Part shown: positions 1 to 64,000 of the stretch, piece after piece
Layout: each line of letters opens with the position of its first letter
Position numbering within the stretch: the first letter of the stretch is position 1
Translations under genes and position numbers: made by a program
DNA from: a virus
Reading direction: 5' to 3' (one strand)
Virus record (IMG/VR): IMGVR_UViG_3300026097_001455
Coordinates: 16,862 to 80,861 of that record
Length of the DNA: 64,000 nt
The notes under the pieces: model-generated
Databases searched by the model: none
What the model saw: the letters and a program-made list of their open reading frames with translations, nothing else
What the model was told of the DNA's origin: nothing

Positions 1-719
1 TCAGGAGTCTCAAACATACAGCAAAGCCTAATAGAGTAGTATATATCCCCTCTATTGAACTTGCTGTAATCACAATACTTAAGCATCTCTGGCCTTCTTT
101 CTAATAGGTTAATCCAGTCAATATTTGTCATCTTTGATGTACTTAGTATGTCAAGGTCACGTTCACCAGACTCAATTAATATCTCTGCTATCTGATACCC
201 TTTTAGAGCCTTATAGTTTACTTGTTCTATTATATCTCTTCTATAGTTATACCCCTGAATTATATTCATCGACTCCTTGAAGTTAAATCTGTAGTTTGAT
301 AGGTCGATCTTATTAAGAAAATATGTTTCGCCAATTGATAGAAGTGACGCAGCTTCAATAGTCTTTAGCTTATTGAGGTCTATAGGGAAATATTCTATAT
401 AATGAGGCCTCCTACCAAGTAGGTGAATTATATTCTTAATCTTATATTGGTGTCCGTCCAGGTGAGGCTTGATCTCATCAGCTATATCTGTACCAACATC
501 AATACACCTAATAAAAACCCTTATGAGTTTCATCTTGTCCATAGAATCCCAGTCAACAATTCTTCTAACATCTTCATTATTAACTATTACACGATCTGGT
601 ATAAGATTGAAGTCTACACTTTTAGACAATTTCTTAAGCATAGAAGGTGTGAGCTCATGCCAATGATTCACAAGGGTGTTAGCCAATATTGCATCAATTA
701 CTATGGGAATATTTTTCAT
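1..719 (-). CDS. Hypothetical helical-repeat protein, runs off the left edge; absent from the ORF track
   Basis: Manual translation from ATG at 719 (MKNIPIVIDAILANTLVNHW...DWINLLERRPEMLKYCDYSKF...) stays open to position 1. The + strand ORFs here are shadows of it. Confidence 0.8.
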   Translation of the reverse strand, partial: MKNIPIVIDAILANTLVNHWHELTPSMLKKLSKSVDFNLIPDRVIVNNEDVRRIVDWDSMDKMKLIRVFIRCIDVGTDIADEIKPHLDGHQYKIKNIIHLLGRRPHYIEYFPIDLNKLKTIEAASLLSIGETYFLNKIDLSNYRFNFKESMNIIQGYNYRRDIIEQVNYKALKGYQIAEILIESGERDLDILSTSKMTNIDWINLLERRPEMLKYCDYSKFNRGDIYYSIRLCCMFETP

Positions 720-755
720 AGTTGATTTTAAGAGTTTATTTGCTTATTTTTCCCC

Positions 756-1316
756 ATGGATACATTTATAGGTAATTGTGATAAATATATTGGACCTACC
801 TTATTAAAAATATATAATAAGGAAGGTAAACTAAAGCTGTATGTTAATAAAACTGAGCATGTAAAGATTATCTACATATATAGATATGAACAAGAAGTTA
901 CTCACATACATGCCTATACTATTCAACTGCCAGAACTTTCAAGAGATAGATTTATTAAAGACAAGAGTGGTAAGTATGTTAAAGGTAGACTTAGGCTTGG
1001 AGGTGATAAATTAAACGATAAGTACGCAACCTTTTTTGATTACACTAAGTTGATTGACAGTGTTCCACAGGAAACGGTTAGACTTTCAGAATCTAGAATG
1101 GAGCAGTGGGAGGTTGTAGGAGATATGGAAGAAATTAAAAATGAACACATATTTCTCAGTGGCAATAAATACGAAACTAGAAAGAAAGTGATTGAGGGCG
1201 ATGAGCTCACTATATATAAGACTATTTTTGAGAACGGAGAAATGAAGAACTTCCTTTTCTCAGTTCCAGAAAATAAAATTGAAGAATATTTAGATAAACT
1301 AAAACAAGAGGAATAA
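756..1316 (+). CDS. Hypothetical protein
   Basis: 186 aa ATG ORF; its stop overlaps the next start (TAATG). Confidence 0.75.
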   Translation: MDTFIGNCDKYIGPTLLKIYNKEGKLKLYVNKTEHVKIIYIYRYEQEVTHIHAYTIQLPELSRDRFIKDKSGKYVKGRLRLGGDKLNDKYATFFDYTKLIDSVPQETVRLSESRMEQWEVVGDMEEIKNEHIFLSGNKYETRKKVIEGDELTIYKTIFENGEMKNFLFSVPENKIEEYLDKLKQEE

Positions 1317-1633
1317 TGGAAAACGACAACAAAGTAGACATTGAGATGGCCGACATGATCGGTAAGACATATTTCAAAATAGCAACTTGGTATAACGAAG
1401 ACTTTGGTACCGAAGGAGAAAGAGCAGAAGGCCTTAAGCATGTTTGTGCAGAAGTAATACAACAAGTGCTTGAAGATACATTTATGCAAATACAAGGACT
1501 TGGCGGCACTGGAGTTAAGACAATAAAGAATGATCAGCCAGAAGATAATAGTACTCCAGGTAAAGGTGGAAGGATGTTCTCTGTAAATGAGGACGCTATT
1601 ACAAGAGCTATGAGAGAACAAAAAGAAGAATAA
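1316..1633 (+). CDS. Hypothetical protein
   Basis: 105 aa, coupled to its neighbours. Confidence 0.75.
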   Translation: MENDNKVDIEMADMIGKTYFKIATWYNEDFGTEGERAEGLKHVCAEVIQQVLEDTFMQIQGLGGTGVKTIKNDQPEDNSTPGKGGRMFSVNEDAITRAMREQKEE

Positions 1634-1635
1634 CA

Positions 1636-2484
1636 ATGAAGATACTCAGAAATATATTAAAGTTCATTACAGACCCTAAGAATACACGCATGCTGCTTTT
1701 AGCTGGTGTTGTTGTATTGATTTTACTTTTGTTGCAGCAATGTAATGCTAAAAACGCAGCAAGAGATGAGGCTGAGAAACAAAAGCAGGAGACTCAAAGA
1801 ATAACAAACAACTATAGAGCTGCAGAAGATAGTATCGAACAGTATCAAATTGACAAAGATACGTGGGAGGCTGAAAAGAAAGGGTACCTACTTGACTATG
1901 ATGAGTTAAAATCTGATTACAGCAATCTACTTGCTGACTTCAAAGAGGAGAAAAATAAGCCGCCAAAAGTAGTTATTAGAACTGAGTACATCATTAAAGA
2001 CTCAATAAGAGATGTTCCAGTTCTGGTTGAAATTGATAGTCTGGGCAATAAAACAATGAAATTTGGAGACTCTATAAACCACGACAAATCTAACTTCATG
2101 GTATTTGACGGGAAGATACCTTATGAAATAACTTTTGATGAAATTGATTCAGTGTATAGATTAGTTCCTGGAAGTGCTTCTTTAGATTTTGAATTAGGTA
2201 TGAATCTTGATCTCGGACTATTCCAAGATGAAGATACAAAAGAAGTTTTCATTAAGGCGCAAACAAACTATCCAGGATTAAAGTTTACAACACTAGATGG
2301 AGCCTTGGTAAGAACAAGCGATGAAAATAAAAAAGCGCTAAGAGCTCTCAGAAAACCATGGGCGTTGGGATTAAACTTAGGGTATGGAGCTGTAGTTGAT
2401 GTTGGTACAGGCACGGTAAGTACTGGGCCTTATTTTGGAGTTGGGATTAGTTATAGTCCTAAGTTCTTGCAGTGGGGGAGGTAA
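1636..2484 (+). CDS. Membrane-anchored coiled-coil protein, putative spanin-like lysis protein
   Basis: N-terminal TM helix (LLLAGVVVLILLLLQQC), coiled coil, and C-terminal amphipathic beta-strands WALGLNLGYG...GPYFGVGISY, as seen in Bacteroidota phage membrane proteins. Confidence 0.55.
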   Translation: MKILRNILKFITDPKNTRMLLLAGVVVLILLLLQQCNAKNAARDEAEKQKQETQRITNNYRAAEDSIEQYQIDKDTWEAEKKGYLLDYDELKSDYSNLLADFKEEKNKPPKVVIRTEYIIKDSIRDVPVLVEIDSLGNKTMKFGDSINHDKSNFMVFDGKIPYEITFDEIDSVYRLVPGSASLDFELGMNLDLGLFQDEDTKEVFIKAQTNYPGLKFTTLDGALVRTSDENKKALRALRKPWALGLNLGYGAVVDVGTGTVSTGPYFGVGISYSPKFLQWGR

Positions 2485-2501
2485 ATTAGTCTTTTTTAAA
2501 C

Positions 2502-2509
2502 TATTTATA
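2502..2509 (+). promoter_or_regulatory. Putative late promoter TATTTATA
   Basis: 12 nt upstream of ATG 2522; the same motif precedes about 15 genes in the window. Confidence 0.65.
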
Positions 2510-2521
2510 GAAAATAGTAAA

Positions 2522-3160
2522 ATGGCAAAAAAAGAAGATAAAATACCAGGCGGACTAACTGATAATTGGACTGTTGAGCAAGTTGCAAAAAAACATGACG
2601 TATCTGTAGAGGATATAAAGAAACAACTTAAAAAAGGCGAAAAGGTAGAGCTTGAGCACACGAATAGCAAAGATAAGGCTAAAGAGATTGCTCTTGATCA
2701 TCTTTATGAAGACCCTAAATACTACACAAATCTAAAAGACATGGAAGATAAGGCTAAAAAAGACATGAACGAAGGAAAGGAAAGCATCACTGAATTTGCT
2801 AAAAGAATGAGAGAGCTTACTGGTCTATCGGAGAATGAAGACAAGAAAAGGCTTAAGACAATTCAAGAAGGAGAAAATACTTTTGATGGAGAATCTAAGT
2901 TCATGGCAAAAGATTTCATGAAATCAAATGATAATGTTGAGGAAGAAGATAAGAAAGTTCCTGGCGATCTTGATATAAATGGAAACCCTATTCCTGCCCC
3001 TATTAATGAGTCTGAGGACAAAACAGATGAGGAATTTGAAACTCACAAGTTTGAACAAAAGACAATAGAAGAGGGCGAGAATGATGATGAGCTTTATCAA
3101 CTAGATGAAAACACTATTATAGTTCTTGATTTCCTCGATGGTGAGGAAGAAGAGAAGTAG
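2522..3160 (+). CDS. DUF5661-like acidic protein, probably head-associated
   Basis: KGEKVELEHT...AKEIALDHLYEDPKYYTNL motif; start moved to ATG 2522. Confidence 0.7.
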   Translation: MAKKEDKIPGGLTDNWTVEQVAKKHDVSVEDIKKQLKKGEKVELEHTNSKDKAKEIALDHLYEDPKYYTNLKDMEDKAKKDMNEGKESITEFAKRMRELTGLSENEDKKRLKTIQEGENTFDGESKFMAKDFMKSNDNVEEEDKKVPGDLDINGNPIPAPINESEDKTDEEFETHKFEQKTIEEGENDDELYQLDENTIIVLDFLDGEEEEK

Positions 3161-3209
3161 GATACCTTGGGACAAAAACGGCCCAGCCTAAAAGGACCGT
3201 TTGAGTTAC

Positions 3210-3243
3210 AAAAAAAGAGGACTTATCGCTAAGTCCTCTTTTC
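3210..3243. terminator. Bidirectional intrinsic terminator
   Basis: aaaagaggactta-tcgc-taagtcctctttt between convergent genes. Confidence 0.8.
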
Positions 3244-3264
3244 TATTTTTAGAAAATTAATTTA

Positions 3265-3510
3265 CTAATAACTTGACGGCTGATCTCCAGGCTGTGGCTC
3301 ATGATCTTCTATTATTTCCTGACTATTTGATGGCGCCTGAGGCTTTTGCGTTTCACCTGCTTGTTCTGCTGCACCTTCTTGAGAAAGTTTGTTAAGGTAG
3401 TTAATTGCGAGATAAATGTAATGTGATTCCTCTAAAGAGTATGCTGATTTACCATGCGCAACATTAACTGCTGAGATTAGTGTGTTTATCGCTTCTGCTA
3501 CTGAATTCAT
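3265..3510 (-). CDS. Small hypothetical protein
   Basis: 81 aa ATG ORF with AT-rich leader. Confidence 0.7.
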   Translation of the reverse strand: MNSVAEAINTLISAVNVAHGKSAYSLEESHYIYLAINYLNKLSQEGAAEQAGETQKPQAPSNSQEIIEDHEPQPGDQPSSY

Positions 3511-3573
3511 AATGTAAAATTTAATATTTATTAAATATATGAAGCTTCATCTTAAAACTAAATAGATATGATA

Positions 3574-4308
3574 TTAAAAATCTAAATTAAGAAAGCTTAA
3601 AACTTCTTTATTTTTTAAGTCTTTGTACCCACACACAAACAAGGCAAATTCTATGATCATATCAAGATACTTATCCACAGGCTTCTTATTCCCTTTTCCA
3701 TACTGCTGAACAACCTGCCTTCTGTCAACATCAATTTCTATAGTTACGTGAGGCATATTTTTACTATCCCTCAGAGATAGTATTAAAGATTTTCTGTTAT
3801 TTATCTTGTTTTTGTAATGACTACCTGCTACACAATGACCCATAACAGCACCTTCATGCTTAAGGTCTTTGGGTGTTAGTAGGTAAAGAAAGTGATTGTT
3901 ATCACTAAACTTGAACACAATTCTATCTTCTTCAACATCTGGCATGTCCATTTTTTGAATCTGGAGCTTTCTTCTCATTTCATCGTGCCAGTCAGTTTGC
4001 GCTTGATATGCGCTTTGAAAGTCGTATCTAAATATATCTGCTCTTGTTTCTGACGCCCAATCTACAATAAGCCTAAAGTCAGTGATTCTATTTATAAGCT
4101 CGTTATCCTTCTTGACTTCTTTAGAAATCCAAACATCATACTTATGCTTTCTTTTATCTGCCTTGTTCTGATCTTGATTAATACTACCTCCAACAAACCC
4201 TATAGAATCTCCTATTGAGGATATTTTCTTTACAATGTTATTAGCACTATCTTCTGGTAGATCAGAAAAGAATGAATCTTTTATGTATTGCTCTCTTTTA
4301 GTTAGCAT
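3574..4308 (-). CDS. PcfJ-like domain protein
   Basis: LKHEGAVMGHCVAG...ILSLRD...PHVTIE...QQYGKGNKKP. Confidence 0.75.
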   Translation of the reverse strand: MLTKREQYIKDSFFSDLPEDSANNIVKKISSIGDSIGFVGGSINQDQNKADKRKHKYDVWISKEVKKDNELINRITDFRLIVDWASETRADIFRYDFQSAYQAQTDWHDEMRRKLQIQKMDMPDVEEDRIVFKFSDNNHFLYLLTPKDLKHEGAVMGHCVAGSHYKNKINNRKSLILSLRDSKNMPHVTIEIDVDRRQVVQQYGKGNKKPVDKYLDMIIEFALFVCGYKDLKNKEVLSFLNLDF

Positions 4309-4565
4309 TATCCTACACTTATTCTAAGGTTGATACTCTTGTCATCGACATCACTCACTTCGAAACTTCCACCGTATTCTTTGGGGTCATCCATCTTAAG
4401 CCCATTGATCTTATGAGTTTTCTTGAAGGTGAATGTGTTGTCATCAGTTAGCTCAAAGTCTACTACGGTATAACATTTCATAAGTACTCGAAGCTTATGC
4501 TGTAGGATGGTTAGTTTCCTTCTTCTAAATGTTCTTCGTTTAATCACGAAATCCTTGTATACCAT
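4308..4565 (-). CDS. Hypothetical protein
   Basis: 85 aa, coupled to the next gene. Confidence 0.65.
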   Translation of the reverse strand: MVYKDFVIKRRTFRRRKLTILQHKLRVLMKCYTVVDFELTDDNTFTFKKTHKINGLKMDDPKEYGGSFEVSDVDDKSINLRISVG

Positions 4566-4568
4566 GGA

Positions 4569-5183
4569 TTACTTCTTTTTCTTCTTCTTTTTCTTCTTAA
4601 GACCCAGGGCGTTGATCTTCTTTTGGACTGAGCTCTCATTTCTATTGAGATTGTTAGCGCAATACTTCCTTCCCTTAGTCGGATAATGCTTCTTAAGGAA
4701 CTCTTCATCTTCATCAGACCAAGCTCCCTTGATATATCCGCCCTCTACATATTGTTTAACCTCGCTCTCAACGACTTCAAATGAAGTTGGGTCTTCTGGG
4801 TCCAGATCAATTTTAAAAGGCCCTGACGGCTTTTCTGAGGCTTCTGAAGATTTATCAACATTCTCTACTTCATGAGTTCTGGTTGTGTGAAACTTATCCA
4901 TAGTCTCATCGTTATTGGAATCAATAGTTGTGTCAATAGTATTATTGTCTGACTCCTGCTTAACAACTTCTTCACTTAATAGTGATGAGGAGTCTGATTC
5001 AAACAATTGAGCTTCCTTTGTGGTTATAAAATTTCTTTTCTTAAAAATTCTTATAGTCTTTGTCTCAAAGTCATCTGCAACTATTGAATTGCCGCCTAGA
5101 ATGGTTACTTTTTCGTCTACCCCATCCTTTCTGACAAATAGGCTAATTGGGTTGTCAGTAATGTTTTTGATCTGGATTTTCAT
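4569..5183 (-). CDS. Protein with C-terminal Myb/HTH-like DNA-binding motif
   Basis: WSDEDEEFLKKHYP...CANNLNRNESSVQKKINALGL followed by a poly-Lys tail. Confidence 0.6.
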   Translation of the reverse strand: MKIQIKNITDNPISLFVRKDGVDEKVTILGGNSIVADDFETKTIRIFKKRNFITTKEAQLFESDSSSLLSEEVVKQESDNNTIDTTIDSNNDETMDKFHTTRTHEVENVDKSSEASEKPSGPFKIDLDPEDPTSFEVVESEVKQYVEGGYIKGAWSDEDEEFLKKHYPTKGRKYCANNLNRNESSVQKKINALGLKKKKKKKKK

Positions 5184-5299
5184 CAGTATATTTTTCTATT
5201 TTTAGAAACATAAGAAACTACGGGTAAAAAATAAAATATTTGTCTAAAAAAAAGGCCTGCCAAATTAGCGACAGACCTTAATATATCTAATATTTGTTA

Positions 5300-7231
5300 T
5301 TATCCCTTGTAGTTACGGTTTCTTACCATTCTACCTTTTTCGGCATCAAAGTAATAAGCTGTATCTGGAGTCTTTTCTTCCTTAGGTTTAACAGAAACAC
5401 TCTCGTTAATAATTTCTTGCTTAGACTTTCTCTTAACTTCATTGATTGTTTCAATCTCATAGTTAGGATTCTTAACAAGATTTCCAGTGTTAAGATCAAG
5501 GATATAAGCCTTACTCTCATTAAGGTAGTCATCTTCGAATACCTTAAACTCTGCTCCAGAAAGAGAATCTGGCTTAGGAACTACTATCACTTCCTTACCA
5601 TCTACGCTGTCTCCAGCATCAATCTCTTGGTTTCTCTTCATGAATTCTTTTTCATTCTCTATTTCTCCTTGCTCTCTTGAAACTTCTTTGTGAGAAACTT
5701 CTGGCTCATCGCATCCGCACGATTCAGCAAGTCTAATAGTTGAGTTCTTCTCAAAGTCAGAAAGCGATTTCCATCTATTGCTTTCTTCTTCTTTAGATTT
5801 CTTGTGAGTAATTATATATCTCTTGTTAACTCCTTTTTCTTCGTTTTCTGTAAGACCAACAAATTTTCTTTTTGATGGGTCAAAGCTTTCAGAAAGACCT
5901 TTTGACTTCTTACCTTTCATTCCAGCTCTACCTCTTGGTGGGTTAGCTGCAAGATCGTTTTCTTCTTCAGAATTAACCTCAACTCCGTGAAGACCAAGTG
6001 CGTGGTTCTTATTCATTCCTTTAGGAACGTACCCACTTCCTGGCTCAAGCTCTACTTCTGTCCATCCATCTGAACTAGATTCTCTCTTGAGCGTTCTTTT
6101 CTTACCTTTCTTAGAATATGGAGTCTCTTCAAATCTCTCCTTGAGCTTTTTCTTGTTGATTTTGCTCTCTGGAGAATCTCCCATTTCTTCATCGAAGTCT
6201 CCACCCTTAGCGAATGCTCCTGGAGTTTGGTATGCTCCTGCTCCTGCTCCACCAGCACTTGCAGTAACTTCATCAATGTATTTCTCTTCCTTATCAGATT
6301 TCCATCCCATATCAATAGTTTCCCACTCAGAAGGCTTAAGTTCTTTAGGAGAAGATGCGCCAAATTTGTTCATCATCTTTTCGAAGTAATCTCTGTAATC
6401 TTTCCCCATCTTTTGCTCACACTCTTCTAGGTCATCAAATAGTAGATTACCTGGAGTGTTAGCATCTTTTACTTCTGGGTGATTCTGATCAACATCTTTG
6501 TCATCATGAGAGGATTCCATAATCCTATCAAGTGTTTCATCGTAATCAGATGTAATAATATCTGTTAGGCTTAATTTTTTCATATTGCTTTCAACCATTG
6601 AGTTTATACTTTTTTCGACTCTATCTTCAATTCCTAGCTTCGTCTTAATGAAGTAGTTCGCCTCTCTTTCGGCATACTCATCAAACTTTTTCTTAAGTTC
6701 TTTTTTGAATTTGCTCATGTTATCAAGCTTGAAGAATAGTTTATCATCTATCATGAATGGCCCTTTCTTGTCGTGGTGACCTCTAAAGAATGATACTTCA
6801 GTAGTCTTGTAAGTCATGTCCATTGTTTCTGATTCAGCGTCAATATCAACGTGAATCTCAACAACCATCTTCTTACCACCAAAGCTCAAGTTCTTTTCAA
6901 AGAATCCATTAGTTGACTTAGAGCCTTTAACTCTGTTAACAGTCACATTAACTTCACCTTTCTTGGAACCCATACCGTAAGTAGAACCATCACCGTAAAC
7001 ACCTCTATTCCAACCTTGCTCACCTTCACCTCTGTTCCAGTTAGTCTCGTCATCTTTCCTAATAGCTGTGTCTAAACGTGATTTAAAGCCTTCAGAATCG
7101 AAAGCTTTTTCAGAAGACTTTTCCAACTGCTCTTCAATTGCATCATAAACCTTAGCCTTAAGCTCTTGGTCTGTTGCAAAATGTGAACGTTGCTTGTCGT
7201 TTTTTTCTGAGTTATTTTCTATATTGGCCAT
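5300..7231 (-). CDS. Large charged protein, probably internal head protein
   Basis: Start moved to ATG 7231 behind a TATTTATA motif (7250-7257); EVTASAGGAGAGAYQTPGAF motif; several [IL]xE sites. Confidence 0.6.
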   Translation of the reverse strand: MANIENNSEKNDKQRSHFATDQELKAKVYDAIEEQLEKSSEKAFDSEGFKSRLDTAIRKDDETNWNRGEGEQGWNRGVYGDGSTYGMGSKKGEVNVTVNRVKGSKSTNGFFEKNLSFGGKKMVVEIHVDIDAESETMDMTYKTTEVSFFRGHHDKKGPFMIDDKLFFKLDNMSKFKKELKKKFDEYAEREANYFIKTKLGIEDRVEKSINSMVESNMKKLSLTDIITSDYDETLDRIMESSHDDKDVDQNHPEVKDANTPGNLLFDDLEECEQKMGKDYRDYFEKMMNKFGASSPKELKPSEWETIDMGWKSDKEEKYIDEVTASAGGAGAGAYQTPGAFAKGGDFDEEMGDSPESKINKKKLKERFEETPYSKKGKKRTLKRESSSDGWTEVELEPGSGYVPKGMNKNHALGLHGVEVNSEEENDLAANPPRGRAGMKGKKSKGLSESFDPSKRKFVGLTENEEKGVNKRYIITHKKSKEEESNRWKSLSDFEKNSTIRLAESCGCDEPEVSHKEVSREQGEIENEKEFMKRNQEIDAGDSVDGKEVIVVPKPDSLSGAEFKVFEDDYLNESKAYILDLNTGNLVKNPNYEIETINEVKRKSKQEIINESVSVKPKEEKTPDTAYYFDAEKGRMVRNRNYKG

Positions 7232-7268
7232 TTGAAAATCTTTATTTCCTATAAATAGGCCAAAAAAC

Positions 7269-7294
7269 AAAAAACCCATCACTTTGGATGGGTT
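7269..7294 (-). terminator. Intrinsic terminator
   Basis: aacccatc/gatgggtt stem with U-tract on the minus strand. Confidence 0.65.
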
Positions 7295-7300
7295 CAAGTA

Positions 7301-7576
7301 TTATGATTGTTTACTGAATATTCCTGGCTTTCTGAAAATCTTATTGCCTATCCAGACTAGATTTTTTTCTTTTGTAGTTTCGGCCTCTTCTATCTCCTCA
7401 AGGCCAAATTGCTCTGCGTGGTTATCAATCCAATGCTCGATCAGCTCAACCATTGGCTTGCTCCTAAAATCATCGTTATACTTTTTGGTGTCTGAGTATT
7501 CATTTACCAACTCACTTGCCATGTGAAATTCAGATCGAAATCCGAAAAATTCAAAGTCTTTAAAATAGTCTTGCAT
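7301..7576 (-). CDS. Hypothetical protein
   Basis: ATG 7576 preferred over TTG 7618. Confidence 0.6.
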   Translation of the reverse strand: MQDYFKDFEFFGFRSEFHMASELVNEYSDTKKYNDDFRSKPMVELIEHWIDNHAEQFGLEEIEEAETTKEKNLVWIGNKIFRKPGIFSKQS

Positions 7577-7581
7577 AATTT

Positions 7582-7878
7582 TTATTTTACGTATCCCCTT
7601 TTTAACCAACACTTCCAAGTATCTTTGTCCACAAACTCTCTGACACCTGGGTTATCAAGATATAGTTTATTTTTATACATATATCCCACAAAACGCCTGC
7701 TCTTAACCTTTTTTTTCTTAGATATTATCTTTCCAGTAATGTCTACATCTTCAAGGTTTAAGTCTTCTTCTACTTCATAAATATGGTCTTTATATATTTT
7801 CTCAGCATGTAGCCAGAAACGATAGTTCCATATTAAATTTAGTAGATAGAATCTTAGTCTTGAGCACTTCCATATCAT
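7582..7878 (-). CDS. Hypothetical protein
   Basis: ATGA overlap with the upstream gene. Confidence 0.6.
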   Translation of the reverse strand: MIWKCSRLRFYLLNLIWNYRFWLHAEKIYKDHIYEVEEDLNLEDVDITGKIISKKKKVKSRRFVGYMYKNKLYLDNPGVREFVDKDTWKCWLKRGYVK

Positions 7879-8105
7879 CCTATTGTAATTTTGGATATTA
7901 TGAAATATGCGATAATAAATATAAGGGAAGCTATTGACATCAGCATAAAGAAAAATACGAAGTTAAATCTCATTCTTCTCCATATAGATAGCTCATCATA
8001 ACCTTCTTGCCTCCTTGTTCCCTGGAAGTCCTTAAACACGAACCAACCAGCGAAGCCAGCAGCTACAGCCAATAGTCCAATAATTATTTTCAGTAATATC
8101 GCCAT
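7875..8105 (-). CDS. Small protein with two transmembrane segments
   Basis: Two hydrophobic stretches in 76 aa. Confidence 0.65.
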   Translation of the reverse strand: MAILLKIIIGLLAVAAGFAGWFVFKDFQGTRRQEGYDELSIWRRMRFNFVFFFMLMSIASLIFIIAYFIISKITIG

Positions 8106-8378
8106 TTATTTATCTTCTTTATCAGTAGGTGAGTCTGCGCTTTCTGAATCACCTTCGTCTTTAAGTTCGTTAGAAGTTAGTTGAACTATGAACGCCTGAG
8201 TTTCTTGCATAGATGCGTGAATATCTGCTAAATCAGAAACCTTACCCTTAATCTTGTCAATTAAGCCAATCTGTTTATCCCTATCGTTAAGGATAGCATT
8301 GATGTCGTTCATTAGATCGTTTTGATCACTCTTGAGCGACATCATTACTTCACCTAATATTTCAAGTTTACTCTTCAT
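8106..8378 (-). CDS. Coiled-coil hypothetical protein
   Basis: 90 aa, heptad pattern. Confidence 0.65.
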   Translation of the reverse strand: MKSKLEILGEVMMSLKSDQNDLMNDINAILNDRDKQIGLIDKIKGKVSDLADIHASMQETQAFIVQLTSNELKDEGDSESADSPTDKEDK

Positions 8379-8841
8379 TGCTAACTGGCTCTCTTGATAA
8401 TTCTACATCAAGGTCTTCATAAAAAACGTCCATGATTTTAGTGAGCGAAACATCTGTAGTTTCATAAGTAAACATAGCATCTGACAATTTATCCGCCAAT
8501 TTGTTATTAGCAGATTGAACTGAAAATTCTTCTACCATGTAAGTCTGCTTAGTCTTAGAAACCTTTCCGTTATCATCTTCTTCAGAGATTTCGATCTTGC
8601 ACTTATACCATTGTCCTCCATCTTGATTTCTGACTACATCAGTTACGTCAGTTACAGACATAGCATGTACAAGGAACTCTCCTTGTGCTGATTTTCCGAT
8701 TTCTTTTGTGATTCTTGCTTCAGCATCTGTGAATGATACTGCTGGAAGGAGGAACGCCTCATTTACCTTTTTAAGGTCTTCATTTCCGTTCTTTTCAACC
8801 TTCTTAGTGTACTTTACCTTTACGGTATACCATCTGTTCAT
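8368..8841 (-). CDS. DUF4494 family protein (Bacteroidota-type)
   Basis: WYTVKVKY...KKVNEAFLLPAVSFTDAEARI...WYKCKI...TKIMDVF tandem-domain pattern. Confidence 0.8.
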   Translation of the reverse strand: MNRWYTVKVKYTKKVEKNGNEDLKKVNEAFLLPAVSFTDAEARITKEIGKSAQGEFLVHAMSVTDVTDVVRNQDGGQWYKCKIEISEEDDNGKVSKTKQTYMVEEFSVQSANNKLADKLSDAMFTYETTDVSLTKIMDVFYEDLDVELSREPVSNEE

Positions 8842-8865
8842 AATGTTGTCTCTTTTGATTTACTA

Positions 8866-8873
8866 CAAATGTA
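8866..8873 (-). promoter_or_regulatory. Bacteroidota-type -7 promoter element TAnnTTTG (TACATTTG)
   Basis: Matches the -7 consensus, with TTG 20 nt upstream (8894-8896). Confidence 0.6.
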
Positions 8874-8899
8874 GAATTTTTTGAGACAAAAAACAATAG

Positions 8900-9607
8900 T
8901 TATCTATGGAATCTATGATTGTTTGTGCTCATCATATTGGTATCAAATATACCCATCCCTTTATTAGTGGCAGCACCCCCAGCTTTTCTAAGGTTCTTTT
9001 TAGTGTTAAGGTTGTCTTGCTTGAGTGAACCCATTTCTTGGTTTACCCAATCTTTACCAGAATCTCCGCCATGAAGTTCCCAGGCTTGAATTATTCCAGA
9101 ATTTTTAACGGTTTTTCCTGCTTGCTTATCCTGGTTATATTCGTCTTGATTGGTTTCAAAGAAAGATTTAAGCCTTCTCATCTGATCAAAAGACTGAGTT
9201 TGCTTAGAAGCGAGTTCCTTGGCTTTAGATAGTCCAGAGCCAGTGTTTGTACCAGATGTGGTTAGATTATTGTTATGAGCAGCATTAAGCGCCTCCTGAG
9301 CTCTCTGAGCAACGTTTGGTGGAGGAGTAAATGTTTTGTTGTTATCGAATTGAAATGCTTCGTACAAAACCTTTCTAACTCTTTGCCTAACTTCAGCTAC
9401 CATTTTTGAATCCTGGTTTACTGAGCTAGTTTTTTTCTTGTAATCATTAACAACTGAGTCGGGATAAAGAGTGTTCTTATCCATAACATGAAGCCTATCT
9501 ATATCATATCCCATATCAAGATAGTCCTCTAACTCATCGCTCCAGATGTAAATCATATCACCTGATTCTTCTGGACTAAATTTATCTCCAAATCCTAGTT
9601 GTTCCAT
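8900..9607 (-). CDS. Phage head-associated domain protein
   Basis: TPPPNVAQRAQEAL...GLSKAKELA...MRRLKSFF...AWELHGGDSGKDWV resembles a domain often fused to phage head-morphogenesis proteins. Confidence 0.55.
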   Translation of the reverse strand: MEQLGFGDKFSPEESGDMIYIWSDELEDYLDMGYDIDRLHVMDKNTLYPDSVVNDYKKKTSSVNQDSKMVAEVRQRVRKVLYEAFQFDNNKTFTPPPNVAQRAQEALNAAHNNNLTTSGTNTGSGLSKAKELASKQTQSFDQMRRLKSFFETNQDEYNQDKQAGKTVKNSGIIQAWELHGGDSGKDWVNQEMGSLKQDNLNTKKNLRKAGGAATNKGMGIFDTNMMSTNNHRFHR

Positions 9608-10098
9608 TACTTAATTAGATCAAGAATAGCGTTCTTAATATCTTGAGGTAATTTAGTAGGAAATCCTAATTGAGAAAGATTCCAGTTTACCTCGTCATAA
9701 AATGCTATGTCATTAACTGGCGCCCCGCTCTCAAGAGTTCTCTTAATAGCTATGTTTAAAGCCTCATCACTCTTAAGTGATATTGTATTTGCCTGAGCTC
9801 CTTGATATAAGGTGGGGTTGCTGTATAGGTTATCCACAATAGAAGATACGCTTCTTGGTTGATTGGTGCCGTTCATTCCTCCACTAGCGTCTCCACCCAT
9901 AAAATTACCTCCCTGAGTCTCTTGAATAGTTCCAGCCTTTTCTCCAGAAGCTAATTCCGATAGTCTCTTATATTCTTCTGATAGTTTTTCAGCGTTAGTT
10001 TCGTCTCTATCCTCTTTGAATACTTCGTTCTTCTTGTCTAGTGCTTTAGAAAGCTCTAGCATTCTGTTTTTTTCTTTATTCTCCTTGTTCTCTTCCAT
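9607..10098 (-). CDS. Hypothetical protein, probably head-associated
   Basis: Start moved to ATG 10098; SEEYKRLSELA motif. Confidence 0.6.
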   Translation of the reverse strand: MEENKENKEKNRMLELSKALDKKNEVFKEDRDETNAEKLSEEYKRLSELASGEKAGTIQETQGGNFMGGDASGGMNGTNQPRSVSSIVDNLYSNPTLYQGAQANTISLKSDEALNIAIKRTLESGAPVNDIAFYDEVNWNLSQLGFPTKLPQDIKNAILDLIK

Positions 10099-10109
10099 AA
10101 TAATTATTT

Positions 10110-10574
10110 TTACCAAACGATAAACCCTTGGCCAAGATCGCCAGAATAAAACCTAATAGATTTAGGTACAAAAGACTTGTAAATTTTCTCAAGGTCAAAC
10201 TTAGGACTTGTAACCATACTGTTAGTTGAGTTGTTAGGCATTTCATCATCTGGCATGATATTACCATCATCGTCCACTATCTCATTCATATTCGCATCTC
10301 CCTCAGAAGAGTTAGATAAAAAGTCAACAAGAAAATCTCTAAACATATTGCTATACTGCTCCTTGTTAGATTGAACCCAGTTTTTAAATTGTCCTAGCTC
10401 AACTACAGCACTAGCATCCTTTTCGTAGGGTGTAGAGAAATTAAACTTTATGTAGTCATCTTCAACATTAAAGTCAACATCAGTAATATCTTTAACCATA
10501 TCAGGTGATACGTCCATAATATCTTCGTTCTCACTAATGAGAACACTCAAGCATAAGTCTTTTAATTTCTTCAT
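10110..10574 (-). CDS. Acidic hypothetical protein
   Basis: TATTTAT motif at 10589-10595 upstream. Confidence 0.7.
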   Translation of the reverse strand: MKKLKDLCLSVLISENEDIMDVSPDMVKDITDVDFNVEDDYIKFNFSTPYEKDASAVVELGQFKNWVQSNKEQYSNMFRDFLVDFLSNSSEGDANMNEIVDDDGNIMPDDEMPNNSTNSMVTSPKFDLEKIYKSFVPKSIRFYSGDLGQGFIVW

Positions 10575-10612
10575 GAAGCGCTTTTTAAATAAATATGCGG
10601 AAATTAAAGAAA

Positions 10613-10981
10613 CTACAACTTATTTAGACAATCGCTAATGAAATCTGGCTTTACTGTAAAAAGGTTTTTAGACAAAGATTTGGTTTCTGTCTCCTGATAT
10701 GTATCTACTCTCTCGATAATATCAATTTTGCCATATGAGTTTATAGTGCCTCCGCTTTCTATGGCAGTATACGAAGTGCTTTCATGCCAGGGTACAGAGT
10801 GGAGCATTACTGGTGATATATATTCTATAGTACTACTCACAAGCTCTTTGTCGCATTCATTCACAAATTTCCTGTGCATTACATTGTTCTGAACCCTGTA
10901 GTAGCAATTAAGATTACCACCATCATTAAACTCCACAAAATCAGTGAGGTTATTGGTCTTGTCGTAAATACTTATCTTCAT
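10613..10981 (-). CDS. Hypothetical protein
   Basis: 122 aa, coupled. Confidence 0.65.
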   Translation of the reverse strand: MKISIYDKTNNLTDFVEFNDGGNLNCYYRVQNNVMHRKFVNECDKELVSSTIEYISPVMLHSVPWHESTSYTAIESGGTINSYGKIDIIERVDTYQETETKSLSKNLFTVKPDFISDCLNKL

Positions 10982-12936
10982 TACACCTCCTCTGAAAGTC
11001 TTAAGTCCTTGATAGGTCTAAATGATACATCTTTCTCTGTAAGATAATCCATAACAAGTTTCTTAAACCTATCGCTACCTAATTGGTTTGCAAATCCTTT
11101 AACCTGATCGAATTCAATACCATCTCTCTTGTTGTATGTGAATCCAATGGTATATCTCTCCATTTCATCTTCTGGTCTTTCTGGGTCTCTATCATAAGCT
11201 GAGCCTAACAGATATGTTCCCTGAGCTACGTTAGGAGCGTATGCAGAGGCGCTATGACGCATTTCTACACCTTCCTTAATGATCATGCCAGGAGAGTTGT
11301 GTAAAACGATCTCAAGAGGCCCATTGTAATCATCCTCTCCTTTAGTCTCAAGGAAATGGAATTTCTCAACAAATTCCTTAATAGCTCCCATCTTCTCCTC
11401 ATCACTCTTAACCTTGTAATACTTAACTAGCATATCGTGATATTCTACAAGATCATCATACGTCTTGATCTTGTTAAAGTGTCGCTTGGGGTCAAACTCC
11501 ATTATTTCCATCATCATCCTCGCATCATCGTATTCAACGAACGAGAATTCTTTAACATTCTTATAGGTTTTAAAGAAATGCCTTGACTCAAGATATGAGT
11601 CAATAATCTGAAGCACTCTGTCTAGCTCATCAAACTCCATTTTACTTCTAAAGTAAATTGCTTCAATAGCGTGAGTTAACAAGTCAAGATCATGCTTCTG
11701 CAGAAGGGCAATAACTTCTTTCTTTTCATAAAACTTAAAATACTTGATGATTTGCTTATAATCAGCAAATGTATTTATTGTCTTAAATATGAACTTCGAG
11801 ATTGTCCCATCCTCAACAGCGTCAAGAACCTGGTATCCAGAGTCAGTCTTAACAACCTTACCTCCTTTGTAGTTCTTGTTTTCCCTAACCATGTAGTTAG
11901 CGTCAACATCTTCATTCTTAACTTCAAACTTCAGATCATCTTCAGATTTATTCTTTTCATTCTCATACTCGATTCTTTGCTTAGACTTATAAACAAAATC
12001 ATGAGCTTCTTTATTATCTTCATTAACCTCTTCATTAAGCTTATTGATGTATTTAGTTACGAGGAAGTTGAATATCTTAACTGGAGATGTAGCTCCAGAC
12101 TCTTCCATTTCTTTAGAATTAGGTATCTCACACTCAAGCATAAGATCGTATAAAAACTGAGAACCTTTTGTAAGAGCAACTGTAGAAAGATTGCTGTATT
12201 TGATTATGCCAAAAAACACAGACAATAGCTTCTTTACATAAGGAAGCCCTACATCATTTGACCTATTTCTTACAAACTCTAGAAATTCCGAAACAATGCT
12301 TGCATTCTTTGTATCTGAAACAAAATTAGCTAGTCTATTAATGTATAAGTGAAGGCTGAAGAAGTTGATTATCTTGTCTGTGTCCATAGTAAAGAACCTG
12401 TCAACATATTCAATAACTTCATCAAGATCGAACTCAACCTCTGGTTCATCCCCAAATTCTTGGAAGAATAAGTTTTTAGAGTTCTTTTCAAATCTCAGGT
12501 ATTTGATTGATTCTTCAAACACAACTTTAAACTCATTTTCTCCACTTGAATTTGCTCTACTTGCAATTCCTGGACAAACTTTAGCATAGTATATGATAAG
12601 ATCAGTATCGGTCTCTACAAACTCATATCCAGATATAAAAAACTCCCCAACGCTAATTAATTTCTTCTTTGCTTCTGGGTCGTTATATTTCTTTTCGCAG
12701 TGAGGGCATTTAATTTCTCTATCGAATGCAAGTTTAATATCCTTATAAACTCCTTCATAAAGACCTTCTTCGTCATCCTGCATTACATGCTCAAGGTCTA
12801 CCAACTCCTCTTCGTTACTAACAACAAACTGCTCTCCACAGTTGCAAAAGAACCTATCTTCTGTCTTGTTTTCTCTGAAAATAAAGGAATACTCCTTGTC
12901 AATATTTTCTAAATTTATAATCCTATCTTTTACCAT
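10981..12936 (-). CDS. Large PcfJ-like protein with N-terminal Zn-binding motif
   Basis: CNCG...CPHC at the N-terminus; KEGVEMRHSASAY...QVKGFANQ at the C-terminus. Confidence 0.65.
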   Translation of the reverse strand: MVKDRIINLENIDKEYSFIFRENKTEDRFFCNCGEQFVVSNEEELVDLEHVMQDDEEGLYEGVYKDIKLAFDREIKCPHCEKKYNDPEAKKKLISVGEFFISGYEFVETDTDLIIYYAKVCPGIASRANSSGENEFKVVFEESIKYLRFEKNSKNLFFQEFGDEPEVEFDLDEVIEYVDRFFTMDTDKIINFFSLHLYINRLANFVSDTKNASIVSEFLEFVRNRSNDVGLPYVKKLLSVFFGIIKYSNLSTVALTKGSQFLYDLMLECEIPNSKEMEESGATSPVKIFNFLVTKYINKLNEEVNEDNKEAHDFVYKSKQRIEYENEKNKSEDDLKFEVKNEDVDANYMVRENKNYKGGKVVKTDSGYQVLDAVEDGTISKFIFKTINTFADYKQIIKYFKFYEKKEVIALLQKHDLDLLTHAIEAIYFRSKMEFDELDRVLQIIDSYLESRHFFKTYKNVKEFSFVEYDDARMMMEIMEFDPKRHFNKIKTYDDLVEYHDMLVKYYKVKSDEEKMGAIKEFVEKFHFLETKGEDDYNGPLEIVLHNSPGMIIKEGVEMRHSASAYAPNVAQGTYLLGSAYDRDPERPEDEMERYTIGFTYNKRDGIEFDQVKGFANQLGSDRFKKLVMDYLTEKDVSFRPIKDLRLSEEV

Positions 12937-12972
12937 ACTTATTACGTTTTCAAAAATATATTCATTTAATAC

Positions 12973-12998
12973 AAAAAAACCAAGGCTTTCACCTTGGT
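12973..12998 (-). terminator. Intrinsic terminator
   Basis: accaagg/ccttggt stem plus an A7 tract (U-tract on the minus strand). Confidence 0.7.
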
Positions 12999-13029
12999 CT
13001 TATTATAAATGATATGATTGTTTTGCTTA

Positions 13030-13719
13030 TTATAGAAGCTTAGATACTTTCTTAGATTCTTCGTTAATGAAGTTGAATAGCTCTTTTTTGCTTTTAAATG
13101 ACTCTGGTAGTTCAATTCCTTTTGCAATTCTTCCATATGGGTCATCAGCGCTTGGCGCCTTTTCCTTAGCATCAGCTTTCTTCTGACCTGTTGTATGCTT
13201 TTCTCTTCCTTTAATGTCTCCACCAGCCTCAACGTAAGTTTTAGCTCCTTTGTCGCCCTCCTTATCTTGTGAGTTCATTTTAACTTCATCCTTTCTATCT
13301 TCAAAAGGAGTAGAGGCGTCTGTTCCTTGATTTCCTTTTTTAGAATCAAAGTCACTGTTGTGCATTCCTTCAATGTGTGGATTATCAGAGCTTCCTTTTT
13401 TAGTTGAAGATTTAGCGTCTACTTTTGCGGCTGCAGCTATTTCTTCATCATGTCCCTGATCTTTATCTTGCTGATTCATTTTAACATCTGTTGGAATGTC
13501 TGAATTTTCCATGTTAGCTTTCTTCTTTTCAAACTTACCATCAGTGTTTTTAGTATAAGCAGAGCCGTCAGAATTGTCAACTCTATCCATAGCGTTCATC
13601 TTAACATCCATGGTATCACCAGCATCAGTGATCTTATCTGCTTCCTCAGAAATAATTCTAAGAGCTTCTTCTTTAATAAGTTCTTTCAACTCCTTTGGAG
13701 AAATGTTTATCTTATCCAT
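13030..13719 (-). CDS. Disordered repeat protein, probably internal head protein
   Basis: Start moved to ATG 13719; three [DE]VKMNxxD repeats; terminal ELKELIKEEA and ELFNFINEES helices. Confidence 0.65.
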   Translation of the reverse strand: MDKINISPKELKELIKEEALRIISEEADKITDAGDTMDVKMNAMDRVDNSDGSAYTKNTDGKFEKKKANMENSDIPTDVKMNQQDKDQGHDEEIAAAAKVDAKSSTKKGSSDNPHIEGMHNSDFDSKKGNQGTDASTPFEDRKDEVKMNSQDKEGDKGAKTYVEAGGDIKGREKHTTGQKKADAKEKAPSADDPYGRIAKGIELPESFKSKKELFNFINEESKKVSKLL

Positions 13720-13775
13720 TGTATTGCAATTTTTATATAAATATGGAAGAAAACGCAAAATTCACCCCTTCTACA

Positions 13776-13802
13776 AAACTTTTTTATTATATTTGCGTAT
13801 AA
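13776..13802 (+). promoter_or_regulatory. Overlapping promoters of infC: TATATTTG (-7 type) and AAC-N16-CGTATAA
   Basis: TATATTTG at 13788-13795; AAAC at 13776-13779 and CGTATAA at 13796-13802. Confidence 0.5.
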
Positions 13803-13834
13803 GTACTAACCTATAATTAAAAAGACGTACACTA

Positions 13835-14386
13835 ATGGCGAACAATAGAGGGCGAAATAGAGGTCGAAAAAGAGATAGAGGACCTAAGCATAAAATAAAC
13901 GATAAGATCAGATACCCAGAAGTAAGAGTTGTTGAAGGTATTGATACTGGAATTTACGATACCTCTGAGGCTCTAAGAGAAGCTGAAGACCTTGGCTTGG
14001 ACCTTGTTCTAATAACTGAGAATGCTAAACCACCAGTTTGCAAGGTGATTGATTACAAAAAATTCTTGTATGAAGAAAAGAAAAAGCAGAAAGAGCAAGA
14101 AAAAAATCAAATCAAAGTTGTTGTAAAAGAAGTTAGATTGTCTCCAAACATAGGAGATCATGATTTTGATGTGGTTAAGAAAAGGGCTCACGGCTTCCTA
14201 GAAGATGGGAATAAGGTAAAGGTGACTTTAAGATTTAAAGGCAGAAACATTGTTTTTAAAGAAAGAGGTGAAGAGGTAATGCTTAGATTTGCAGACGAGC
14301 TTAGCGAAGTAGGCGTTCCAGAGTCTATGCCTAAACTACAGAACAGGCAAATGATCTTTACAATAAAGCCAAAAAAGAAAAAATGA
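13835..14386 (+). CDS. infC: Translation initiation factor IF-3
   Basis: INDKIRYPEVRVV...LDLVLITENAKPPVCKVIDYKKFLYE...KEVRLSPNIGDHDFD...KVKVTLRFKGR. Confidence 0.95.
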   Translation: MANNRGRNRGRKRDRGPKHKINDKIRYPEVRVVEGIDTGIYDTSEALREAEDLGLDLVLITENAKPPVCKVIDYKKFLYEEKKKQKEQEKNQIKVVVKEVRLSPNIGDHDFDVVKKRAHGFLEDGNKVKVTLRFKGRNIVFKERGEEVMLRFADELSEVGVPESMPKLQNRQMIFTIKPKKKK

Positions 14387-14898
14387 GTAACAAAGAAGAA
14401 AAGTTTAAGCTTTGGCCGACTATATCACCATCAGACAAACAGGTGAAATCAGTTGTGGGAGAAGCTACTTGGGAGAGCATGAAAAGCAATGCGTTCAGAA
14501 GAGATAACTATACCTGTCAAGGGTGTACATTTGAGCCTTATGAAGTTCCTCCAGAGGAAGTTCTTGATATACATGTTGTTTCTGTTGATGAGAGTAATCC
14601 AGAGAACTCAGAAGTAAGAACGACTTGTATGTTATGTCATTTTATAGAACATATTGACGCAGCTCTGGCGAAAGGTTATGTTGATCTGGTTAATAGCCAC
14701 TTTTCTCAAGGTCAGATTATAAACATATGCCGCAACAATTCTTTAAGTGATCACATAGAGAATGGTGACATTAGATACATAAAAAAATCTCCTCAAGAAT
14801 ATCTTGAAGAGATTAAATCTGGTATCGCCAAAGAAGGACGTGTAAAAGTTGTATTCACGGAAAAGTTTATGCGTGAAATGGGTATAATGAGTGATTAA
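14383..14898 (+). CDS. HNH-fold Zn-binding protein, IcmJ/DotN-like
   Basis: RDNYTCQGC...TTCMLCHFIEH...FSQGQIINICR. Confidence 0.55.
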   Translation: MSNKEEKFKLWPTISPSDKQVKSVVGEATWESMKSNAFRRDNYTCQGCTFEPYEVPPEEVLDIHVVSVDESNPENSEVRTTCMLCHFIEHIDAALAKGYVDLVNSHFSQGQIINICRNNSLSDHIENGDIRYIKKSPQEYLEEIKSGIAKEGRVKVVFTEKFMREMGIMSD

Positions 14899-15713
14899 GA
14901 CTTCTTAATCTTCACTGGAACCATTTTGTAAAACTTTCCATCTTGTCCTTTGACAACTTGGTATCCGTCTTTAGTTTTGGTGTAATTTTCGTAAGTTAGT
15001 TTTCCTTTAGTTTTTTCTGTGTAGCTATCAAGAACATCTGAAATTGTATTTCTTGCAATCTGCTCCATCATTTTCTTCATGTTGTTGAAGTCAAAGTTAG
15101 GTTGTCCTTGAGTTTGCTGATCTCCCATGACATTTGCCATTTGATTTGCACTAGCCTTAGAAGCATACTGTAAATATTCACTATCGTTCTGCATCTTAGA
15201 CCTTTTCTCTGCCATCATTCTTTGTGGATTGAATTCTGGTACGTATCCATTATCATCAACACTCAAGTCTGGTTGCGATGTATTTGCAGCATTTGGGTTG
15301 TAAGTAGGAGTTGAGTATGAACCTCCGCCTCCACCTCCGAACATAGCGTCAATAGCGTCTAACTCAGAGTTTCCACTACTTTTTGGCTTTGGTGGCAACC
15401 CAGCATCTGGATTAATCTTATAGCTTGGGTCGCTTACACTGTTGTTAGGGTTGTTAGGATTTTTTTTCATCTTAGGCTCTGGAATACCTTGAAAACCCCC
15501 TGGGCCTGCTCCGTTCTTTTTAGCATTAACAAGGTTTGACATATCACCTCTCTTAGCACCGCTTTTAAGAGCCTGAAGCCTTGAGTGCATGTCTGAATTT
15601 TGAGCTGTAACTGGAACGTGTGCTGTTCCTCCCTCATTCAAAGGGACTTCTGTGATAGGCATTGGTATACCCGCTTTTTTAGCTCTTGCTCTTTTTTCTT
15701 CTAATGTTGGCAT
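14895..15713 (-). CDS. Low-complexity hypothetical protein
   Basis: 272 aa, N/G/P/M-rich. Confidence 0.7.
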   Translation of the reverse strand: MPTLEEKRARAKKAGIPMPITEVPLNEGGTAHVPVTAQNSDMHSRLQALKSGAKRGDMSNLVNAKKNGAGPGGFQGIPEPKMKKNPNNPNNSVSDPSYKINPDAGLPPKPKSSGNSELDAIDAMFGGGGGGSYSTPTYNPNAANTSQPDLSVDDNGYVPEFNPQRMMAEKRSKMQNDSEYLQYASKASANQMANVMGDQQTQGQPNFDFNNMKKMMEQIARNTISDVLDSYTEKTKGKLTYENYTKTKDGYQVVKGQDGKFYKMVPVKIKKS

Positions 15714-15727
15714 AATATTGTTTTTAA

Positions 15728-16195
15728 TTAGTCCTCTTCCTCTTCGCCTTCTCTTATCCTTCTAGCTTCTTCTTCAGTTATTTTTTTAAACTTAAGTCTT
15801 TCAGCTGTATTTAGCTCTCTTATATTAGAGATCACAAAGTCATGAAAAAATCTAAATTTTTTGTATTTTGTTTCACCCTCTGGGTTTCTAACTTCATCAT
15901 TGGTAGCTTCTTCATCGACCTCTTCCTCTTTAAATATCCTTAAAAATAATTCATACTCATTTGGCTTCATATCCGCCTTTACTGTAAGTACGCCTTTTTT
16001 TTCTCTACCAAACTTTCTGAACCTAACTCCTCTGCCGATCATCTCAAAAACCATATCTTTAAGGTCTATATAACTGGCCTGTTCTATTTCTGAATAACTA
16101 ATCCAGTCTCCATAGAACTCTTCAAAAGTATTCATTGGATATTTGTAATGGATGTCGATAAGTATTGGTGTTGTACCTTTTCTATTTTTTGCCAT
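15728..16195 (-). CDS. Hypothetical protein
   Basis: 155 aa ATG ORF. Confidence 0.7.
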   Translation of the reverse strand: MAKNRKGTTPILIDIHYKYPMNTFEEFYGDWISYSEIEQASYIDLKDMVFEMIGRGVRFRKFGREKKGVLTVKADMKPNEYELFLRIFKEEEVDEEATNDEVRNPEGETKYKKFRFFHDFVISNIRELNTAERLKFKKITEEEARRIREGEEEED

Positions 16196-16472
16196 AACTT
16201 AAAATAACTGCTTCTGCACCTTCAGAATCCCACCAAACGTAAAACTCTTCGTTTCTCTTAGGGTGCAAGAAAAATAATCTATCAATTTCTTTCTTGTACT
16301 TCGCTCTCTTGAACGTTTTTTTAAGTTTATCCACTTGATCTTGGATGTACTCATCCTCGGTATCAATGCTAAGCAAATCATCTTTAGTTTCTTTTAGGTC
16401 GTCAGTAAACCACCTAAGAATCTCTTTTCTGTAGACTTTTTGATTGTCTATTATTTGCTGAATAGTATGCAT
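16182..16472 (-). CDS. Hypothetical protein
   Basis: ATG 16472 preferred over the alternative start at 16481. Confidence 0.6.
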   Translation of the reverse strand: MHTIQQIIDNQKVYRKEILRWFTDDLKETKDDLLSIDTEDEYIQDQVDKLKKTFKRAKYKKEIDRLFFLHPKRNEEFYVWWDSEGAEAVILSYGKK

Positions 16473-16529
16473 AAACTTCAAAAGAAATATAATACAACAG
16501 CTATCTAAAGTAAATAGTTATGAATGTAA

Positions 16530-17192
16530 TTATGCTTCAGGGATTGGTTCTTCACCCCCTGCTGCTGGCTCCTGTGGCTCTGGTTCTTTATCAACTGGGT
16601 CACCTCCAGGTTTTCCTGGAATTATAGTGAGCTTTTCTCTCCAATCTTTTTGCCAAGCATCATAATGGCTATAGAGTTTCTCTACTAATCTTTTATTACC
16701 AGAAGTAACCAAAAGGTCTTCGGTGTTTATAACAAGACCGTCTTTTAGAGAATAAGCCCAGCTTAGAGTTCCTTCTCTTCCCATTTTAATTTGTCCAGAT
16801 GCTCCAGCCTCAATTCCATCTTGTCCTACAGACATCTTAAGAGAGTATCCATTAGATTGCGTATCAAATACAACAGAAGCGCCATCAACCTCTTGAAGCA
16901 TTTGTTCGAAAGAGTTTTCAAACTCAGCTATTTCAGAAGACGTGATCTGTGGAATTCCGCTACCGTAGCTTTCTCTTATTGTTGTAGAAATAAGTTTATT
17001 TCCGTTCTTGTCTTCTTCTGGCTTATCTCCTCCGTAAAAAACAGCATATTCAAGCTCTTCTTCAGACAACCCCTTTGGCTTAAAGGTTCTGCTTCTAGCT
17101 TTCTTTTTTTTCTGAGCGCTATCTTTAAGAGTTTCAAAAGCAAGAGACTGAATCTCCTGTCTGATCATTTCTAATAAATCGTTTCTAGTCAT
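16530..17192 (-). CDS. Hypothetical protein, probably head-associated
   Basis: N-terminal LLEMIRQEI helix. Confidence 0.7.
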   Translation of the reverse strand: MTRNDLLEMIRQEIQSLAFETLKDSAQKKKKARSRTFKPKGLSEEELEYAVFYGGDKPEEDKNGNKLISTTIRESYGSGIPQITSSEIAEFENSFEQMLQEVDGASVVFDTQSNGYSLKMSVGQDGIEAGASGQIKMGREGTLSWAYSLKDGLVINTEDLLVTSGNKRLVEKLYSHYDAWQKDWREKLTIIPGKPGGDPVDKEPEPQEPAAGGEEPIPEA

Positions 17193-17193
17193 A

Positions 17194-17418
17194 TTAAATC
17201 TGGTTTATCCACATGCCTTTCTTTTCCCACATCCACCTGTGATACTTAAGCATGGTTTTTTTAATTAAGTCTTTGACTTCTTTACTGGTCATGACGTCCT
17301 TAACAGCTTTCTCAGCTTCATCTTGAGCTATTTTTTTAACATCCTTATCATCAGGCATGTTTCTCAACTCGCTCTTAAGAACATCTTTCACTATACTCCT
17401 AACCTCTTTCTTGGTCAT
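17194..17418 (-). CDS. Small hypothetical protein
   Basis: EVRSIVKDVL N-terminus; Trp-rich C-terminus. Confidence 0.7.
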   Translation of the reverse strand: MTKKEVRSIVKDVLKSELRNMPDDKDVKKIAQDEAEKAVKDVMTSKEVKDLIKKTMLKYHRWMWEKKGMWINQI

Positions 17419-18323
17419 TACTCATTAATTTTTTCTTTAACTCGGTTAAGCATTTCAAAAAGTCTTTCATCTGGATAGGTGTCCTGCTTATCTCTTCTTA
17501 TGCTTGTATGGCTCCAGATACCTGGGGTTTTGTTCTTATATAAGTCCTGACTGTATTCGAGCCACTCTCTATCGAATTCGATATTTTGTACTGGTATTTT
17601 GTATTCCTTAACCATCCAAATAATAAGCTTTTCAAGAGATTTTATTTGCTTGTCAGAATACTTGTGGTAATACTTATCACCTCTCCACTTATCTTCAAGC
17701 GTGTATACTTCGTCTTCTGGAACCTGTCCTCCATAAACGTTATAGAACTTATCTCCTTTTTTAGTAAGTCTTCCCCAGGCGCAAATCTCAACACCTATTG
17801 AATGCTTATCAAGCTTACCTTTAGTTCCTTTTGCTCCAAGATGGTAACTCCAATAGTCTGGATTGTGAGCTTCATATACCTTTCCATCTTCTTCTCCTCT
17901 ACCACTTATTACAAATGCGGTAGCAATTCTTGGAGCGTTTCCGTCCCAGTATTTAATAACTCTCTTAGCATCAGGTCCACTTACTGTGTAGTGTATGAAA
18001 ATCTTATCTTTATCAAATACTTGCTTAATATATTGCTCTGGACCCATGTGATGATCTGCATCAACATCTAATCCTGGATAGTCTTTTGATCTGCTAGAAT
18101 CTTTATCTTCCTTTGAAGTTCTTTTTTGAGCAGCTTTAAGAGCAGCAAAAGTTTTAGGACCAGCAATTCCATCTACTACAAGTCCATACTTCTTCTGAAA
18201 TGCTTTAAGTGACCTCAAAGTTTTCGGCCCTAGATCGCCATCAATTACAAGATCATACCCTAACATGGATAATAATTTTTGTAACTTAGATACCTCTGCG
18301 CCTTTGTCTCCCAATGTAACCAT
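17418..18323 (-). CDS. Endolysin: peptidoglycan-binding domain plus N-acetylmuramoyl-L-alanine amidase (Amidase_2)
   Basis: LGDKGAEVSKLQ...FQKKYGLVVDGIAGPKT; IFIHYT, SIGVEI, WSHTSIRRDKQD Zn-amidase motifs. Confidence 0.9.
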   Translation of the reverse strand: MVTLGDKGAEVSKLQKLLSMLGYDLVIDGDLGPKTLRSLKAFQKKYGLVVDGIAGPKTFAALKAAQKRTSKEDKDSSRSKDYPGLDVDADHHMGPEQYIKQVFDKDKIFIHYTVSGPDAKRVIKYWDGNAPRIATAFVISGRGEEDGKVYEAHNPDYWSYHLGAKGTKGKLDKHSIGVEICAWGRLTKKGDKFYNVYGGQVPEDEVYTLEDKWRGDKYYHKYSDKQIKSLEKLIIWMVKEYKIPVQNIEFDREWLEYSQDLYKNKTPGIWSHTSIRRDKQDTYPDERLFEMLNRVKEKINE

Positions 18324-18381
18324 AAATCAATTTTATTATAAATAGGTAGAAAACTGGTGTTTTTAAGATTTAAAGCAAAAT

Positions 18382-18407
18382 AAAAAAGCCCCCAAACTGG
18401 AGGCTTT
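18382..18407 (-). terminator. Intrinsic terminator
   Basis: aaagcc...ggcttt stem with A-tract. Confidence 0.55.
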
Positions 18408-18433
18408 AATATTATATATAGACTTTAGTCTTA

Positions 18434-19036
18434 TTACTTATTGTTTGAATTAAGCTTTTCTAATTCAGCTTGAAGTGCTTTCTTCTCGTTTTCAAGAACT
18501 ACTTTTTTCTTAAACTTAAGAGCTTCTTCTCTTACAATGCTTCTAAACTCGTCAATGCTAATTTGCTTTCCTTCGTTTTTTCCACCTGTCCAACCCTTAC
18601 GTCCTGAACCTGCTCCAGATGCAACGTCTGTAAAACTTGCTCCACCCTTCTGTGCTTGTTTCTTAAATGTATTTAAGTCCATAGGCTCAGCAACAACGTT
18701 TAAATCCTTGTAAAGAAGGTGAACATCGTTTTTATCTTTGATTCCATATTGCTTAGCAATCTTTCCAACTTGCTGTCTTGCAAGTTTCTTTAACTGGTCT
18801 GTAGCCTCAGAGTATGCTTCTACATTGTAGCTTTTATAAGCTTGCTGCATTTTGTCATACAAATCTTTGTTATTAGCAATAAATGCATTCTTTGCCTTTT
18901 TGAATTTATTTCCAAAGAGTTCGTCTAACTGCTCTCCTTCTTCGTAAGATTCTTCAATATTTTTGGCCATTAATTTCTCAGCTTCTTCCTTAACAAGGTT
19001 TCTGAATTCTTCAATAGTGATTTCTTTTTTTGCCAT
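18434..19036 (-). CDS. Hypothetical protein with duplicated terminal helix, probably internal head protein
   Basis: Start moved to ATG 19036; ITIEEFRNLVKEEA and ISIDEFRSIVREEA. Confidence 0.7.
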   Translation of the reverse strand: MAKKEITIEEFRNLVKEEAEKLMAKNIEESYEEGEQLDELFGNKFKKAKNAFIANNKDLYDKMQQAYKSYNVEAYSEATDQLKKLARQQVGKIAKQYGIKDKNDVHLLYKDLNVVAEPMDLNTFKKQAQKGGASFTDVASGAGSGRKGWTGGKNEGKQISIDEFRSIVREEALKFKKKVVLENEKKALQAELEKLNSNNK

Positions 19037-19126
19037 AGCGGTATTTTGTTTCAATAATTTCTTAACAATCATTTCCAATAAATATGCTGAAAAAAACAAA
19101 ATACAATTACTATTTATAGTTAATGT

Positions 19127-19155
19127 TGTAACATTTTTCTAAATATGTCGTATAA
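19127..19155 (+). promoter_or_regulatory. Putative ECF-like promoter TGTAAC-N16-CGTATAA
   Basis: Same spacing as the motif upstream of infC. Confidence 0.45.
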
Positions 19156-19181
19156 CAAGAAAAACCAACAAGATTAAAATT

Positions 19182-19604
19182 ATGAAAGCTATTGTTTTAA
19201 AATTTGCAGATTTAACTCCAGAACTAGAGAGTAAGATTGATAGGTTTATGTACGTAGAGATGCAAAAGCTTTTTTCTGAAGAAGAACAAGAGGAGATCAT
19301 GATTATGGATGAAGATGAAGCTACCTTAGTGGCTTTCGTTGACGAAAATCAGCATAATAAACTTAATCAATTGGTGGGCGGCATTAAGCTTTTAGACAAC
19401 TCTGCTATTGCAAAGTATGAGGATGTTACGGATAATTTCTTGTACAATAATGACTTTTCTGATTATACTAAGAAATCAGACAAAATTGATTCATTTATTA
19501 AAAGTCATCTTGATGTAGATGCTGTTCTTGATAAAATCTCAAATATTGGTATTGATAGATTGATTGATGCTGATCGAGAAATCCTTGAAGCTGCTAGTCA
19601 CTAA
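19182..19604 (+). CDS. Hypothetical protein with C-terminal DUF6576-like motif
   Basis: LDVDAVLDKISNIGIDRLIDADREIL. Confidence 0.6.
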   Translation: MKAIVLKFADLTPELESKIDRFMYVEMQKLFSEEEQEEIMIMDEDEATLVAFVDENQHNKLNQLVGGIKLLDNSAIAKYEDVTDNFLYNNDFSDYTKKSDKIDSFIKSHLDVDAVLDKISNIGIDRLIDADREILEAASH

Positions 19605-21537
19605 GAAGTTTAGCAATGAGTTGAGTCATAATACTTTCGTTAGACACACGAACCTTCTTGTTGTAATCCTTGTTGTCAAGAACTTTACTAACAACCTGGC
19701 CTTTGCCCTCAAGTAACTCTACAATATCTTCATCAATTGTGTCAACCACAACATATCTGATTATATGAATATTATCATGCTGAGTTGTTGCTCTATGTAT
19801 TCTATCCTCCGCCTGTTCCATATCAGCAGGAGTCCATGCGTAGCCTAAGAATATTAGAGTAGCAGCCTCAGTTAAAGTAATACCAACTCCAGATGCACCT
19901 ATCATACCAGCAAATACATTAATTTTCTTGTCCTCCTGGAATCTATCAACAGATACTTGCTTTTCCTCTTGGTTCATACTTCCAGTGTGAATAACTGAAT
20001 TACCTGCGAACTTCTCATGAAGCTCTTCTGCTAGAAATTGATAGTCTGACATAACAACAAGCTTTTCATTATTTCCAGTCAACTCCTCAACTACGTCATC
20101 ACTAATCATCCTCTTAAGCTTAACACCTCCAGTAAACTGCTTTAGCTTGTGGACTTTTTCTAAAAAGGATTCTTCCTTTTCTTCCTCAGTTCCATCTTCA
20201 GCAACCACTTTCTTCATTTCTTTGACAAGTTTATTATACTCACGCCTTTCTGCGGGTGTAAGCTCTATTTGAATATCTGTGTAAGTCTTCTCTGGCAGCT
20301 GATCAAGAACATCTTTCTTAAGCCTTCTAAGGAAGAAAGGGGATATTCTGGAGAATAGCTCCTCAAGATTTGATGCTCCATCATAATCCCAGCCAAATCT
20401 ATCTTCAAATGCAGCACAGTATCTAATTCCATAATCATGATAACTATTCCACATGTCTGGATATAAGAAGTTAAGTCCAGAAAATAATTCTTTAGGCCTA
20501 CTCTTAATGGCGGTACCTGATATAAGTATCTTTTTTTCTATAGTATCTCTGAAAGCTTTCTTTATAATTTGTGTCCAATCTGTTTTTGGGTCCTTAATCC
20601 TGTGAAACTCATCAATCACTATAAGATCATATTCTTCAGGGTCAATATACGCATCGCCCTTATCTCTAAAATACGCAAGTCCATTGACCCTTGTTTTAAA
20701 ACTGTTCGTGTTTTTGCAGTCTTCACATTTCTTGTGCTTTTTCTTAAGATCAATGATCTCACAGCCGCACTGCTGAGAACCCTTTCCAGGAACTATTATT
20801 CTACCCTTACACTTATGCTTATATTCAAGTTTAATGTAAGTCTGAATTGACTCGTAGTTAATTATATGGAATAGAGAATCTTCTTTTGCATAGTTGATCT
20901 TGCCGCTCTTCTTAGTTGGGGCATATTTGTATACATGAGCTCTCTCGTTAGAAAACTTAAGTATTTCTTTCCTCCAGTTAAGCTTGAGAGATGCTGGACA
21001 TACCACAAGAGTCTTAAGACCATGCTTGGCAGCATAAGCAATAGCTGGGAGTGTCTTACCAACACCTGGCTGATCTCCAAGTATGGCTTTACCATTATTG
21101 ATTTCGAAAAACTTAACAGCTTGCTTCTGGTAGTCGTAAGGCTGAATTTTCATAAAACTGAAATCCATATCATCAAAACTAAGGTCAGCCTGCTTTACTT
21201 TAAGCGCTTCCTTAATTCTCTTTTGCCTGATTCTATATTCATTTCTTAGGTGATTCAATTCTTCTGGCAGAAGATTCTCAAACGCAAAAGGAATTGCGTT
21301 ATCAACCATAAAGGAGATAATGTTTCCCACTTGGACTTCACGAATAATTCTAACCCAATCATCCTTTGTCCCCTCTGGAGTCATGATATTATCTACACGA
21401 ACTGACCTATGTTCCTTAGGTAGCTTCTTTATAAAGTTTGTAAGCACTGGTAAGTAATCGTACCTAAGTTCGTAATTAGTCCTGAGTTTCTTGATCTTAA
21501 CCTCAGGGGTCTTTTTATTTTTGCTTTTCTTTGCCAC
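19594..21537 (-). CDS. SNF2-family helicase (SMARCAL1-like)
   Basis: GDQPGVGKT, VVCPASLKLNW, IDEFH, ISGT, RRLKKDVL, QAEDRIHR; GTG start. Confidence 0.92.
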   Translation of the reverse strand: MAKKSKNKKTPEVKIKKLRTNYELRYDYLPVLTNFIKKLPKEHRSVRVDNIMTPEGTKDDWVRIIREVQVGNIISFMVDNAIPFAFENLLPEELNHLRNEYRIRQKRIKEALKVKQADLSFDDMDFSFMKIQPYDYQKQAVKFFEINNGKAILGDQPGVGKTLPAIAYAAKHGLKTLVVCPASLKLNWRKEILKFSNERAHVYKYAPTKKSGKINYAKEDSLFHIINYESIQTYIKLEYKHKCKGRIIVPGKGSQQCGCEIIDLKKKHKKCEDCKNTNSFKTRVNGLAYFRDKGDAYIDPEEYDLIVIDEFHRIKDPKTDWTQIIKKAFRDTIEKKILISGTAIKSRPKELFSGLNFLYPDMWNSYHDYGIRYCAAFEDRFGWDYDGASNLEELFSRISPFFLRRLKKDVLDQLPEKTYTDIQIELTPAERREYNKLVKEMKKVVAEDGTEEEKEESFLEKVHKLKQFTGGVKLKRMISDDVVEELTGNNEKLVVMSDYQFLAEELHEKFAGNSVIHTGSMNQEEKQVSVDRFQEDKKINVFAGMIGASGVGITLTEAATLIFLGYAWTPADMEQAEDRIHRATTQHDNIHIIRYVVVDTIDEDIVELLEGKGQVVSKVLDNKDYNKKVRVSNESIMTQLIAKLLSD

Positions 21538-21574
21538 TATTAAATATAATAATATGAACCCTAAGTATCAAGAG

Positions 21575-21982
21575 CTAAGAAGCATTTGCTGCGTTCTTCT
21601 TTTTCTTTGACTTTCTAAGGTTTTCAGTTCGTTTTATATAGCTCTCTTCTTTTTCAACACTAATCTTCTTATCAACAATAGCTTTCTCCAGAGTGTTGTT
21701 AGGAATTTCCTCTCCCTTGTACTCTATAATCTTATCTGGCTTCTTTTTTGTTTTAGCGTTAGCTCTTTCAAAATATCCACTTCTAATCTGTATTTGATTC
21801 CTGATAATGTCAGCCATAAGCTTAATGTCCTGCATGGACTGTCTAACATCTACTCCAGCAGTTTTATTGTCTCTCAATACCTGCTCAGTCCTCTTTTTAA
21901 GGTCTTCAGCAGTTTCAATCAACTTGTAAAGAACATCTAGCTCATTACATTCTCTAAAATTTTCCAACTCATTAAGCTCCAT
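21575..21982 (-). CDS. Histone H1-like (Hc1-type) helical protein
   Basis: NKTAGVDVRQSMQDIKLMADIIR resembles the GNKxAGxRxRK..QxxKxxAxxxR family motif. Confidence 0.5.
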   Translation of the reverse strand: MELNELENFRECNELDVLYKLIETAEDLKKRTEQVLRDNKTAGVDVRQSMQDIKLMADIIRNQIQIRSGYFERANAKTKKKPDKIIEYKGEEIPNNTLEKAIVDKKISVEKEESYIKRTENLRKSKKKKNAANAS

Positions 21983-22376
21983 CTTTATTGATATTTTCCT
22001 TGACCTTTTCTTCTAAGGCACTCTGGTCAACTATACCTTGTTTTGCAAGTTCTTTGTCTTGCTCTCTTTTCTTGATAACGTCCGAAACCGTGCACCCCTT
22101 CTTGGCTGATTCATAAAGATCAATCGCAAATCTATCATCTGTGTAAATGTCGTGATCTACTCTAACAAAAGCTCTGCCTCCCATTTTAACTTTAGGAGAA
22201 TCTTTCTCTTCATCATCAGCATAGTCAAGCCAGAAAAAACCAACCATATCCTCCTCGTTCTCCAATCTCATAACGACCTCCTCCCTTGGATTAAATGGTT
22301 CAATTCCTTTTTCCTCGATTTCCTTTATACTTGAATCAACATATTCCAGGACTTCTTCTTTACTGTAGTACGCCAT
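21972..22376 (-). CDS. Hypothetical protein
   Basis: 134 aa. Confidence 0.7.
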   Translation of the reverse strand: MAYYSKEEVLEYVDSSIKEIEEKGIEPFNPREEVVMRLENEEDMVGFFWLDYADDEEKDSPKVKMGGRAFVRVDHDIYTDDRFAIDLYESAKKGCTVSDVIKKREQDKELAKQGIVDQSALEEKVKENINKDGA

Positions 22377-22381
22377 TTCTA

Positions 22382-23638
22382 TTATAATTTAATGTATTCT
22401 TGAATCTTGCCTGCAGTCTTCTTACCAACACCCTTTAATGTTGTTAGGTCATTATCCTCAAGGAACTTTTTAAGCTGACCATAGTTGGCAATATCGTTAT
22501 TGTTTAGGGTTTTAATGATTCTTTTATCATCAATAAATCTTTCAAGTTTACTGTTAGCTCTAAACTTCTTTTTCTTTGGAGCCTTCTTTGTAGGTTTTAG
22601 CTCTGGAGCATTGATTCCATTGATTGTCATCAGGTAGTAGCTCAAGTTCATTCCCACAAGGTCAAGAACTTTTACAATATCTAACAATTCAAAGAATGAT
22701 GAATCAAACTTAAAGCTCTCTATTTCAAATTCAAATTTATTGATCTGAGCTGAGCAGTTTTTTACATTCAAGTCAATATCAAACTCAAGAGAAAAATCAC
22801 CATCTAACAATCGACCTCCAAGACTTCTATTTCTTCCAATTTTATTAAAAGTGAAATTATAGACATCATCTTTTCTGTGTCTATAGTTAATATTTTTCTT
22901 AGCAGGCTCAAGTCTTGATATTCCTTCTTTTAATTTGCCCATAAAAAATCTAAGCTCTTCTATCTTAGAAGGTGTAAGTCTGCTATTTTCATCTTTTGAT
23001 GCTTTCTTAAGATTAGATTTACCAAGTTTTGCATCTAAAGAGAACGGTAGGTTCCCAATAGTTGCAGAAAGAGACTTGTCAACAAGCTCTCTATCATTAC
23101 CTTCCTTCATGTTTTTAAGAGCTTCAAGCTTTCTTAAAGTTGATTCTGACATATCTTCCGAAGCTTTTGCAAAAGGCATTGCTCCACGGAGTGCATCAAA
23201 ATCCTTAACAGACTCTAAAAGCTCTTCTTTAGACTTCCCTTTCTTCTCTCTTTCAACCCCTGCGTGCGGAGTTTCTTTCGGCTTTTTACCAGTAGCAAGA
23301 GATTTCATTTTATCTACATCAAATACAAATCCTTTGTAAGTATACCTTCCATCTTCCAATTCATCTACATCTTCAATAGGAGCGTCCATAGCTTCTCTGA
23401 TCTTTTCTTCTAACATGCTCTTAGGAGCTTCGCTATCATCACCACTATTGTCAGACTCATCTGATGTTTCAAAAATTTCCTTCTGGAGCTCAAGAAGTAT
23501 TTCTTCCTTAAGACTTTCAATATCTTCTTTTGGAGTTGTCTTATACAGTTCATCAAGAACTGAATTTCTTAAATCTTTTTCAAAAGACTTAAGTGCATCT
23601 TTTTTAATTCTTTTAGCAATCTTTTTACTGAATCCCAT
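22382..23638 (-). CDS. Hypothetical protein with C-terminal HhH / RNAP alpha-CTD-like domain
   Basis: RIIKTLNNNDIANYGQL...DLTTLKGVGKKTAGKI. Confidence 0.6.
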   Translation of the reverse strand: MGFSKKIAKRIKKDALKSFEKDLRNSVLDELYKTTPKEDIESLKEEILLELQKEIFETSDESDNSGDDSEAPKSMLEEKIREAMDAPIEDVDELEDGRYTYKGFVFDVDKMKSLATGKKPKETPHAGVEREKKGKSKEELLESVKDFDALRGAMPFAKASEDMSESTLRKLEALKNMKEGNDRELVDKSLSATIGNLPFSLDAKLGKSNLKKASKDENSRLTPSKIEELRFFMGKLKEGISRLEPAKKNINYRHRKDDVYNFTFNKIGRNRSLGGRLLDGDFSLEFDIDLNVKNCSAQINKFEFEIESFKFDSSFFELLDIVKVLDLVGMNLSYYLMTINGINAPELKPTKKAPKKKKFRANSKLERFIDDKRIIKTLNNNDIANYGQLKKFLEDNDLTTLKGVGKKTAGKIQEYIKL

Positions 23639-23646
23639 AATTCCTA

Positions 23647-24552
23647 TTATTTTTTGTGTTCAAGTAACAGCTGTCTGTCTTGGTTTTTATCATTATTACA
23701 CAACGGATGCTTTCCTCCCTTGAACTTGCAGAACATGCATCCGAGAAACTCGTTTCCCGTGTGTTTTATTTTAGGAAATCTTTTGATTAGATGGATACTT
23801 TGTATAGTATCTGCCAACTTTTCAAGCGATTCCATTATTTCCTCTTTACTGGAGTTTATCTCCACATTCTGAACGCCTCCACATCCAGACTCTGGCTTTT
23901 TCTTATTTTTAAGCCTGTTTAACACGATGTACTCACAATCTATATTATCAAGATCAACATCGTTCTTTCTAGCCCAGAAGTACTTATAGAATCTCATCTG
24001 GCACAAGAATATATCATCCTCAAGTTTTTTCTTTAAGTTCCACTTCTGGCTTGATGTCTTCCAGTCTATTATGACATATCTACCAGTTTCTCTATCCTGA
24101 ACCACCAGATCAATAAATCCTTTAAAATAGAACTCACCGTATATGTGTTCAAATATTGGCTCCTCAACAGATACGATCTTATACTTTCTGACTATATCTT
24201 CAACTGAAAGAATTCTAAGCAATTCTTCGCCTTGATTCAAGTAATTTTTTAATTCTTCCTCAAACCCTGGCTCACCCTTCATATTATCAAGCATGTCCTT
24301 AGCAAAAGTTCTCTTAAAATAATCTATCCTCCTCTTCAGGCCCATAGTGTCTTTGAGCGTCTTTTCAAGCGACTCGTGAATAGCATTACCAAAAAATAGA
24401 TGGACTGTCATTACAGAATCCGTAAGCTTAAGGTGTTTTTCAACCAAATGCCTATGTCCGCATTGATTAAATAAACTGAACTCACTGAAGCTAATATGTA
24501 TTTTATTAGCATATTTATCATTGAGCGCTATGTAGTTTGAGTCCTTGTCCAT
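23647..24552 (-). CDS. PD-(D/E)XK nuclease (RecB/AddB/Cas4-like)
   Basis: HISFSEFSLFNQCG, GFIDLV...IIDWKTS, QMRFY, CMFCKF...C. Confidence 0.88.
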   Translation of the reverse strand: MDKDSNYIALNDKYANKIHISFSEFSLFNQCGHRHLVEKHLKLTDSVMTVHLFFGNAIHESLEKTLKDTMGLKRRIDYFKRTFAKDMLDNMKGEPGFEEELKNYLNQGEELLRILSVEDIVRKYKIVSVEEPIFEHIYGEFYFKGFIDLVVQDRETGRYVIIDWKTSSQKWNLKKKLEDDIFLCQMRFYKYFWARKNDVDLDNIDCEYIVLNRLKNKKKPESGCGGVQNVEINSSKEEIMESLEKLADTIQSIHLIKRFPKIKHTGNEFLGCMFCKFKGGKHPLCNNDKNQDRQLLLEHKK

Positions 24553-24626
24553 TTTTTAGATGGGGTTTTACTAAATAGAAGCAAAAAACATCTAAAAATC
24601 AAAAATTTAGAAGATTTTATACAAGA

Positions 24627-25343
24627 ATGAACCAGATCAGTGAGGCACATATTAGAAAAATAATAAGAGATGTCATATCAGAATCTCTAATTACAGAAAT
24701 TTCTGCTGAAGAAAAATCTAAGGTAATGGGAAAGAGTAACGAAAGAGTTCCTTTCTCAACCGAACTGATGAAACAAGCTATTCAACAAGGTCGTGAAGTA
24801 GGGATTAACTTCCAATCTAACAACACCAAGTATAAAATGCCTACTGTTAAGGCTAGGATAATTCACCCAGTAGCTATGGGGTATGACAGCAAAGGAAATC
24901 TTGTTATAAGAGGTCTTCATGTAACTGGTCAATCAGAAAAGGCTGCAAGAGAAACTGGAATTAGGAGTGCTGAGGTTGAAGCTGAAAAGGATGGAATGAA
25001 CGCTTGGAGGCTTTTTAGGTCAGATAATTTAAGGTCAATGTGGTTTACCGATAGGTTCTTTAGTGATAGCATACCAGGATACAATCCAAATGATAGCGCT
25101 ATGTCTTCAGTAATAGCTTCATACGACCCAGGGGCAGCTAAGAAATACCAAGACAATCTTGTTACAGGGGAGCCAGAACAACAGCAGCCAGAGCAGCCCC
25201 AACAAACACAAGCACAAGCACAACAACAACAACAGTCAGAGCCTGAAATGCAAAAAAGGCCCCCAGTAACTAAGGACCTTGATCAAATGGATTATGAAGA
25301 TCAGCCAGTTCAAGAAAAGAAGGTTAGAAGCCTATTTAAGTAG
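24627..25343 (+). CDS. WYL-like domain protein
   Basis: ARIIHPVAMG...IRGLH...WRLFRSDNL; Q-rich tail. Confidence 0.65.
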   Translation: MNQISEAHIRKIIRDVISESLITEISAEEKSKVMGKSNERVPFSTELMKQAIQQGREVGINFQSNNTKYKMPTVKARIIHPVAMGYDSKGNLVIRGLHVTGQSEKAARETGIRSAEVEAEKDGMNAWRLFRSDNLRSMWFTDRFFSDSIPGYNPNDSAMSSVIASYDPGAAKKYQDNLVTGEPEQQQPEQPQQTQAQAQQQQQSEPEMQKRPPVTKDLDQMDYEDQPVQEKKVRSLFK

Positions 25344-25361
25344 TTGCCACATTAAAACGTG

Positions 25362-25413
25362 GCATAACAGCCGATAAAATTGCATTGAAACGCATTTTAT
25401 CTTGGTGTTAGGC
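25362..25413 (-). mobile_element. attC-like recombination site (52 bp)
   Basis: Minus strand GCCTAAC...GTTATGC (RYYYAAC / GTT-core) enclosing an imperfect palindrome with bulges (gataaaa/ttttatc, tgc/gca); the cassette ORF stop TAA lies inside GCCTAAC. Confidence 0.7.
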
Positions 25414-25626
25414 GTAATTTATAGCCTTCTTCAACTGTCTTAATACCCTTTTGCAATGTTTTTTATCTTCACCTTCGTTATTCCACACAAGAAACTCATA
25501 AGTGCTTATCATCCCCTCAATATCTTCATCTCTTAGGATAACTTTTGTGTGAGAAAAACTACGCCTAACAACAGGTATAGTTAATTCCTGTTCTGTGCTT
25601 GTTTCTAAGTTCTGTTCTTTTTTCAT
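25408..25626 (-). CDS. Small gene-cassette ORF
   Basis: 72 aa; starts inside one attC-like site and stops inside the other. Confidence 0.65.
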   Translation of the reverse strand: MKKEQNLETSTEQELTIPVVRRSFSHTKVILRDEDIEGMISTYEFLVWNNEGEDKKHCKRVLRQLKKAINYA

Positions 25627-25691
25627 CGTTATATCTATTTTGAAAGTTTTGTAATTCTATTCAGGCACTAACCATACCCAAAACGTTATAC
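25563..25691 (-). mobile_element. attC-like recombination site (129 bp)
   Basis: Minus strand GTATAAC-gttttg-ggtatggttagtgcctg...caggaattaactatacc-tgtt-GTTAGGC; the upstream gene's stop lies inside GTATAAC. Confidence 0.65.
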
Positions 25692-26345
25692 ATCATTTTT
25701 TGGAGCATAATACTTCCCACGAATTTTAACACCCTCTTTTATGAAGCCATCTTTGGATTTATAGTTTTGTTTTGATAGGAGAACCATGCCTTTGGTTTTT
25801 ATCTCTATTTCTTCTAGCTTTTTATTTGACTCCTTAAGTATTTTATCCGCCTTTTCCTTGAGGCTATGTAAACTAATAGATGTGTGAGATTTTCTTTTCC
25901 ATTCTTCAACTAATATTTCATCACCTAGTATAAAAAGATGGAATAGATTAATTCCTCTACTTATTCTAAACACCGTCTTATCATTGTAGATGCCCTCATG
26001 TCTTATCCCCTTCTCATCTGGATTTTCCCAGTCTACCATGAATCTTGATTCGATAGCTTCTTTAATATCTTCTTTTCTTTCCTCTTTTTTCTGATCAGAC
26101 TCAAGCCTTCTGAGTTTGGACTTAATTCTATTCTGTGCCTCCTGCTTAAGTTTTTCTTGCTTAAGCTTAGCCTCTCTTTCGCCTTGCCTCTCATTCTTTT
26201 GCTTAGACTCCTTGATGGCTTTCATGGCCTCTCTAGCCAGTTCATCAATAGACTTTTCTGGCTGCTCTGAATCCCTGATCTCTCTAGCTAGATCATCAAT
26301 GGTCTTTTGAGACTCTGAATCTTTTTTATTTCCTTCCTCTGCCAT
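25686..26345 (-). CDS. Charged coiled-coil hypothetical protein
   Basis: 219 aa; KTIDDLARE/KSIDELARE repeat. Confidence 0.7.
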   Translation of the reverse strand: MAEEGNKKDSESQKTIDDLAREIRDSEQPEKSIDELAREAMKAIKESKQKNERQGEREAKLKQEKLKQEAQNRIKSKLRRLESDQKKEERKEDIKEAIESRFMVDWENPDEKGIRHEGIYNDKTVFRISRGINLFHLFILGDEILVEEWKRKSHTSISLHSLKEKADKILKESNKKLEEIEIKTKGMVLLSKQNYKSKDGFIKEGVKIRGKYYAPKNDV

Positions 26346-29300
26346 TATGTTATTGTAATCTTAGAAATACCCGCTTTAGGGTTGTTTTCAACGACTTCTG
26401 GCTCTAATCCATCTGTTACCTTGGTAACCTCTATGATGTTGTCCGAGAAGTCCTTTATTTCGTTCCTGTGCGTAATTATAAGCACGTTCTTATACTTATT
26501 TCTTAAATAGTTCAAAATATTGACTACACCCATGGTAAGTTCATCATCAAGTGTCCCGAAACCTTCGTCTATAATTCTAACAGTAGGCTTTGTAAGTCGG
26601 CTCATATACCTCAGCGCCTCTGTAATTACGATTGAAGCTATAAACTTTTGTGAGCCAGATGCAGATGTCAATGGAAGCGTGTCTCCTTTGTCATCGCTAA
26701 AATAGAATGTCTCAACAATATCTCCGTTCTGCTGTATGTCAAGATCAATTTTAAAGTCAACTACCTCTTGAAGTATTGAGTTAATTTTTGAATTAATAAT
26801 AGGAAGCTTTCTTCTTATAATAGAAGCTGGTATTCCATCTCTATGTACAGCTTGTAAATAAATAGAGTATTTCTTATACAGCCTTTCAGAATTGTTTATC
26901 TGACTAAGTTTGTCATCATAGTTTTCTCTATTATTCTCAAGAACTTTAAGCTCACCATAGCACTTGTTTATGTTCTTATCCAGGTTAAACACTGTAAGCT
27001 TGTAAGACTTGTACACCCTAGTCTTTTCATCTACCTGTTCTTGAATCTCTTTGTTTCTCTTTATCTTCCCGATGTTCTCATCAAACTTGCTTATCTTAGC
27101 CTCAAGGTCAGATATTAACTTCTCATTAGCACTAACCTCTTTGTTCTTGGTAGAGAGTTTTTTGCTATTGATGTCAACCTCATTGTTATGATCAATAATG
27201 TCTTGAGAGTTTTCTATGAGGTTGATCTTATCTTTAAGAATCTTAAGTGACTCACGCTTCACTGATATAGATTCTTCAGCTATATCAAGCTGGTTTTTCT
27301 CGTTGTCTACAGTAGTGTTGTGCGCTATAATAGCATCATTCTCCTTAATTCTTCTTTCCTTGTAATCAACAAGTCCTTGCTTCATTTCAATCTCTTCTAA
27401 GCATTCCACCTCCTTTTCTGGGTCTGGCTTATGTTCTACATGTCCGCATGTTGGGCAGCACTTGCCTTGATATGTTGGTAGCTTGGCGTTTAAGTTGGTT
27501 ATTTCTCCTTTAAGCTCTTTTATCTGATCTTCGAAATTAGATACTTCAAGCTCTGAATTCTTAGGGTTGGTGTTAAGCCAGTCTTTCTTTGTTCTAATTT
27601 TATTCTCAAGACCATTAACTGTTTTTTGCTGTTCTGATAATTGAGATTTAAGCGAACTTATACTAACGCCCTTATCAAAAGGAAGTTCCTTCTTAAAGTT
27701 TTTGTCAAGCCATTTTTCAAGATTTCCAATAACTACCTTGTCACTTTCAATAGATTCTTTGATGGACTCTATTTTCTTAACTGCGGCATCTCTGTCTGTA
27801 ATTCCAGGGTCTTCAACTTTGTCAATTTTCTTATTAAGCTCAATGATCTCATCGTTTGTATCATTCTGCTTTATGAGCATCATGTCTTTCTCTTCCTCAA
27901 AAGACTTTAGCTCCTCTTTCTTTTCTTTGATTTCAGAGTCGATTTCTTTGATCTTATTCTCAATCTCTATAGCATTACCAAGGTCTTTCTGCTTACGCTT
28001 AACATCATTAAAAAAAGTCTTTCCATACTCATGCCTATCCTTGTATGGCTCAAGACCAAGAAATCTACTTATAAGAGCATTTTTTGGCTGCTGCTGTTGA
28101 TTAATGTAATCACCTTTTCCACCCTGAGCCTGGAGCGATGTCTTAGTGAAGTCATCAAACGTACCGATTGCATCAAGCACAATTGACTTAACTTCTTTTT
28201 TCTCCATTGTCTTTTTATCAGAAATCTCTGGAGACCACTTCTCTCCGACAACGTTTCCGTCATCATCATACTCCTTAGCAAGTTTGTCATACTTTATTCC
28301 AAAGCTATTTTTACCTTTCTTAGTAGTTATCTTCCTGTATATTCTATACTTTTCACCATTAATAGTTAGAAAAATTTTCACATAACCCGTATCCGAATCT
28401 GTATAAATATTTACAAGGTATTTTGAAGTGCTTCGATTTCCACCAAGCATTTCTTCATATAACCCCCATACAATAGCTTTGATCACATTTGACTTACCAT
28501 TAAAGTTCTTTCCAAATATTCCAGTAAGTCCCCCAACCTTATCAAAATCTATTTTTAAAGGCTTTTTGTCAAATGAAAGTATGTTACTTATTTCTATTGA
28601 GTTAAGGTCCCAGTCACTCATATGTCTTGATGAGGATTCATTGATTTCAAGAGTTTCGTCTACATGTCTTGCAAACTCCATAAGCTCCTTCATGAGATCA
28701 TCATCAACCTCAAAATCTCCATCTTCTATCCACTCCTTGAAAAGGTCTTCAAAAACTTGTTCCTGCTCTTCATCTTCTTGGAGTTCTGCAACATCCCTTA
28801 TTATTTCGACAAACTCAACACGAACACTTTCGCATCCATATTTATCACGCACAAGTCTCTTAATCTGATTTTCCTTCTCAATAGAGTAGTTCTCTTCATA
28901 ATCTTCCCAAGTGATATATACCTTTGTTTTTCTCTTGTTATTACTAAACTTAACGTATTCAATCCTTTCGTCAACATCCTCGCCTTTTGCGATGTCTATT
29001 TTAGCAAACCCATAATCATTTAGAACAAACTTTCTCTCGTGAGTACAGTTATCTAAATCCCACAGAAGGTATCCTTTATCAATAGATTCTCCAAAGTTCT
29101 GCTGAATTAAAGAGCCTGCATAAGCTACTGTATCATCATCTCTGAATGTCTGGTATTCATGAATATCTCCAAGCATAACAACATCAAAATTGTTAAAGGT
29201 GCTTAGTCTCATTAGGTTATCACCCTGCATTTGGTATCCATTATCTCCTCTAGCTCCGTAAACAGTGCCATGATACATTGCTACATACTTTTTTCCTGGC

Positions 29301-29788
29301 TCCTTTTTTTCTAAAGTTAGAATTTCATTATCCTTGCAAGAATAAACTCCGTAAACGAGATTGTCACTGATTTCATAGAATCCTGAATCTGGATAATAAT
29401 ATACAGCTTTCTTACTAAAGTCTATACTATCCTTGTTTTCGTTTGTAACAACCACAGCCTTTCTGTTACCTGAATCTTCCAGTAAGTTTGCTAGATTGAA
29501 TATTGGGGATATTGCGTCACCCTGCTCAAGCTGTTGAAGATTGAGATCATGATTGCCTAAAATAACATCTGTTGGGGCTATGTCAGAAAGTTTAATGAAT
29601 AGCTCTGCTAATAAGCTAAAAGAATTTGGTGACATATTAATCTTGTGGTGAACAAGGTCTCCTGCTAAATAGATTCTATCTGGCTTTTGTTTTTTAAGGT
29701 CTTCATAAAGTCTTTCAAATACTTGTCTGTATTCATCATGCCTTGTTCCAAACCTAATCTGTATATCTGCTAAGTGGGCTATTTTCAT
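26345..29788 (-). CDS. Fused SbcD/Mre11 nuclease and SbcC/Rad50 ATPase (gp47+gp46-like)
   Basis: HLADIQ, AGDLVH, LGNHD, MYHG, LGDIH phosphoesterase motifs; Walker A GKNFNGKS; Zn hook CPTCG; ASGSQK signature; IIDEGFGTLD; ITH. Confidence 0.92.
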   Translation of the reverse strand: MKIAHLADIQIRFGTRHDEYRQVFERLYEDLKKQKPDRIYLAGDLVHHKINMSPNSFSLLAELFIKLSDIAPTDVILGNHDLNLQQLEQGDAISPIFNLANLLEDSGNRKAVVVTNENKDSIDFSKKAVYYYPDSGFYEISDNLVYGVYSCKDNEILTLEKKEPGKKYVAMYHGTVYGARGDNGYQMQGDNLMRLSTFNNFDVVMLGDIHEYQTFRDDDTVAYAGSLIQQNFGESIDKGYLLWDLDNCTHERKFVLNDYGFAKIDIAKGEDVDERIEYVKFSNNKRKTKVYITWEDYEENYSIEKENQIKRLVRDKYGCESVRVEFVEIIRDVAELQEDEEQEQVFEDLFKEWIEDGDFEVDDDLMKELMEFARHVDETLEINESSSRHMSDWDLNSIEISNILSFDKKPLKIDFDKVGGLTGIFGKNFNGKSNVIKAIVWGLYEEMLGGNRSTSKYLVNIYTDSDTGYVKIFLTINGEKYRIYRKITTKKGKNSFGIKYDKLAKEYDDDGNVVGEKWSPEISDKKTMEKKEVKSIVLDAIGTFDDFTKTSLQAQGGKGDYINQQQQPKNALISRFLGLEPYKDRHEYGKTFFNDVKRKQKDLGNAIEIENKIKEIDSEIKEKKEELKSFEEEKDMMLIKQNDTNDEIIELNKKIDKVEDPGITDRDAAVKKIESIKESIESDKVVIGNLEKWLDKNFKKELPFDKGVSISSLKSQLSEQQKTVNGLENKIRTKKDWLNTNPKNSELEVSNFEDQIKELKGEITNLNAKLPTYQGKCCPTCGHVEHKPDPEKEVECLEEIEMKQGLVDYKERRIKENDAIIAHNTTVDNEKNQLDIAEESISVKRESLKILKDKINLIENSQDIIDHNNEVDINSKKLSTKNKEVSANEKLISDLEAKISKFDENIGKIKRNKEIQEQVDEKTRVYKSYKLTVFNLDKNINKCYGELKVLENNRENYDDKLSQINNSERLYKKYSIYLQAVHRDGIPASIIRRKLPIINSKINSILQEVVDFKIDLDIQQNGDIVETFYFSDDKGDTLPLTSASGSQKFIASIVITEALRYMSRLTKPTVRIIDEGFGTLDDELTMGVVNILNYLRNKYKNVLIITHRNEIKDFSDNIIEVTKVTDGLEPEVVENNPKAGISKITIT

Positions 29789-30798
29789 CCTTTAAGTTTA
29801 TTTTTAATTTGAGAGGATAGGTTCATCTTTCTGACGCAACGCAGAGCTTTTGCTACTTCCTCTTTGCCGTGGTCTTCATAAATCTTTGCAATATCCTTTT
29901 GGTGGCCTGATAAATCTACAAAAAAAACGTTCAAACCTAAAGAAGAAAGTTCTTGATAGGTTTCGATAGTTTTTTTCATCGCATCTGGGTCAAAACAAAG
30001 AATTACAATTGGGTTGTGCTTAAGTAGTTGAGCTATTAAAAGTGGAGATGCTTGCTTTCCAAGTACAGGGATAGAGTTGGGTACTTGAAACATGTCAAAC
30101 ACCCCTTCTACAAGATAAACAGGTAGGTCCCAGTTAATGTTGTATTCATTAAATATGATGTCATTTTTATGAACTTCCTCACCGCTTGGCTTCATGTAAG
30201 GAATCTTAGGGTCTTTCATATAAGATCGAGCATCATAATAATTAAACCTACCAAGAGAATTCTTGGAGGGGATTATTATTCTAAACTTTCTATCTCCAGA
30301 TTCAGTGTAGCCTATTTGATATTCATCTATCACATCAAGACTTAGTTTACGCTGCTTTTTTCCGTGACCAGTAAAATACTCCCAAGCAAGATTATATAAA
30401 TTTGTATTTCTCTTTTTGCCAAGAGGCATATATCCCTCTGGGAGTTTACATGTAACAAGGTGGTGATCTGTTCTGGGCTTAGCTGCCTGCTTGCTAAATT
30501 TCTTGAGCTTATCTGGAGGGAGTATTAGTTTTAACTTATCATAATCAGCTTGGGTACCGTAATCTTTTGTAAGCTTGTACACGAAACCGTAGTATTCACA
30601 CTTCCAGCACTTAAATACTTTCTTTTTAGAATTAAATTCTAGATTGAATTTATCAACATCATGCCTACAGGTAGGAGTAGGGCAATTGAACTGCCACTGA
30701 TCTTTACTCAGCGCATCAACTTCACTCTTAGGTTTTCCAAGAAAGTTCTTTAGAACTTCGACTACCATGTAGCCCTTGTTCACTCCATCTCCATCCAT
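29785..30798 (-). CDS. DNA primase (Zn finger plus TOPRIM)
   Basis: CPTPTC...CWKC; RIIIPS; LVEGVFD; CFDPDA. Confidence 0.88.
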   Translation of the reverse strand: MDGDGVNKGYMVVEVLKNFLGKPKSEVDALSKDQWQFNCPTPTCRHDVDKFNLEFNSKKKVFKCWKCEYYGFVYKLTKDYGTQADYDKLKLILPPDKLKKFSKQAAKPRTDHHLVTCKLPEGYMPLGKKRNTNLYNLAWEYFTGHGKKQRKLSLDVIDEYQIGYTESGDRKFRIIIPSKNSLGRFNYYDARSYMKDPKIPYMKPSGEEVHKNDIIFNEYNINWDLPVYLVEGVFDMFQVPNSIPVLGKQASPLLIAQLLKHNPIVILCFDPDAMKKTIETYQELSSLGLNVFFVDLSGHQKDIAKIYEDHGKEEVAKALRCVRKMNLSSQIKNKLKG

Positions 30799-30803
30799 AC
30801 TTA

Positions 30804-30811
30804 CAAATGTA
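30804..30811 (-). promoter_or_regulatory. TAnnTTTG element upstream of the primase gene
   Basis: TACATTTG, 5 nt before ATG 30798. Confidence 0.45.
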
Positions 30812-30826
30812 CAGATTTTTTTGGAA

Positions 30827-31366
30827 TTATCCTTCTTTTTGTTCGTTCACTACGTTGATATGACATTTTCCCACAGTGTATGCATCACACATGTCATAAT
30901 TTTCTGTAGTTAACTTATGGCTTCTAGGTCCATATTTCCAAACAATATGAGGCTCTCTGTCACGAACTATAGTCCATATCTGATGCTTGTTCTCTGCGCT
31001 TTTTCTCTTTGCCTTATACTCTGGGAAAGCTGTCTTTCTAGCTGTATTAACATTGTAATAAATAGGCTCTATTCCGAACATTTCATAAACACATGCACTG
31101 ATCATCCCGTTAAAGAAGTTTAGGATAGCTATTGTACTTGCGCTTGAATATTTTCCAGCAAACTTTTTGAGTGGTTCCTCAATTGCTATTTGCTGTACAT
31201 CAACCTCTTCAAGAAACTTCATCTTTTTCTTAAATTCAGCTAATTTTTCAAAAATACTAATTTTGTTTTTGAATTTTATATAGTTAAGTTCCAATAGCTT
31301 TTCACCTGCCTCATCAAAGAGGGCATAGCCTATACAGCTTGTAGATACATCTAGTGCTAGAATCAT
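30827..31366 (-). CDS. RuvC-like Holliday junction resolvase
   Basis: ILALDVSTSCIGYA, IAIEEP, DMCDAYTV. Confidence 0.85.
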   Translation of the reverse strand: MILALDVSTSCIGYALFDEAGEKLLELNYIKFKNKISIFEKLAEFKKKMKFLEEVDVQQIAIEEPLKKFAGKYSSASTIAILNFFNGMISACVYEMFGIEPIYYNVNTARKTAFPEYKAKRKSAENKHQIWTIVRDREPHIVWKYGPRSHKLTTENYDMCDAYTVGKCHINVVNEQKEG

Positions 31367-31387
31367 AATTTAGATTTTATAAAACAT

Positions 31388-31419
31388 AAAAAAAGCGCTC
31401 GAAAATATCAAGCGCTTTT
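31388..31419. terminator. Intrinsic terminator
   Basis: aaaagcgct...agcgctttt. Confidence 0.65.
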
Positions 31420-31441
31420 CATTAATAATGCTGGGGTTGCA

Positions 31442-32539
31442 TTAAACGTCTATGTCAAGATTAAACGTGATTAAGTTAGTGTAAGTTTTTTCTACTGGTC
31501 GATCAAGCTTCGCAACTGCAATCAACTCACTATTTTTGTTATACATACCAATTTCGGTTACATAAATAGAGTCAAACCCATTAGTACCATTTTGAAGTTC
31601 TTGCAAGTTAAAGGCAAGGTCCCAAGACGGGTTGGTTGAGAATGAAAACTCACCTGGCAACGCCAAACAAACGACAGATGTTCTGAAGTTAATGTTTATA
31701 TCGGTATAAGTTAACTGAGAATTTGCTGAGCCGCCTGTGAAATAGACATTTGTAGTTCCAGAGTTAGAAGCGTTGGTATATTGATCAAACCCTTCGTTCC
31801 AAGGAATGTTGTTAACAATGTCTGGGTGCGTTAATACCATAAATCCTTTATCAAGAACTGCAAACCCAACTGGAATATCATAATTGTATCCCTGATTTGT
31901 AGTTGTAGGATAGTTTTCTGTAATTGATGTCACCGCTAAATTAACTCCTGACCATGGTCTATTATCTGTGTTGATGTCGGCAGAATCAACATCTGAATAT
32001 GAATGTGCAGCTGGTCTATCAACAAAAGGTGAAACATTCCAGGTATTTCTTGGTGTAAATGTAGTTACACTAGGAGTTCCTGCATTTGTTGTTCCTGTTC
32101 TTGGTAAATTTACATCATCAGAAAAAAGAAAAGATATATTATCACCGAGTAATGTGGAGTTTTGAGATTTAGTTAGTTGTCCATAAGTAGATGAAACAAC
32201 CGTCTTAGTTGAACTAGAGCCTTGAGGCACTGTAAAAGTAATACTTCTACCATCAATTATTTCACTATACTCCTCTCTAGGTATTGGGCAGATTACTATA
32301 TTATCAACATTTAATTGCTGAAGTTCTGGGTTCTGCAAAGAAAGAGTTGACCCTGTAGCAAATTGAGCTGCTTCATGTGGTAGCCTAAAAGAAAGAAAGT
32401 AATTAGCTTCTTTGCTAGTAAGGTTAGTTCTATCACAAAGCGTGTAGGTAAGACCGCTTTCGCTTATCGCTCTAAAAGTGGAATTCTCTTGCTTTGTTGA
32501 TATTAAACTTGTTATTGGTTTATATGGTACGTTTGCCAT
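31442..32539 (-). CDS. Tail/baseplate structural protein
   Basis: C-terminal YVTEIGMYNKNSELIAVAKLDRPVEK, tail-collar (P2 gpH N-terminal)-like motif. Confidence 0.65.
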   Translation of the reverse strand: MANVPYKPITSLISTKQENSTFRAISESGLTYTLCDRTNLTSKEANYFLSFRLPHEAAQFATGSTLSLQNPELQQLNVDNIVICPIPREEYSEIIDGRSITFTVPQGSSSTKTVVSSTYGQLTKSQNSTLLGDNISFLFSDDVNLPRTGTTNAGTPSVTTFTPRNTWNVSPFVDRPAAHSYSDVDSADINTDNRPWSGVNLAVTSITENYPTTTNQGYNYDIPVGFAVLDKGFMVLTHPDIVNNIPWNEGFDQYTNASNSGTTNVYFTGGSANSQLTYTDININFRTSVVCLALPGEFSFSTNPSWDLAFNLQELQNGTNGFDSIYVTEIGMYNKNSELIAVAKLDRPVEKTYTNLITFNLDIDV

Positions 32540-32558
32540 CTTTTTTTAGTTTTATAGT

Positions 32559-33095
32559 TTATGCTGTTGCAAATTGCTGACTTCCACCACCGCTAGTAGC
32601 GCCAAACACACCTGTAAACCTAACTGTATATTGAATTGCTGCAGATGTTTGGTTGGTATCTAATCCATACACAGTAAATGTAAGGGTTTTTGGAATGCTT
32701 GTTGGTTGAGACGGAAGTCCTAATGGATTATCTGCAATCCAGTTTCTTAAATCAGTTCTATATTGAGAAGGTATCCCTGTTTGATAGTCATAGTATCCAT
32801 CTGAGTAGGAATTGTTTTTCTCGCAAAAAGTTACATAAAACTCACTTGAGTTTGGTTGAGGTAAGTGAAATTTTAAATAACTTGCCCCCTGCGAGCTATC
32901 AGATGTTAGTGGAACTACTATTTTGTTTCCTCCTATACTTATCGCATTAAGAGGGATATTAAATGAGCCCGTAGGTCCAGAAACTGTGTGTGGTTCTGAA
33001 AAAACAGTTCCATTACTCAGGTTAGTGGTAGTGAAATTTACTACCTGTGCCATTGGAAATCCTATATTTTGTGGGTCTTGATTTGCTGTTGCCAT
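32559..33095 (-). CDS. Probable virion protein
   Basis: S/T/G/N-rich, inside the structural operon. Confidence 0.55.
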   Translation of the reverse strand: MATANQDPQNIGFPMAQVVNFTTTNLSNGTVFSEPHTVSGPTGSFNIPLNAISIGGNKIVVPLTSDSSQGASYLKFHLPQPNSSEFYVTFCEKNNSYSDGYYDYQTGIPSQYRTDLRNWIADNPLGLPSQPTSIPKTLTFTVYGLDTNQTSAAIQYTVRFTGVFGATSGGGSQQFATA

Positions 33096-33112
33096 TTTGT
33101 TTTATTTTTTAA

Positions 33113-33583
33113 TTATAAACCACCCAATCCTGCTACTGGTCCTATAAGTCCTGGAAGTGCTGGAAGGGTTCCGCCCCCTCCTGATGGAGGTATGATGTTT
33201 CCGCTTTCTGAAGAAGAAATATCTGGTAAATCACTTTCTCTAATAAGAAGCTGATCTCCATCAACATCTGTTGAATACTCGACATTAGTGGGAGTATCAT
33301 CAAACACATAAGCAAGCAAGCTAGTTTGGGTATAGTTAGCTGTAGCCTTAAGGCATCCTTCAGCCTTACCTGTTACATCTGGAACATCTCCAGACTCTAA
33401 TAAATAGGCATCAGAAAGTTGATAATTTGTGTCAGAATCAGAAAGTGCAAACTTTGTGATTTGAAACAAATCATCGCCTGCTCCATCAAACCTATTGTTA
33501 TTTTCATTAAATAAGTACCTCCTACCTGTCTCTGTTAGGTAGGCTGTTGCGTAAACTGTATCTGCCGAAGGTATATATCCCAT
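33113..33583 (-). CDS. Tail/baseplate structural protein
   Basis: AYLTETGRRYL...ITKFALSDSDTNY, paralogous to the N-terminus of 33624-35660. Confidence 0.6.
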   Translation of the reverse strand: MGYIPSADTVYATAYLTETGRRYLFNENNNRFDGAGDDLFQITKFALSDSDTNYQLSDAYLLESGDVPDVTGKAEGCLKATANYTQTSLLAYVFDDTPTNVEYSTDVDGDQLLIRESDLPDISSSESGNIIPPSGGGGTLPALPGLIGPVAGLGGL

Positions 33584-33623
33584 GTTCTATCTTTTTAATA
33601 TAAATATCTCAATTTAAAAAAAC

Positions 33624-35660
33624 TTAGAAATCTATTTCTAATTGGAAAGCTAAGTATCTTGATGAATTCTTTTTAATTGGAAATGTTGGCTTACCAACTG
33701 CAACCAATACGTTATTATTATTTAGAACCCCAACTTCTGTTATGTAAGTGTCTGTATCAAGCAATCCATCAAAGCTTGAGTTTTGCGAATTATTGTATTG
33801 AGGGTCTGGAAGCTGTACTGTCATTATAGACTTAAACACAGTCGCTCTTATAGATGCTTTTATGTTACCGAAGAAAAATGATTCATTCCCAAAGGTAAGT
33901 CCATAACTATCGTCATCGTTATTATCGTGAAATGTGTTGTCAAGAACATAAGTGCTTCCGCTTACATAGTCTTCTCTTGAGGTTATAAACTGAAAACCTG
34001 CTAAGTTATTAGGGTCAATCGTTAAACTTCCTGTAGAGCCTGTATATAAGCCGTTACCAGTTCCTCCCGAAGACATTAATCTCCATCCATCTGTTGGTAT
34101 TGTATCTAAATCGACAGAAGGGCTAGTTGTCAAATCAACTTCATTTACGAGTAGCTGTACTTTATTTGCATTCCAACCAGTTCCAGAAAGGGCGCTCATA
34201 TTACTAGAGTTTCTCATGTAAGGAAATGACGAAGAATTAAAGTATGCCCTAAGGTATTGAGGATTCCCAGAAGAGTCTTCAACTCCATCTATCCTCTGAA
34301 TATATTGACACGGCAAAGATTGAGGGTATCCATAAGAACTACCTGAGGCGTATTCTGAATCACTTTCTGTTATATAAGTCACAAAGTATGTGTACCCGCT
34401 TCTAAGCACTCCTGTTGAATTATTTGTATTAAGAGGTGTCTTAGGAACAGTTGTTGATTCCACGGTTAATGGGGGGAGGGTGTATGATCTGTTAGACTTA
34501 TATGTCAACGCTGTTAGTAATTCAGCATCTGTTATCACAATAAGTTTTAGTTTATGATAAACTCTACCTACAACAAAATTTTGAGCCGAATTTCCATCTC
34601 TAAGTTCTCTATATGTTGTCTGAGCTGCTGCATCAAATATTGTCGAGCCTGCAGAATCACTTAACTGTATTCCATAAGAAGTTTCTGTTCCTATATTTCC
34701 AGGGTATCTGTGCCACTTTACATTTGGAATATCTATTACAACACTTTTTTCAACAAGCTGTTCTGCATACGTATTTCCAGTGTACTCATTTGTGTAATGA
34801 ATAACTCCAAGCTGTCTAGTCTCATCTTCAAATCCAAGATATTGCTTAGTTCCGTTGTATTCTATAGAGCCATATGTGGTATAACCACTTATTGAGGCGT
34901 CCGTACCTTCAACAGAGCTTGTTCTTACTATGTTCATATTCCACACTCTAGTGTTAACTGTTGCAGCAGAACCGTAAAAATCTTCAACTCCATTAAATGG
35001 ATAGAAATAAGTATTTAAAACTTGAGATGATGTTGTGCCTGTTCCTCCAAAATTAGGAACCTCCCTATCAAGAGTTACTACTGAAGTTCCAGTGTCAGCC
35101 GTCATTACTCTGTACCAAAGGTCGTTAATTGACTTTCCTGAGTTAATTAGCTCAGATGAATCATACACAAACCCACTTGCCTGAACTGGCTCCCAAGGTA
35201 TGTAAATTAGATCACCAGCAACAGGAATATATCCAGTTCCCCCTCCAGCAAGAGTTATTTCATTTGTCCCATCTGGAGTATATGTGGAGTAGTCTATTGT
35301 GTTAGAACCAATATATTCATCTGAATCAATCGCCCAAGAATTTGTTGAGCCTGTGAAAAATCCAGTAGAATCAGTGCTTGCTGTTATTATCTGTGTTGCA
35401 GAACCAACTGTAATAGGAAATGCATTGGAGCCATCAAAACTCGTTGGCGTTGCAAATCCAGGAGCTGAGTCCTTAGGGCTTAGTACTCTGTTGCAGCAGT
35501 CAATATCATACGCCCCAGTTCTATCAATGCCATAATCTATCTCTCTATCAGATACAATTGCATTATTAAACGTAAGCTGTCCGAGGGACAGAAGTTGTCT
35601 CCCAGCATCGGTAAGTTTTATGTTGATGAACGTTGTCGGCTCTTTTGGTAAATAACTCAT
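33624..35660 (-). CDS. Tail/baseplate structural protein
   Basis: N-terminal KLTDAGRQLL...SDREIDY and C-terminal YITEVGVLNNNNVLVAVGK. Confidence 0.65.
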   Translation of the reverse strand: MSYLPKEPTTFINIKLTDAGRQLLSLGQLTFNNAIVSDREIDYGIDRTGAYDIDCCNRVLSPKDSAPGFATPTSFDGSNAFPITVGSATQIITASTDSTGFFTGSTNSWAIDSDEYIGSNTIDYSTYTPDGTNEITLAGGGTGYIPVAGDLIYIPWEPVQASGFVYDSSELINSGKSINDLWYRVMTADTGTSVVTLDREVPNFGGTGTTSSQVLNTYFYPFNGVEDFYGSAATVNTRVWNMNIVRTSSVEGTDASISGYTTYGSIEYNGTKQYLGFEDETRQLGVIHYTNEYTGNTYAEQLVEKSVVIDIPNVKWHRYPGNIGTETSYGIQLSDSAGSTIFDAAAQTTYRELRDGNSAQNFVVGRVYHKLKLIVITDAELLTALTYKSNRSYTLPPLTVESTTVPKTPLNTNNSTGVLRSGYTYFVTYITESDSEYASGSSYGYPQSLPCQYIQRIDGVEDSSGNPQYLRAYFNSSSFPYMRNSSNMSALSGTGWNANKVQLLVNEVDLTTSPSVDLDTIPTDGWRLMSSGGTGNGLYTGSTGSLTIDPNNLAGFQFITSREDYVSGSTYVLDNTFHDNNDDDSYGLTFGNESFFFGNIKASIRATVFKSIMTVQLPDPQYNNSQNSSFDGLLDTDTYITEVGVLNNNNVLVAVGKPTFPIKKNSSRYLAFQLEIDF

Positions 35661-35793
35661 CTGAATATTTTCATATAAATAGACTGATAAAATTTATTTA
35701 ATTCACATCGAAAAATAAATAGTTTTGATCAAAAAGAATTTTCACATTTACATTCGAAAACTTTTTCACTAATATTTATTTAAAAAGCGCTTT

Positions 35794-38277
35794 ATGGCAA
35801 CACCAGCAGAAACAGCAACCACTATATCTTTAGCATTCAGTCCAGGGGAACAAATATTGTTTGCACCAACTGGGTCTGAGTCTATTTTTACATTTGGTGA
35901 TTATAGAGTAGAAAGAGATGGTGGGCCAGATATATTAACTGGCACTTCTCAGAATTTGCAGTTTACGCCATTCTCTACGCTTAACAACTTAGGTGCATCT
36001 GGATTCAGCCCAAATTTTTCAGTATCAGTTCAGAACAACGAGCTTAAACCAGTACATAAAGACCCATACAGCTACACCTATTTTGGCTCATTCTACACTG
36101 AAGTTGCAAACGCAATAAACAACGTAATTAATGATTTTCCTTATGCAGCTCTTGCATACGACAGTTTTGAGGGGGATACGATTATAGATTACAGCCAGAC
36201 ATTCAATAACATAACTGGACAGAAACTTTCTACTTTTAAAGTTCCGCTAGATGTAGTAACAAATCAAGGGTTTATACTATTCGGCTCTGGCTCTCCAATT
36301 AACAATGCAGTAAGCTTAATGACAAACACAAATATGTTTGAAATTCAACTTAGTGGAGCTACAACTGCAAAGACGGATTCTTATGAAATAAAGTCATATT
36401 CTTTTACAGCTGGTACTACAAATATATTAGAGTTTGAAATATACGGGCACTTGTTTGAGGATGCTACAGAAGCATATACTGGACAGACTAATAGCAAATT
36501 ACCTCTTTATATAAGACCCTCAAGAAAGAGGATGACAGAGTATAATAGAAGTATATCAAGAATAGAGAAGCAATTACTTGGCTCTGGTCTTCTTGATATT
36601 CCAGATGTAGATGACGAAAAAAGAGAATGGACATATAGGGTTCCGTGGCCTAGAACAATTGACGGATTTAACCCAGACACAAGAGGTGCAAACTTTGAGA
36701 CTTTTAAAGATAATGTATTACTTCTTGCTGGCAATGTAGATATGGATAAGACTGACATCATGTTAAAGACTATGTTGCCAGACAACTATCTTCAGTTTGA
36801 TTCAGATCAGCAGATATACAAAAAATTAACTTCATCATATGCTAAACAATTCGATGAGATCAAGAATTTCATTGATAACATGGCGTATGCTCACACTATC
36901 ACATATAATGAGGAAGAAAATATACCTGACAAATTCTTGGTTAAACTAAGTAATTTGTTAGGATGGAAGCTTTCTAGTACTTTTAACGAGATAGACTTGT
37001 TTGATTACTTAGCAAATGATCAAGACTTACAAGGAAATCAATATGCTTATTACAACATAGAGCTGTGGAAGAGAATTTTAATTAATATAAATTGGCTATA
37101 CAAGAGAAAAGGTACTAGAGATGCGCTTCAGTTTTTATTTAAACTAATGGGTGCTCCAGACTGTCTTATAGTATTTAATGAATTTATATATGAAATTGAT
37201 TCTACTTTATCATCTGGCACAACAGTTCCAATAGGAACTCCTCCAAGTAGTCTTAAGACAAATCCTAGAGGCTACCCAAACTATGAGTGGAGTAATTTAG
37301 AGTTTCAAGAAGGAGGTTTAGGAAGAGGTACTGGTCAGGCGTACATAAATCAGTGGGAACCAGAATTTAATCCATTAAAAAAGGTAGATAACATCAAAGT
37401 TCAGGTTGGAGATACTGGATTTACTGGGAGTGAAAACATAATGAACACCAAGGAGCTTTGTGCAACTTTGGACCCTGCTAACGCAATTGAGTGTGACGTT
37501 TTTGATTGGTATAAGCTAAGTGGTACTTGCTGGGTTTGGGGAAGTTCTGCCCCACCATTTAGTGCAAATACAGTTCCGTTCGAATATGCTATTGATGATT
37601 GTGAATTTGTTAATCCAGATAGAATTACTGGAATGACGTTCAATGATTACATGGAGTTTATTTACACATCAAACATTGACCCTACGAATAGAAAAACTAA
37701 TGACCAGGGACATACGATGTTTACATATCCTGAGCTGAAGAAGATTTATATGAACTATTATTTGTTAGCCGAACCTCAATCAAATAGGCTAACAATAAAG
37801 AAGCTTGAGGCATTTCTTGATCTTATGGAGGTTAATTTCCAGGATTATCTACTTCAACTTATACCTGCTACAACTATTCTTGAATGTCAAGGGACTACAT
37901 ACAGAAACACTGTATTTCATAGACAAAAATTTGTTTACAAGGACGGTATAAACAAAGGTTCAGAATTTCAAAATTCTTTACCTCCAGATATTAGGCCAGG
38001 TGTAACACCTATAAAGGTAACCTCTAAAGTTAATGATTTCCAAAAAGCAACTATTAATCCGATAGTCATAAATTCAGACGTTAGTCAAGGAATAAGATCA
38101 TCAGTTAACGCAATAGAGATAAAAGGTTATATTAACGTAAATAATATAGGTACAGGTATTGAAGGTTTCGATGTATCTGGAGATATTAATCTGCCGAGCG
38201 GAAGTTCTAGTCTATCTCTGTCAAACGCCCCAGTTAGAATATCTCAACCAGCAAATCTAGCAGGGCTAAGCTCATAA
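35794..38277 (+). CDS. Baseplate wedge protein (P2 gpI / T4 gp7-like motif)
   Basis: IPDKFLVKLSNLLGW...WLYKRKGTRDALQFLFKLMG. Confidence 0.65.
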   Translation: MATPAETATTISLAFSPGEQILFAPTGSESIFTFGDYRVERDGGPDILTGTSQNLQFTPFSTLNNLGASGFSPNFSVSVQNNELKPVHKDPYSYTYFGSFYTEVANAINNVINDFPYAALAYDSFEGDTIIDYSQTFNNITGQKLSTFKVPLDVVTNQGFILFGSGSPINNAVSLMTNTNMFEIQLSGATTAKTDSYEIKSYSFTAGTTNILEFEIYGHLFEDATEAYTGQTNSKLPLYIRPSRKRMTEYNRSISRIEKQLLGSGLLDIPDVDDEKREWTYRVPWPRTIDGFNPDTRGANFETFKDNVLLLAGNVDMDKTDIMLKTMLPDNYLQFDSDQQIYKKLTSSYAKQFDEIKNFIDNMAYAHTITYNEEENIPDKFLVKLSNLLGWKLSSTFNEIDLFDYLANDQDLQGNQYAYYNIELWKRILININWLYKRKGTRDALQFLFKLMGAPDCLIVFNEFIYEIDSTLSSGTTVPIGTPPSSLKTNPRGYPNYEWSNLEFQEGGLGRGTGQAYINQWEPEFNPLKKVDNIKVQVGDTGFTGSENIMNTKELCATLDPANAIECDVFDWYKLSGTCWVWGSSAPPFSANTVPFEYAIDDCEFVNPDRITGMTFNDYMEFIYTSNIDPTNRKTNDQGHTMFTYPELKKIYMNYYLLAEPQSNRLTIKKLEAFLDLMEVNFQDYLLQLIPATTILECQGTTYRNTVFHRQKFVYKDGINKGSEFQNSLPPDIRPGVTPIKVTSKVNDFQKATINPIVINSDVSQGIRSSVNAIEIKGYINVNNIGTGIEGFDVSGDINLPSGSSSLSLSNAPVRISQPANLAGLSS

Positions 38278-38292
38278 TGTAATAATATATAA

Positions 38293-40008
38293 ATGATAAT
38301 AAGACAGTCCATACAACAAACAACAGGAACAAGCAATGATGTAGTGCAAGCTTTTTACCAAAACATCTTTGTAAGATACACAGAAGTATCTATTACACCT
38401 GCTATATTTGATGTGCCTGAGTACACCACTCTTGGTGGCACAACAGATTACTATGGACAGGACCCTAAGGCTATATTTACAAATCTAGTAAAGCCTTTTA
38501 TTAGGTTTAATTTTTCTGAAAACACATCCAGTTTCGGTAATAATGTAAAAATAATACATGACATATATAGGGTAGATTGGGAGAATTTCAAAATGGCTAC
38601 TGGAAGGTTCAAGGTTGAGGGCGAGGAGAATGTTCAGAATCAAAATACTATTACCGAGACTATAGAGGAAACTGATGACAGCGGTAATGTTAGCAGGAAA
38701 ACGATTACAAGAAATATTACTGAGACAAAAAACACAGTTAGATCAAAAGATTCTTCTATTGGAGGTGATTCGTGTGATGTTAATAGTGAAGGCCAGACCA
38801 TAGATACTTCAGCTCCAATGGTTGATGATGCTAATATATTTGATTCCATGAAGGACTCTTATAGAGCGACAATTCAAGATCAGTTATCAGAACCAATATA
38901 CACAATTACAGCAGATACAACAGGTATTACTACAAGTGTATATGATTTTCAGCCAGATCAGTATATAAAAAATCTTGGTGACTTTAAGACAGAGCTATTT
39001 CAAGATCGTGCACAATACTTTGTTGATACAAGATTTGAGTTCAAATTTGCAACTCCTGAACTTAGTAATTTCATAACTATAAATGACAATGGAGATGTTG
39101 TTGATGGTACATATAGTGCTATAAAAACTGGAACTACAGAGACTACTGGAGGAACAATTGATAGAGGTGAGTTTGAAGGCATTTCGTTTAAAGGAGATGA
39201 TTACTTTACATATTTTACTGTTCCAGATAAGCCAACATTTGAATATCCAACTCCAGAAGGACAAATAGATACATTCACTCCAGAAATATACTGGACAAAC
39301 GGAGAGAATGATATTGATGAATATTTAGTTCAAGTTACATATAACACTGGAGATACTGCATTTACTGGAAGTGTGTTTTCTTATGTAGTTCCTAGATGTG
39401 ACGAATTAAAAGAAGAGGCTACAAACATAAGCAAAAACTCAACTAACGATTTTGAAACCACAAAAACAATAAGAAAATATCAACTTTCTCTTAAGTCAAA
39501 TAGCTGCGCACTTTATAGGGTTGGTAATGTTAAGACTATTACGAATATATTTGGCGTCAAACAGAATGTTGTCACCTTCTCTGATCACAAGCAGATATGT
39601 ACTCAAATAGAACCTATTAGGTCATATGTGTTTGTTGAAAACGATAGCCCTTACGTAGAAGGTATAGCTGGCCTCACCAGCCCTCCTTCTCTAATCGCAG
39701 AAAACCCTCTTGGGGAGTATGTACTTAGTGGAACAGTTTCTGGCTCTACTATAGAAGGAGCTACAATGCAGCTTATATATCCTAACGGAAGCTTTGTGAC
39801 AACTCTGACTGATAGTGGTGGCACATTCTCATTCGACAGTCTTGAAGATGGTGAGTATACTCTTAATACAACATACAGAGGTTATGCATCAGATAGCAGA
39901 ACTATCAATATTACTGAAGACACTGGAGTATTCATAGAAATAGAAATAAGATGGGATAATGAATTTGATATTTGGGCTGTTAAAGAAAATGACATAATTA
40001 AATATTAA
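38293..40008 (+). CDS. Virion protein with C-terminal carboxypeptidase-regulatory-like (Ig-like) domain
   Basis: LSGTVSG...TLTDSGGTFSFDSLEDGEYTLNTTYRGY. Confidence 0.6.
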   Translation: MIIRQSIQQTTGTSNDVVQAFYQNIFVRYTEVSITPAIFDVPEYTTLGGTTDYYGQDPKAIFTNLVKPFIRFNFSENTSSFGNNVKIIHDIYRVDWENFKMATGRFKVEGEENVQNQNTITETIEETDDSGNVSRKTITRNITETKNTVRSKDSSIGGDSCDVNSEGQTIDTSAPMVDDANIFDSMKDSYRATIQDQLSEPIYTITADTTGITTSVYDFQPDQYIKNLGDFKTELFQDRAQYFVDTRFEFKFATPELSNFITINDNGDVVDGTYSAIKTGTTETTGGTIDRGEFEGISFKGDDYFTYFTVPDKPTFEYPTPEGQIDTFTPEIYWTNGENDIDEYLVQVTYNTGDTAFTGSVFSYVVPRCDELKEEATNISKNSTNDFETTKTIRKYQLSLKSNSCALYRVGNVKTITNIFGVKQNVVTFSDHKQICTQIEPIRSYVFVENDSPYVEGIAGLTSPPSLIAENPLGEYVLSGTVSGSTIEGATMQLIYPNGSFVTTLTDSGGTFSFDSLEDGEYTLNTTYRGYASDSRTINITEDTGVFIEIEIRWDNEFDIWAVKENDIIKY

Positions 40009-40038
40009 GAAGACTATTTATAAGAAACTAATTAAAAG

Positions 40039-40983
40039 ATGACTGGCGAATTAATACCTACTGGCATAACCTTCGGAACAGGGAGGAAATCTATAAACAC
40101 TTCTTTTAGTGGAACTGCTGAATTGAATAATATTCAACTTGACCCAGGGGGTGATTTTTCTGGTGGTACTGGAGGTGGTGTCATCTACTCAGGTGGAACT
40201 GATCTTTATGACATATTTGGCTCAGGAGGTGGTTCTGGAGATATTACCAGAGTTCAGCCAGGAACTAACATCACAACTGGAGGTACTGCGAATTTACCGA
40301 TCATAAGCTTGTCTGACGATATTATAATAAATTCAATATCAGCAACAACAGTATCAGGAGGAACTATTTATTCTGGAGATACAAATCTTGAAAATATATT
40401 TTTAACTATTTCTAACACAAATTTTATACCACTTAGCGGTACAGATGGTGTTAATATTGTAACAGGGGATGTTGAATTTGATGATGACTTTGGGTTAACT
40501 TGGCACACTGGCTTAGATTCTATTGTATACGGAAGCGCAACAGGCTTAATAGAGGTGAACTCAAGTTTGGGGTTTGACTTCTCAACTGGAGCTATATTAT
40601 CTGCAGGAACTGATTTATATAGTATATTCTGCACTGATTGCAGTACAGGAACTACAGCTTCTGAAACAACATTTGACTTTAAAGCAGTTGGTGGGGCACT
40701 AGACTGGGATGTTGATGGAAGTTCTTTGAATGCTAAATTTGTAATTACCGCAAATACTACTTTAAATGTTGTTAATGTAAATTCTGGTGATTTTGGTACT
40801 CTTAAAATAACTCAAGATGTAGCTGGGGGTCATGAATTAACATTTGGTGTTGGTACACATAAAGTTGTGAATGGAGGTAGTGGTTCAGTATCACTTACAT
40901 CAGCAGGAGGAGCAATAGATGTTATATCATTCTTTTATGATGGAACCGAATTTTTATGGAGCCCAGGATATAATTATACTTAA
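40039..40983 (+). CDS. Tail fibre-like protein
   Basis: IYSGGTDLYDIF-type repeats; C-terminal LKITQDVAGGHELTF...AIDVISFFYDGT domain. Confidence 0.65.
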   Translation: MTGELIPTGITFGTGRKSINTSFSGTAELNNIQLDPGGDFSGGTGGGVIYSGGTDLYDIFGSGGGSGDITRVQPGTNITTGGTANLPIISLSDDIIINSISATTVSGGTIYSGDTNLENIFLTISNTNFIPLSGTDGVNIVTGDVEFDDDFGLTWHTGLDSIVYGSATGLIEVNSSLGFDFSTGAILSAGTDLYSIFCTDCSTGTTASETTFDFKAVGGALDWDVDGSSLNAKFVITANTTLNVVNVNSGDFGTLKITQDVAGGHELTFGVGTHKVVNGGSGSVSLTSAGGAIDVISFFYDGTEFLWSPGYNYT

Positions 40984-40992
40984 TAGCAGTTG

Positions 40993-41236
40993 ATGTGGGG
41001 TGAAAATTCACATTTTTATATAAACAACAAAAATAGGTGAAAGCTTTATCTTTTCAACTAATTCCGATAGAAGTGCCACACCTTACCCCATAGCAAGCAT
41101 GTTATCAGGTAAAAGTTTTAGGCGGGACTTTGGAGGTGGGACTAGATCAATCGCTTCTGGCCCAACAAAAATTTACTCAGATTCAGGTGGTACAAAAATG
41201 TTCTACTTTCTTTTGATAGAGCTAAAAAAACAACCC
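40993..41236 (+). pseudogene. Possible frameshifted remnant of a fibre/receptor-binding gene
   Basis: ATG 40993 (MWGENSHFYINNK) closes quickly; the +1 frame reads ...ATPYPIASMLSGKSF...GPTKIYSDSGGTKMFY, similar to phage beta-propeller repeats. Confidence 0.35.
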
Positions 41237-42118
41237 TTAAAGAGTTCCTCCGTTGGCTATCTCAAAGAATGTTTGAGCATTATTAATACTTGTCCTCTGT
41301 TCTTTAATATCAACCTCTCCGCTACTGAACTGCTTCTTTCTAGTAAGAAGATTATATTGCCTAAATAAGTTTCCGTTTTCATCGAATATAGAATACACAC
41401 CAGTCTCAAGGTCTCTTGTAGAATTACCATAAAGAGCATATGATAACGTCTTGATAGACTGGTCCACCATTTCAACCTCAACCATAACTGGGTCAAAAAA
41501 AGTGTTAGATAATAGTATTTCTTGACCAGATTTTCCGAGATCAGGACTTATCTCACTTGTAATAAGACTTACTTCATCTGGCGTAAGTGTTAGGAATAGT
41601 TGATTTCCGTTTGGGTCAAGCACATAATTTGTTGAACTTGCGTTAGATGTGTTGTTACTTGGGTTTACGCTAACTAAGTCTGAACTTGTAACAATTCTAT
41701 GAAAATTTTTAATCTTATTACCGTTGTCATCAAAATACTCAATTTGATAGCCTACAAGACTACCTGAACTCTGAAACTGGAGCTTTGGTATGATTATACC
41801 TTTTTTAGATAGCTGTATCTCCTGATCATTATTGGTAATAACAAATGAACAATCGACTATTTGCGTCTGAAATGTTTTTGGTCTAATTAGTATAGAATAA
41901 AAACCAAGTCTATTAAATATTGATGCTGGAAGTCTTAACTTATAGGCTCCGTCCGCTCCAATCATTTTTCTAAGCTCATTGTTGGTAACCGTGTTGTACA
42001 TCGGTTGAAACTGAGTGTCACCGAGCGTTTCTCTGTCTGGAGCATATGAATATAGGATGTCAACATCATTAAAGTCAACATCAGCTAATTTAACCATTCC
42101 GTAAGTTCCTACTGCCAT
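41237..42118 (-). CDS. Probable baseplate/virion protein
   Basis: 293 aa, late motif at 42135-42142, structural context. Confidence 0.6.
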   Translation of the reverse strand: MAVGTYGMVKLADVDFNDVDILYSYAPDRETLGDTQFQPMYNTVTNNELRKMIGADGAYKLRLPASIFNRLGFYSILIRPKTFQTQIVDCSFVITNNDQEIQLSKKGIIIPKLQFQSSGSLVGYQIEYFDDNGNKIKNFHRIVTSSDLVSVNPSNNTSNASSTNYVLDPNGNQLFLTLTPDEVSLITSEISPDLGKSGQEILLSNTFFDPVMVEVEMVDQSIKTLSYALYGNSTRDLETGVYSIFDENGNLFRQYNLLTRKKQFSSGEVDIKEQRTSINNAQTFFEIANGGTL

Positions 42119-42163
42119 AACATCTTTTGTTTAATATAAATATTCTTAGAAAAAAAATAAAGA

Positions 42164-42481
42164 TTAACGATCTACTCCAAGTATAGTATCTATTAGTGTA
42201 AATCCAGAATCGTCATCTGAATCGTCATCCGAATCATTATTGAAGTTAGTTCCTAGCAAGTCAATATTAAATGATGGTAGTAAATTGACGTCTGGGGTAT
42301 CATCATCTTCATTAGACTGGCCTCCACCTCCTAGTCCGCCTAAGTCAATAGGAGCTTGTAGATCAACATCAGGAATTAAAGCTCCAGGCTGATTTTCTGT
42401 ATCTATTGTTGTATTTACATTTTCATCTAACTCTAAGTTTAGATCAACAAACCCTTGTAATATTGTGTGTATTCTTGCCAT
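42164..42481 (-). CDS. Acidic low-complexity protein
   Basis: ATG 42481 directly after the upstream stop; D/G/L-rich. Confidence 0.55.
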   Translation of the reverse strand: MARIHTILQGFVDLNLELDENVNTTIDTENQPGALIPDVDLQAPIDLGGLGGGGQSNEDDDTPDVNLLPSFNIDLLGTNFNNDSDDDSDDDSGFTLIDTILGVDR

Positions 42482-42482
42482 A

Positions 42483-43412
42483 TTAATTTCTTGTTTGAGC
42501 ACCTGGGTCAACTCCTCCTATTACTGAGCCTGTTCCTGTTCCTGAGCCTCCTCCAGAGCTTATTGGTCCTGATGGCTGGCTTGGCTCAGGTTCTCCAGCA
42601 CCTGGCTCAGGCTCACTACCGCCAGAGTCATCTCCTGAATCATCATTTATACCTGGTGGTATTATAATTTCTACATCAATAACTTCAAAATCACCGCCAT
42701 CATCTCCATCATCGTTATCACCACCCAAATCAAGCTCTGTTATTGGGTCTAAAGGAGCTATTATTTCTGGTAGGTCTCCAAAATCATTACCACCCCCATC
42801 TGGCTGAAACTCTTCGATTATAGCCTGTATGTTATCGAAAAAAAACTTTTGCCTATCCATCATTCCAGAGCTTCTCTTTATGTGAACTGGTACATAATAG
42901 CTTTCGTCTGTACTATATGTTGTTAAGGCAGAATAAACTCTAAAATTCCTAGTACCCTGATCAATACTTTGCGGCAAATAGTTAAGGTACTTTCCAAAAG
43001 AAACTCCATCATAATTATAAACCATATTTTCTACAACTGTTATACCAGTTGTTCCAGTTAGCGCCCCAACTATAGCTGTACCAGATGGAACTTGATTGTT
43101 TATAACGCTTGATTCGTAGTATTCATTAAACACAGTAGCTATCTTCAAATCACTATTCCATATTTCAGCAAATTCAATAGTCGTTGTACTGGCAGTTAAA
43201 TAAGAAAAGAAATCATTAATTATTCTCTCGTTGTTTTCATCATTTAAAAAACCTCTAATATTATCTTCATTAACAACTCCGCCACCTAATCCTTGGATAT
43301 TATTTACCTGATACTGGTTAATATCCTGAAGAGCTGAGTCAGTTGCTATTTCTGGAGCTGTTGTACCAGAAGAAAACCTTGGATTAAGTAATATAGTGTG
43401 CCTTTGAATCAT
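42483..43412 (-). CDS. Probable virion protein with disordered G/D/P tail
   Basis: 309 aa. Confidence 0.6.
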   Translation of the reverse strand: MIQRHTILLNPRFSSGTTAPEIATDSALQDINQYQVNNIQGLGGGVVNEDNIRGFLNDENNERIINDFFSYLTASTTTIEFAEIWNSDLKIATVFNEYYESSVINNQVPSGTAIVGALTGTTGITVVENMVYNYDGVSFGKYLNYLPQSIDQGTRNFRVYSALTTYSTDESYYVPVHIKRSSGMMDRQKFFFDNIQAIIEEFQPDGGGNDFGDLPEIIAPLDPITELDLGGDNDDGDDGGDFEVIDVEIIIPPGINDDSGDDSGGSEPEPGAGEPEPSQPSGPISSGGGSGTGTGSVIGGVDPGAQTRN

Positions 43413-43927
43413 TATTTGTTAATATCTATATTGAAATAATCTGCTTTAGAGATAATGTGATCAGCCTGAAGCGTTAGTACATCAAGATCATCAAGAGTGG
43501 TTTCAGAAGAAGTTCCTCTATTCCAAGGGAATTCGTTGATTCCTATGGCATCAAACCATTCTCTAACCTCAGTGTTAGTAAACTCTGCAGTCTCTGGTCT
43601 AACATCTCTGATTTTATTTATCATAGGAGAAGTTAAATCACTACCAAACAAGACTTTGTTTTGATTAATTGAGTCAAAGAAAGATAGCTCAAAAAAATAT
43701 GGGTTGATTTCTTGCCTAACAATAGGTTGTATTTCATCATCCTTATCTATTTGAATGTATTCATACACCTCGTTTGTTCTCTTGATAAAGATTGGAATAT
43801 GGAAGTCGTGTTCTGGAAATCTTTTTTTAACATTTCTGTCATCCCATACAAAATCCCAACACCCTGGGGCTACTAGCTCAGCCTCAACGTATATCTTAAG
43901 TTGTTGTATGTTATCAATCGGTTCCAT
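43412..43927 (-). CDS. Probable virion protein
   Basis: PYFFELSFFDS motif; late motif at 43932-43939. Confidence 0.6.
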   Translation of the reverse strand: MEPIDNIQQLKIYVEAELVAPGCWDFVWDDRNVKKRFPEHDFHIPIFIKRTNEVYEYIQIDKDDEIQPIVRQEINPYFFELSFFDSINQNKVLFGSDLTSPMINKIRDVRPETAEFTNTEVREWFDAIGINEFPWNRGTSSETTLDDLDVLTLQADHIISKADYFNIDINK

Positions 43928-43953
43928 TTGTTATAAATAGTAGCTATTAAAAT

Positions 43954-46026
43954 TTAGGAAAGCACCTTAGACATCTCTATAATATCATAGCAATTTATTA
44001 TTTGAGAAGTAAGAGGGTTTGGTCTAAATTGAGGCGTAAATGCTGGGATTCTTTCATTCTTAGCTTGAGCATCTGTATAACCTTGAACATTTGCTGCTAT
44101 AAAGGCAAGGCCATTTAAGTAATATCCATTAGAATCAAAATCATATGTACTAACGTTACAAACAGATGAGTCATTACTAGGAAGCGATGGAGCATCAACG
44201 TCTCTAATAGGCGTAACTAGGTAATAGTCATTTCCAGAAGTAGATGCAGCTAACGACTGAGCTGGAACGGTTACGCTTTTATAACCCCTCTTATTAATTC
44301 TAAATAAATAATTAGCTACTGTATTGTTATTATCATTAGCATATAACCTAATTTCAAAAGGAATTTGATCTGTTATTTCAAAAACTCTTCCATTTGGATA
44401 ATCTGGGGTATTATCATTTCCTTGCAAGGCCGTTTCAGGATTTAGAAGGCTAGACCCTGGAGCACTAGGTATCCAACCATTTACACTATTGGCTGGATGC
44501 TTGGCCGTAAGGGTAACTTCTGGACCACTCCTACTTATGTTAAATATCCTATCAACACCTATGTCATCAAAAGCGCTTTGAAGTTCATTTTCAAATTCCT
44601 CTGCAGCAAGTCTTATAGGACCTATTTCAACTCCATTAATAAAGAACGTGCTATTATAAACATTAGTTACAAAAAAATTACCAGCACTAACCTCTTTAAA
44701 GTTAAATACCGCTTGTTCTCTTGGTAAAGTGTCATGATCTACGTATTTAGTCTCAATATCTAGCGTTATAGTTTGTCCTGCACCAAAAAATTGTTCACCA
44801 AGAGTAACGCCTGGTATAATGGGGAGGGTTGTTGTATCACCACTGTTTATAATTTCTAACTCAAAGGTATCGTTTGGATAAAATCTGTAATTTTGCTGAA
44901 ATTGACCTATTCCTCCAGCACCAGGTCTTCCTCCAAATGCATTAAGTTCTACTCCAGGTATTCTTGGAGCAAGGCTTTCTTCTTGACTTGATGGGTTGGT
45001 AACAGGAGTTATGTTTTGAATAATCTTTTGAAAATTGAAGTTTACGTATTTCTTTGGCGTCTGGTCAATTATACTTACAGTTGTTGATGGTATGTTAACC
45101 ACTCCGTTATTTAAAGTTACGTTAACTGGGTTGGTAAGATCAAACTTAGCAATTTCTATACTTTTCTCAACAATAAAATCCTCAAGAGAATCAAATGGTA
45201 TAGTTTTATACTGCTCTCCAACAGACCAGTTAAGAGTAACAGGGAATGTTGTTCCAGGAGTATTAAAATCAACGCCAGGAGCTGCATCTGTATAGGTCTC
45301 TACGAAAGATGAAGCTAAATCAATTGTTACGCTTTCATTACCAAATACACTTGGCTCATTGAGGTAAACTCGTATATCTGTACCATTCCCTTCAATCAAC
45401 GTATATGCAGACCTCTCAAAAGAAACATTTCTTGTTTTAATTTCCTCTATCTGAAGGGGTTTTTTAATCCAATGCTTATTGTAGAAAAATGGAAAGTCAT
45501 TCTCTATTGTTGCAAATTGTCCATTAAATCCTATATCAACTGTTTCTGTTCCATAATCAATAAAATCACCATCAGCTCCATAAAACACAAGTTGTTGTTC
45601 AAAAACTTGATCTGCTGTATTAACTCCGTTCCCTTCAATTTTAATCCAAATAGAGTCTGATAACTGATAGTTGTCAAGCTCGATAATATATTTACCATCT
45701 TGTTTTCCGTATACGTTAAAATCACCGTACCCAAGAGAGTTTGTTGTTGTTGCGTAAACTTGACTTGTTAGGCCAGAGTCTGAGTACACTCTAATAGGGA
45801 GATTGTCGCAATCAATTACTGTAGAATCTACTATACCATATATCCTAAAGCTTCTAGATTCATTTCTCTCTTTTCTAAACTGTTCAGCAAGATCAAAGTT
45901 GTTATCATATTTTTCTTTCTTAATCTGCTTAAACGTCTTTTGTAGATTAACATTAAGAAATATGTCATCTAGACCTTTAGCTAAAAAATCTTCACTACCT
46001 AATACTATTTTCTTTTTATCATCCAT
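43954..46026 (-). CDS. Virion protein with Calx-beta-like Ig domain
   Basis: VSFERSAYTLIEGN...VTLNWSVGEQYKTI...DFIVE. Confidence 0.65.
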   Translation of the reverse strand: MDDKKKIVLGSEDFLAKGLDDIFLNVNLQKTFKQIKKEKYDNNFDLAEQFRKERNESRSFRIYGIVDSTVIDCDNLPIRVYSDSGLTSQVYATTTNSLGYGDFNVYGKQDGKYIIELDNYQLSDSIWIKIEGNGVNTADQVFEQQLVFYGADGDFIDYGTETVDIGFNGQFATIENDFPFFYNKHWIKKPLQIEEIKTRNVSFERSAYTLIEGNGTDIRVYLNEPSVFGNESVTIDLASSFVETYTDAAPGVDFNTPGTTFPVTLNWSVGEQYKTIPFDSLEDFIVEKSIEIAKFDLTNPVNVTLNNGVVNIPSTTVSIIDQTPKKYVNFNFQKIIQNITPVTNPSSQEESLAPRIPGVELNAFGGRPGAGGIGQFQQNYRFYPNDTFELEIINSGDTTTLPIIPGVTLGEQFFGAGQTITLDIETKYVDHDTLPREQAVFNFKEVSAGNFFVTNVYNSTFFINGVEIGPIRLAAEEFENELQSAFDDIGVDRIFNISRSGPEVTLTAKHPANSVNGWIPSAPGSSLLNPETALQGNDNTPDYPNGRVFEITDQIPFEIRLYANDNNNTVANYLFRINKRGYKSVTVPAQSLAASTSGNDYYLVTPIRDVDAPSLPSNDSSVCNVSTYDFDSNGYYLNGLAFIAANVQGYTDAQAKNERIPAFTPQFRPNPLTSQIINCYDIIEMSKVLS

Positions 46027-46028
46027 AA

Positions 46029-49000
46029 TTAGATAATTTCAATGGGCAATCCTTGTAGTCCATCATTAAACGATTCTCCACCACATATTGAGGAAATGGG
46101 TGAGCCTTGAAATCTGATCGCAAACAACCCACCGTTATTATTTGTGTTTGGTGTTTTAAATAAAGCTCCATCCATTTTTACAGAACTTTCCCACTTACTT
46201 CCACTTCCCCCAAATGTACCACTCGTATCACAACTTTGGTTGTTCTCATTGTATTGAGTTCTTAGGTTCGTATATATAGAAACCAGATAATAATTAGGAG
46301 GAGTAGTATCTGCAGCAACTGCTGTAGAACCTATTGTATAGTCATAAAAAACAGAATGAGATGAAGGAGTCCAAGCAGAGCCATCATCTTTTCTGTGAGT
46401 AATGTTTATAAATCTCATTGTATAATTTGCAGTATTATATTTACTGGTTCCAAAATCAAAGTTAGAATTACCTGGTAATTCAATAACAAGATTATCCAAC
46501 GCTATGTTTGTTGCATCGAATACAAAAGATTCTCCAGGGGCTAATTCAACAGCCGTCCCTGGTATTAACACATCTATATTACCATTGTTAGTTATTTCAA
46601 TTTGTAAAAACTGATAGTTTTGTGAGCCATGTATTCCTCCTACAGCTCTAGAAAAACATTCTTCTCTATCGTTAGGACCTGAGTTTTTAACTGCAGATTT
46701 AATCCTTCTAGTGTTGCCACCTCTTTGGTAGTATATTGACTGAAATCTATAAACAGCAGATGTAGGAATAACTTCTGGTTCAATGTCATTTCTTTCCTTC
46801 GGATTAACCAGTCTATACAAATCAAGCGAGCCTTCTGAAAAAGTTGCATCATCATCTAGTGCAAGAGCTAAATCACGATCTTCGATATTGTAAACATCAA
46901 TAAATTGATTTTGAGCACCGACAATTATACCCTGACCTTCCTCTCCCAAAGAAAGAACACCTGGACCAAAAGCAGAGCTAAGCGTTGTATTTGGAGCTAC
47001 TGAAGGTGGAAATATTGCATCTCCCCAAGGGTTTATAGAAATTGGCGGCCAACCTTCGGGCTTTAACCAGTATCCATACCCGCACTCTACTCTTTGATAC
47101 TTCTCTCCATTTAATACACTTGACGCCCCTGGGTCAATCGGGAAGGCTGGATTAGATGGTTCATAACCATTGGAATACTTTTCATTCCAAGCAACTCCTC
47201 TTTCGTATTTGTATATATAACTCCTTGTTACTTCTTTTGAAAATCTATTTCTAATCCAGGCTGAATTTGTACTACTAAACTGAACTCCATAGCCTCCTGT
47301 ATTGGCAGCACTATTTAAAAACAGAGGAAAACCTATTTCGTCACCATCTTTATACAAAGGCTGCTCTAAGAATGCGTTGTTGCTAGAGTTTGTAAGCCTT
47401 GTGTTAATATCTCCTCTGTCAAAATTTGGGTCAGATGGTCTTTCAGGAATTCTATATGGCTCTGGATAATTGTGGTCCCAAGGTCTGTCGTATGGCGGAG
47501 ACACTAAAGGAGATACGGTAGTGTTTTTTCTATCTGAAAGCTCCCCTCTATTTAAGTGATAATGATCTCTACCCACCCATCCTGGTGACGAAAAACCCCA
47601 ATCTCTTTGAAAGCCAGTTGTCCTAAATGTAGTAGAAGGCTGGTCGTAGTACATCTTCATCTGATAACCCGCAAGCCACACGCCTTTTTGCGAAGGGAAA
47701 TTTATTGGAGCACCGTTTGCATTAGTTCTGTAACCATTAGGGTCATACATATTTGCACGAAGCTTAAATGCTTTAAATCCATGGTTGAAAAAACTTGCTC
47801 GTCTCTTAAGTTGTATAAACTCACTCCCCCACTGAAGCGTTTGATCTTCGTCTTTATCATAAATGTCTTGTATTTCTACAATTGGAATATTGGTTGTGGG
47901 GAACCCTTCCTTAGACATATCTCTCACATCAACATTAAGAGACGGAGCAAAATTTAAGAGTTCAGCAGAGCCTAACAAATTACCTTTATAAGCCATTGGT
48001 GCTACATAATAAGTAGCCCACTTTCTAAGATCATAATTAACAGTAACATTCAACTCCGTGTATCCAGTCTGAGTATTCCCCCACGCAGGCACAACATCAA
48101 TTGGAAATTGTTTAAATGAAAAACTAGGAACTGAATCCACTACAACATCATCACCAGTTCCTGGAGGAAATGGATAAAAATTAAGCGCTATTTCATCTTT
48201 AGTAAGCCCTTGCTTAAACATATCTACTTCAAACACAACAATCTGAGTTCCTATTGGAGCATCATAAATAATAAACTCTCCATTCTCATTTGTTGTAGTT
48301 ACGTACTTATACTGATCTGGAACTGTTGTAAACTGAGATGCTGATCTTAAGTACTGAGTATCAGCGCTAAATGATTCTATGTTAAAATACTCGGAAGGGT
48401 TTGTGTTTTCTCTAAGATTAAGAAAAAGTCTGTCTCCATTTTCAGAAATAGACGAAGACGTTGGGTATTCTTCAGAGGGGTTGAATATGCCTATAGGAAC
48501 ATTCCTAAGAGGAATCTTTATAGGGTTCCCTTCAATATCTTTTATTGTTTGAAGTGCTGTGAGTCTACCAAACACAACTCCTGTATCAGCTTCTTGAGTT
48601 GGTATACTATTAACTAAATTGTTATAAATGTCTAGTGTATCAAGCGTTCCATAACTTCTGTTTAGCTTTACATTCACAAAGAAATCATCAATCTCTTGGT
48701 AATTAGAAAACACGAACTCACAATGCCAAGGCGTAGTTGTTGACACAGAATTTGGCTGTATCGCCAGAGTTCCACTACCATTAGGGTCAAGCGCACTTAC
48801 TCCTCCATTGGGAGAGAGAACTGTCTGAATAGCTTTAGTTAAGCCTGACTCAATCTGCCTAATCCTTTCTTCTTCAATAATTGTAGAATAATCCTCAGTA
48901 TAAGAATATCCAGTTAAATAATTATTAGTATATGAGGTGACAGGCACATAGTTGTTGTCGTCATTAAGAGTCCATATGTTTTCGCCATCAAAAGTGGAAG

Positions 49001-49175
49001 CTCTAACTGGTTGATTAAGAGAATTAAGCTCTACTATGGTTGGAGATATATTGGTAGAGTTTTCATCAATACTGTTAGTATTTTGGACGTATACATCTAA
49101 GTGTGTACTAAAGTACATTAGAGTGGTGCCGCTAGTAAACTGCTTTAACTGTATCTCTTCCCTTTCAAAACTCAT
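46029..49175 (-). CDS. Large baseplate/tail protein
   Basis: 1048 aa; GVVFGRL...YVTTTNENGEFIIYDAPIG Ig/transthyretin-like motif. Confidence 0.6.
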   Translation of the reverse strand: MSFEREEIQLKQFTSGTTLMYFSTHLDVYVQNTNSIDENSTNISPTIVELNSLNQPVRASTFDGENIWTLNDDNNYVPVTSYTNNYLTGYSYTEDYSTIIEEERIRQIESGLTKAIQTVLSPNGGVSALDPNGSGTLAIQPNSVSTTTPWHCEFVFSNYQEIDDFFVNVKLNRSYGTLDTLDIYNNLVNSIPTQEADTGVVFGRLTALQTIKDIEGNPIKIPLRNVPIGIFNPSEEYPTSSSISENGDRLFLNLRENTNPSEYFNIESFSADTQYLRSASQFTTVPDQYKYVTTTNENGEFIIYDAPIGTQIVVFEVDMFKQGLTKDEIALNFYPFPPGTGDDVVVDSVPSFSFKQFPIDVVPAWGNTQTGYTELNVTVNYDLRKWATYYVAPMAYKGNLLGSAELLNFAPSLNVDVRDMSKEGFPTTNIPIVEIQDIYDKDEDQTLQWGSEFIQLKRRASFFNHGFKAFKLRANMYDPNGYRTNANGAPINFPSQKGVWLAGYQMKMYYDQPSTTFRTTGFQRDWGFSSPGWVGRDHYHLNRGELSDRKNTTVSPLVSPPYDRPWDHNYPEPYRIPERPSDPNFDRGDINTRLTNSSNNAFLEQPLYKDGDEIGFPLFLNSAANTGGYGVQFSSTNSAWIRNRFSKEVTRSYIYKYERGVAWNEKYSNGYEPSNPAFPIDPGASSVLNGEKYQRVECGYGYWLKPEGWPPISINPWGDAIFPPSVAPNTTLSSAFGPGVLSLGEEGQGIIVGAQNQFIDVYNIEDRDLALALDDDATFSEGSLDLYRLVNPKERNDIEPEVIPTSAVYRFQSIYYQRGGNTRRIKSAVKNSGPNDREECFSRAVGGIHGSQNYQFLQIEITNNGNIDVLIPGTAVELAPGESFVFDATNIALDNLVIELPGNSNFDFGTSKYNTANYTMRFINITHRKDDGSAWTPSSHSVFYDYTIGSTAVAADTTPPNYYLVSIYTNLRTQYNENNQSCDTSGTFGGSGSKWESSVKMDGALFKTPNTNNNGGLFAIRFQGSPISSICGGESFNDGLQGLPIEII

Positions 49176-49262
49176 GAAAACCCTTTATTCTAAATATAGA
49201 AAAAGAAAAATCTGAGATAAATAGTTAATCCCAGATTTTTCCAAACTAATTATGTATTGTAA

Positions 49263-51158
49263 TTATATTGCAGAGGATGTGTTAGGAGTTCCTGCTGCTG
49301 TTCTTATCAAAATATCCTGTTCTGGAAATCTAACTTCAAACATAGAAGTTGGTGTTCCTTGTATTGCATTGTCTATATATGCAAAACGAGTTCTAAAAGA
49401 CCCAGTGTTTGGATTTTGAGTTCTCTCAAAAGTTGCCTGAGAGTGTCTAGTGTTTGAATAGCTTCCGCCTTCCATGTTGTATATCCTAATATCTACAACA
49501 TTTATAATGCCTGGAATATCTCTGAGCATATCAGTTATATGAGAAACGTAAATATTTTGATTCATTTGCCATTTTTCAACATCAAAGAAATCTCTAATTT
49601 CACTTATAGCTCTTGACTTAACTTCGCTAACATTAAAAGTCTTATCAACAAAAAGATCGACTTCAAGCTGAAGGTTTACAACTTTCCCATCATTTATTTC
49701 AACATAGTCATTTATCATTCTAAATGGAACCATATATCTCTGAATGTTCTGCTTTATTATACTTGTAGATACATCAAGAAGTTTTCCTCCACCATCTCTA
49801 GTCAAAACGTACATCTTGACTTTGTTATCCTCTACTTTGCCAAATATCCTAAATGGTGCTCCAAATTTTCCTGGCATCTGAAATGCCCTAGCAACATAAT
49901 CATCTAGCGTAACAGCTCTTTGTTGAGATGCGAAATTAGCTGCTATATAACTCTTAATTTCTTCAACACTTGGAAGCCCGACCCCACCAATAGCAGGTAT
50001 TGGGTTATTTGCTCTAGTTGAGGAAAGCACAGACTGAACAAGATCGGCATTAGACCCTAACGATAAACTTCTAATATTAGAAACTTCATTAAGGGTGTTT
50101 GCACCCACATTACTAAGAGGTCCTCCACCCGCTCTATATCGTATAAAGATAGTTGAATTAGATGGCACTTGTACACCCAAGGCTGTATTGTTGAGTATCT
50201 CTGAAACATCAAGATTATTTGAGTCGGGGCACTTAGTGGTATTTGTAAGACTGCTAATGTACGCTTCATAAGCATCATAATCCTTAGTTCCTCCACCAAA
50301 AGTGAGTCTGCATGTGCCGTCAGATAAGAACTCCTTTTCAAATCTTTGTTCAACTTCTACATATCTTCCAGTTTTAACTCCGTTAACATCGTTTACAGTA
50401 TCATCATCAAGAAATATTTTATCAGTAGGAAGTGAGTCTACTTCATAATACTTGTTGTCAAAATCATTGAATTCTGCAAAACTTGGAGTCCTTTGTATTC
50501 CAAGGCCATTTAATATAATTACATCAGTAACTTCAAGAACATTTTTATCTGGAAGCTCTACTTGATAAAATGGCTTAGCTTGATTTGCTGGAATTTCGAC
50601 TTTAAAAAGTTTGGTTACCCCAGCTTTAATCTTTTCTCTCTTAATTATTCTGTACCTAACAAGGTCTTGATTACCGTTAAGTATTGGCTCGATAGTTCTA
50701 TTAGCAATCCCATCAGCACTAAAGTCGCTTGCAAAATTTACTTCTTCAGTAGTTTCAAAGGTTTGTCCAGCGCCTCTAATCCTCATGCCTGGTCTATACA
50801 AGGGTAGGTAAGAAGAATCTGGGCCATCTGCTGTAGGTGGCACTTCTATAACAATATCAGCAACTGTTACTGCTGGCCTAACGCCAGGTGGGTTGTATCC
50901 AAATGTCTTAGCAAGTCTATAAACTGACTTTCTTTCTTTAACACCGTCAAGAAACAGCTCGTTGTACTTCTTATCTGTGGCATATGATAATAGATCACCC
51001 ACATAAGCATTAAGTTCAAGCAATGCCATCCCAGGAGACGCTACGTTGAAGTCTTGCCATTGCTCTGGAAAGAATGTCTTCAAATAATTGATTAGATCGC
51101 CTCTAATAGAGGTAAAGTCTCTGCTTAAGTAGTTTACTGTAACTGTTTTTTGCGCCAT
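49263..51158 (-). CDS. Baseplate wedge subunit (T4 gp6 / baseplate J-like)
   Basis: YLSRDFTSIRGDL...ELNAYVGDLLSY...LAKTFGY; FASQQRAVTLDDY. Confidence 0.88.
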   Translation of the reverse strand: MAQKTVTVNYLSRDFTSIRGDLINYLKTFFPEQWQDFNVASPGMALLELNAYVGDLLSYATDKKYNELFLDGVKERKSVYRLAKTFGYNPPGVRPAVTVADIVIEVPPTADGPDSSYLPLYRPGMRIRGAGQTFETTEEVNFASDFSADGIANRTIEPILNGNQDLVRYRIIKREKIKAGVTKLFKVEIPANQAKPFYQVELPDKNVLEVTDVIILNGLGIQRTPSFAEFNDFDNKYYEVDSLPTDKIFLDDDTVNDVNGVKTGRYVEVEQRFEKEFLSDGTCRLTFGGGTKDYDAYEAYISSLTNTTKCPDSNNLDVSEILNNTALGVQVPSNSTIFIRYRAGGGPLSNVGANTLNEVSNIRSLSLGSNADLVQSVLSSTRANNPIPAIGGVGLPSVEEIKSYIAANFASQQRAVTLDDYVARAFQMPGKFGAPFRIFGKVEDNKVKMYVLTRDGGGKLLDVSTSIIKQNIQRYMVPFRMINDYVEINDGKVVNLQLEVDLFVDKTFNVSEVKSRAISEIRDFFDVEKWQMNQNIYVSHITDMLRDIPGIINVVDIRIYNMEGGSYSNTRHSQATFERTQNPNTGSFRTRFAYIDNAIQGTPTSMFEVRFPEQDILIRTAAGTPNTSSAI

Positions 51159-51168
51159 CTTTTAAATA

Positions 51169-51582
51169 TTAAAAATAAGTATGATCGTCTCCGCCTACTT
51201 CTCCAGGCTCGACAGGAACAACTACGCTAACAGTGTCTTGGAGTCCTCCTAGTTCAAGTATTCTGTAGGCTATTTTAACTTCTAATAAGTTTTGTTGCTC
51301 GGTAAATGTGAATATAATCTCATCAATATCAACCTGAGGTATGTATTCGCCAATCTTTTCTATGAGTTCTTCTCTAAGCCTAGTCTCAGAAATATCATCC
51401 CAAGGTTCAAATATATAGTCCCATAGCGGAGAATATAGATTATTACGCATAACTCTATTTCTTCTCTTTGTAGTTAAAAGAGAGATTAAGTCTGTTTGTA
51501 TCGCCTCTACTGTTGTATTGTTAGAGAAAAACACACCACCCTCTGTGGTCTCCTTAAATGGGAATTTAATACTAATCGGCAT
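51169..51582 (-). CDS. gp25-like baseplate wedge / sheath initiator
   Basis: IKFPF...AIQTDLISLLTT...LWDYIFEP...YIPQV. Confidence 0.85.
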   Translation of the reverse strand: MPISIKFPFKETTEGGVFFSNNTTVEAIQTDLISLLTTKRRNRVMRNNLYSPLWDYIFEPWDDISETRLREELIEKIGEYIPQVDIDEIIFTFTEQQNLLEVKIAYRILELGGLQDTVSVVVPVEPGEVGGDDHTYF

Positions 51583-51681
51583 ATCACACTTTTGTTTAAT
51601 ATAAATATGATGACAAAAAAAATAAAGGCCCCAAGAGCCCTTAAAAAAGAAATATAAGAGTATTTATAAGAAAACAGTCTT

Positions 51682-53439
51682 ATGGGAGTTTTTAGAGTAT
51701 ATCCAAGGAAGAGCAATACAATAGCAAGCGGAGTTTATCAAATATACAACTCTGGACAAAATGCTGTTACCGATCTTTGGTACGGTGGTGGCGGAACTGA
51801 TACTGCACTTGCAAGGAGAAATTCTGTCAGTAGATTTATTGTTGACTTTGATCTTACAGAACTTATTCAAAAACTTTCTGAGAAAGAAATAAATGGTGAT
51901 CTTGTAAGCTCATACAGACTTAAGATGACAAATGCAATACCAGGAGATAAAATATTAGAACCTGAATACGAATTTGATAAACTTGACAAAAGAGTTGCTG
52001 CATCATTTGATCTCATAACATTCCCTGTAAACAAGGAATGGGACGAAGGTAGAGGGTACGACATGTTCCAAGAAAATTACCTTGTAAAACAGAGAGGCAA
52101 TCCAATAATCACTGGATATTCTAATTGGAACTTTGCAAAGCAAACAGTAGCTTGGGATGTTCCAGGTGTCTATTTCGACCCAACTGGCTCAACGTTTTCT
52201 GGCTCTGTAGTGCAAAGTGGAATTACTTTTGAGACTGCATCTATAAATACTGGACTTAACTCTGCTACTAATTTTGGATTTATAACTTCAGCAGCCACAA
52301 CAGCAGCTACAACAGCTATTTCCGCAACTACAATAGGAAATGATGTATTTGTTTCATACAACCCTCTAAGCGGTGTTGTATCTACAGAAGACTGGTATAA
52401 TTCAATAATAGCAACTTCTTTCAGCGGATTTGGTATTACTGCTTCTGGTTTTAGTGCAACAACATTTATAGGTACAGGTACTGATGCATTCTATTTATCT
52501 GCAAACACAGCTGTAGATAATATAAACTTCTATTCAACACAGCATTTTGATATTGGTAATGAAAATATAGATATGGATATTACTGATATTGTAAATGACT
52601 GGCTAAGTGGTGGTAGTGAAAATTATGGATTAGGAGTTGCCTATAGAAGGGATTATGAGCTTATGAGTACTGATACAAGGTATGTAGCTTCGTTCTATAC
52701 AGAAAAGACAAACTCTTCATTCAAACCTTATATTGAAGTTGTTTACGATCAATCTTTTCAAGATGATAGGCTTCAGGTTTCAAACAATAGGGTGTCTAGA
52801 TTATTTCTATACACATTTAGCGGAAACGATGCTGTTAATTACTCCTCAGCAAGTACGGTTGATATTAGAACAATGAATGGAGTAAATGTTTACACTGGGC
52901 TTACTCCTACTCAACTTGAGAAAGGAGTTTACTACGTGGATGTTAATATGAGTGGCGCAACTCGTGGAGAGCAATATAAAGATGTATGGAAGGGTGTTAC
53001 GTTTGTACCTGGAGTAGATCAACAAGACATAGAGCAGGTGTTTACAATAAGAGATAATTACTACACAAGTAACGTCCCTGAAGTAAATGATTATTCAATT
53101 ACTACATACGGAATTGGTAATAACTCTATACTTTCTCTTAACGAGACTCATAAAGTGTTTGTGGACCTCAGGGTTAACTATAGCAGTAGAAATCAACCTA
53201 AGACGGCTTACGATCTAAAATACAGGATAGTAATGAACTCTCAAGAAGAAGTGGTTCCATGGACATCGGTAAACCAAGCTGTGATCAATAGGTGTAAAAC
53301 AAATTACATGACACTTGAGACTGGGTGGTTATTACACAACCAAAGTTATCAAATACAGTTTAGGGTAGATGAGTTCGGAACCAAGAGAGTGCTTCCAGAA
53401 ACAGTTAACTTTAAAGTGCTAAGGTCTAATGACTTTTAA
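51682..53439 (+). CDS. Virion protein with DNRLRE-like domain
   Basis: SRFIVDFDL...WDEGRG...MDITDIVNDWLSGGSENYGL...KPYIEVVY; S/T/A-rich insert. Confidence 0.65.
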   Translation: MGVFRVYPRKSNTIASGVYQIYNSGQNAVTDLWYGGGGTDTALARRNSVSRFIVDFDLTELIQKLSEKEINGDLVSSYRLKMTNAIPGDKILEPEYEFDKLDKRVAASFDLITFPVNKEWDEGRGYDMFQENYLVKQRGNPIITGYSNWNFAKQTVAWDVPGVYFDPTGSTFSGSVVQSGITFETASINTGLNSATNFGFITSAATTAATTAISATTIGNDVFVSYNPLSGVVSTEDWYNSIIATSFSGFGITASGFSATTFIGTGTDAFYLSANTAVDNINFYSTQHFDIGNENIDMDITDIVNDWLSGGSENYGLGVAYRRDYELMSTDTRYVASFYTEKTNSSFKPYIEVVYDQSFQDDRLQVSNNRVSRLFLYTFSGNDAVNYSSASTVDIRTMNGVNVYTGLTPTQLEKGVYYVDVNMSGATRGEQYKDVWKGVTFVPGVDQQDIEQVFTIRDNYYTSNVPEVNDYSITTYGIGNNSILSLNETHKVFVDLRVNYSSRNQPKTAYDLKYRIVMNSQEEVVPWTSVNQAVINRCKTNYMTLETGWLLHNQSYQIQFRVDEFGTKRVLPETVNFKVLRSNDF

Positions 53440-53902
53440 AATGCTCTTCTAGCATTTCAAGACCTCTCATTGTTGCTAAGTATATATTTCTACCTCTTCC
53501 TTCTTCAAGGTCAAGTCTTTCTACAAAAGTTCCTTCTGGAGTTGATATTGCGACATAAACTGTTCCTGGAGGATTAGCTTCTGTACCATAACCAGTAGTA
53601 TCTGCATATCCAGTTGTTGCTATCGAGTAATCGGTTCCCATGAGAACTTTAACTTTTTCTGCCATATCACATGCAACTTGATCACTTACCTCTGTGTAAG
53701 TATCAATAAGATTCTTATCAACTCCAAGTATGTTTATCTTAGCCTTATTACTATAGACCACCGCAGAGCCTTCGAAATAATTTGAACTTCCTGGTATTGA
53801 CGTTAGCAGTCCGCTAATGTATCCTGCTGTGCAGCTTTCTGCTGTAGAAATCTTTCCACCTCTTTCTTCTAGTGCAAATTTAATTGAGTTAATTATGCTC
53901 AT
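53426..53902 (-). CDS. CinA C-terminal domain protein / NMN deamidase (PncC-like)
   Basis: STAESCTAG, SIPGSSNYF, YSNKAK, GTVYVAI. Confidence 0.9.
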   Translation of the reverse strand: MSIINSIKFALEERGGKISTAESCTAGYISGLLTSIPGSSNYFEGSAVVYSNKAKINILGVDKNLIDTYTEVSDQVACDMAEKVKVLMGTDYSIATTGYADTTGYGTEANPPGTVYVAISTPEGTFVERLDLEEGRGRNIYLATMRGLEMLEEHFKSH

Positions 53903-53910
53903 ATTGTCTT

Positions 53911-54147
53911 TTAATTATAACCATTATCTTTAAGGTCTTTGCCAGTTGGAAAACCCATTATGTGTCCACAAAAAACGCAGATTTTTCTTAATTTAGAAGC
54001 TCCAATTCCATTAATATCCTTGACTTTATAATCGCTGTGTGAACAAGTATCTCTCAATTCCATTAATTTGTTTTCTTTTTCTTCGATCTCCTTTTTTAAT
54101 TCTTCTGCTTCTTTTTTAATTTCTTCATTTCTGTCGAAATTACTCAT
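53911..54147 (-). CDS. Small coiled-coil and Zn-ribbon protein
   Basis: CSH...CVFCG. Confidence 0.65.
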   Translation of the reverse strand: MSNFDRNEEIKKEAEELKKEIEEKENKLMELRDTCSHSDYKVKDINGIGASKLRKICVFCGHIMGFPTGKDLKDNGYN

Positions 54148-54199
54148 CGGTAGTTGTTTGGTTAGACTTAATAAGACATGACATCTTCTTTGTCTATTA

Positions 54200-54207
54200 C
54201 AAATATA
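54200..54207 (-). promoter_or_regulatory. Bacteroidota-type -7 element TATATTTG
   Basis: TTG 19 nt upstream (54227-54229); would drive 54147 and the cinA-like gene. Confidence 0.55.
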
Positions 54208-54233
54208 TTCAAAAATTGCTATACAGCAATGTT

Positions 54234-55220
54234 TTAATTAATTCTTATGTGATTAGATATAAGTCTTTGCAGCTCACCGTCTATTGTATAAGCTGATAAT
54301 TCTTCAGATTCTGGTATTGTAACCAGCGGTTTATGAGGTGTGTGTATGTGATTTAGCATAACTTTAACAATTAAATCAAGGAGTTTGATTAATTCATCGC
54401 CAAATACCGCTGGGTGAAGTGCACTAGCTACGCCCTCAAATGATTCTAGGTCATCATTAATTTCGAATTGAGCGATTCCTTCATCACGGAAAGTTCCTCT
54501 TGGTGAAAACAGGTTGATGTTTGTTGATGTCAAATTTGCTTGAGAGTAGTTTGGTATTAGATCAGCATTTTCTTCGTTATCATTTTCTTGTTGTATTAAC
54601 TGAAATTGAGATGGGTATTCTGTGTTTATATTTGTTGTGCCTTTTATAAGTTTTCCAGCAGTAAGAAAAACCTCTCTGTTTTTTAGCATAACATCAGAAT
54701 CATTTCTACCCTGAATCGCTATGTCTCCAATCTTGGGATACACATCCTCTGTACTAAGTTTAGCATCCTTCTGGGCATTAAGGTTAAACTCAGTATCTTT
54801 AAAAACTCTATGAGCCTCATCAAATGATTGAAATTTTAATTTAAAAGGCGTGTTAATTTGAGAGCCCATATAATATCTGGGCGCTGAGTTATCAGATGGG
54901 TTTTCAAGAAATAAGTAAACCATTTCATCAACAAAAGGAACTATGTGAAAATGATTAGGAAACATAGGCACGCAAAGAGGTAAGTCTTCATCTGGAGTAT
55001 CTCTATCTCTACCTCCACCTTTGTTTATAACTCCTTCTTCCCCAAGATTATTAGGGTCAATTATACGAGCTACAACTCTTTTCATACCAAGAGGGTCTTC
55101 GTTGCTTATCACAATTGCAGGATATATATTTCTTGAGGTTTGGTTTCCTTCAGAAGCTATTCCCCCACCCTGACCTTGGCCTTGCAGTGTCGCTTTTGCT
55201 AATCTATCTATTCCAGGCAT
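54234..55220 (-). CDS. Baseplate hub/spike protein (gp5/VgrG OB-fold)
   Basis: VISNEDPLGMKRVVARI...PFVDEMVYLF...YYMG; C-terminal HIH. Confidence 0.75.
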   Translation of the reverse strand: MPGIDRLAKATLQGQGQGGGIASEGNQTSRNIYPAIVISNEDPLGMKRVVARIIDPNNLGEEGVINKGGGRDRDTPDEDLPLCVPMFPNHFHIVPFVDEMVYLFLENPSDNSAPRYYMGSQINTPFKLKFQSFDEAHRVFKDTEFNLNAQKDAKLSTEDVYPKIGDIAIQGRNDSDVMLKNREVFLTAGKLIKGTTNINTEYPSQFQLIQQENDNEENADLIPNYSQANLTSTNINLFSPRGTFRDEGIAQFEINDDLESFEGVASALHPAVFGDELIKLLDLIVKVMLNHIHTPHKPLVTIPESEELSAYTIDGELQRLISNHIRIN

Positions 55221-55221
55221 A

Positions 55222-55455
55222 TTATTTCTTTATCTTTTCAATTATCTTAAGCTGCTCAAGCTCTATGGCTTCATACTCTGAGAATAAAGTCTCAACAAGA
55301 GCAATTCCCTCTGCATGCTCCTGACTTACTTTAGTCTTTGCTTTTTCATCAAGATCATCAAGCACAGAGTATATTAAAGCCTTCTTTTCACTGAGCTTAT
55401 CAGCAAGTTCTTGAGCTTCTTTTATTAATTCGTTTTTTGACTTCTTTTTTTCCAT
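55222..55455 (-). CDS. Small coiled-coil protein
   Basis: 77 aa. Confidence 0.6.
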   Translation of the reverse strand: MEKKKSKNELIKEAQELADKLSEKKALIYSVLDDLDEKAKTKVSQEHAEGIALVETLFSEYEAIELEQLKIIEKIKK

Positions 55456-55871
55456 TAGCTTGCTATTCCAGTTGCTGTGTGAGGAGCTGTTGTTGCGCCA
55501 ACTACTGCAACAGGACCACCTGCGTTTGCACCAGCTGCGTTAACTACTGCTCCTGGGTCTGTGGCAATATCAATTCTCATATCAGCTTGAATTGCTGAAA
55601 CAATTTCTTCACACACAATTTTAACAAAATTTTCCATTACATTAGGCGCACCACCTGCTAGGGGTCCAGTAGGTATCCCAGCTTCCTCAAACCTTGATGT
55701 GATTGATGAGGCTAGTATTTGAGCGCTTAGCCCAGGCCTTGTCTTAGCAAGAAGTATTTGTCTAATGCTTGGTCTAGGAACTGGAATCCTATCCTCTTCA
55801 AGCATAAATAAAAGAAAATCTGCGACTTCTTCTGATTTTTGCAACTCTGGGTCTATTCCTATAACTGCCAT
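55455..55871 (-). CDS. Probable baseplate protein
   Basis: G/A-rich C-terminus, adjacent to the spike gene. Confidence 0.55.
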   Translation of the reverse strand: MAVIGIDPELQKSEEVADFLLFMLEEDRIPVPRPSIRQILLAKTRPGLSAQILASSITSRFEEAGIPTGPLAGGAPNVMENFVKIVCEEIVSAIQADMRIDIATDPGAVVNAAGANAGGPVAVVGATTAPHTATGIAS

Positions 55872-55873
55872 AA

Positions 55874-57151
55874 TTATTCTGGTATTTGACCAAGTATACT
55901 AGCGAGAGCTGCAGCAGCTGCAGCATACTTAACAGCCTTTTGAGCTGTATCGCTAACTCCTTGGAATAATTGAAACTTCTGTCTTAATTTTTCAACCCTT
56001 CTCTTTTGTTTTTCAATTGCTGTCCTAGCAAAATAGTTAGCAACAAGTCTTTTAAATTCCTTAATTGCCAACACAAGCAACAACCTAAGGAGCTCTTTAA
56101 GAAGGGCGTTTGCTAGACTCTTAAAAAAAGCCTGCTTCTGCTCTGGGTCTTGACTTGGGTTGTCAGCGCTATTCATAATAGCACAAGTTCCATAAGCAAT
56201 GCTAGACGCATCAATTCCAGCACCTGCAGTGGTTCCTTGAGTTAAATTGAATATCGGTCCTAGAAAGGGAAATATTAAAGAAGAGATGTAATTTAATAAT
56301 TTAACCAACATTATTTCATAAAAACTCTTTCCAACTGAATTTGCATTCTCTTCATTGTTTATGTTCTGAGTTTGATTCCTTACATATTGCACAGCAATCT
56401 GAAGACTTTGAGAAGGTGTTGGAACCTGTGTTGATTGAGTAAATTGACCGCCTCCATCAAAGAAATATCCAGGCTCTTCTGGAAGGGTTATTTTAACATC
56501 CTGACAACTGATTTCGAAAACTACCTCACCCGCCTCTAATTGTTGTCTAAGAGCAATTCTATTGTACTCGACATTCTCTTCCTTAACAATAGGGTCGCTT
56601 GATATGCTGAATATATTCTCTCCACAAATAGCTTCTTCAATAAGCCTATCTCTTTCTGATGGGTCTGGATTAAGAGACTCAGCAGCTGGGCCCTCCTTAG
56701 GGCCGAATATCATTAAGACTAAATTTTTAGCTAATTGCTGCTTTACTGTCTGTAAGAAAGTTGCAGGCACAAGACCTCTTAGATAAAGTCTGTTTGATTC
56801 TTTGTAATCTTCTATTTGTTGAGGTGTTGGGTTTGGTGTTACCGTGCTAGGAAGTTGCCTGCCTTGTTCTGCAAAAGAGTCTGCAACAGCGTCTAACACT
56901 TTTTCCTCTAAGAATGTTCCAGTTTCATCAAAAATCTTATCCAAAAAAAGATTGAATACAATCTCTGGGTCAACTCCTATTGCCTTAAGCACTTTGATCA
57001 AATAATCATAAGTTGATATTTGATCACCCTTAGGTATGTTAAGGTTTGTGTCAATAGGTATTGACAACAAGCTCTTCATTGACCCTATTTTAGAGGTCAA
57101 CTCTGCTTGTGCCTCAGTTAAAGGCGATGTTACTGGAATCTGTAATGCCAT
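55874..57151 (-). CDS. Helical hypothetical protein, probably virion-associated
   Basis: 425 aa with hydrophobic helices, in the late operon. Confidence 0.6.
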   Translation of the reverse strand: MALQIPVTSPLTEAQAELTSKIGSMKSLLSIPIDTNLNIPKGDQISTYDYLIKVLKAIGVDPEIVFNLFLDKIFDETGTFLEEKVLDAVADSFAEQGRQLPSTVTPNPTPQQIEDYKESNRLYLRGLVPATFLQTVKQQLAKNLVLMIFGPKEGPAAESLNPDPSERDRLIEEAICGENIFSISSDPIVKEENVEYNRIALRQQLEAGEVVFEISCQDVKITLPEEPGYFFDGGGQFTQSTQVPTPSQSLQIAVQYVRNQTQNINNEENANSVGKSFYEIMLVKLLNYISSLIFPFLGPIFNLTQGTTAGAGIDASSIAYGTCAIMNSADNPSQDPEQKQAFFKSLANALLKELLRLLLVLAIKEFKRLVANYFARTAIEKQKRRVEKLRQKFQLFQGVSDTAQKAVKYAAAAAALASILGQIPE

Positions 57152-57579
57152 TATTCTTCGTAGTTATCTTTTTCGTCTGTTACGTCTAAGTCTACATCGT
57201 CAATGTTGTCATCCTCATTCTCTCCAGTTTCATCCTTGATGGCGTCAATTATAGCTCTCTTATCGAGGTCATTAAAGTTTACATCAATAGATGAGTCTGC
57301 CCCATCCTTGTAGACAATAGTTTTGATTTCTTTAGCAAGAGCTGCAATAGAATCAGATGAATCTGATGCTTGCTTTAGAAAGGAAATAGCATTCTTACCC
57401 ATAAGTATAAAACTCTCGGATGTATCCATTTGCTCATCAGCCCTTCTATATCTATCGAGAGCCATATCTCTTTCTTCAAGCTTATACTTATAAACCTGCT
57501 TGATCAACTCTTGATAAAGGTCTTGAGTTGGGTCCATTCTTTCGTCCCCGCTATTATTTTGATTTTGATTATCGTCCAT
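57151..57579 (-). CDS. Hypothetical protein
   Basis: Late motif at 57602-57609. Confidence 0.65.
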   Translation of the reverse strand: MDDNQNQNNSGDERMDPTQDLYQELIKQVYKYKLEERDMALDRYRRADEQMDTSESFILMGKNAISFLKQASDSSDSIAALAKEIKTIVYKDGADSSIDVNFNDLDKRAIIDAIKDETGENEDDNIDDVDLDVTDEKDNYEE

Positions 57580-57624
57580 TGTTAACCATTTTTATTGTTT
57601 CTATAAATAGAAATTAGAAAAAAA

Positions 57625-57993
57625 CTATGGCAAACCGAGGATAAAGTCGTTTTTTATGAAAGAGTATATTTTTCTAAATTTGTAAAGTGAAAATTGAAAG
57701 TCCTCCTCTTCAAGGCCAGAGTAATCTAATAAATATTCTTTTATTTGCTTTGAGTTCCAAAAAGAAATATCGACATTAAGGGTGTCTAGATTTGATACTA
57801 ATTCTAAAATTGACTCCAAAACAACCCTATCAGCTTCCTCTTCTTCTGGTATTGCCTCTAATTCAAGGTCAAGTGTATCAATAAGAAAATTACAAAAGGA
57901 GACACAATTACCTTTATCTATCTCCTTTGTATCATCTGCAAATAATTCTTCAATTATACGCAAAAATATTTCTTTCTTAACTTTAAGTTCCAT
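57625..57993 (-). CDS. Acidic hypothetical protein
   Basis: 122 aa; related to the C-terminal part of the sigma-like gene (IKEHTNL..KDITYSLHRFK vs LLDYSGL..EDFQFSLYKFR). Confidence 0.6.
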   Translation of the reverse strand: MELKVKKEIFLRIIEELFADDTKEIDKGNCVSFCNFLIDTLDLELEAIPEEEEADRVVLESILELVSNLDTLNVDISFWNSKQIKEYLLDYSGLEEEDFQFSLYKFRKIYSFIKNDFILGLP

Positions 57994-57998
57994 GTCAT

Positions 57999-58919
57999 CT
58001 AGTATGTAAACATATCATCGTCATGACCGTAGTATTTATCCTGGTGCCTTTCAACAAACTCCTTCTTCTTGATCTTATATAATATCTTGAATCTGTGAAG
58101 GGAGTAAGTAATGTCTTTAGTCTCAAGGTTTGTATGCTCCTTAATTAACTTATATACAGTACTCTTAGTATATGCACCAATGATCTCATGATTTCGAAAA
58201 ATCTCTACTATCGCATCAGCAACCTTAGCATCATTCTTAGAAATATCTGGTCTATCTATTTCGTCTTCGAATATATCTGTAATGTATTCGAATAATGCGT
58301 AAGAGCTATCAAGGTCGGACTCTTCATCAATTTCGTATTGAGTCATTTCCTCAGCCTCGGAGCTATGATCTTCGTAGTTAAGAGAAGACTTGGTTTTTTT
58401 ATCCACAGCCTTCTTCTCATTTTGAAGATAATGCTTTGCTACAGTGCCATAAAAAGAAAAAGATTTTGTATTCTGATCTGGGTCAAAGTTACAGAATTTC
58501 TCTAAAACAAAAGACATGCAGTCGTTGTGGAGTGTCTTTACGTCAACTCCAGGTCTGAACAGTCTAAAGCTAAAGATAATATTCTCGACTAACCTAGTAA
58601 GTGGCTTGTAAATTTTGTTTCTGAATACCTCTTCTTTTTTAGCTATGATCTCTGGTCTCTTGGTGTGGTCCACCATGGACTGATTGATCGCTACAAAATC
58701 CTCATCAACCTCAAGAAATTTTTTATATCTCTTGGGATTTTTCCTATTTCGTTCAACGCTTTTTTCTACTTCTTCAAGATGTTTATCAATCTTATACTGA
58801 TAAAAATTGAAGTCGTTTTTAAGATATTCTCTTACCGCCTCTTCTGTCTCTTCGGTCCAATATTCTCTCTTCTTTTTTGCTGGCTTTTCCTTATTATGCT
58901 TTTTGTGGCTCTTGCTCAT
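57999..58919 (-). CDS. RNA polymerase sigma factor, T4 gp55-like late sigma
   Basis: Start moved to ATG 58919; YWTEETEEAVREY...LVENII...DCMSFVLEKFCNFDPD..KSFSFYGTVAKHY region-2 pattern. Confidence 0.7.
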   Translation of the reverse strand: MSKSHKKHNKEKPAKKKREYWTEETEEAVREYLKNDFNFYQYKIDKHLEEVEKSVERNRKNPKRYKKFLEVDEDFVAINQSMVDHTKRPEIIAKKEEVFRNKIYKPLTRLVENIIFSFRLFRPGVDVKTLHNDCMSFVLEKFCNFDPDQNTKSFSFYGTVAKHYLQNEKKAVDKKTKSSLNYEDHSSEAEEMTQYEIDEESDLDSSYALFEYITDIFEDEIDRPDISKNDAKVADAIVEIFRNHEIIGAYTKSTVYKLIKEHTNLETKDITYSLHRFKILYKIKKKEFVERHQDKYYGHDDDMFTY

Positions 58920-59856
58920 AAATCTTTTCTCTATCTTGGTCAAAGAAATATTCCTTTTTAGCGAGCTCCATCCAGAAGTGAATTTCGTCATTAGACAACC
59001 CACCTTTATCTGGTTCAATAGCACCTAAGTTATTAGGAATTTTAGAAGATGAGTGGCTAAACTCCTCTACATCTTTTACTCTAAAATCGTAACCAACTCT
59101 TGGAACAGTCATAACTTTAATATCGTTATAGATCATTCTCAAGAAAAATTCGTAGTAATTGCTAACTTTGAAGCTTTCCTTCATAGGGTAATATCTCCCA
59201 TCCTTCTCCTCACTATATTCTTCAAGTTCTTCAACTCTGTAAACACCAGCTAGAGGGTTAGCACAGTTGTACTTTAGAAGCAAGTTCATATCAAACTTAC
59301 CAGCTTCTTCAGAGAAGCCTTCAGCCCAACAAGCATCGTTCATAAGTCCCATAACAGCACCGTTCTTCCAGTTTCTAACAAGCGGAAGGAAAAATCCTAC
59401 TTCTTCATTCTCTTGCATGTACTCATTGGCAATGTTATACCAATTAGCTCCAAGAGCATCATCAACTTCAACAACAGACATTCCTTCATACTCTCTTTCA
59501 AGAGCAATGTTAAATAGGTCGTTGAATACTTTTGAGAAGTTACTTGTCCCAGTCTTCACAATGTTAAGTTTAACACTTCCATTAGCTTCAATCTTATTCT
59601 CCTTAGGATTGCCATCTTCATCTGTTTCAATTGTAGTGACAACAGGTTTTTTTGCAATCTCTGTTAGCTTTTCTAATTCATCATTAGAAAGACCTCCATC
59701 AAGAACAACAATATCTACTGCGTGTATCTGATTTGCAAGACCGAAAAGACATCCATTAAGATCGTCTTCGTTCTTGATCTTGTCTAGGTAAAACCCTACA
59801 AGTATATTATTTTTTGAGTCCTTCAAGTTCTTTGATTCTTTCATCTCTGTATTCAT
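58894..59856 (-). CDS. GT-A / GT2-like glycosyltransferase (divergent)
   Basis: CLFGLANQ...DIVVLDGG...VVEVDD...YEFFLRM. Confidence 0.65.
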   Translation of the reverse strand: MNTEMKESKNLKDSKNNILVGFYLDKIKNEDDLNGCLFGLANQIHAVDIVVLDGGLSNDELEKLTEIAKKPVVTTIETDEDGNPKENKIEANGSVKLNIVKTGTSNFSKVFNDLFNIALEREYEGMSVVEVDDALGANWYNIANEYMQENEEVGFFLPLVRNWKNGAVMGLMNDACWAEGFSEEAGKFDMNLLLKYNCANPLAGVYRVEELEEYSEEKDGRYYPMKESFKVSNYYEFFLRMIYNDIKVMTVPRVGYDFRVKDVEEFSHSSSKIPNNLGAIEPDKGGLSNDEIHFWMELAKKEYFFDQDREKIYEQEPQKA

Positions 59857-61036
59857 TTAAAAGTGCAATAATTGTTTCTTTCTCACCCTCAACCGTGTAG
59901 TTTGAAAGTGTATTTTCATATTTCTCTTGTATCTCTGGATTGTCCATTTCTCCATTAAGCCATTTGTCAATAGCAAGTCCAAGAACTTCTGCTGTCTGGA
60001 AGATGTCTCCATTGTTACACCAGAAACCATTCTCCTGGTTCATGTACTCCTTACCTCCAAATGAAGCCCATCCAATTGTATGAGTTCCACAAGCCATTGC
60101 TTCTAGTGGTGCTGTACCAAATCCTGCAATGTCATCTGTATAAAGATAGAATGCACATGACGAAAGTCTTTCTGCAAATTGATCTCTATCCATTCCCTCA
60201 AGCTCTTGGAATCTAATCCACTTAAGATGTGGGTAGAATGCATAAAATGTCTTGATTATGTTATAAGTCTTAAGCTTATTCTCTGGTCCTCTTGAGGCTG
60301 AGAATGCTACCATAGGCAACTTATCAGACTTCTTCTCAGGAACTTTGAAATACTCTCTGTTTATTCCTTGCTTAAATTGCTTAACGTTTAGCCCAGGCAT
60401 AACAGAACTTAAATATTCTGTAATAGCATCTGAAACAGAGATCACATCTCTAATTCCAAAGTGTTGCCACTTTTCTCCTGGCTGCATAGCGTTAAGTACG
60501 TAGAACCAACTCTGAGCAAACACAATTCTCTTACAAGATACTTGCATTGTCTTCTTCATTAGGTCAGGGAATCCTTCTGGGATTAGTAAGAAGTCTTCTG
60601 GCTTAACGCTAAGTGGAGTACATTGTACTCTGTTAGCTTTTATTTCATTACCCTTCTTATCAACTACCTCCTTATCGTTGAAGTATATCTCCTTATCTCC
60701 TAGAGGAACAATATCAATGTCAGAAACATCAAAGTCTGTCCACGTTGGGTCAAACTTGTCAAATACATTGACTTCTTTCTTTAACTTCATTGAAGCTTCG
60801 TATGAAGCTCTTTGATCTTGTCTTGGCTCATAGACAACAACAACTTTTTTCCCGTTGTCTTTTAGGTTTCTTGCAGCTCTTAGCAATACACCAATACCAC
60901 CACTAGGTGAGTTCATTGGTGGGCAATAGATATACGTTGTATACTCATCGCCTCTCAGTTTACTAATAGCGTCATCAACTATTTCATTGTGAGTTGGCTG
61001 TTTAACCTCCTCTTGTACTTCAGCATTTTTTTCCAT
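59807..61036 (-). CDS. GT-B / GT4-like glycosyltransferase
   Basis: PSGGIGVL...ISVSD...AGFGTAPLEAMACGT. Confidence 0.85.
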   Translation of the reverse strand: MEKNAEVQEEVKQPTHNEIVDDAISKLRGDEYTTYIYCPPMNSPSGGIGVLLRAARNLKDNGKKVVVVYEPRQDQRASYEASMKLKKEVNVFDKFDPTWTDFDVSDIDIVPLGDKEIYFNDKEVVDKKGNEIKANRVQCTPLSVKPEDFLLIPEGFPDLMKKTMQVSCKRIVFAQSWFYVLNAMQPGEKWQHFGIRDVISVSDAITEYLSSVMPGLNVKQFKQGINREYFKVPEKKSDKLPMVAFSASRGPENKLKTYNIIKTFYAFYPHLKWIRFQELEGMDRDQFAERLSSCAFYLYTDDIAGFGTAPLEAMACGTHTIGWASFGGKEYMNQENGFWCNNGDIFQTAEVLGLAIDKWLNGEMDNPEIQEKYENTLSNYTVEGEKETIIALLNEYRDERIKELEGLKK

Positions 61037-61122
61037 GAAACTATATTTATTTCTATTAATTTAAAGTGTTAAGCGTATCGAAATAAATATATGAAGGCAT
61101 CTGAGCAAAATAAATAGTTTTC

Positions 61123-61160
61123 AAAAAAAAAAGGGCCAAGACAAAAAGTCTTGACCCCTT
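61123..61160 (-). terminator. Intrinsic terminator
   Basis: aagggccaagac/gtcttgacccctt stem with a long A tract. Confidence 0.6.
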
Positions 61161-61180
61161 ATAGTTTAAGAATCTGTGAA

Positions 61181-62059
61181 TTAAGCGTTGTCCTCAGAGT
61201 TATCTTCAGACGTTTCTGTTTTCACATTTGATATATCTTCTGTAATAGTATTACCATCAACTACACTTGACATAAATGATGTATTATCAAGATTCATAGA
61301 ATCAAAAGTAACATCTGAACCAGATGCGGCTGCAGTAGCCTTAGCTTTCTTATATATTCTACTATTAGAATTTGCCCTTGTAGTCACTGCCAAAGACAAT
61401 GTGTTATAAGCAGCTGTTGTACCTCTGTTAGTAGAAGAGTAGTTTACAACGTTTCCAGCACCGATACCAAAGTTCCTCGCTGTAAGAACAGAATCTTGAT
61501 TGGCTCCCATGAAACTAAATGTCCATGAACCATCTTCTTCAAGCTCTTCAACCATGTTCTTGATAGATTTAGATGTATGCTCCTTAGAAGCATTTTCTCC
61601 ACCATCTGTCATAACAACTACAAGTGCAGTCGAGATGTTGTCTTCTTTCTTATTCTTTTTAGCAATAGTTGCTTTAAGATTAGAAATACCAACACCCATT
61701 GCATCATGAAGTGCAGTTGAACCTCTTGGCGGAAACTCTGTTCCATCAAAATCATCAATTTTCTTGATTGCTCTGTCCTCGAACACTGTTGTGATCTCGT
61801 AGTCAAATACTACAAGAGTAACATAGTACCTTTGTTCTGGATACTCTTCTTCGAGTGATCTAATTGTTGCGAGTTGCTCGTTGAGCCCCTCAATTGTAGA
61901 ATCCCAGCATGAACTCATTGAACCACTCCTGTCGAGTACCAATAAGTAATGCGTGTCTAAGTTTTTGTCTACTGTTGTGGTCGTAGTAACCGTGGTAGTT
62001 GTTACTGTTTTTTTAGTAACATTCTTACCACCTTTCTTTGCTTTGTTTTTCTTAGCCAT
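61181..62059 (-). CDS. von Willebrand factor A domain protein
   Basis: MIDAS motifs LVLDRSGSMS, STALHDA, VMTDGGENAS; FMGANQD. Confidence 0.9.
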   Translation of the reverse strand: MAKKNKAKKGGKNVTKKTVTTTTVTTTTTVDKNLDTHYLLVLDRSGSMSSCWDSTIEGLNEQLATIRSLEEEYPEQRYYVTLVVFDYEITTVFEDRAIKKIDDFDGTEFPPRGSTALHDAMGVGISNLKATIAKKNKKEDNISTALVVVMTDGGENASKEHTSKSIKNMVEELEEDGSWTFSFMGANQDSVLTARNFGIGAGNVVNYSSTNRGTTAAYNTLSLAVTTRANSNSRIYKKAKATAAASGSDVTFDSMNLDNTSFMSSVVDGNTITEDISNVKTETSEDNSEDNA

Positions 62060-62160
62060 CTTGGTAAGTTTTTAAAATTAATAAATAAAGAACGTGTGGG
62101 GCGTTTCCCCACTGTAAATATATGTAAAAAAATTTTACCAGAAAAGCAAGAGATAATAAA

Positions 62161-62883
62161 TTATCCCTTAACTTCTTTCTTTCCAGTAAAGACTTCTTCC
62201 AAAAATTCTGGAGTAACATCTGTAATAGAACTAAACGAATGCTCAACCTTATCCCACTGATTGAAGTCGTGTTCTATTTTAATTACAGTCTTACCCTTTG
62301 GGACATCTTGAATTACCTCTGGTACGCAATCAATAATTACGTCACAGTGCTCCCATTTTTCATAATCCTCATCTACAACCTGGAAGTCCCTGACTCTACA
62401 GGCGTTTTTAGATAAGAAATGAAACGTAGCTGGAATAGCTGGGCTCTTAACGCTTGTTATAACTTTTGTCTTAAACAATTTGTTTCTAAGCCCATATGAT
62501 TGAATCTTATTGATAGTATCACAAGCTCTCTCATATTCTTCAGCCTGACCAAATACTTGAAATGGGTACTTCTTGTACAAGAATTCATCAAGCGCATCTT
62601 TTGGCATAAGAACAGTTTCTCCATCAAGAGCAATTGATTCTTCAAACTTATAGTGGTTTGTTAAATCGTATGAATCTATAGGAAGAGAGATTGACTCCTT
62701 TTCTTTTAAAGCGATCTTTTTCTCAAGCTCTTCCCAATCTTCTTCTGTTCTCTCTTTAACAGTCATGTCCTGGTTCATCTCAACGTGATTTGGGTTGTTG
62801 ATGTAAACCTTTCTGTAATGCTTGTCAAATTGTGAGTGCATGTCCCTTAGCACTCCGTCTATACTTATACCTAGTGTTTTCAT
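62161..62883 (-). CDS. HAD-superfamily 5'(3')-deoxyribonucleotidase-like protein
   Basis: LGISIDGVLRD (degenerate DxD), ITS, CDVIID, FNQ. Confidence 0.6.
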   Translation of the reverse strand: MKTLGISIDGVLRDMHSQFDKHYRKVYINNPNHVEMNQDMTVKERTEEDWEELEKKIALKEKESISLPIDSYDLTNHYKFEESIALDGETVLMPKDALDEFLYKKYPFQVFGQAEEYERACDTINKIQSYGLRNKLFKTKVITSVKSPAIPATFHFLSKNACRVRDFQVVDEDYEKWEHCDVIIDCVPEVIQDVPKGKTVIKIEHDFNQWDKVEHSFSSITDVTPEFLEEVFTGKKEVKG

Positions 62884-62927
62884 TATTCTATTTTTTTCCT
62901 TCTTATCTTGAGTTAAATGAGTGTAAA

Positions 62928-63167
62928 TTATATATCTAAATAATATTTCCCATCAACTAAAACTCCGCTTACCATTTGTGTATCCGAGTATTCTCCGTCA
63001 TGACCCTCTTCAAGTGCTTCCTCCACCTCTTCTTTATCATCAAAACAAAGTTTTACATCATTTGTGTAATCCCACAACTTTCTTATCGAAATCTCATGAA
63101 ATGCAGCATAATCTCCTGACATTCTAACTGCTACTTCTACTTTTTGTACTTCTTTTTTCTCTGACAT
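62928..63167 (-). CDS. Hypothetical protein
   Basis: 79 aa. Confidence 0.6.
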   Translation of the reverse strand: MSEKKEVQKVEVAVRMSGDYAAFHEISIRKLWDYTNDVKLCFDDKEEVEEALEEGHDGEYSDTQMVSGVLVDGKYYLDI

Positions 63168-63230
63168 ATATTATAAATTACTTTTATGATTAAATATAAG
63201 AAGGATGATTTTTAAAATAAATGTTTTTAT

Positions 63231-63261
63231 AAAAAAGGCTAGAGATGTACCCTAGCCTTTT
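63231..63261. terminator. Intrinsic terminator
   Basis: aaaaggctag...ctagcctttt. Confidence 0.7.
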
Positions 63262-63300
63262 GTAGACAAACAAATATATTATGAACTACTATTTGTTATC

Positions 63301-64000
63301 TTAAATGAATGTGGTAAACTCTCCCTCATGGAAACTAATCAACTGAGCCTTACCGTTAGGGTGTATAATCGAATGCGCCTGCATCCACCTACTTGGTCCT
63401 ATGTTGTATCCAACTCTTAAGAATGTTGATGTTCCTACTTGTACTACTCCGTCCTTACGACAAGGAGAGTGAGAGTGACCGATAACCATTTTCGTATTTA
63501 GTTTTCTAAACTGATTAATAGAACCTCTACTTCCGCTTGCTCCAATATCTCCATGTTGACCAAGCTCCCAGTCATGAACTCTATAACTGTCGCTTCTTCC
63601 AAGTGTCTTCATATTAGGATACCTCTCGTTAATAACGTGGGGAATTATTCCGTTTGGAGCTTTTCTCTCAAGAAGCAGTGAAGCGAATTTCATGTAAGCA
63701 AGAGAGTTTTTCATAGTAGACGCTTTCCTCCAATCAATTCTCTTAAGCCATCTATCTAGGAAATCATCATGATTACTTCTTACGATAATCGTGTTATACT
63801 TTTCAAACGGCTTCAAGCCATTTAGCATATACTCTATTTCTTTGTTTAGATCATTTCGACCTTCAAGCTCCTTATGGTACTGAGCAAATGGGTCCTTCTC
63901 ATCGTGGTGACTTATCGAGTGTCCATCAAAGACATCATGTAGCACAACTGTTTCTGGCTTTAATTTCTTAAATAGATGATTGAGGGTTGCGTCCATAACA
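63301..64000 (-). CDS. Calcineurin-like metallophosphoesterase (T5 A1-like), 5' end probably beyond the window
   Basis: LHDVFD, RSNHDDFL, GQHGD, IGHSHSP. Confidence 0.7.
   Translation of the reverse strand, partial: VMDATLNHLFKKLKPETVVLHDVFDGHSISHHDEKDPFAQYHKELEGRNDLNKEIEYMLNGLKPFEKYNTIIVRSNHDDFLDRWLKRIDWRKASTMKNSLAYMKFASLLLERKAPNGIIPHVINERYPNMKTLGRSDSYRVHDWELGQHGDIGASGSRGSINQFRKLNTKMVIGHSHSPCRKDGVVQVGTSTFLRVGYNIGPSRWMQAHSIIHPNGKAQLISFHEGEFTTFI

Follow-up and report, generated by a model that had tools for sequence, protein, structure and literature searches.

The stretch of virus DNA analysed here (the window; 64,000 nucleotides, positions 16,862 to 80,861 of IMG/VR record IMGVR_UViG_3300026097_001455) belongs to an 80.9-kb fragment of a genome estimated to be 24% complete. 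Within it, two convergent genes, a 238-aa gene on the plus strand with its TAG stop at 25341-25343 and a 219-aa gene on the minus strand with its TAA stop at 25688-25686, flank an insert whose plus-strand edges both read G|TT (25343|25344 and 25685|25686). The insert is composed of two units, one in which a long module of 123 nt is followed by a cargo gene of 72 codons and one in which a short module of 46 nt is followed by an empty, cargo-less hairpin (Table 1). A sequence-only reading of this DNA had proposed an integron-like gene cassette with cross-matched ends, and its description of the letters could be confirmed directly: TAA stops lie inside AAC cores on the minus strand (GTATAAC at 25691-25685 for the 219-aa gene, GCCTAAC at 25413-25407 for the 72-aa gene), GTT cores are present at 25569-25563 (GTTAGGC) and 25368-25362 (GTTATGC), and the two palindromes are found where it had placed them. 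The same holds for a perfect 11-bp inverted repeat (25406-25416 and 25560-25570), which a repeat search extends to 18 nt at 89%. It had named the 238-aa gene a WYL gene, which was not borne out: at E ≤ 0.1, Pfam gave no WYL match for the product.

Table 1. Features of the insert and its modules, in positions of the window.
Feature	Position	Strand	Description
Whole insert	25344..25685	.	342 bases between two phage genes
Long attC-like module	25566..25688	-	123 nt: TAAC-G-N5, 17-bp stem, 71-nt AT-rich loop, TGTT, GTTA
Module stem, 5' arm	25662..25678	-	GGTATGGTTAGTGCCTG; pairs with 25590-25574
Module stem, 3' arm	25574..25590	-	CAGGAATTAACTATACC; also codes residues about 13-18 of the 72-aa protein
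Internal TAACG, possible secondary core	25628..25632	-	Directly 5' of the ATG
72-aa ORF	25408..25626	-	Module-encoded leader MKKEQNLETSTEQELTIPVV and cargo RRSFSH...AINYA
Cargo-start repeat arm, R'-like box	25557..25569	-	GTTAGGCGTAGTT; GTT read as the Val-20 codon
Cargo-end repeat arm, R''-like box	25407..25419	-	AATTACGCCTAAC; includes the TAA stop
Short module	25365..25410	-	46 nt: TAAC, ACCAA, 8-9 bp stem, loop with CGTTTCAATG, GGCT, GTTA
Terminal hairpin ('empty cassette')	25343..25368	-	GTTATGCCAC, loop GTTTTAAT, GTGGCAAC

The palindrome of the long module (site 2) stood as described, and its architecture was corrected to a 17-bp stem (25678-25662 with 25590-25574) that closes a 71-nt loop. 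As read from the sequence, this stem consists of 14 Watson-Crick pairs, two G.T pairs and one G.A mismatch. The ORF of the cargo gene begins inside the module, with its ATG at 25626-25624 in the loop, so that the loop and the 3' arm together hold the start codon and the first 20 codons. The short module has a stem of 25401-25394 with 25380-25373, and its architecture recurs in six other loci (L003, L015, L017, L022, L074 and L078). Beyond it, the AAC of the terminal hairpin shares bases with the stop of the 238-aa gene, which is read from the opposite strand, and cargo-less GTTG...CAAC hairpins with the same loop were identified in two further loci (L009 and L027). A loop motif, CGTTTYAATG, was followed and set aside, since the record has another, third copy of it (at genome position about 375) that lies outside any hairpin.

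The 72-aa protein has 50 relatives at E ≤ 0.01, none of which carries a Pfam domain, and an identical protein is on record from a contig of 135,635 nt; searches of Pfam, PHROGs and the protein Atlas returned nothing on the function or family of the cargo. In other contigs the same cargo is joined to at least six different, unrelated leaders, with the switch at residue R21. At the two ends of the cargo, 25557-25569 complements 25419-25407 at 12 of 13 positions, with one G.T wobble on the gene strand, and identical arms surround unrelated cargos in L017 and L013.

Within the window these features do not stand out. Perfect 11-bp inverted repeats separated by 20-200 nt number five seeds, against 6.7 ± 3.6 in 100 dinucleotide shuffles, and folding, which the sequence-only reading had proposed as a check, gave energies no better than those of shuffles (for site 1, z between -1.5 and -2.5; for site 2 by itself, z near 0; for the two strands of the whole 356 nt, z of -1.3 and -1.9). 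A scan of 24800-26200 against Rfam returned three matches to unrelated lncRNA and sRNA models, all with E > 6, and no relevant family. The 11-bp repeat alone is thus at chance level within the window; its significance appears on comparison across the family.

A covariance model, R1, matches the long module at 109.8 bits (E 1e-20), the sole strong match in the 80.9-kb record, and aligns over the full length of the short module, though with a weak score (16.4 bits, E 0.72). Elsewhere in the record R1 gave six further matches with E of 0.3-1.8; the five that were inspected are coding sequence without matched ends, and the sixth, outside those five, lies at L029 5297-5394. Modules of the long type were found in 24 viral loci, and the region here is 82.6% identical to the Cellulophaga phages phi19:3 and phi13:2. 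The conserved pattern is TAACG, a covarying 17-bp stem and then GTTGTTA. Across 46 modules, the start is TAAC in 40 and CAAC in six, the end is GTTA in all 46, and the distance from TAAC to GTTA is 122-129 nt or 84-87 nt in 45, the long sites measuring about 124 nt. When 40 modules were aligned, 93.7% of the cells of the stem were paired, against 30-42% with the partners slid; both sides had changed at 15 of the 17 pairs, and the covariation score was 0.491 against 0.115, a value that none of 500 shuffles reached. The module stem is under selection and maintained by compensatory change. Each arm is 17 nt long and free of conserved bulged bases.

A second signature was identified at the ends of the cargos. 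In 19 of 20 non-redundant, independent loci with a complete downstream region, the 13 nt that begin at the GTT core complement the 13 nt that end in TAAC at the end of the ORF, at 10-12 of 13 positions. The first 13 nt follow the pattern GTTA-N6-MGT and pair with a last 13 nt of the pattern AWT-N6'-TAAC, and the inner six bases (N6) vary from locus to locus; when ends were compared across loci as a control, two of 414 comparisons reached 12 of 13. Modules and repeat-bounded cargos form arrays on a single strand in many phages, including cultured Cellulophaga phages (127 pairs of matching ends observed, against 9-34 in 20 shuffles). Of 99 cassettes, 61 have an ATG within the module and 36 an ORF that begins within the cargo. 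The GTT core is in frame in 51 of the 61 cassettes with an ATG in the module, a proportion that led us to reject a universal fixed reading frame at this core. An 18-mer scan of bacterial genomes found 21 loci, six of them with a real module and all six on contigs of metagenome-assembled genomes, five of 2-7 kb and one of 47 kb (L048, Lishizhenia sp.); no recombinase homologue was found within these bacterial module loci. A pattern of such length should match about 35 times by chance, so that the scan says little about chromosomal arrays.

We then asked where homology between related arrays begins and ends. The block common to phi19:3 and phi13:2 runs from AACG to TAACGG, homology in the L012 duplicate and the L011/L017 pair stops at TAAC, and pairs selected by their cargo break at GTTA, at TAAC or at both. 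Across the GTT core, identity drops from 82% to 47%. Both cores around the cargo thus act as breakpoints. Among five close cargo-selected pairs, the upstream module was co-inherited in one, the downstream module in one, part of the upstream module in one and neither in two. This mixture led us to give up the notion that a cassette is always a module plus its cargo. It also counts against the integron-like reading, since the one-sided G|TT crossover of classical integrons would not predict it. Similar sites and breakpoints at the cores, whose lack the sequence-only reading had said would tell against it, were thus both encountered, with modules in 24 viral loci and breaks at GTTA and TAAC. It had also proposed looking for relatives that lack 25368-25568. 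A relative without the segment does exist: in the syntenic L028, homologous convergent flanking genes are separated by a 7-nt spacer. The stretch missing there is 25344-25685; the empty site shows no GTT, and its divergence (the flanking protein is 48% identical) is too great for breakpoints to be placed exactly.

Contigs from a sequencing run of the same sample (X1) point to the same positions. Word depth over the cassette region is 4-7 times that of its flanks, contigs stop or branch at 25344 and 25407-25410, and a 90%-identical cargo occurs in another context beginning exactly at 25407. Two joints were found, from 25406 to 25628 and from 25414 to 25562, each in one contig with sides of 24-26 nt, and as a trace of excision they are only a hint. 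The contig that joins 25406 to 25628, with a 26-nt side, has four letters in common at the joint (GTTA on the plus strand) and lends weak support to the internal TAACG as a possible secondary recombination core. Counter to an integron-like reading, the X1 joints, one contig each, do not amount to an excision product or circle.

The sequence-only reading had reported no integrase in the window, and PF00589 indeed has no match in the whole 80.9-kb record. It had also suggested a search for candidate tyrosine recombinases, and this revealed a small Xer/IntI-like enzyme at the ends of arrays in related phages. PF00589 was found in five of 15 array-bearing viral records, including three of the four that are estimated to be at least 90% complete; in the other ten, which are mostly fragments, a recombinase was not found. 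In all five records the array lies upstream of the recombinase gene on the same strand. The distance from module to recombinase is 300-600 nt in four of them, and in the fifth (G011) the array was shown by nhmmer and the repeat scan. In L032, L033 and G011 the ORFs point to the recombinase gene, and L013 retains a 74-aa recombinase remnant adjoining its cassettes. The enzymes are 267-293 aa long, with XerA and the integron-integrase model as their best matches, both below cut-off. Against TIGR02249 the score was 157.6 bits (cut-off 265), in two stretches, for 267 aa against a model of 315 positions. The closest solved structure is archaeal XerA, ranked above VchIntIA. The candidate enzyme is not an IntI.

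Taken together, end-repeat covariation, arrays, breakpoints at the cores, the L028 relative and the recombinase in relatives support an integron-like cassette with cross-matched ends, and we consider it probable, at roughly 60%, that the two units in 25344-25685 are an outpost of an integron-like system of gene cassettes found in Bacteroidota phages. Other explanations have to be set against this. Palindromes between convergent genes might be chance features or ordinary terminators, as the unremarkable statistics of the window would allow; the comparative evidence (24 loci, covariation of end repeats and stems, matches confined to the gene strand) contradicts this, and a terminator and promoter scan called neither site a terminator and found no T run, so that we regard it as scarcely credible. 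The cargo might instead be a small element akin to a transposon, either a MITE or one of the IS200/IS605 type, that ends in inverted repeats and is moved by an unseen transposase, given that 13-bp inverted repeats bound it, that hairpins adjoin its ends and that the repeat-bounded cargo alone is the common unit in two of the five close pairs. Yet the repeats vary by compensatory change rather than being conserved, and the units follow one another head to tail at constant spacing. No enzyme other than a tyrosine recombinase was seen to recur, and an unsystematic look at the loci noticed no transposase gene; together this makes such an element very unlikely.

A role in RNA deserves more weight, while still being rather unlikely. 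The stem and the helix that closes the cargo would then be features of mRNA processing, stabilisation or translation, and the mosaicism a by-product of ordinary recombination. The strand that folds better is the mRNA strand: the 17-bp stem appears in the minimum-energy fold of the gene strand only, all 51 R1 matches in cargo-selected loci (in 20 of 31 loci) fall on that strand, and the conserved non-Watson-Crick pairs are G.U on the transcribed strand (at one position in 38 of 40 modules, at another in 26 of 40), so that a role in RNA explains these pairs equally well. The start codon in the loop of 61 of the 99 cassettes fits too, but the 36 in which the ORF starts inside the cargo imply that the module is dispensable as a start. 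Such a role also leaves unexplained the breakpoints that fall exactly at 4-nt cores in many independent pairs, the identical repeat arms on unrelated cargos, the loss of the whole segment in L028 and the constant position of the tyrosine recombinase at array ends, and no Rfam family matches. Roles in RNA and in DNA recombination are not mutually exclusive and can coexist. Alternatively, modules that are 80-95% identical in otherwise unrelated phages might simply provide homology for the shuffling of mobile regulatory modules by homologous recombination, with no dedicated recombinase, an explanation consistent with their position at gene starts with the ATG inside and with the failure to find a recombinase in most records, this one included. 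We judge it unlikely, as it predicts breakpoints scattered inside the modules rather than the sharp GTTA and TAAC edges seen, does not require a covarying 13-bp end repeat or 17-bp stem, and needs homology between modules of one array that are often too dissimilar to recombine.

The integron-like reading invites comparison with known systems. A classical attC site follows, on the 3' side, an ORF that lacks a promoter and points away from the integrase, and extrahelical bases of the L box mark the strand that recombines; the repeats of Vibrio cholerae, at about 123-126 nt, are close in length to the modules here. As in attC, the sites here are imperfect palindromes with inverse AAC...GTT cores, both of them of the form TAAC...GTTA. 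There are other likenesses: the bases that follow GTT are complementary to those ahead of the next AAC, so that a circle would restore a matched box; arrays occupy one strand and keep structure while sequence varies, with sites of about 124 nt; and a recombinase gene stands at one end of the array in relatives, with none near this copy. The last point recalls CALINs, clusters of two or more neighbouring attC sites that have no integron integrase beside them: the sites here (25566-25688 and 25365-25410) are separated by 155 nt, with no recombinase in 80.9 kb, in a record that is 24% complete and with a short site that is weak (E 0.72) by R1, which is not the standard attC model. The differences are equally clear. 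Whereas the gene of a classical cassette precedes its attC, the module here is 5' of the ORF and the gene lies on the folding strand and starts inside the site; with its start and leader in this long site, the gene has the opposite orientation to that in a classical cassette. Two conserved G.T pairs, rather than conserved extrahelical bases, give strand asymmetry, the R box measures 13 bp instead of 7, and both cores around the cargo break where the classical crossover is one-sided at G|TT. In place of IntI and an attI beside the array, relatives have an Xer-like enzyme, and the host is a virus.

Two further systems also shuffle small modules. Each Xer-dependent dif (pdif) module is flanked, in alternating orientation, by double-stranded XerC/XerD sites of 28 bp, and, as here, gene modules bounded by inverted sites are shuffled among replicons with an Xer-type recombinase implicated. 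From the way the repeats are built, the junctions here are inverted relative to each other. Unlike pdif, the sites here have a covarying 17-bp stem whose arms are about 70 nt apart, which implies intramolecular folding, and the recombinase is phage-encoded and, as far as seen, single. Papers on such modules of Acinetobacter plasmids are PMC6449649 and PMC13141974. The PeSL promoter/stem-loop motifs of T4-type phages (PMC2839356, PMC4122927) resemble the modules as short conserved regulatory motifs beside small accessory genes in hyperplastic regions of large phages and as marks at the edges of insertions, deletions and replacements; cassette shuffling is there attributed to homologous recombination. 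The modules differ from PeSL motifs in their 4-nt cores, covarying end repeats and dedicated recombinase in relatives. The nearest publication, on CALINs in phages, is Qi et al. 2023 (PMC9892861), in which an attC-like site of the flavobacterial (Polaribacter) phage P12002L was recombined with attI1 by IntI1, on the bottom strand only. P12002L gave no R1 match at E ≤ 1, and a relaxed repeat scan of it returned mostly noise, with a few GTTG...CAAC pairs that carry the same AGTT/AATT signature.

On the integron-like reading, the gene strand would fold in single-stranded DNA, and the module stem with its AAC and GTT cores would form a hairpin recombination site at which a small Xer/IntI-like tyrosine recombinase may cut and exchange strands, with modules and cargos excised, inserted and reshuffled. 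The enzyme could be encoded elsewhere in the 24%-complete genome, by a co-infecting phage or by the host. We infer a single-stranded substrate, an enzyme acting on this copy and present-day activity; recombination of the sites as folded single strands would have its precedent in P12002L and IntI1. The module loop supplies the start codon and probably expression signals, and the 3' arm and core encode the first 20 residues. Since the site at the 5' end of the gene supplies the start and leader, each cassette would be self-expressing. More tentatively, and at present as a possibility we would not favour, this could amount to a viral counterpart of the integron, with an Xer-like recombinase lacking the IntI domain and a recombination site that is also the expression unit of the gene. 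The GTT crossover core, read as valine, would then lie inside the reading frame, and exchange there would swap leaders and cargos in frame, a modular shuffling at the level of proteins; the breaks at both cores would point to recombination of either strand or to a double crossover.

Integrons are the classic means by which bacteria capture genes. The family described here brings integron cassette geometry to viruses with three differences, namely a simpler recombinase, inverted genes and sites that double as translation starts, and a viral counterpart of the integron, if that is what it is, would bear on two open questions, the descent of integrons from Xer-type recombinases and the birth of new cassettes. 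Little has been written on this cassette family, which seems to be a widespread means of swapping genes among Bacteroidota phages and may explain how the large phages of this group exchange their small accessory genes; the products of these probably serve host takeover or counter-defence. In annotation, the rule of TAAC, stem and GTTA with matched ends delimits accessory genes and predicts true start codons. The presence of the system in cultured Cellulophaga phages (phi19:3 and phi13:2) makes it testable at the bench. Downstream of the cassettes of phi19:3 lies gp036 (418 aa), which was set aside: it too is a tyrosine recombinase, but larger than the enzymes at array ends and distinct from them, with 27.6 bits to XerD as its only match.

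Direct reading and a repeat search recovered, at the positions given, every element from which the sequence-only reading had built an integron-like cassette with two attC-like sites (site 1, window 25362-25413; site 2, 25563-25691). Within the window alone, its palindromes and inverted repeat do not rise above chance. Perfect 11-bp inverted repeats with a gap of 20-200 nt show no excess, with five observed against 6.7 +/- 3.6 in shuffled sequence. For site 1, which forms a bulged hairpin, z is -1.5 to -2.5; site 2 folded by itself gives z ~0, and the full 356 nt scores -1.3 for the gene strand (here the minus strand) and -1.9 for the opposite strand. Palindromes no better than terminators had been named as evidence against the cassette, and by in-window folding alone that is how they score.

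The source record is an 80,861-bp IMG/VR virus contig with a GC content of 36% and a CheckV completeness of 24%, which implies a genome of ~340 kb. The 238-aa protein that ends next to the insert had been called a WYL gene, a label that Pfam does not bear out: it has no WYL match there, and its sole matches, both weak, are to FixH (E 0.05) and phrog_12276 (E 0.0024). It carries a Q-rich low-complexity C-terminal tail (window 25180-25250).

Genes around the insert, order of its elements on the gene strand, and layout of the module (window coordinates)
Feature	Position	Strand	Description
238-aa gene	end at 25343	+	convergent on three minus-strand genes
72-aa ORF	25626-25408	-	cargo gene of the insert
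219-aa ORF	26345-25686	-	neighbour of the 72-aa ORF
1147-aa ORF	26345-29788	-	Mre11/SbcD-like phosphoesterase fused to SbcC/Rad50-like ATPase; single ORF
Insert, 1		-	TAAC containing the stop of the 219-aa gene
Insert, 2 (unit A)		-	123-nt module, then cargo GTTAGGCGTAGTT to AATTACGCCTAAC
Insert, 3 (unit B)		-	46-nt short module, loop with CGTTTCAATG, then GTTATGCCAC-GTTTTAAT-GTGGCAAC
Module, 1			TAACG, then N4-5
Module, 2			GGTATGKTTAGTGCCTG, directly before the AT-rich stretch
Module, 3			AT-rich stretch containing ATGAAAAAAGAACAG
Module, 4			CAGGCATTAAMTATACC, then TGTT, then GTTA

A blastn comparison with phages revealed that window 25566-25678 (113 nt) is 82.6% identical to the Cellulophaga phages phi19:3 and phi13:2, a stretch that takes in the 5' untranslated region of a small gene and its first 20 codons, with identity starting at AACG and stopping at GTTGTTA. 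Searching IMG/VR with an 18-nt motif from this region yielded 25 loci, all of which, except for one chance match, possess a ~124-nt module whose flanks, left and right, are unrelated among loci. Its two arms, of 17 nt each, pair with one another, and their K and M positions covary. Most distinct modules are 122-129 nt long (39/46), six being 84-87 nt and one 114 nt. Across an alignment of 40 long modules, 93.7% of the cells pair, compared with 30-42% when the partners are slid, both-sided changes are seen at 15 of the 17 stem pairs, and one G.U pair is conserved in 38 modules; the covariation score of 0.491 (0.115 in shuffles) was equalled in none of 500 shuffles. R1, a covariance model trained on these aligned modules, finds a sole strong copy in the 80.9-kb record, at 25566-25688 (109.8 bits), and aligns with the short site at 25365-25410 end to end but weakly (16.4 bits, E 0.72). 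The sites between cargoes vary in sequence and are constant in geometry.

Each module is followed by cargo with matched ends. In 19 of 20 non-redundant loci that are complete downstream (one locus cut short and one with a broken 3' arm being left out), the 13 nt from the GTT core complement, at 10-12 positions, a 13-nt stretch that closes with TAAC, and in the twentieth at 9/13; this terminal TAAC is found at the stop codon or at most 15 nt past it. The inner six bases vary by locus; the one mismatch seen throughout is G.T, as read on the gene strand. Swapping arms across loci gave a mean of 8.7/13, with a score of 12 in only 2 of 414 comparisons. The end repeat is a family-wide feature. In a generic scan GTTA...TAAC pairs numbered 127 (9-34 in shuffled sequence); they are arranged head-to-tail on one strand (seven in L013, six each in L016 and L017, all loci of relatives). 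Among the cargo family loci L059-L087, three repeat classes (GGCGTA, GTAGCC and TAAGCC) track the cargo subfamily, and cassette length is constant at 162-163 nt.

Several comparisons indicate that the units move. Relative L028 encodes the same SbcCD-like gene, kept as a fusion, together with a homologue of the 219-aa gene at 48% identity and a convergent 234-aa gene; the stops of its convergent genes lie 7 nt apart, so that the whole of 25344-25685 is absent there. The anticipated relative without the segment therefore exists, with the missing stretch being 25344-25685 rather than 25368-25568. Phages phi19:3 and phi13:2 have in common a block of module and cargo, delimited by AACG and TAACGG, at differing array positions, and both a duplicated unit in L012 and a block shared by L011 and L017 end at TAAC. 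The cargo protein has 50 relatives, and the same cargo from residue R21 onwards is preceded by at least six unrelated leaders. Of 32 DNA loci selected by cargo, 24 show the repeat, and among these the breaks in similarity between the closest pairs fall precisely at GTTA and/or TAAC: L072 and L073 have the upstream module in common and diverge immediately past TAACG; L061 and L072 agree from GTTA on and have the downstream module in common; in L081/L085 and L060/L067 the similarity is confined to the cargo with its bounding repeats; and in L075/L076 it also takes in ~25 nt of the upstream arm. In contigs of X1, the sole sequencing run containing the window, word depth is 42-82 over the cassette region versus ~11.5 in the flanks, contigs stop or branch at 25344 and 25407-25410, and a cargo of 90% identity starts at 25407 in another context.

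The sequence-only reading saw no integrase in the window, and indeed PF00589 has no match in the whole 80.9-kb record. This domain is found in five of 15 related array-bearing records, including three of the four estimated to be at least 90% complete, which are jumbo phages of 266, 327 and 362 kb; the fourth is without a module at its locus. In four of the five, the recombinase gene has R1 modules on its own strand 300-600 nt upstream, and in the fifth (G011) a ~9-kb array of repeat-bounded cassettes runs towards it, with modules seen by nhmmer (loci L092 and L093, the latter including L061, with seven R1 matches). The array-linked recombinases (267-293 aa, mutual identity 37-56%) have as their two best matches the XerA model (177 bits, cut-off 220) and the integron-integrase model (157.6 bits in two stretches, cut-off 265), with XerC and XerD next; their closest solved structure is archaeal XerA, then VchIntIA. 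A 74-aa recombinase fragment (57% identical) directly after two cassettes in L013 (5936-6157) looks like a decayed platform.

In the loci selected by cargo, R1 matches only the gene strand (51 of 51), and the better-folding strand thus reads towards the recombinase gene, much as the bottom strand of classical attC sites reads towards intI. Unlike in classical cassettes, the phage genes are on the folding strand and read towards the enzyme. Of 99 cassettes, 61 have the start of their ORF within the module (with GTT read as a codon in 51 of these), 36 have it within the cargo and two have no ORF, in a sample enriched for two subfamilies with a module start.

With folded AAC/GTT-core sites, cargoes whose ends match and a tyrosine recombinase where the array ends, these sequence data fit an integron-like system, the window copy being a small ectopic insertion of two units between genes that converge. 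Shuffling of modules by homologous recombination of the PeSL type would account for module conservation, but leaves the cores, the matched ends and the recombinase unexplained. The same helices may also act in RNA, possibly alongside a role in recombination. Besides gene orientation, the integron-like system departs from classical integrons in lacking conserved bulged bases, in its box of 13 bp, in breaking at either core and in an array-linked enzyme that is not IntI. Qi et al. 2023 (PMC9892861) report 17 attC clusters without integrase in phages and show that IntI1 recombines a site of Polaribacter phage P12002L. Full-text literature searches, and a search on Cellulophaga phages, brought up no description of the module family, its Xer-like enzyme or sites carrying a gene start.

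Phages phi19:3 (L001, KC821608 12679-18791) and phi13:2 (L002, KC821633 9871-15983) each harbour 3-4 repeat-bounded cassettes and, as cultured Cellulophaga baltica phages, offer an experimental system at hand. In phi19:3, gp036, a 418-aa tyrosine recombinase, is encoded on the strand of the cassettes, two genes past the final one.

In unit B, GTTATGCCAC-GTTTTAAT-GTGGCAAC forms a cargo-less hairpin, and its AAC overlaps the 238-aa gene's stop codon. At cassette junctions, small hairpins whose loop includes GTTTYAAT (CGTTTTAAT in the strongest cases) recur, both within short modules and as cargo-less hairpins; 55 sequences contain 21 of them (3-12 in shuffled sequence), ~10 with 8-13 bp stems framed by TAAC...GTTA or GTTG...CAAC. 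The loop occurs at window 25351-25358 and 25384-25391, and in L003, L009, L015, L017, L022, L027, L074 and L078. A TAACG in the module loop at 25628-25632, immediately 5' of the ATG, is common to many family members; one X1 contig joins 25406 to 25628 across this TAACG, a possible secondary crossover core. Nine modules lie on one strand of L040 (JBAYNB010000048.1, 7.3 kb), a contig labelled as a Candidatus Pacearchaeota MAG that is probably mis-binned phage or Bacteroidota DNA and not archaeal.

Follow-up and report, generated by a model that had tools for sequence, protein, structure and literature searches.

The locus examined here raises the question of why a small phage gene should have its start codon and the first residues of its product encoded within a long imperfect palindrome, and what such a palindrome may be for. 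The locus lies on the minus strand of the window, i.e., the whole 64,000-nt stretch of DNA that was analysed (positions 16,862 to 80,861 of IMG/VR record IMGVR_UViG_3300026097_001455). A preliminary description proposed that the ATG of a 72-aa ORF is situated in the loop of a long attC-like site, that the leader of the protein is read through the right arm of this site and across its GTT core, and that the site serves as an expression platform which makes chimeric proteins with the cassettes inserted there. The two statements about position are borne out by the features of the locus, which are given below in the order in which the minus strand is read.

25543..25691, minus strand: full extent of the structured element (site) in its match to covariance model R1, with a few flanking bases included
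25685..25687, minus strand: 5' terminal AAC, which pairs with the GTT core (sequence, covariation and the start of homology)
25662..25684, minus strand: G of a conserved G.U pair, a short unpaired spacer and the 5' arm TGGGTATGGTTAGTGCCTG (RNA fold, RNAalifold and covariation); the 5' arm proper, TGGGTATGGTTAGTGCCTG, occupies 25680-25662
25591..25661, minus strand: 71-nt loop with an A-rich untranslated leader, the ATG (25626-25624) and codons 1-12 (sequence and RNA fold)
25572..25590, minus strand: 3' arm CAGGAATTAACTATACCTG, which is codons 13-19 (QELTIPV) (RNA fold and RNAalifold) and is followed by TT, GTT and AGG CGT
25567..25569, minus strand: GTT core, which is Val20 and the right-hand breakpoint of the site; class-1 homology ends after GTTGTTA
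25560..25566, minus strand: A and N6 (GGCGTA), the first bases of the body, complementary to its end (inverted repeat, 10/10 match)
25408..25626, minus strand: 72-aa ORF, with residues 1-20 as the leader and residue 21 onward as a body of the MISTYEFLVWNN family
25407..25416, minus strand: TACGCCTAAC, the R''-like end of the body with the stop codon, reverse complement of 25569-25560
25365..25409, minus strand: possible minimal downstream site, AAC-ACCAA-GATAAAAT-13 nt-ATTTTATC-GGCT-GTTA (stem found as an inverted repeat)
25345..25364, minus strand: hairpin TGCCAC-GTTTTAAT-GTGGCA with a recurrent loop motif (inverted repeat; the loop motif is also present in relatives)

A minus-strand run of genes, among them a 1147-aa SbcCD-like gene and a 219-aa ORF, ends with the 72-aa ORF, and a convergent gene comes next. 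As read from the sequence, the AAC of the site (25687-25685) overlaps the TAA stop codon (25688-25686) of the 219-aa ORF. The 72-aa protein has no match in Pfam, NCBIfam or PHROGs and its body family is without known function; the 219-aa and 238-aa proteins likewise belong to no family in these three collections. Homology of the window site with the sites of other phages begins at the AAC, and homology between relatives of the body stops exactly after the AAC at the end of TACGCCTAAC. The element is matched by model R1 with 158.1 bits (E 6e-39), which is the sole match in the window with E <0.5, and it is present in a single copy both in the window and in the 80.9-kb contig to which the window belongs. 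The putative downstream site at 25365..25409 is not matched by R1, and its stem could alternatively be a plain terminator between the convergent genes. Comparison of window positions 25300-25800 with Rfam gave only chance-level snoRNA/sRNA matches (E >5).

When 1.8 kb around the site was compared by blastn with 50,697 phage records, only window positions 25566-25678 were matched (82.6%), in the Cellulophaga phages phi19:3 and phi13:2 (4 records, 2 phages). In these phages the matched block precedes a different gene, of 101 aa, and the similarity runs from ...AACG to GTTGTTA and then ends. The search of IMG/VR with the leader pattern gave 11 contigs, and the search of species genomes with the 5' arm gave 7 MAG contigs, mostly of Bacteroidota. 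The shared block consists of AACG, the 5' arm, the A-rich leader, the ATG, the codons of MKKEQNL..EQAL[TN]IPVV and GTTGTTA; in every complete case it runs in frame into a different protein, and the junction of the leader with the body is always located after GTTGTTA. Seventeen leader-bearing proteins, compared by blastp after the removal of their first 23 residues (an 18th, from locus L037, was left out of the comparison), fall into 15 groups without mutual similarity, with only two pairs being similar at E <0.01. One of the bodies is an acyl-carrier-like domain (PF00550) and one is membrane-protein-like. The preliminary description had predicted unrelated small proteins that share the leader with a Val codon on GTT, and such proteins, with at least 15 unrelated bodies, do exist. 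The joining of so many unrelated bodies to the same leader supports the portable-leader, i.e., N-terminal fusion, reading and with it the view of the site as an expression platform that makes chimeric proteins.

The reciprocal arrangement, one body family with many leaders, is observed as well. Among 51 candidates, 50 are relatives of the window body at E <=4.5e-9, and the body family was not found in the 185,579 species genomes searched. The alignment of 29 body relatives is highly conserved from V-RRSF onward, and the preceding 2 to ~30 residues come in many unrelated versions. We fetched 33 loci with the body gene from viral and metagenome contigs. Most of the loci with other leaders keep the long-range helix, which is made there of different arm sequences; in the few loci without the helix (L008/L009/L029, L012, L035 and L036) the N-termini are quite different, so that the palindrome-less homologues do not carry the N-terminus of the window protein. 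The residues from Val20 to the internal Met of MISTYE, which the preliminary description had considered as an alternative start, are conserved with synonymous differences, and translation thus starts upstream of MISTYE. The leader ATG is likely the start codon in use.

The pairing of the two arms can be judged from the relatives of the site. In 15 class-1 copies RNAalifold finds 23 pairs. The synonymous positions of the 3' arm are almost invariant in these copies and one pair covaries, being GC in 9 copies and UA in 6; the sequence of the loop is likewise conserved across the class. Covariance model R1, built from the 15 copies, matches 77 elements with E <1e-5 in flavobacterial-phage loci from 30 sources, and almost all of the elements are on the gene strand. 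In the 77 elements 95.7% of the pair cells are standard-paired, compared with 67.4 +/- 0.8% in shuffled alignments and with 31-43% in controls where the partners in the 77 rows were slid by 1-3 columns. Changes on both sides are found in 18 of the 23 pairs, and the cells changed on both sides amount to 445 against 133.6 +/- 10 in shuffles. The alignment of the 77 rows was fitted to R1, which biases these values toward the structure, and the margin is still very large: the structure of the element family is far beyond chance. It consists of a 4-bp end helix, an asymmetric internal loop, a 15+4-bp stem and a loop of ~10 to >100 nt; the AAC/GUU pairs are invariant (77/77), two G.U pairs are kept in 74/77 elements, and in many copies a T-run comes after the 3' end. 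The elements form arrays in which one follows another every 280-400 nt. Examples come from two jumbo-phage contigs (266 and 362 kb): L050 has ~18 elements within 6.5 kb and L048 has 10 within 4 kb, all in the orientation of the genes.

The window copy taken on its own behaves less uniformly, and its pairing, while real, depends on the strand and on the chemistry. With RNA parameters the long-range helix forms on the sense strand (23 bp, dG -25.3, z -1.77, 12 of 200 shuffles folding as well) and is not formed on the antisense strand. With DNA parameters no long hairpin is predicted for the window copy, either in 129 nt of either strand (z +0.03 and -0.04) or in the 149-nt version (z +0.59). The difference between the RNA and DNA folds is due to several G.U pairs; the copy also contains a single mismatch, G-A, at a pair that is G-C in 13 of 15 relatives. 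DNA parameters do give the long-range helix as the structure of lowest energy in all five related elements to which they were applied (z from -0.68 to -3.06), and across 29 elements the sense strand folds better than the antisense in 25, by 3.7 kcal/mol on average. The failed DNA folds, with z near 0, had led us to consider the palindrome an artefact; this was dropped once RNA parameters and the relatives were examined.

The preliminary description also expected the Val codon to fall on the GTT core in one reading frame, and the family largely agrees. In 57 of the 77 elements the loop contains an ATG whose reading frame extends through GTT as part of an ORF, and GTT is a codon (frame 0) in 50 of these 57; the frame is shifted by two in the other 7 and the third frame is used in none. 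A common frame convention of this kind is what interchangeable fusion partners would need. In the remaining 20 elements the start codon is 10-35 nt past the element, as in ordinary cassettes.

The bodies, too, have defined ends. A body starts with GTTA and N6 and finishes with the reverse complement of N6 and TAAC; in the window these ends are GTTAGGCGTA (25569-25560) and TACGCCTAAC (25416-25407) on the minus strand. The two ends were compared at 14 loci of the window's site class (11 different ends), the best match in the vicinity of the stop codon being taken: 9 loci score 10/10, 4 score 9/10 and 1 scores 8/10. Of 170 control pairings of mismatched ends, none score 10 and 4 score 9. The same rule is found in 5 further bodies from MAG contigs (10/10 four times and 9/10 once). 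Within the family of the window protein N6 has four versions, each with its complement (GGCGTA/TACGCC, GTAGCC/GGCTAC, TAAGCC/GGCTTA and (GTTG)TACGCA/TGCGTA(CAAC)), and the pairing of the ends is thus maintained by compensatory change.

The borders of shared sequence fall on the same trinucleotides. Body relatives are alike up to ...TAAC and are followed by >10 different sequences, some of which are sites and some not. Phages phi19:3 and phi13:2 share a block of 371 nt (99.2%) from |AACG to ...TAACGG|, where vertical bars denote block borders; L008 and L009 share a block of 496 nt (93.3%) that ends at ...TTATAAC|; L006 and L017 share 301 nt (87%), which start at about GTTA, include the body and the site that follows it, and end at ...GTTA|; and the blocks shared by L016 and L018 and by L004 and L010 both end at ...TAAC|. 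When the two jumbo phages are compared, similarity is restricted to the site cores. Sites and bodies are thus assorted independently of each other, and the blocks break at AAC as well as at GTT. Another block shared by phi19:3 and phi13:2 has borders unrelated to the elements, which means that ordinary mosaicism is also present.

Contigs of the same metagenome (Logan contigs) offer a view of the sample itself; they come from the only public run listed with this stretch, a DNA run with no RNA counterpart. Contig or loose ends occur at 25407-25410 and 25581-25585, the summed depth is 33-94 over the cassette vs ~12 in the flanks, and a variant of the body, with 18 differences over 175 nt, runs on into another leader. 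The pattern fits the presence of the modules in several contexts in that sample, contigs being unable to show frequencies. The contig joints 25406>25628 and 25414>25562, the latter of which would place the two inverted repeats in head-to-head contact, were not counted: their sides are shorter than 30 letters at 85% likeness, and other organisms are a frequent source of joints this weak.

The reading that we favor, with a probability of roughly 0.55, is an integron-like cassette system in which the hairpin sites double as translation-start modules. It accounts most simply for the conserved shape of the sites and their invariant AAC/GTT, the complementary ends of the cassettes, the exact breakpoints, the arrays and the fixed frame taken together. 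The 149-nt element would be a member of a large family of AAC...GTT hairpin sites that separate small gene cassettes in phages of Flavobacteriia/Bacteroidota, and the sites would have two jobs. One is that of a site-specific recombination site working like the attC of integrons: the folded single strand would be recognised by its shape, crossover would take place at the invariant AAC or GTT, and bodies and sites would be reshuffled between and within phages. The other job, performed by most of the sites, would be that of a portable translation-initiation module, with an A-rich unstructured start, the ATG and ~12 codons placed in the loop, ~8 codons added by the 3' arm, and GTT kept as a codon. 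Because GTT is kept as a codon, any body joined there would be made as a fusion to a leader of ~20 residues. In the window the solitary site would express the 72-aa protein as the last gene of the SbcCD-like operon and, being solitary, it may now serve mainly for expression. What is observed in the family is the covarying structure, the exact borders of the modules, the rule of end-complementarity and the convention on the frame. That the exchange is enzymatic and site-specific, and which strand takes part in it, is our proposal, the candidates being phage Xer-like tyrosine recombinases or a host enzyme. The sense-strand helix and the G.U pairs suggest an RNA role at least as readily as a DNA role, and both roles may be present. 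A broader claim, that phages of Flavobacteriia run an integron-like system of their own, with AAC/GTT sites on the coding strand, shuffled early genes, expression sockets and perhaps a Xer-like recombinase, is made tentatively and at somewhat less than even odds; the arrays on which such a system would operate reach ~18 cassettes in jumbo phages.

Clusters of attC sites without an integrase were described in virulent phages, including Polaribacter phage P12002L, and IntI1 was reported to recombine one P12002L attC site into attI1 (Qi et al. 2023, PMC9892861). P12002L is where the two kinds of elements overlap in host: it carries the same element family between its methyltransferase genes, and the end rule can be seen by eye in 3 of 4 bodies. 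The family copies and the published P12002L sites are linked by the phage and not by site coordinates. The main text of that report contains no mention of Cellulophaga, Flavobacteria, start codons or jumbo phages (PMC9892861). In the literature searched we found no description of the family or of leader-encoding sites, and some of the elements may be present in the supplementary tables of PMC9892861.

The likeness to attC sites and integron cassettes is extensive. Both attC sites and the family are imperfect palindromes of ~60-150 nt in which the shape is kept and the sequence is not; both have invariant AAC...GTT ends that pair, an unpaired spacer, a long stem and a variable loop; and both occur in arrays of small one-way ORFs whose cassettes have a start complementary to the inverse core at their end. 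When an integron cassette is circular, its start makes up the missing part of the stem of its own site, and the end rule described above is thus a hallmark of integron cassettes. The differences are equally clear. The full attC consensus RYYYAAC / GTTRRRY given in PMC9892861 is not present in the family, where the fourth base is mostly T/A (TAAC/GTTA) and the outer bases often break the R/Y rule, e.g., in GTTACCT and GTTATGT. Unlike in attC, the better-folding strand is the coding one and two G.U(T) pairs are conserved. Breakpoints are seen at both AAC and GTT, whereas in canonical integrons exchange occurs only at G|TT and the body is tied to its downstream attC; there is no IntI and no adjacent intI; and the loop holds a full start region with a leader to which the protein of the cassette is joined in frame. 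For these elements "attC-like" is an analogy and not a statement of membership, since there is no IntI, the coding-strand fold contains many G.U(T) pairs, DNA parameters yield a poor fold for the window copy and recombination is a candidate activity.

Sites with a start region of their own have a precedent in attI1, where ORF-11 and ORF-18 comprise a ribosome-binding region and an ATG inside the site and are read in a frame that passes through the point of crossover; attC sites with short ORFs inside them have been described too, and both kinds of ORF act by translational coupling (PMC8876359). As in the family, the frame runs into the GTTRRRY core and aids start-less cassettes, but according to the account in PMC8876359 the short ORF of attI1 is stopped by the cassette core, whereas the frame of the family continues and yields a leader-fusion protein. 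Moreover, attI1 is a single site (PMC8876359), while leader-encoding sites recur throughout the arrays of the family. Another parallel is provided by the PeSL (promoter-early stem-loop) motifs of T4-like phages, conserved stem-loops that flank variable small genes of hyperplastic regions and mark exchange points (PMC2839356, PMC4122927), the exchange being ascribed to homologous recombination (PMC4122927). The elements studied here are likewise conserved stem-loops bordering swapped small genes, a likeness of working and not homology. The PeSLs are composites of terminators and promoters, and AAC/GTT ends, end-complementarity of the cargo and a leader peptide are absent from the descriptions given of them in PMC4122927.

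A hairpin formed by one DNA strand is also used by XerCD, a Xer-type tyrosine recombinase, at attP of CTXphi. In that system a whole phage genome is integrated at dif, whereas the family described here forms arrays of gene cassettes. The search for tyrosine recombinases with PF00589 gave none in the 80.9-kb contig, which is 24% complete by CheckV estimate. Of the 11 records searched, 5 encode such an enzyme, and of the 5 that are complete or isolate genomes 4 do; one complete 56.7-kb relative with three elements gave none. The two jumbo phages encode, a few kb from the arrays, a conserved protein of 267-268 aa with PF00589 and PF13495. It scores 186 bits with XerA, 158 with the integron-integrase model and ~150 with XerC and XerD, all below the cut-offs. 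The match to TIGR02249 (158 bits against a cut-off of 265) is split into two stretches, the first of which covers model positions 5-178 of 315. With the best score being of the XerA type and that of TIGR02249 both split and below the cut-off, these recombinases are Xer-like and not IntI; the recombinase gp036 of phi19:3 has only a weak match to XerD. No IntI was found in the window contig or among the records searched.

The features of the family could be accounted for in other ways. In the main alternative the element would be purely an mRNA structure, e.g., an insulator of the start region, a processing or attenuator hairpin or a stabiliser, with bodies being swapped by ordinary homologous recombination inside the conserved elements, as has been proposed for PeSLs, and without a dedicated recombinase. 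We judge this unlikely, while acknowledging that much of the structural evidence agrees with it: the helix is specific to the sense strand and its G.U pairs are conserved, the window copy folds only with RNA parameters, the loop is an A-rich start region, a T-run follows the 3' end of many copies, some relatives encode no recombinase, and PeSL-mediated homologous recombination is a precedent (PMC4122927). The arrangement of the modules is what such a structure leaves unexplained. At least 15 unrelated bodies are joined at one nucleotide and in the same frame, and homologous recombination needs a pre-existing fusion to copy; nor does an RNA role explain the reverse complementarity between the first and the last 10 nt of a body, maintained through compensatory changes, or the exact ending of bodies at AAC in places that have no element downstream.

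These ends, in turn, could be viewed as 10-bp terminal inverted repeats. The bodies (GTTA-N6...N6'-TAAC) would then be miniature mobile elements that a transposase-like or HUH-type enzyme inserts at AAC/GTT targets, and the hairpin sites would be either the preferred targets or a second element of the same sort; we consider both forms of this idea improbable. Inverted repeats do bound the bodies, bodies do adjoin non-site sequence on their 3' side, and "empty" GTT-N6-loop-N6'-AAC hairpins occur between sites (in the upstream sequence of L041). However, the inverted repeats differ between bodies and stay complementary, which points to pairing and not to recognition of a fixed end by a protein, and no target duplication is seen. 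A further alternative, which takes the 72-aa ORF for an ordinary small gene whose disordered N-terminus evolves fast, and the palindrome and its borders for a coincidence, would agree with the single copy in the window and with a single-sequence fold that is only modestly better than those of shuffles (z -1.77). It is scarcely credible in view of the covariation in 77 elements, the identical leader on unrelated bodies and the end-complementarity rule.

Four narrower readings were set aside. A promoter was considered for the 5' part, which is conserved; inspection by eye showed no convincing -33/-7 motif of the Bacteroidota type there, and covariation pairs the 5' arm. Bypass by the ribosome from the stop codon to GTT, as in T4 gene 60, disagrees with several loci where the AAC is not part of a stop codon or where there is no upstream gene. 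The CUGA motif of a hammerhead-like ribozyme is not conserved, and an RNase III site would have both arms, and thus the ORF, cut.

If the sites of the favored integron-like system recombine, they would constitute a phage-borne system of gene capture in a phylum where integrons are little studied, with a design feature that is not described for integrons in the literature searched: the site supplies the start codon and an in-frame leader in a fixed frame. Such a system would explain how many small early genes, likely engaged in host takeover or anti-defence, are shuffled and instantly expressed, and the AAC...GTT hairpin together with end-complementarity would provide a rule for delimiting cassettes in metagenomic phage contigs. 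The site would also be a natural portable expression element for Bacteroidota, which are not known to use Shine-Dalgarno sequences. If the role of the element is confined to RNA, it would still be a widespread, strongly covarying and unnamed phage RNA structure that encloses translation starts.

As a separate observation, the motif TAACG-N-TATG has 9 matches in the window against 2 expected; all of them are on the minus strand and only one belongs to the element.

The window also holds, at 25345-25364, a small hairpin whose loop motif, CGTTTTAATG, recurs in small hairpins of related loci, where the stems differ.

Window 25345-25364: hairpin with CGTTTTAATG loop
L051 (Polaribacter phage P12002L) 29974-30077 and 30849-30964: hairpins with CGTTTTAATG loop
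Related loci L037, L041, L045 and L024: hairpins with CGTTTTAATG loop

These hairpins are found in two settings: some themselves constitute the loop in an AAC...GTT site, and others, in the form GTT-N6-loop-N6'-AAC, stand as an "empty cassette" between two sites. The conservation of the loop suggests a putative role in protein binding or termination.

The cassette operon of the window includes, directly upstream of the cassette, an ORF of 1147 aa (26345-29788, minus strand), the translation of which, read by eye, is Mre11/SbcD-like at the N-terminus and SbcC-like over the remainder. An SbcC-type ATPase (PF13476, per annotation) also adjoins the array of Cellulophaga phage phi13:2. A convergent ORF of 238 aa (24627-25343, plus strand) has a Q/P-rich tail (QQQPEQPQQTQAQAQQQQQ) and no match in Pfam, NCBIfam or PHROG at the thresholds applied.

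Sequences of the form GGTTCGA(A/T)TC, resembling tRNA T-arms, directly adjoin the class-1 site (the site class of the window copy) or its cassette at two related loci, lying upstream of the site in L037 and downstream of the cassette body in L046; this likeness suggests tRNA genes as putative neighbours of the class-1 locus there. In Cellulophaga phage phi19:3 the MIKENS.../MKLNRNSK... gene pair is on one side of the class-1 cassette (upstream or downstream), whereas in phi13:2 it is on the other. The 646-nt block carrying this pair is bordered by a common A-rich untranslated leader and by the interior of the next gene, and AAC/GTT is not at its borders in the comparison of the two phages.

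The small-gene arrays of both phages, which are described as lytic, contain or adjoin a tyrosine recombinase of 418-433 aa (PF00589 and PF13102), which differs from the Xer-like enzyme of 268 aa in the jumbo phages.

L001 (phi19:3) 862-2118: tyrosine recombinase, gp036
W02 (phi13:2) 17372-17899: tyrosine recombinase

The pattern TAACG-N6-13-TATG occurs 9 times in the window against 2 expected, with 9/9 matches on the minus strand.

Window 4899, 19627, 22480, 25673, 33902, 38067, 44142, 59110 and 63610, minus strand: TAACG-N6-13-TATG

The AAC...GTT-bounded element accounts for the match at 25673 only, and coding bias may be the source of the others.

What the first reader, a model, noticed from the sequence alone, without database searches (positions are those of the whole stretch)
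31442..61036. Recurrent [ST]-[GA]-x-[ST] motif across unrelated tail proteins, next to two phage glycosyltransferases: candidate virion glycosylation sequon
Seen: tetrapeptides such as TGST, SGTT, SGYT, SGGT, SATT, SANT, TADT and TGIT recur in non-homologous structural proteins. By eye there are roughly 15 in 33624-35660, roughly 15 in 51682-53439 (including TSAATTAATTAISATT), about 10 in 40039-40983, and several in 31442, 35794, 38293, 42483 and 46029. They are nearly absent from the gp6-like wedge, the spike, SbcCD and the helicase. A GT-B and a GT-A gene sit directly upstream of the late sigma gene. Established: some phages glycosylate their virions with their own glycosyltransferases. Inference: the motif is an acceptor site for O-glycosylation of exposed virion surfaces, distinct from the host Bacteroidota D-[ST]-[AILMTV] sequon.
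Basis: partly seen in the sequence, partly recalled or inferred. Interest (0 to 1): 0.72.

Follow-up and report, generated by a model that had tools for sequence, protein, structure and literature searches.

The report
Thr-containing tetrapeptide tag on phage tail proteins
The outer tail proteins of this uncultured giant phage and its relatives carry the short pattern Ser/Thr-Gly/Ala-x-Thr about five times too often, beside conserved phage sugar-transferase genes, so it may be a sugar-attachment tag, though no chemistry shows this.

Summary
In seven mutually dissimilar tail proteins [ST][GA]x[ST] occurs 74 times against 18.7 in shuffles; the core is [ST][GA]xT (58 against 10.1, z 14.7). An exhaustive scan of all 8000 ab.c words puts TG.T, SG.T, TA.T and SA.T on top. 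It is order-specific, survives 8-residue local shuffles, and follows background codon usage. T4, Flavobacterium phage immuto and Microcystis phage Mel-JY01 tail proteins lack it (ratios 1.2-1.5). It marks a large uncultured phage lineage: 150 of 153 related loci reach 2x or more, at GC 23-53%. In two near-complete relatives it is confined to fibre, baseplate-periphery and outer-sheath proteins. Sites turn over (26 of 63 shared with a 30-62% identical relative) while density is kept, and some same-family homologues have none. The GT-A/GT-B pair is conserved and adjacent across the lineage. The contig ends one gene before a polymorphic glycan-synthesis island seen in close relatives. Best reading: an acceptor tag for phage-encoded O-glycosylation (0.45). 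A lineage-specific structural preference remains a serious rival (0.30). Nothing chemical is shown.

The parts
31442..32539 (-). motif-rich tail protein, 365 aa
   Evidence: 6 [ST][GA]x[ST] sites vs 1.85 in shuffles, p 0.0085. Its last 39 residues resemble the C-terminus of 33624-35660. No Pfam or PHROG family.
33624..35660 (-). motif-rich baseplate-peripheral or tailspike-like protein, 678 aa
   Evidence: 17 sites vs 4.45, 0 of 2000 shuffles. 449 homologues at E<=1e-3. AF2 pLDDT 86.5. The N-terminal ~100 residues resemble tailspike anchor domains 4y9v_A and 4ru4_B.
35794..38277 (+). motif-rich tail protein, 827 aa
   Evidence: 12 sites vs 2.45, 0 of 2000 shuffles. No family.
38293..40008 (+). 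motif-rich tail protein, 571 aa, with a C-terminal CarboxypepD_reg-like domain
   Evidence: 9 sites vs 2.40, p 0.002. PF13620 1.1e-9 at residues 479-545.
40039..40983 (+). motif-rich fibre-like protein, 314 aa
   Evidence: 10 sites vs 3.74, p 0.0035. Recurrent segments such as IYSGGTDLYDIF, IYSGDTNLENIF and ILSAGTDLYSIF.
42483..43412 (-). motif-rich tail protein, 309 aa
   Evidence: 6 sites vs 1.13, 0 of 2000 shuffles.
46029..49175 (-). large baseplate or tail protein, 1048 aa, weakly enriched
   Evidence: 6 vs 3.43, p 0.13. For [ST][GA]xT it is 5 vs 1.6.
49263..51158 (-). gp6-like baseplate wedge protein, motif-free
   Evidence: phrog_219 4.8e-22. 0 sites vs 1.5.
51169..51582 (-). gp25-like baseplate wedge protein
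   Evidence: PF04965 8.5e-8. 0 sites.
51682..53439 (+). motif-rich conserved tail protein, 585 aa, with a 110-residue motif-dense insertion
   Evidence: 14 sites vs 2.53, 0 of 2000 shuffles. In the alignment of 16 homologues the sites are largely kept through G<->A and S<->T swaps, and the insertion is present only in this sequence and in L006.
58894..59856 (-). GT-A-like (GT2-like) glycosyltransferase candidate, 320 aa
   Evidence: ESM Atlas features 0.98 and TM 0.71 to viral GT2-like clusters. No Pfam match at E up to 5. Homologues lie next to the GT-B in 13 of 18 related records.
59807..61036 (-). GT-B (Glycos_transf_1) glycosyltransferase, 409 aa
   Evidence: PF00534 3.6e-8. PDB 8xsg_A 1.3e-13. 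Homologues in 14 of 29 related records, including every record at least 83% complete.
63301..63996 (-). last, cut gene of the contig; in relatives the glycan island begins right after its homologue
   Evidence: phrog_1745 1.1e-68. GDP-mannose 4,6-dehydratase follows its homologue in L026-L031, L033 and L035.

Best explanation
The tetrapeptide [Ser/Thr]-[Gly/Ala]-x-Thr is a short linear tag kept at high density on the exposed parts of the tail: fibres, baseplate periphery and, in relatives, the outer sheath domains. A lineage-specific factor acting in trans maintains it. The most likely factor is O-glycosylation of the Thr (or the first Ser/Thr) in the host cytoplasm late in infection. The enzymes would be the conserved, adjacent, soluble GT-A-like and GT-B pair (58894-59856 and 59807-61036). 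In close relatives, and probably here beyond the contig end, a polymorphic island would extend the glycan. That island makes GDP-deoxyhexose-type and CMP-ulosonic-acid-type donors and encodes further transferases. Shown: the enrichment, its order specificity, its restriction to one set of proteins and one phage lineage, site turnover at constant density, and the co-occurrence with the GT pair. Inferred: that the GTs act on proteins, that this motif is what they read, and any role of the glycan, such as protection or altered adhesion of the tail.
For: (1) The motif is real and specific. [ST][GA]xT occurs 58 times vs 10.1 (z 14.7). TG.T, SG.T, TA.T and SA.T are the four best of all 8000 ab.c words, with p from 1.7e-9 to 6.4e-6 against 1e-3 for the next. 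Each is enriched 5.5-6.3x. (2) It is a protein-level signal. Motif codons mirror background use, both TCN and AGY serine codons included. The ratio is independent of GC across 153 loci (r -0.10, GC 0.23-0.53). (3) It is not a general property of tail fibres: T4 1.24 (z 1.0), immuto 1.52 and Mel-JY01 1.34. (4) It marks a discrete protein set. In G001 (91% complete) 30 ORFs hold 191 sites, while the other 273 ORFs give 28 vs 42.2. In G007 (100% complete) 28 ORFs hold 269 sites and the other 366 give 55 vs 71.8. Major capsid protein, portal and wedge are not enriched. In the G001 sheath, residues 91-500 give 10 vs 1.81 and the conserved core 501-802 gives 1 vs 0.58. (5) Motif residues are more conserved by class than the same residues elsewhere: 0.76, 0.68 and 0.74 against 0.53 and 0.52. 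Yet only 26-32 of 63 sites are shared with the G001 orthologues, which carry 67. In 82 family members, 643 sites fall on 202 alignment columns, and no column is occupied in more than 39 of 75. (6) The motif is not required by the fold. Of 81 full-length homologues, 15 are below 2x (0 vs 1.5, 0 vs 1.0), and they are scattered on the tree next to motif-rich sisters. (7) Local structure is heterogeneous in a pLDDT 86.5 model: loops, strand ends and helix ends. Asn and Asp at position 2 are not enriched (0.86, 0.61), whereas Ala is as enriched as Gly. This argues against one positive-phi turn type. (8) Enzymes are present. GT-B and GT-A are adjacent and found in all records at least 83-90% complete. 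Glycan islands occur in G001 and G003, and Gmd sits at the same place in L026-L031, L033 and L035. They hold Gmd, a DegT aminotransferase, epimerases, GT11, GT10-like and several GT2 genes, NeuB or CTP_transf_3, and PF01973 (Maf-type) domain proteins. Maf proteins are flagellin Ser/Thr O-glycosyltransferases (bioRxiv 10.1101/2020.06.03.131540, passage read). A soluble bacterial GT that O-GlcNAcylates the Thr of G-x-T repeats is known (SgtA; PMC7157674, abstract and section 3.2).
Against: There is no chemical evidence of any modification. The link between motif and GTs rests on co-occurrence inside one lineage, which is a single evolutionary event. The contigs of the motif-poor homologues could not be fetched, so no independent contrast exists. 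The two distant complete genomes keep the motif and the GT pair but lack the Gmd island, so the island is not needed for the motif. The capsid is not enriched (2 vs 1.0, 2 vs 1.2), unlike what I recall for mycobacteriophages. Sites are in loops no more often than Ser/Thr in general (59-76% vs 66%), and exposure was not computed. Part of the sites lie in recurrent fibre modules that could be structural, such as LSATTLSANTIISAGTNISSLF and IYSGGTDLYDIF. The nearest solved relative of the GT-B is a glucoside glucosyltransferase, not a protein GT. The published reading of jumbo-phage sugar clusters is modification of host outer polysaccharides (PMC7824862, passage).
Confidence: 0.45

Rival explanations
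1. The motif is a structural preference of the beta-rich tail-fibre architecture of this phage lineage, such as a strand cap or tight turn with a small residue and a beta-branched Thr. The glycosyltransferases then do something unrelated, such as altering the host envelope.
For: Hydrophobic residues are enriched just before the motif (I, Y, L and F 1.5-2.1x at -2/-1) and again at +8/+9. Several sites sit at strand ends or hairpin loops in the model. Some sites belong to recurrent fibre modules, including 77-residue tandem repeats in a 933-residue G001 protein. Motif residues are conserved above background. In the conserved protein 51682-53439 the sites are positionally conserved in 16 homologues. 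Enriched proteins are all fibre-like, while the capsid is not enriched.
Against: T4, immuto and Mel-JY01 tail proteins are not enriched. The same sheath family is enriched only in its variable outer region. Secondary-structure contexts are heterogeneous. Gly and Ala are equally enriched while Asn, Asp and Ser at position 2 are not. Sites occupy 202 columns with at most 52% occupancy. Of 81 same-family homologues, 15 do without the motif. More than half of the sites are not shared between orthologues, although both keep about 65.
Confidence: 0.3
2. The motif is read by another lineage-specific factor. Candidates are a different modification such as phosphorylation, a fibre chaperone or assembly factor, or a surface chemistry selected directly, such as uncharged hydroxyl-rich patches for binding polysaccharide or resisting proteases.
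For: The same trans-acting signature applies: it is lineage-specific, shows turnover at constant density, and is dispensable for the fold. None of this says what the factor is. G001 encodes a PP2C-type phosphatase and vWA proteins.
Against: No protein kinase was seen among the ORFs scanned. These were G001 ORFs of 230 aa or more, 135 of 139 scanned, plus the window's ORFs. The only conserved enzymes with a fitting activity found next to the late structural genes are the two GTs.
Confidence: 0.15
3. The enrichment is an artefact of composition, low complexity, hidden homology or DNA-level bias.
For: The proteins are rich in Ser, Thr, Gly and Ala (ST 0.15-0.24).
Against: It survives local shuffles in 8-residue blocks. 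Permuted orders are not enriched. It is the top of an exhaustive word scan. BLAST finds no similarity among the proteins except one 39-residue stretch. Codon use is as background. It was replicated in 150 of 153 related loci and two whole genomes.
Confidence: 0.02

Closest known systems
Virion O-glycosylation of mycobacteriophages by phage-encoded glycosyltransferases (Freeman et al. 2023, Cell Host Microbe)
   Same: A tailed phage carries its own soluble glycosyltransferases and, if the reading is right, decorates its own virion proteins in the cytoplasm.
   Different: The paper is not held. I saw only its entry in the reference list of PMC12582341 and that review's sentence on 'extensive glycosylation', so its details are recalled. 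As I recall, capsid and tail-tube subunits are modified there. Here the capsid is not enriched and the candidates are fibres, baseplate periphery and outer sheath. No defined four-residue sequon is known to me from that system. The host phylum and the GT families were not compared.
SgtA-BclA3 of Clostridioides difficile (and BclA-type collagen-like spore glycoproteins)
   Same: A soluble bacterial GT adds O-GlcNAc to the Thr of Gly-x-Thr in a surface fibre protein (PMC7157674, abstract and section 3.2). The present motif contains [Gly/Ala]-x-Thr.
   Different: There the acceptors are tandem collagen-like GPT triplets. Here the sites are dispersed and need Ser/Thr just before the Gly/Ala. G-x-[ST] without it is depleted (32 vs 48.0). 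Kinship of the phage GTs with SgtA was not tested.
Maf-type flagellin nonulosonic-acid O-glycosylation
   Same: Relatives G001 and G003 encode PF01973-domain proteins beside NeuB or a CMP-sugar cytidylyltransferase. Maf enzymes put ulosonic acids on surface Ser/Thr of a filament protein in the cytoplasm.
   Different: The phage proteins are short (242-250 aa). Only one passes the Pfam cut-off (44.7 vs 34.6 bits, with partial coverage), and two score 28-30 bits. None lies in this window, and the island is absent from the distant complete genomes that still have the motif. As far as I recall, flagellin sites have no sequon.
Giant-virus self-encoded capsid or fibril glycosylation (chloroviruses, mimiviruses)
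   Same: A large virus encodes sugar-nucleotide synthesis and many GTs of its own, independent of host machinery. I saw the reviews PMC7019647 and PMC9614988 only as search listings.
   Different: Those are eukaryotic viruses with other acceptor sites and other enzymes. The details are recalled, not checked.
Jumbo-phage sugar gene clusters read as host polysaccharide modification (Iyer et al. 2021, PMC7824862)
   Same: These are clusters of sugar-modifying enzymes and several GT families, polymorphic between related phages (passage read). The G001 and G003 islands have the same character.
   Different: That reading gives the cluster a host-envelope target. It does not predict an ordered tetrapeptide enriched only in exposed tail proteins.

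Membership tests
Phage-encoded virion protein glycosylation system | The phage encodes soluble glycosyltransferases | tested here: met
   GT-B matches PF00534 at 3.6e-8. GT-A-like is called by the Atlas only. The pair is conserved and adjacent in 13 of 18 related records.
Phage-encoded virion protein glycosylation system | Glycan mass on virion proteins | not testable with these tools
   The phage is uncultured and no proteomic data are available.
Phage-encoded virion protein glycosylation system | The acceptor motif co-varies with presence of the enzyme across independent lineages | tested here: inconclusive
   All records at least 83-90% complete have both motif and GT pair. Outgroups without GT-B or GT-A homologues lack the motif. 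The contigs of motif-poor family members could not be fetched.
SgtA/BclA-type G-x-T threonine glycosylation | Acceptors are tandem collagen-like G-x-T triplets | tested here: not met
   Sites are dispersed and need Ser/Thr at -1. [^ST]G.[ST] gives 32 vs 48.0, and BLAST finds no internal repeats in the window proteins.
SgtA/BclA-type G-x-T threonine glycosylation | The transferase is homologous to SgtA | not tested
   No SgtA sequence was fetched.
Maf-type nonulosonic-acid protein glycosylation | PF01973 (Maf_flag10/MptE-like) domain transferase | tested here: inconclusive
   G001 scores 44.7 bits against a cut-off of 34.6, with the best stretch covering residues 5-48 only. The two G003 proteins score 28.1 and 30.0 bits, below the cut-off. 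None lies in the window.
Maf-type nonulosonic-acid protein glycosylation | Ulosonic-acid donor pathway (NeuB-type synthase, CMP-sugar synthetase) | tested here: met
   Met in relatives only: NeuB 3.2e-62 in G001 and CTP_transf_3 2.9e-23 in G003. The window contig ends before this region.
Bacteroidota general O-glycosylation sequon D-[ST]-[AILMTV] | The sequon is enriched in the candidate glycoproteins | tested here: not met
   15 vs 18.3, z -0.8.
N-x-[ST] N-glycosylation (NGT/PglB type) | The sequon is enriched | tested here: not met
   43 vs 51.2, z -1.3.
Single structural turn motif (ST-turn or beta-turn with Gly) | One recurrent backbone context, with position 2 tolerant of Gly, Asn or Asp | tested here: not met
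   In the model each of the four motif positions lies in coil at 10-13 of the 17 sites, in strand at 3-4 and in helix at 1-3. [ST]N.[ST] is 0.86x and [ST]D.[ST] 0.61x, while [ST]A.[ST] is 3.9x.

The most novel reading that the evidence does not exclude
A very large, wholly uncultured lineage of jumbo myoviruses sugar-coats its tail fibres, baseplate periphery and outer sheath. It has at least 593 IMG/VR stretches encoding the 33624-35660 family and none in GenBank phages. The acceptor is a defined four-residue O-glycosylation sequon, [ST]-[GA]-x-T, read by a conserved phage GT-A/GT-B pair. Polymorphic islands diversify the glycan with deoxyhexose and ulosonic-acid sugars. This would be the first sequon-directed protein glycosylation system of a tailed phage. 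Sequon gain and loss would resemble the glycan shields of animal viruses.
Probability: 0.35. Interest if true: 0.88.

Novelty: new variant of a known kind. Interest (0 to 1): 0.68.

Why it matters
If the tag is a sequon, phage tails, which are the host-recognition machinery, would carry a programmable glycan layer. That would affect host range, adsorption, stability and recognition by grazers or immune systems. It would also give glycoengineering a short cytoplasmic O-glycosylation tag with its own enzymes. If it proves structural, a four-residue word enriched five-fold in one phage lineage, and absent from T4 fibres and from some homologues of the same family, would still need an explanation. 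The claim is directly testable. Co-express the GT pair with one small motif-rich protein and measure its mass.

Tried and rejected
(1) AF2 of 51682-53439 on 16 close homologues gave pLDDT 52.4 and was unusable. (2) Foldseek of the good model of 33624-35660 found no PDB match at E<=0.001, only N-terminal tailspike-anchor likeness. (3) phmmer against the PDB found nothing for 33624-35660, 35794-38277, 40039-40983 or the GT-A. (4) tblastn against GenBank phages found nothing for 33624-35660, 40039-40983, the G001 933-aa protein, P0050, GT-B or GT-A. (5) I tried to fetch contigs of motif-poor homologues. An alignment of them returned only distant, motif-rich loci from viral contigs. (6) 40039-40983 has no close relative in viral contigs by pattern scan. 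(7) A DNA-level cause was rejected. (8) Low complexity or local composition was rejected. (9) Motif-poor homologues do not form a clade: 13 changes on the tree, no more clustered than 149 of 500 label shuffles. (10) Among G001 ORFs of 230 aa or more I saw no TET/JBP or DNA methyltransferase, only a ThyA-family protein of 439 aa. DNA glycosylation as the job of the GTs is therefore unsupported but not excluded. ORFs under 230 aa and four that cross tile borders were not scanned. (11) A first IQ-TREE-type run timed out, and FastTree was used instead.

Full report
WHAT THE WINDOW IS. The window is bases 16862-80861 of an 80,861-base IMG/VR virus record that CheckV rates 24% complete. That suggests a genome of roughly 300 kb. 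GC is 35-37%. Genes were called by my own rule: the longest ATG/GTG/TTG ORFs, with overlaps of at most 90 bases. A few spurious ORFs are therefore among the 'other' ORFs. Bases 1-31 kb hold replication and repair genes: an SNF2 helicase, a PD-(D/E)XK nuclease, an SbcCD-like fusion, an IF-3 homologue and an amidase. Bases 31-57 kb hold a tail and baseplate module, in which only the gp6-like wedge, gp25 and one CarboxypepD_reg domain match any family. At 58.9-61.0 kb lie a GT-A-like gene and a GT-B gene. The nearest cultured relatives by the wedge protein are only 27-31% identical: Microcystis phage Mel-JY01 and Flavobacterium phage immuto.

THE OBSERVATION. Seven proteins are individually significant against 2000 composition-preserving shuffles and against shuffles inside blocks of 30, 15 and 8 residues. 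Pooled, they hold 74 sites against 18.7 (z 12.8), or 24.6 with 15-residue blocks (z 10.9). The other arrangements of the same residue classes reach only 1.0-1.7x. The real motif is narrower, because the last residue is Thr in 58 of 74 sites. SG.T, TG.T, SA.T and TA.T are each enriched 5.5-6.3x. Forms ending in Ser reach 0.6-2.8x. G-x-[ST] without a preceding Ser/Thr is depleted (32 vs 48.0). An exhaustive scan of all 8000 words of the form ab.c removes the worry that the motif was picked by eye. These four words rank first, with p from 1.7e-9 to 6.4e-6, and the next word has p 1e-3. [ST][GA]xT gives 58 vs 10.1 (z 14.7), while D[ST][AILMTV] (15 vs 18.3) and N-x-[ST] (43 vs 51.2) are not enriched. 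Codons at motif positions follow the proteins' background usage. The seven proteins share no BLAST similarity except a 39-residue C-terminal stretch between two of them. The other 68 ORFs of the window hold 16 [ST][GA]xT sites vs 13.4 expected.

CONTROLS OUTSIDE THE LINEAGE. Twelve T4 baseplate, fibre and sheath proteins (7056 aa) give 21 vs 17.0 (ratio 1.24, z 1.0). Eight immuto tail proteins give 1.52 (z 2.4). Six Mel-JY01 tail proteins give 1.34 (z 0.8) (wider ORF sets). The motif is thus not a general property of phage tail fibres or of AT-rich phages.

THE LINEAGE. Pattern scans of IMG/VR with the wedge protein, the GT-B and alignments of the 33624-35660 family returned related loci down to 25-30% identity. 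For 153 loci fetched with the family alignments, I pooled all ORFs of 150 aa or more. The median ratio for [ST][GA]xT is 3.90, 150 of 153 loci reach 2x or more, and one is below 1.5. That one contains a Thr-Pro-rich linker protein that inflates the expectation. GC runs from 0.23 to 0.53 and does not correlate with the ratio (r -0.10). Some of these loci are near-identical records, so 153 is not a count of independent phages. The enriched proteins include fibre genes with no counterpart in the window, for example 26 vs 5.6 and 23 vs 8.2 for [ST][GA]x[ST] and 43 vs 10.7 for [ST][GA]xT.

WHICH PROTEINS CARRY IT. Two near-complete relatives were read in full.
- G001 (290,886 bases, 91% complete, wedge 61% identical; 303 ORFs of 100 aa or more). 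It holds 219 sites vs 75.9. The 30 best ORFs hold 191, and the remaining 273 hold 28 vs 42.2. The enriched set is the syntenic tail module plus a second cluster beside the major capsid gene. That cluster includes a 933-aa repeat protein (30 vs 4.2), the sheath (11 vs 2.6), and proteins at 20 vs 4.1, 13 vs 1.4 and 10 vs 1.5. The capsid protein (2 vs 1.0), portal (2 vs 0.7) and wedge (0 vs 0.6) are not enriched. In the sheath, residues 91-500 give 10 vs 1.81. Residues 501-802, which hold the Pfam sheath core, give 1 vs 0.58.
- G007 (371,504 bases, 100% complete, family identity about 30%; 394 ORFs). It holds 324 vs 141.2. The top 28 ORFs hold 269, and the other 366 hold 55 vs 71.8. Capsid is 2 vs 1.2, portal 0 vs 0.5 and sheath 5 vs 2.5.

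HOW THE SITES EVOLVE. I compared eight orthologous pairs between the window and G001, 30-62% identical. The window has 63 sites and G001 has 67. Only 26 sit in the same alignment column, or 32 when six columns of slack are allowed. Many lineage-specific sites face unrelated residues. Motif residues are nevertheless more conserved by class than the same residue types elsewhere in these proteins. Position 1 is 0.76 and position 4 is 0.74, against 0.53 for other Ser/Thr. Position 2 is 0.68, against 0.52 for other Gly/Ala.

The 33624-35660 family has 449 members at E<=1e-3 among 1.84 billion cluster representatives. The 150 listed keep a pooled ratio of 2.7-5.8 in every block of 15. In an alignment of 82 full-length members, 643 sites fall on 202 columns. 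No column is occupied in more than 39 of 75 sequences, and 104 sites are unique to one sequence. Alignment error at 25-35% identity inflates this spread.

Of the 81 full-length-like homologues, 66 have ratios of 2.1-12.8 and 15 are below 2, for example 0 vs 1.5, 0 vs 1.0 and 0 vs 0.6. On a FastTree tree the poor ones are scattered. They need 13 changes, at least 9 of them forced by well-supported branches, and are no more clustered than 149 of 500 shuffles. They often sit beside motif-rich sisters. The fold therefore does not need the motif, and whole proteins gain or lose it over short distances.

STRUCTURE. AF2 on a 50-sequence alignment gave a confident model of 33624-35660 (pLDDT 86.5, pTM 0.83). 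The 17 sites lie in hairpin loops, long loops, strand ends and helix C-termini. Per motif position, 10-13 of 17 are coil, 3-4 strand and 1-3 helix. Of all Ser/Thr in the protein, 66% are coil. The sites are therefore mostly in loops but not more so than expected, and they do not share one backbone context. Asn, Asp and Ser at position 2 are not enriched, while Ala equals Gly. That fits a 'small, apolar' requirement better than a positive-phi turn.

THE ENZYMES. The GT-B matches Glycos_transf_1 (3.6e-8). Its best solved relative is 8xsg (1.3e-13), an Actinobacillus glucoside glucosyltransferase (the paper was seen as a search listing only). The Atlas places it among viral clusters. The GT-A-like protein has no Pfam match, but its Atlas features (0.98) and model (TM 0.71) point to viral GT2-like clusters. 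A profile of the GT-B finds it in 14 of 29 related records, including every record at least 83% complete. The 15 without it are 14-53% complete. The GT-A is found in 13 of 18 records, always next to the GT-B, and in 3 of 3 records at least 90% complete. Neither has a tblastn match in 50,697 GenBank phage records.

Synteny with G001 is complete from 29.8 kb to the end of the window. In G001 the gene after the homologue of the window's last, cut gene is GDP-mannose 4,6-dehydratase. It opens a roughly 22-kb island with these genes:
- a DegT aminotransferase, epimerases, GT11, two GT10-like genes and four GT2 genes;
- NeuB, three radical-SAM enzymes and a class IV aminotransferase;
- methyltransferases, a hexapeptide transferase and a PF01973 protein.

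G003 (wedge 81% identical) has an island with the same flanks and a different middle: CTP_transf_3-cupin, a DHQS-like enzyme, an SDR and two weak PF01973 proteins. Gmd follows the same gene in L026-L031, L033 and L035. This contig therefore very probably breaks one gene before such an island. The island is not lineage-wide. PF16363 is found in 8 of 18 records and in 1 of 3 that are at least 90% complete. G007 has the motif and the GT pair without it.

WEIGHING. The data show a short ordered word under selection for density rather than position. It is restricted to exposed tail parts, dispensable for the fold, and specific to one phage lineage. That is the signature of a site read by something acting in trans. 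The conserved soluble GT pair beside the late structural genes is the obvious candidate. Soluble bacterial enzymes that O-glycosylate Thr in G-x-T (SgtA) or Ser/Thr of filament proteins (Maf) are precedents. Several points count against it. The link is one co-occurrence. No chemistry exists. The capsid is not involved. Part of the sites lie in repeated fibre modules. Published opinion gives such phage sugar clusters a host-envelope target. I put the sequon reading at 0.45, a lineage-specific structural preference at 0.30, another trans-acting reader at 0.15, and artefact at 0.02.

LITERATURE AND EARLIER NOTES. Full-text searches found no report of a sequon on phage tail proteins. The mycobacteriophage paper is not held. 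Supplements were not consulted. Earlier notes of this scan describe the same word in another ~300-kb phage (e1-5709981) and G-x-T motifs with SgtA-type enzymes in T4-like phages. They are unchecked AI notes and served only as leads.

Noticed in passing
window 13835-14386 (+): The phage encodes a full translation initiation factor IF-3 homologue (IF3_N 4.4e-27, IF3_C 1.2e-30).
   Followed up: no
window 53426-53902 (-): A CinA-family (competence-damaged protein, NMN deamidase-type) gene sits inside the tail module (PF02464 4.4e-45). G001 also encodes NAD synthase and NAPRTase.
   Followed up: no
window 57625-57993 and 57999-59024 (-): The two genes just downstream of the GTs are paralogous in their C-terminal parts (BLAST 3e-4) and match no family. 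A true sigma-70 family gene lies elsewhere in G001, at L058:9764-10606.
   Followed up: partly
L055:5397-8198 (G001): A 933-aa protein next to the major capsid gene has about five tandem 71-77-residue repeats, each holding LSATTLSA[NS]TIISAGTNISSLF, followed by a beta-helix-like C-terminal part. It has 30 motif sites vs 4.2.
   Followed up: partly
L053:7696-8589 (G001) and L059:8496-9311 (G003): A LAGLIDADG/NUMOD3 homing endonuclease sits between Gmd and the DegT aminotransferase in both glycan islands. G003 has a further AP2/NUMOD3 gene there.
   Followed up: no
L056:3347-6166 (G001): A 939-aa ORF between the fibre cluster and the portal gene carries an intein with a LAGLIDADG domain. The host protein of the intein was not identified.
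   Followed up: no
L204:175-4134 and 5354-7144: A distant relative encodes 1319-aa and 596-aa proteins dominated by Thr-Pro-rich linkers (VTPTxT repeats), a type of sequence that is often O-glycosylated in bacteria as far as I recall.
   Followed up: no
L050:1731-3050 (G001): A thymidylate-synthase-family protein of 439 aa has an insertion of about 120 residues (PF00303 1.5e-87). Whether it is a synthase or a hydroxymethylase was not resolved.
   Followed up: no
window 26345-29788 (-): SbcD-like phosphoesterase and SbcC/Rad50-like ATPase domains are fused in one 1147-aa protein. The G001 homologue is 1250 aa.
   Followed up: no
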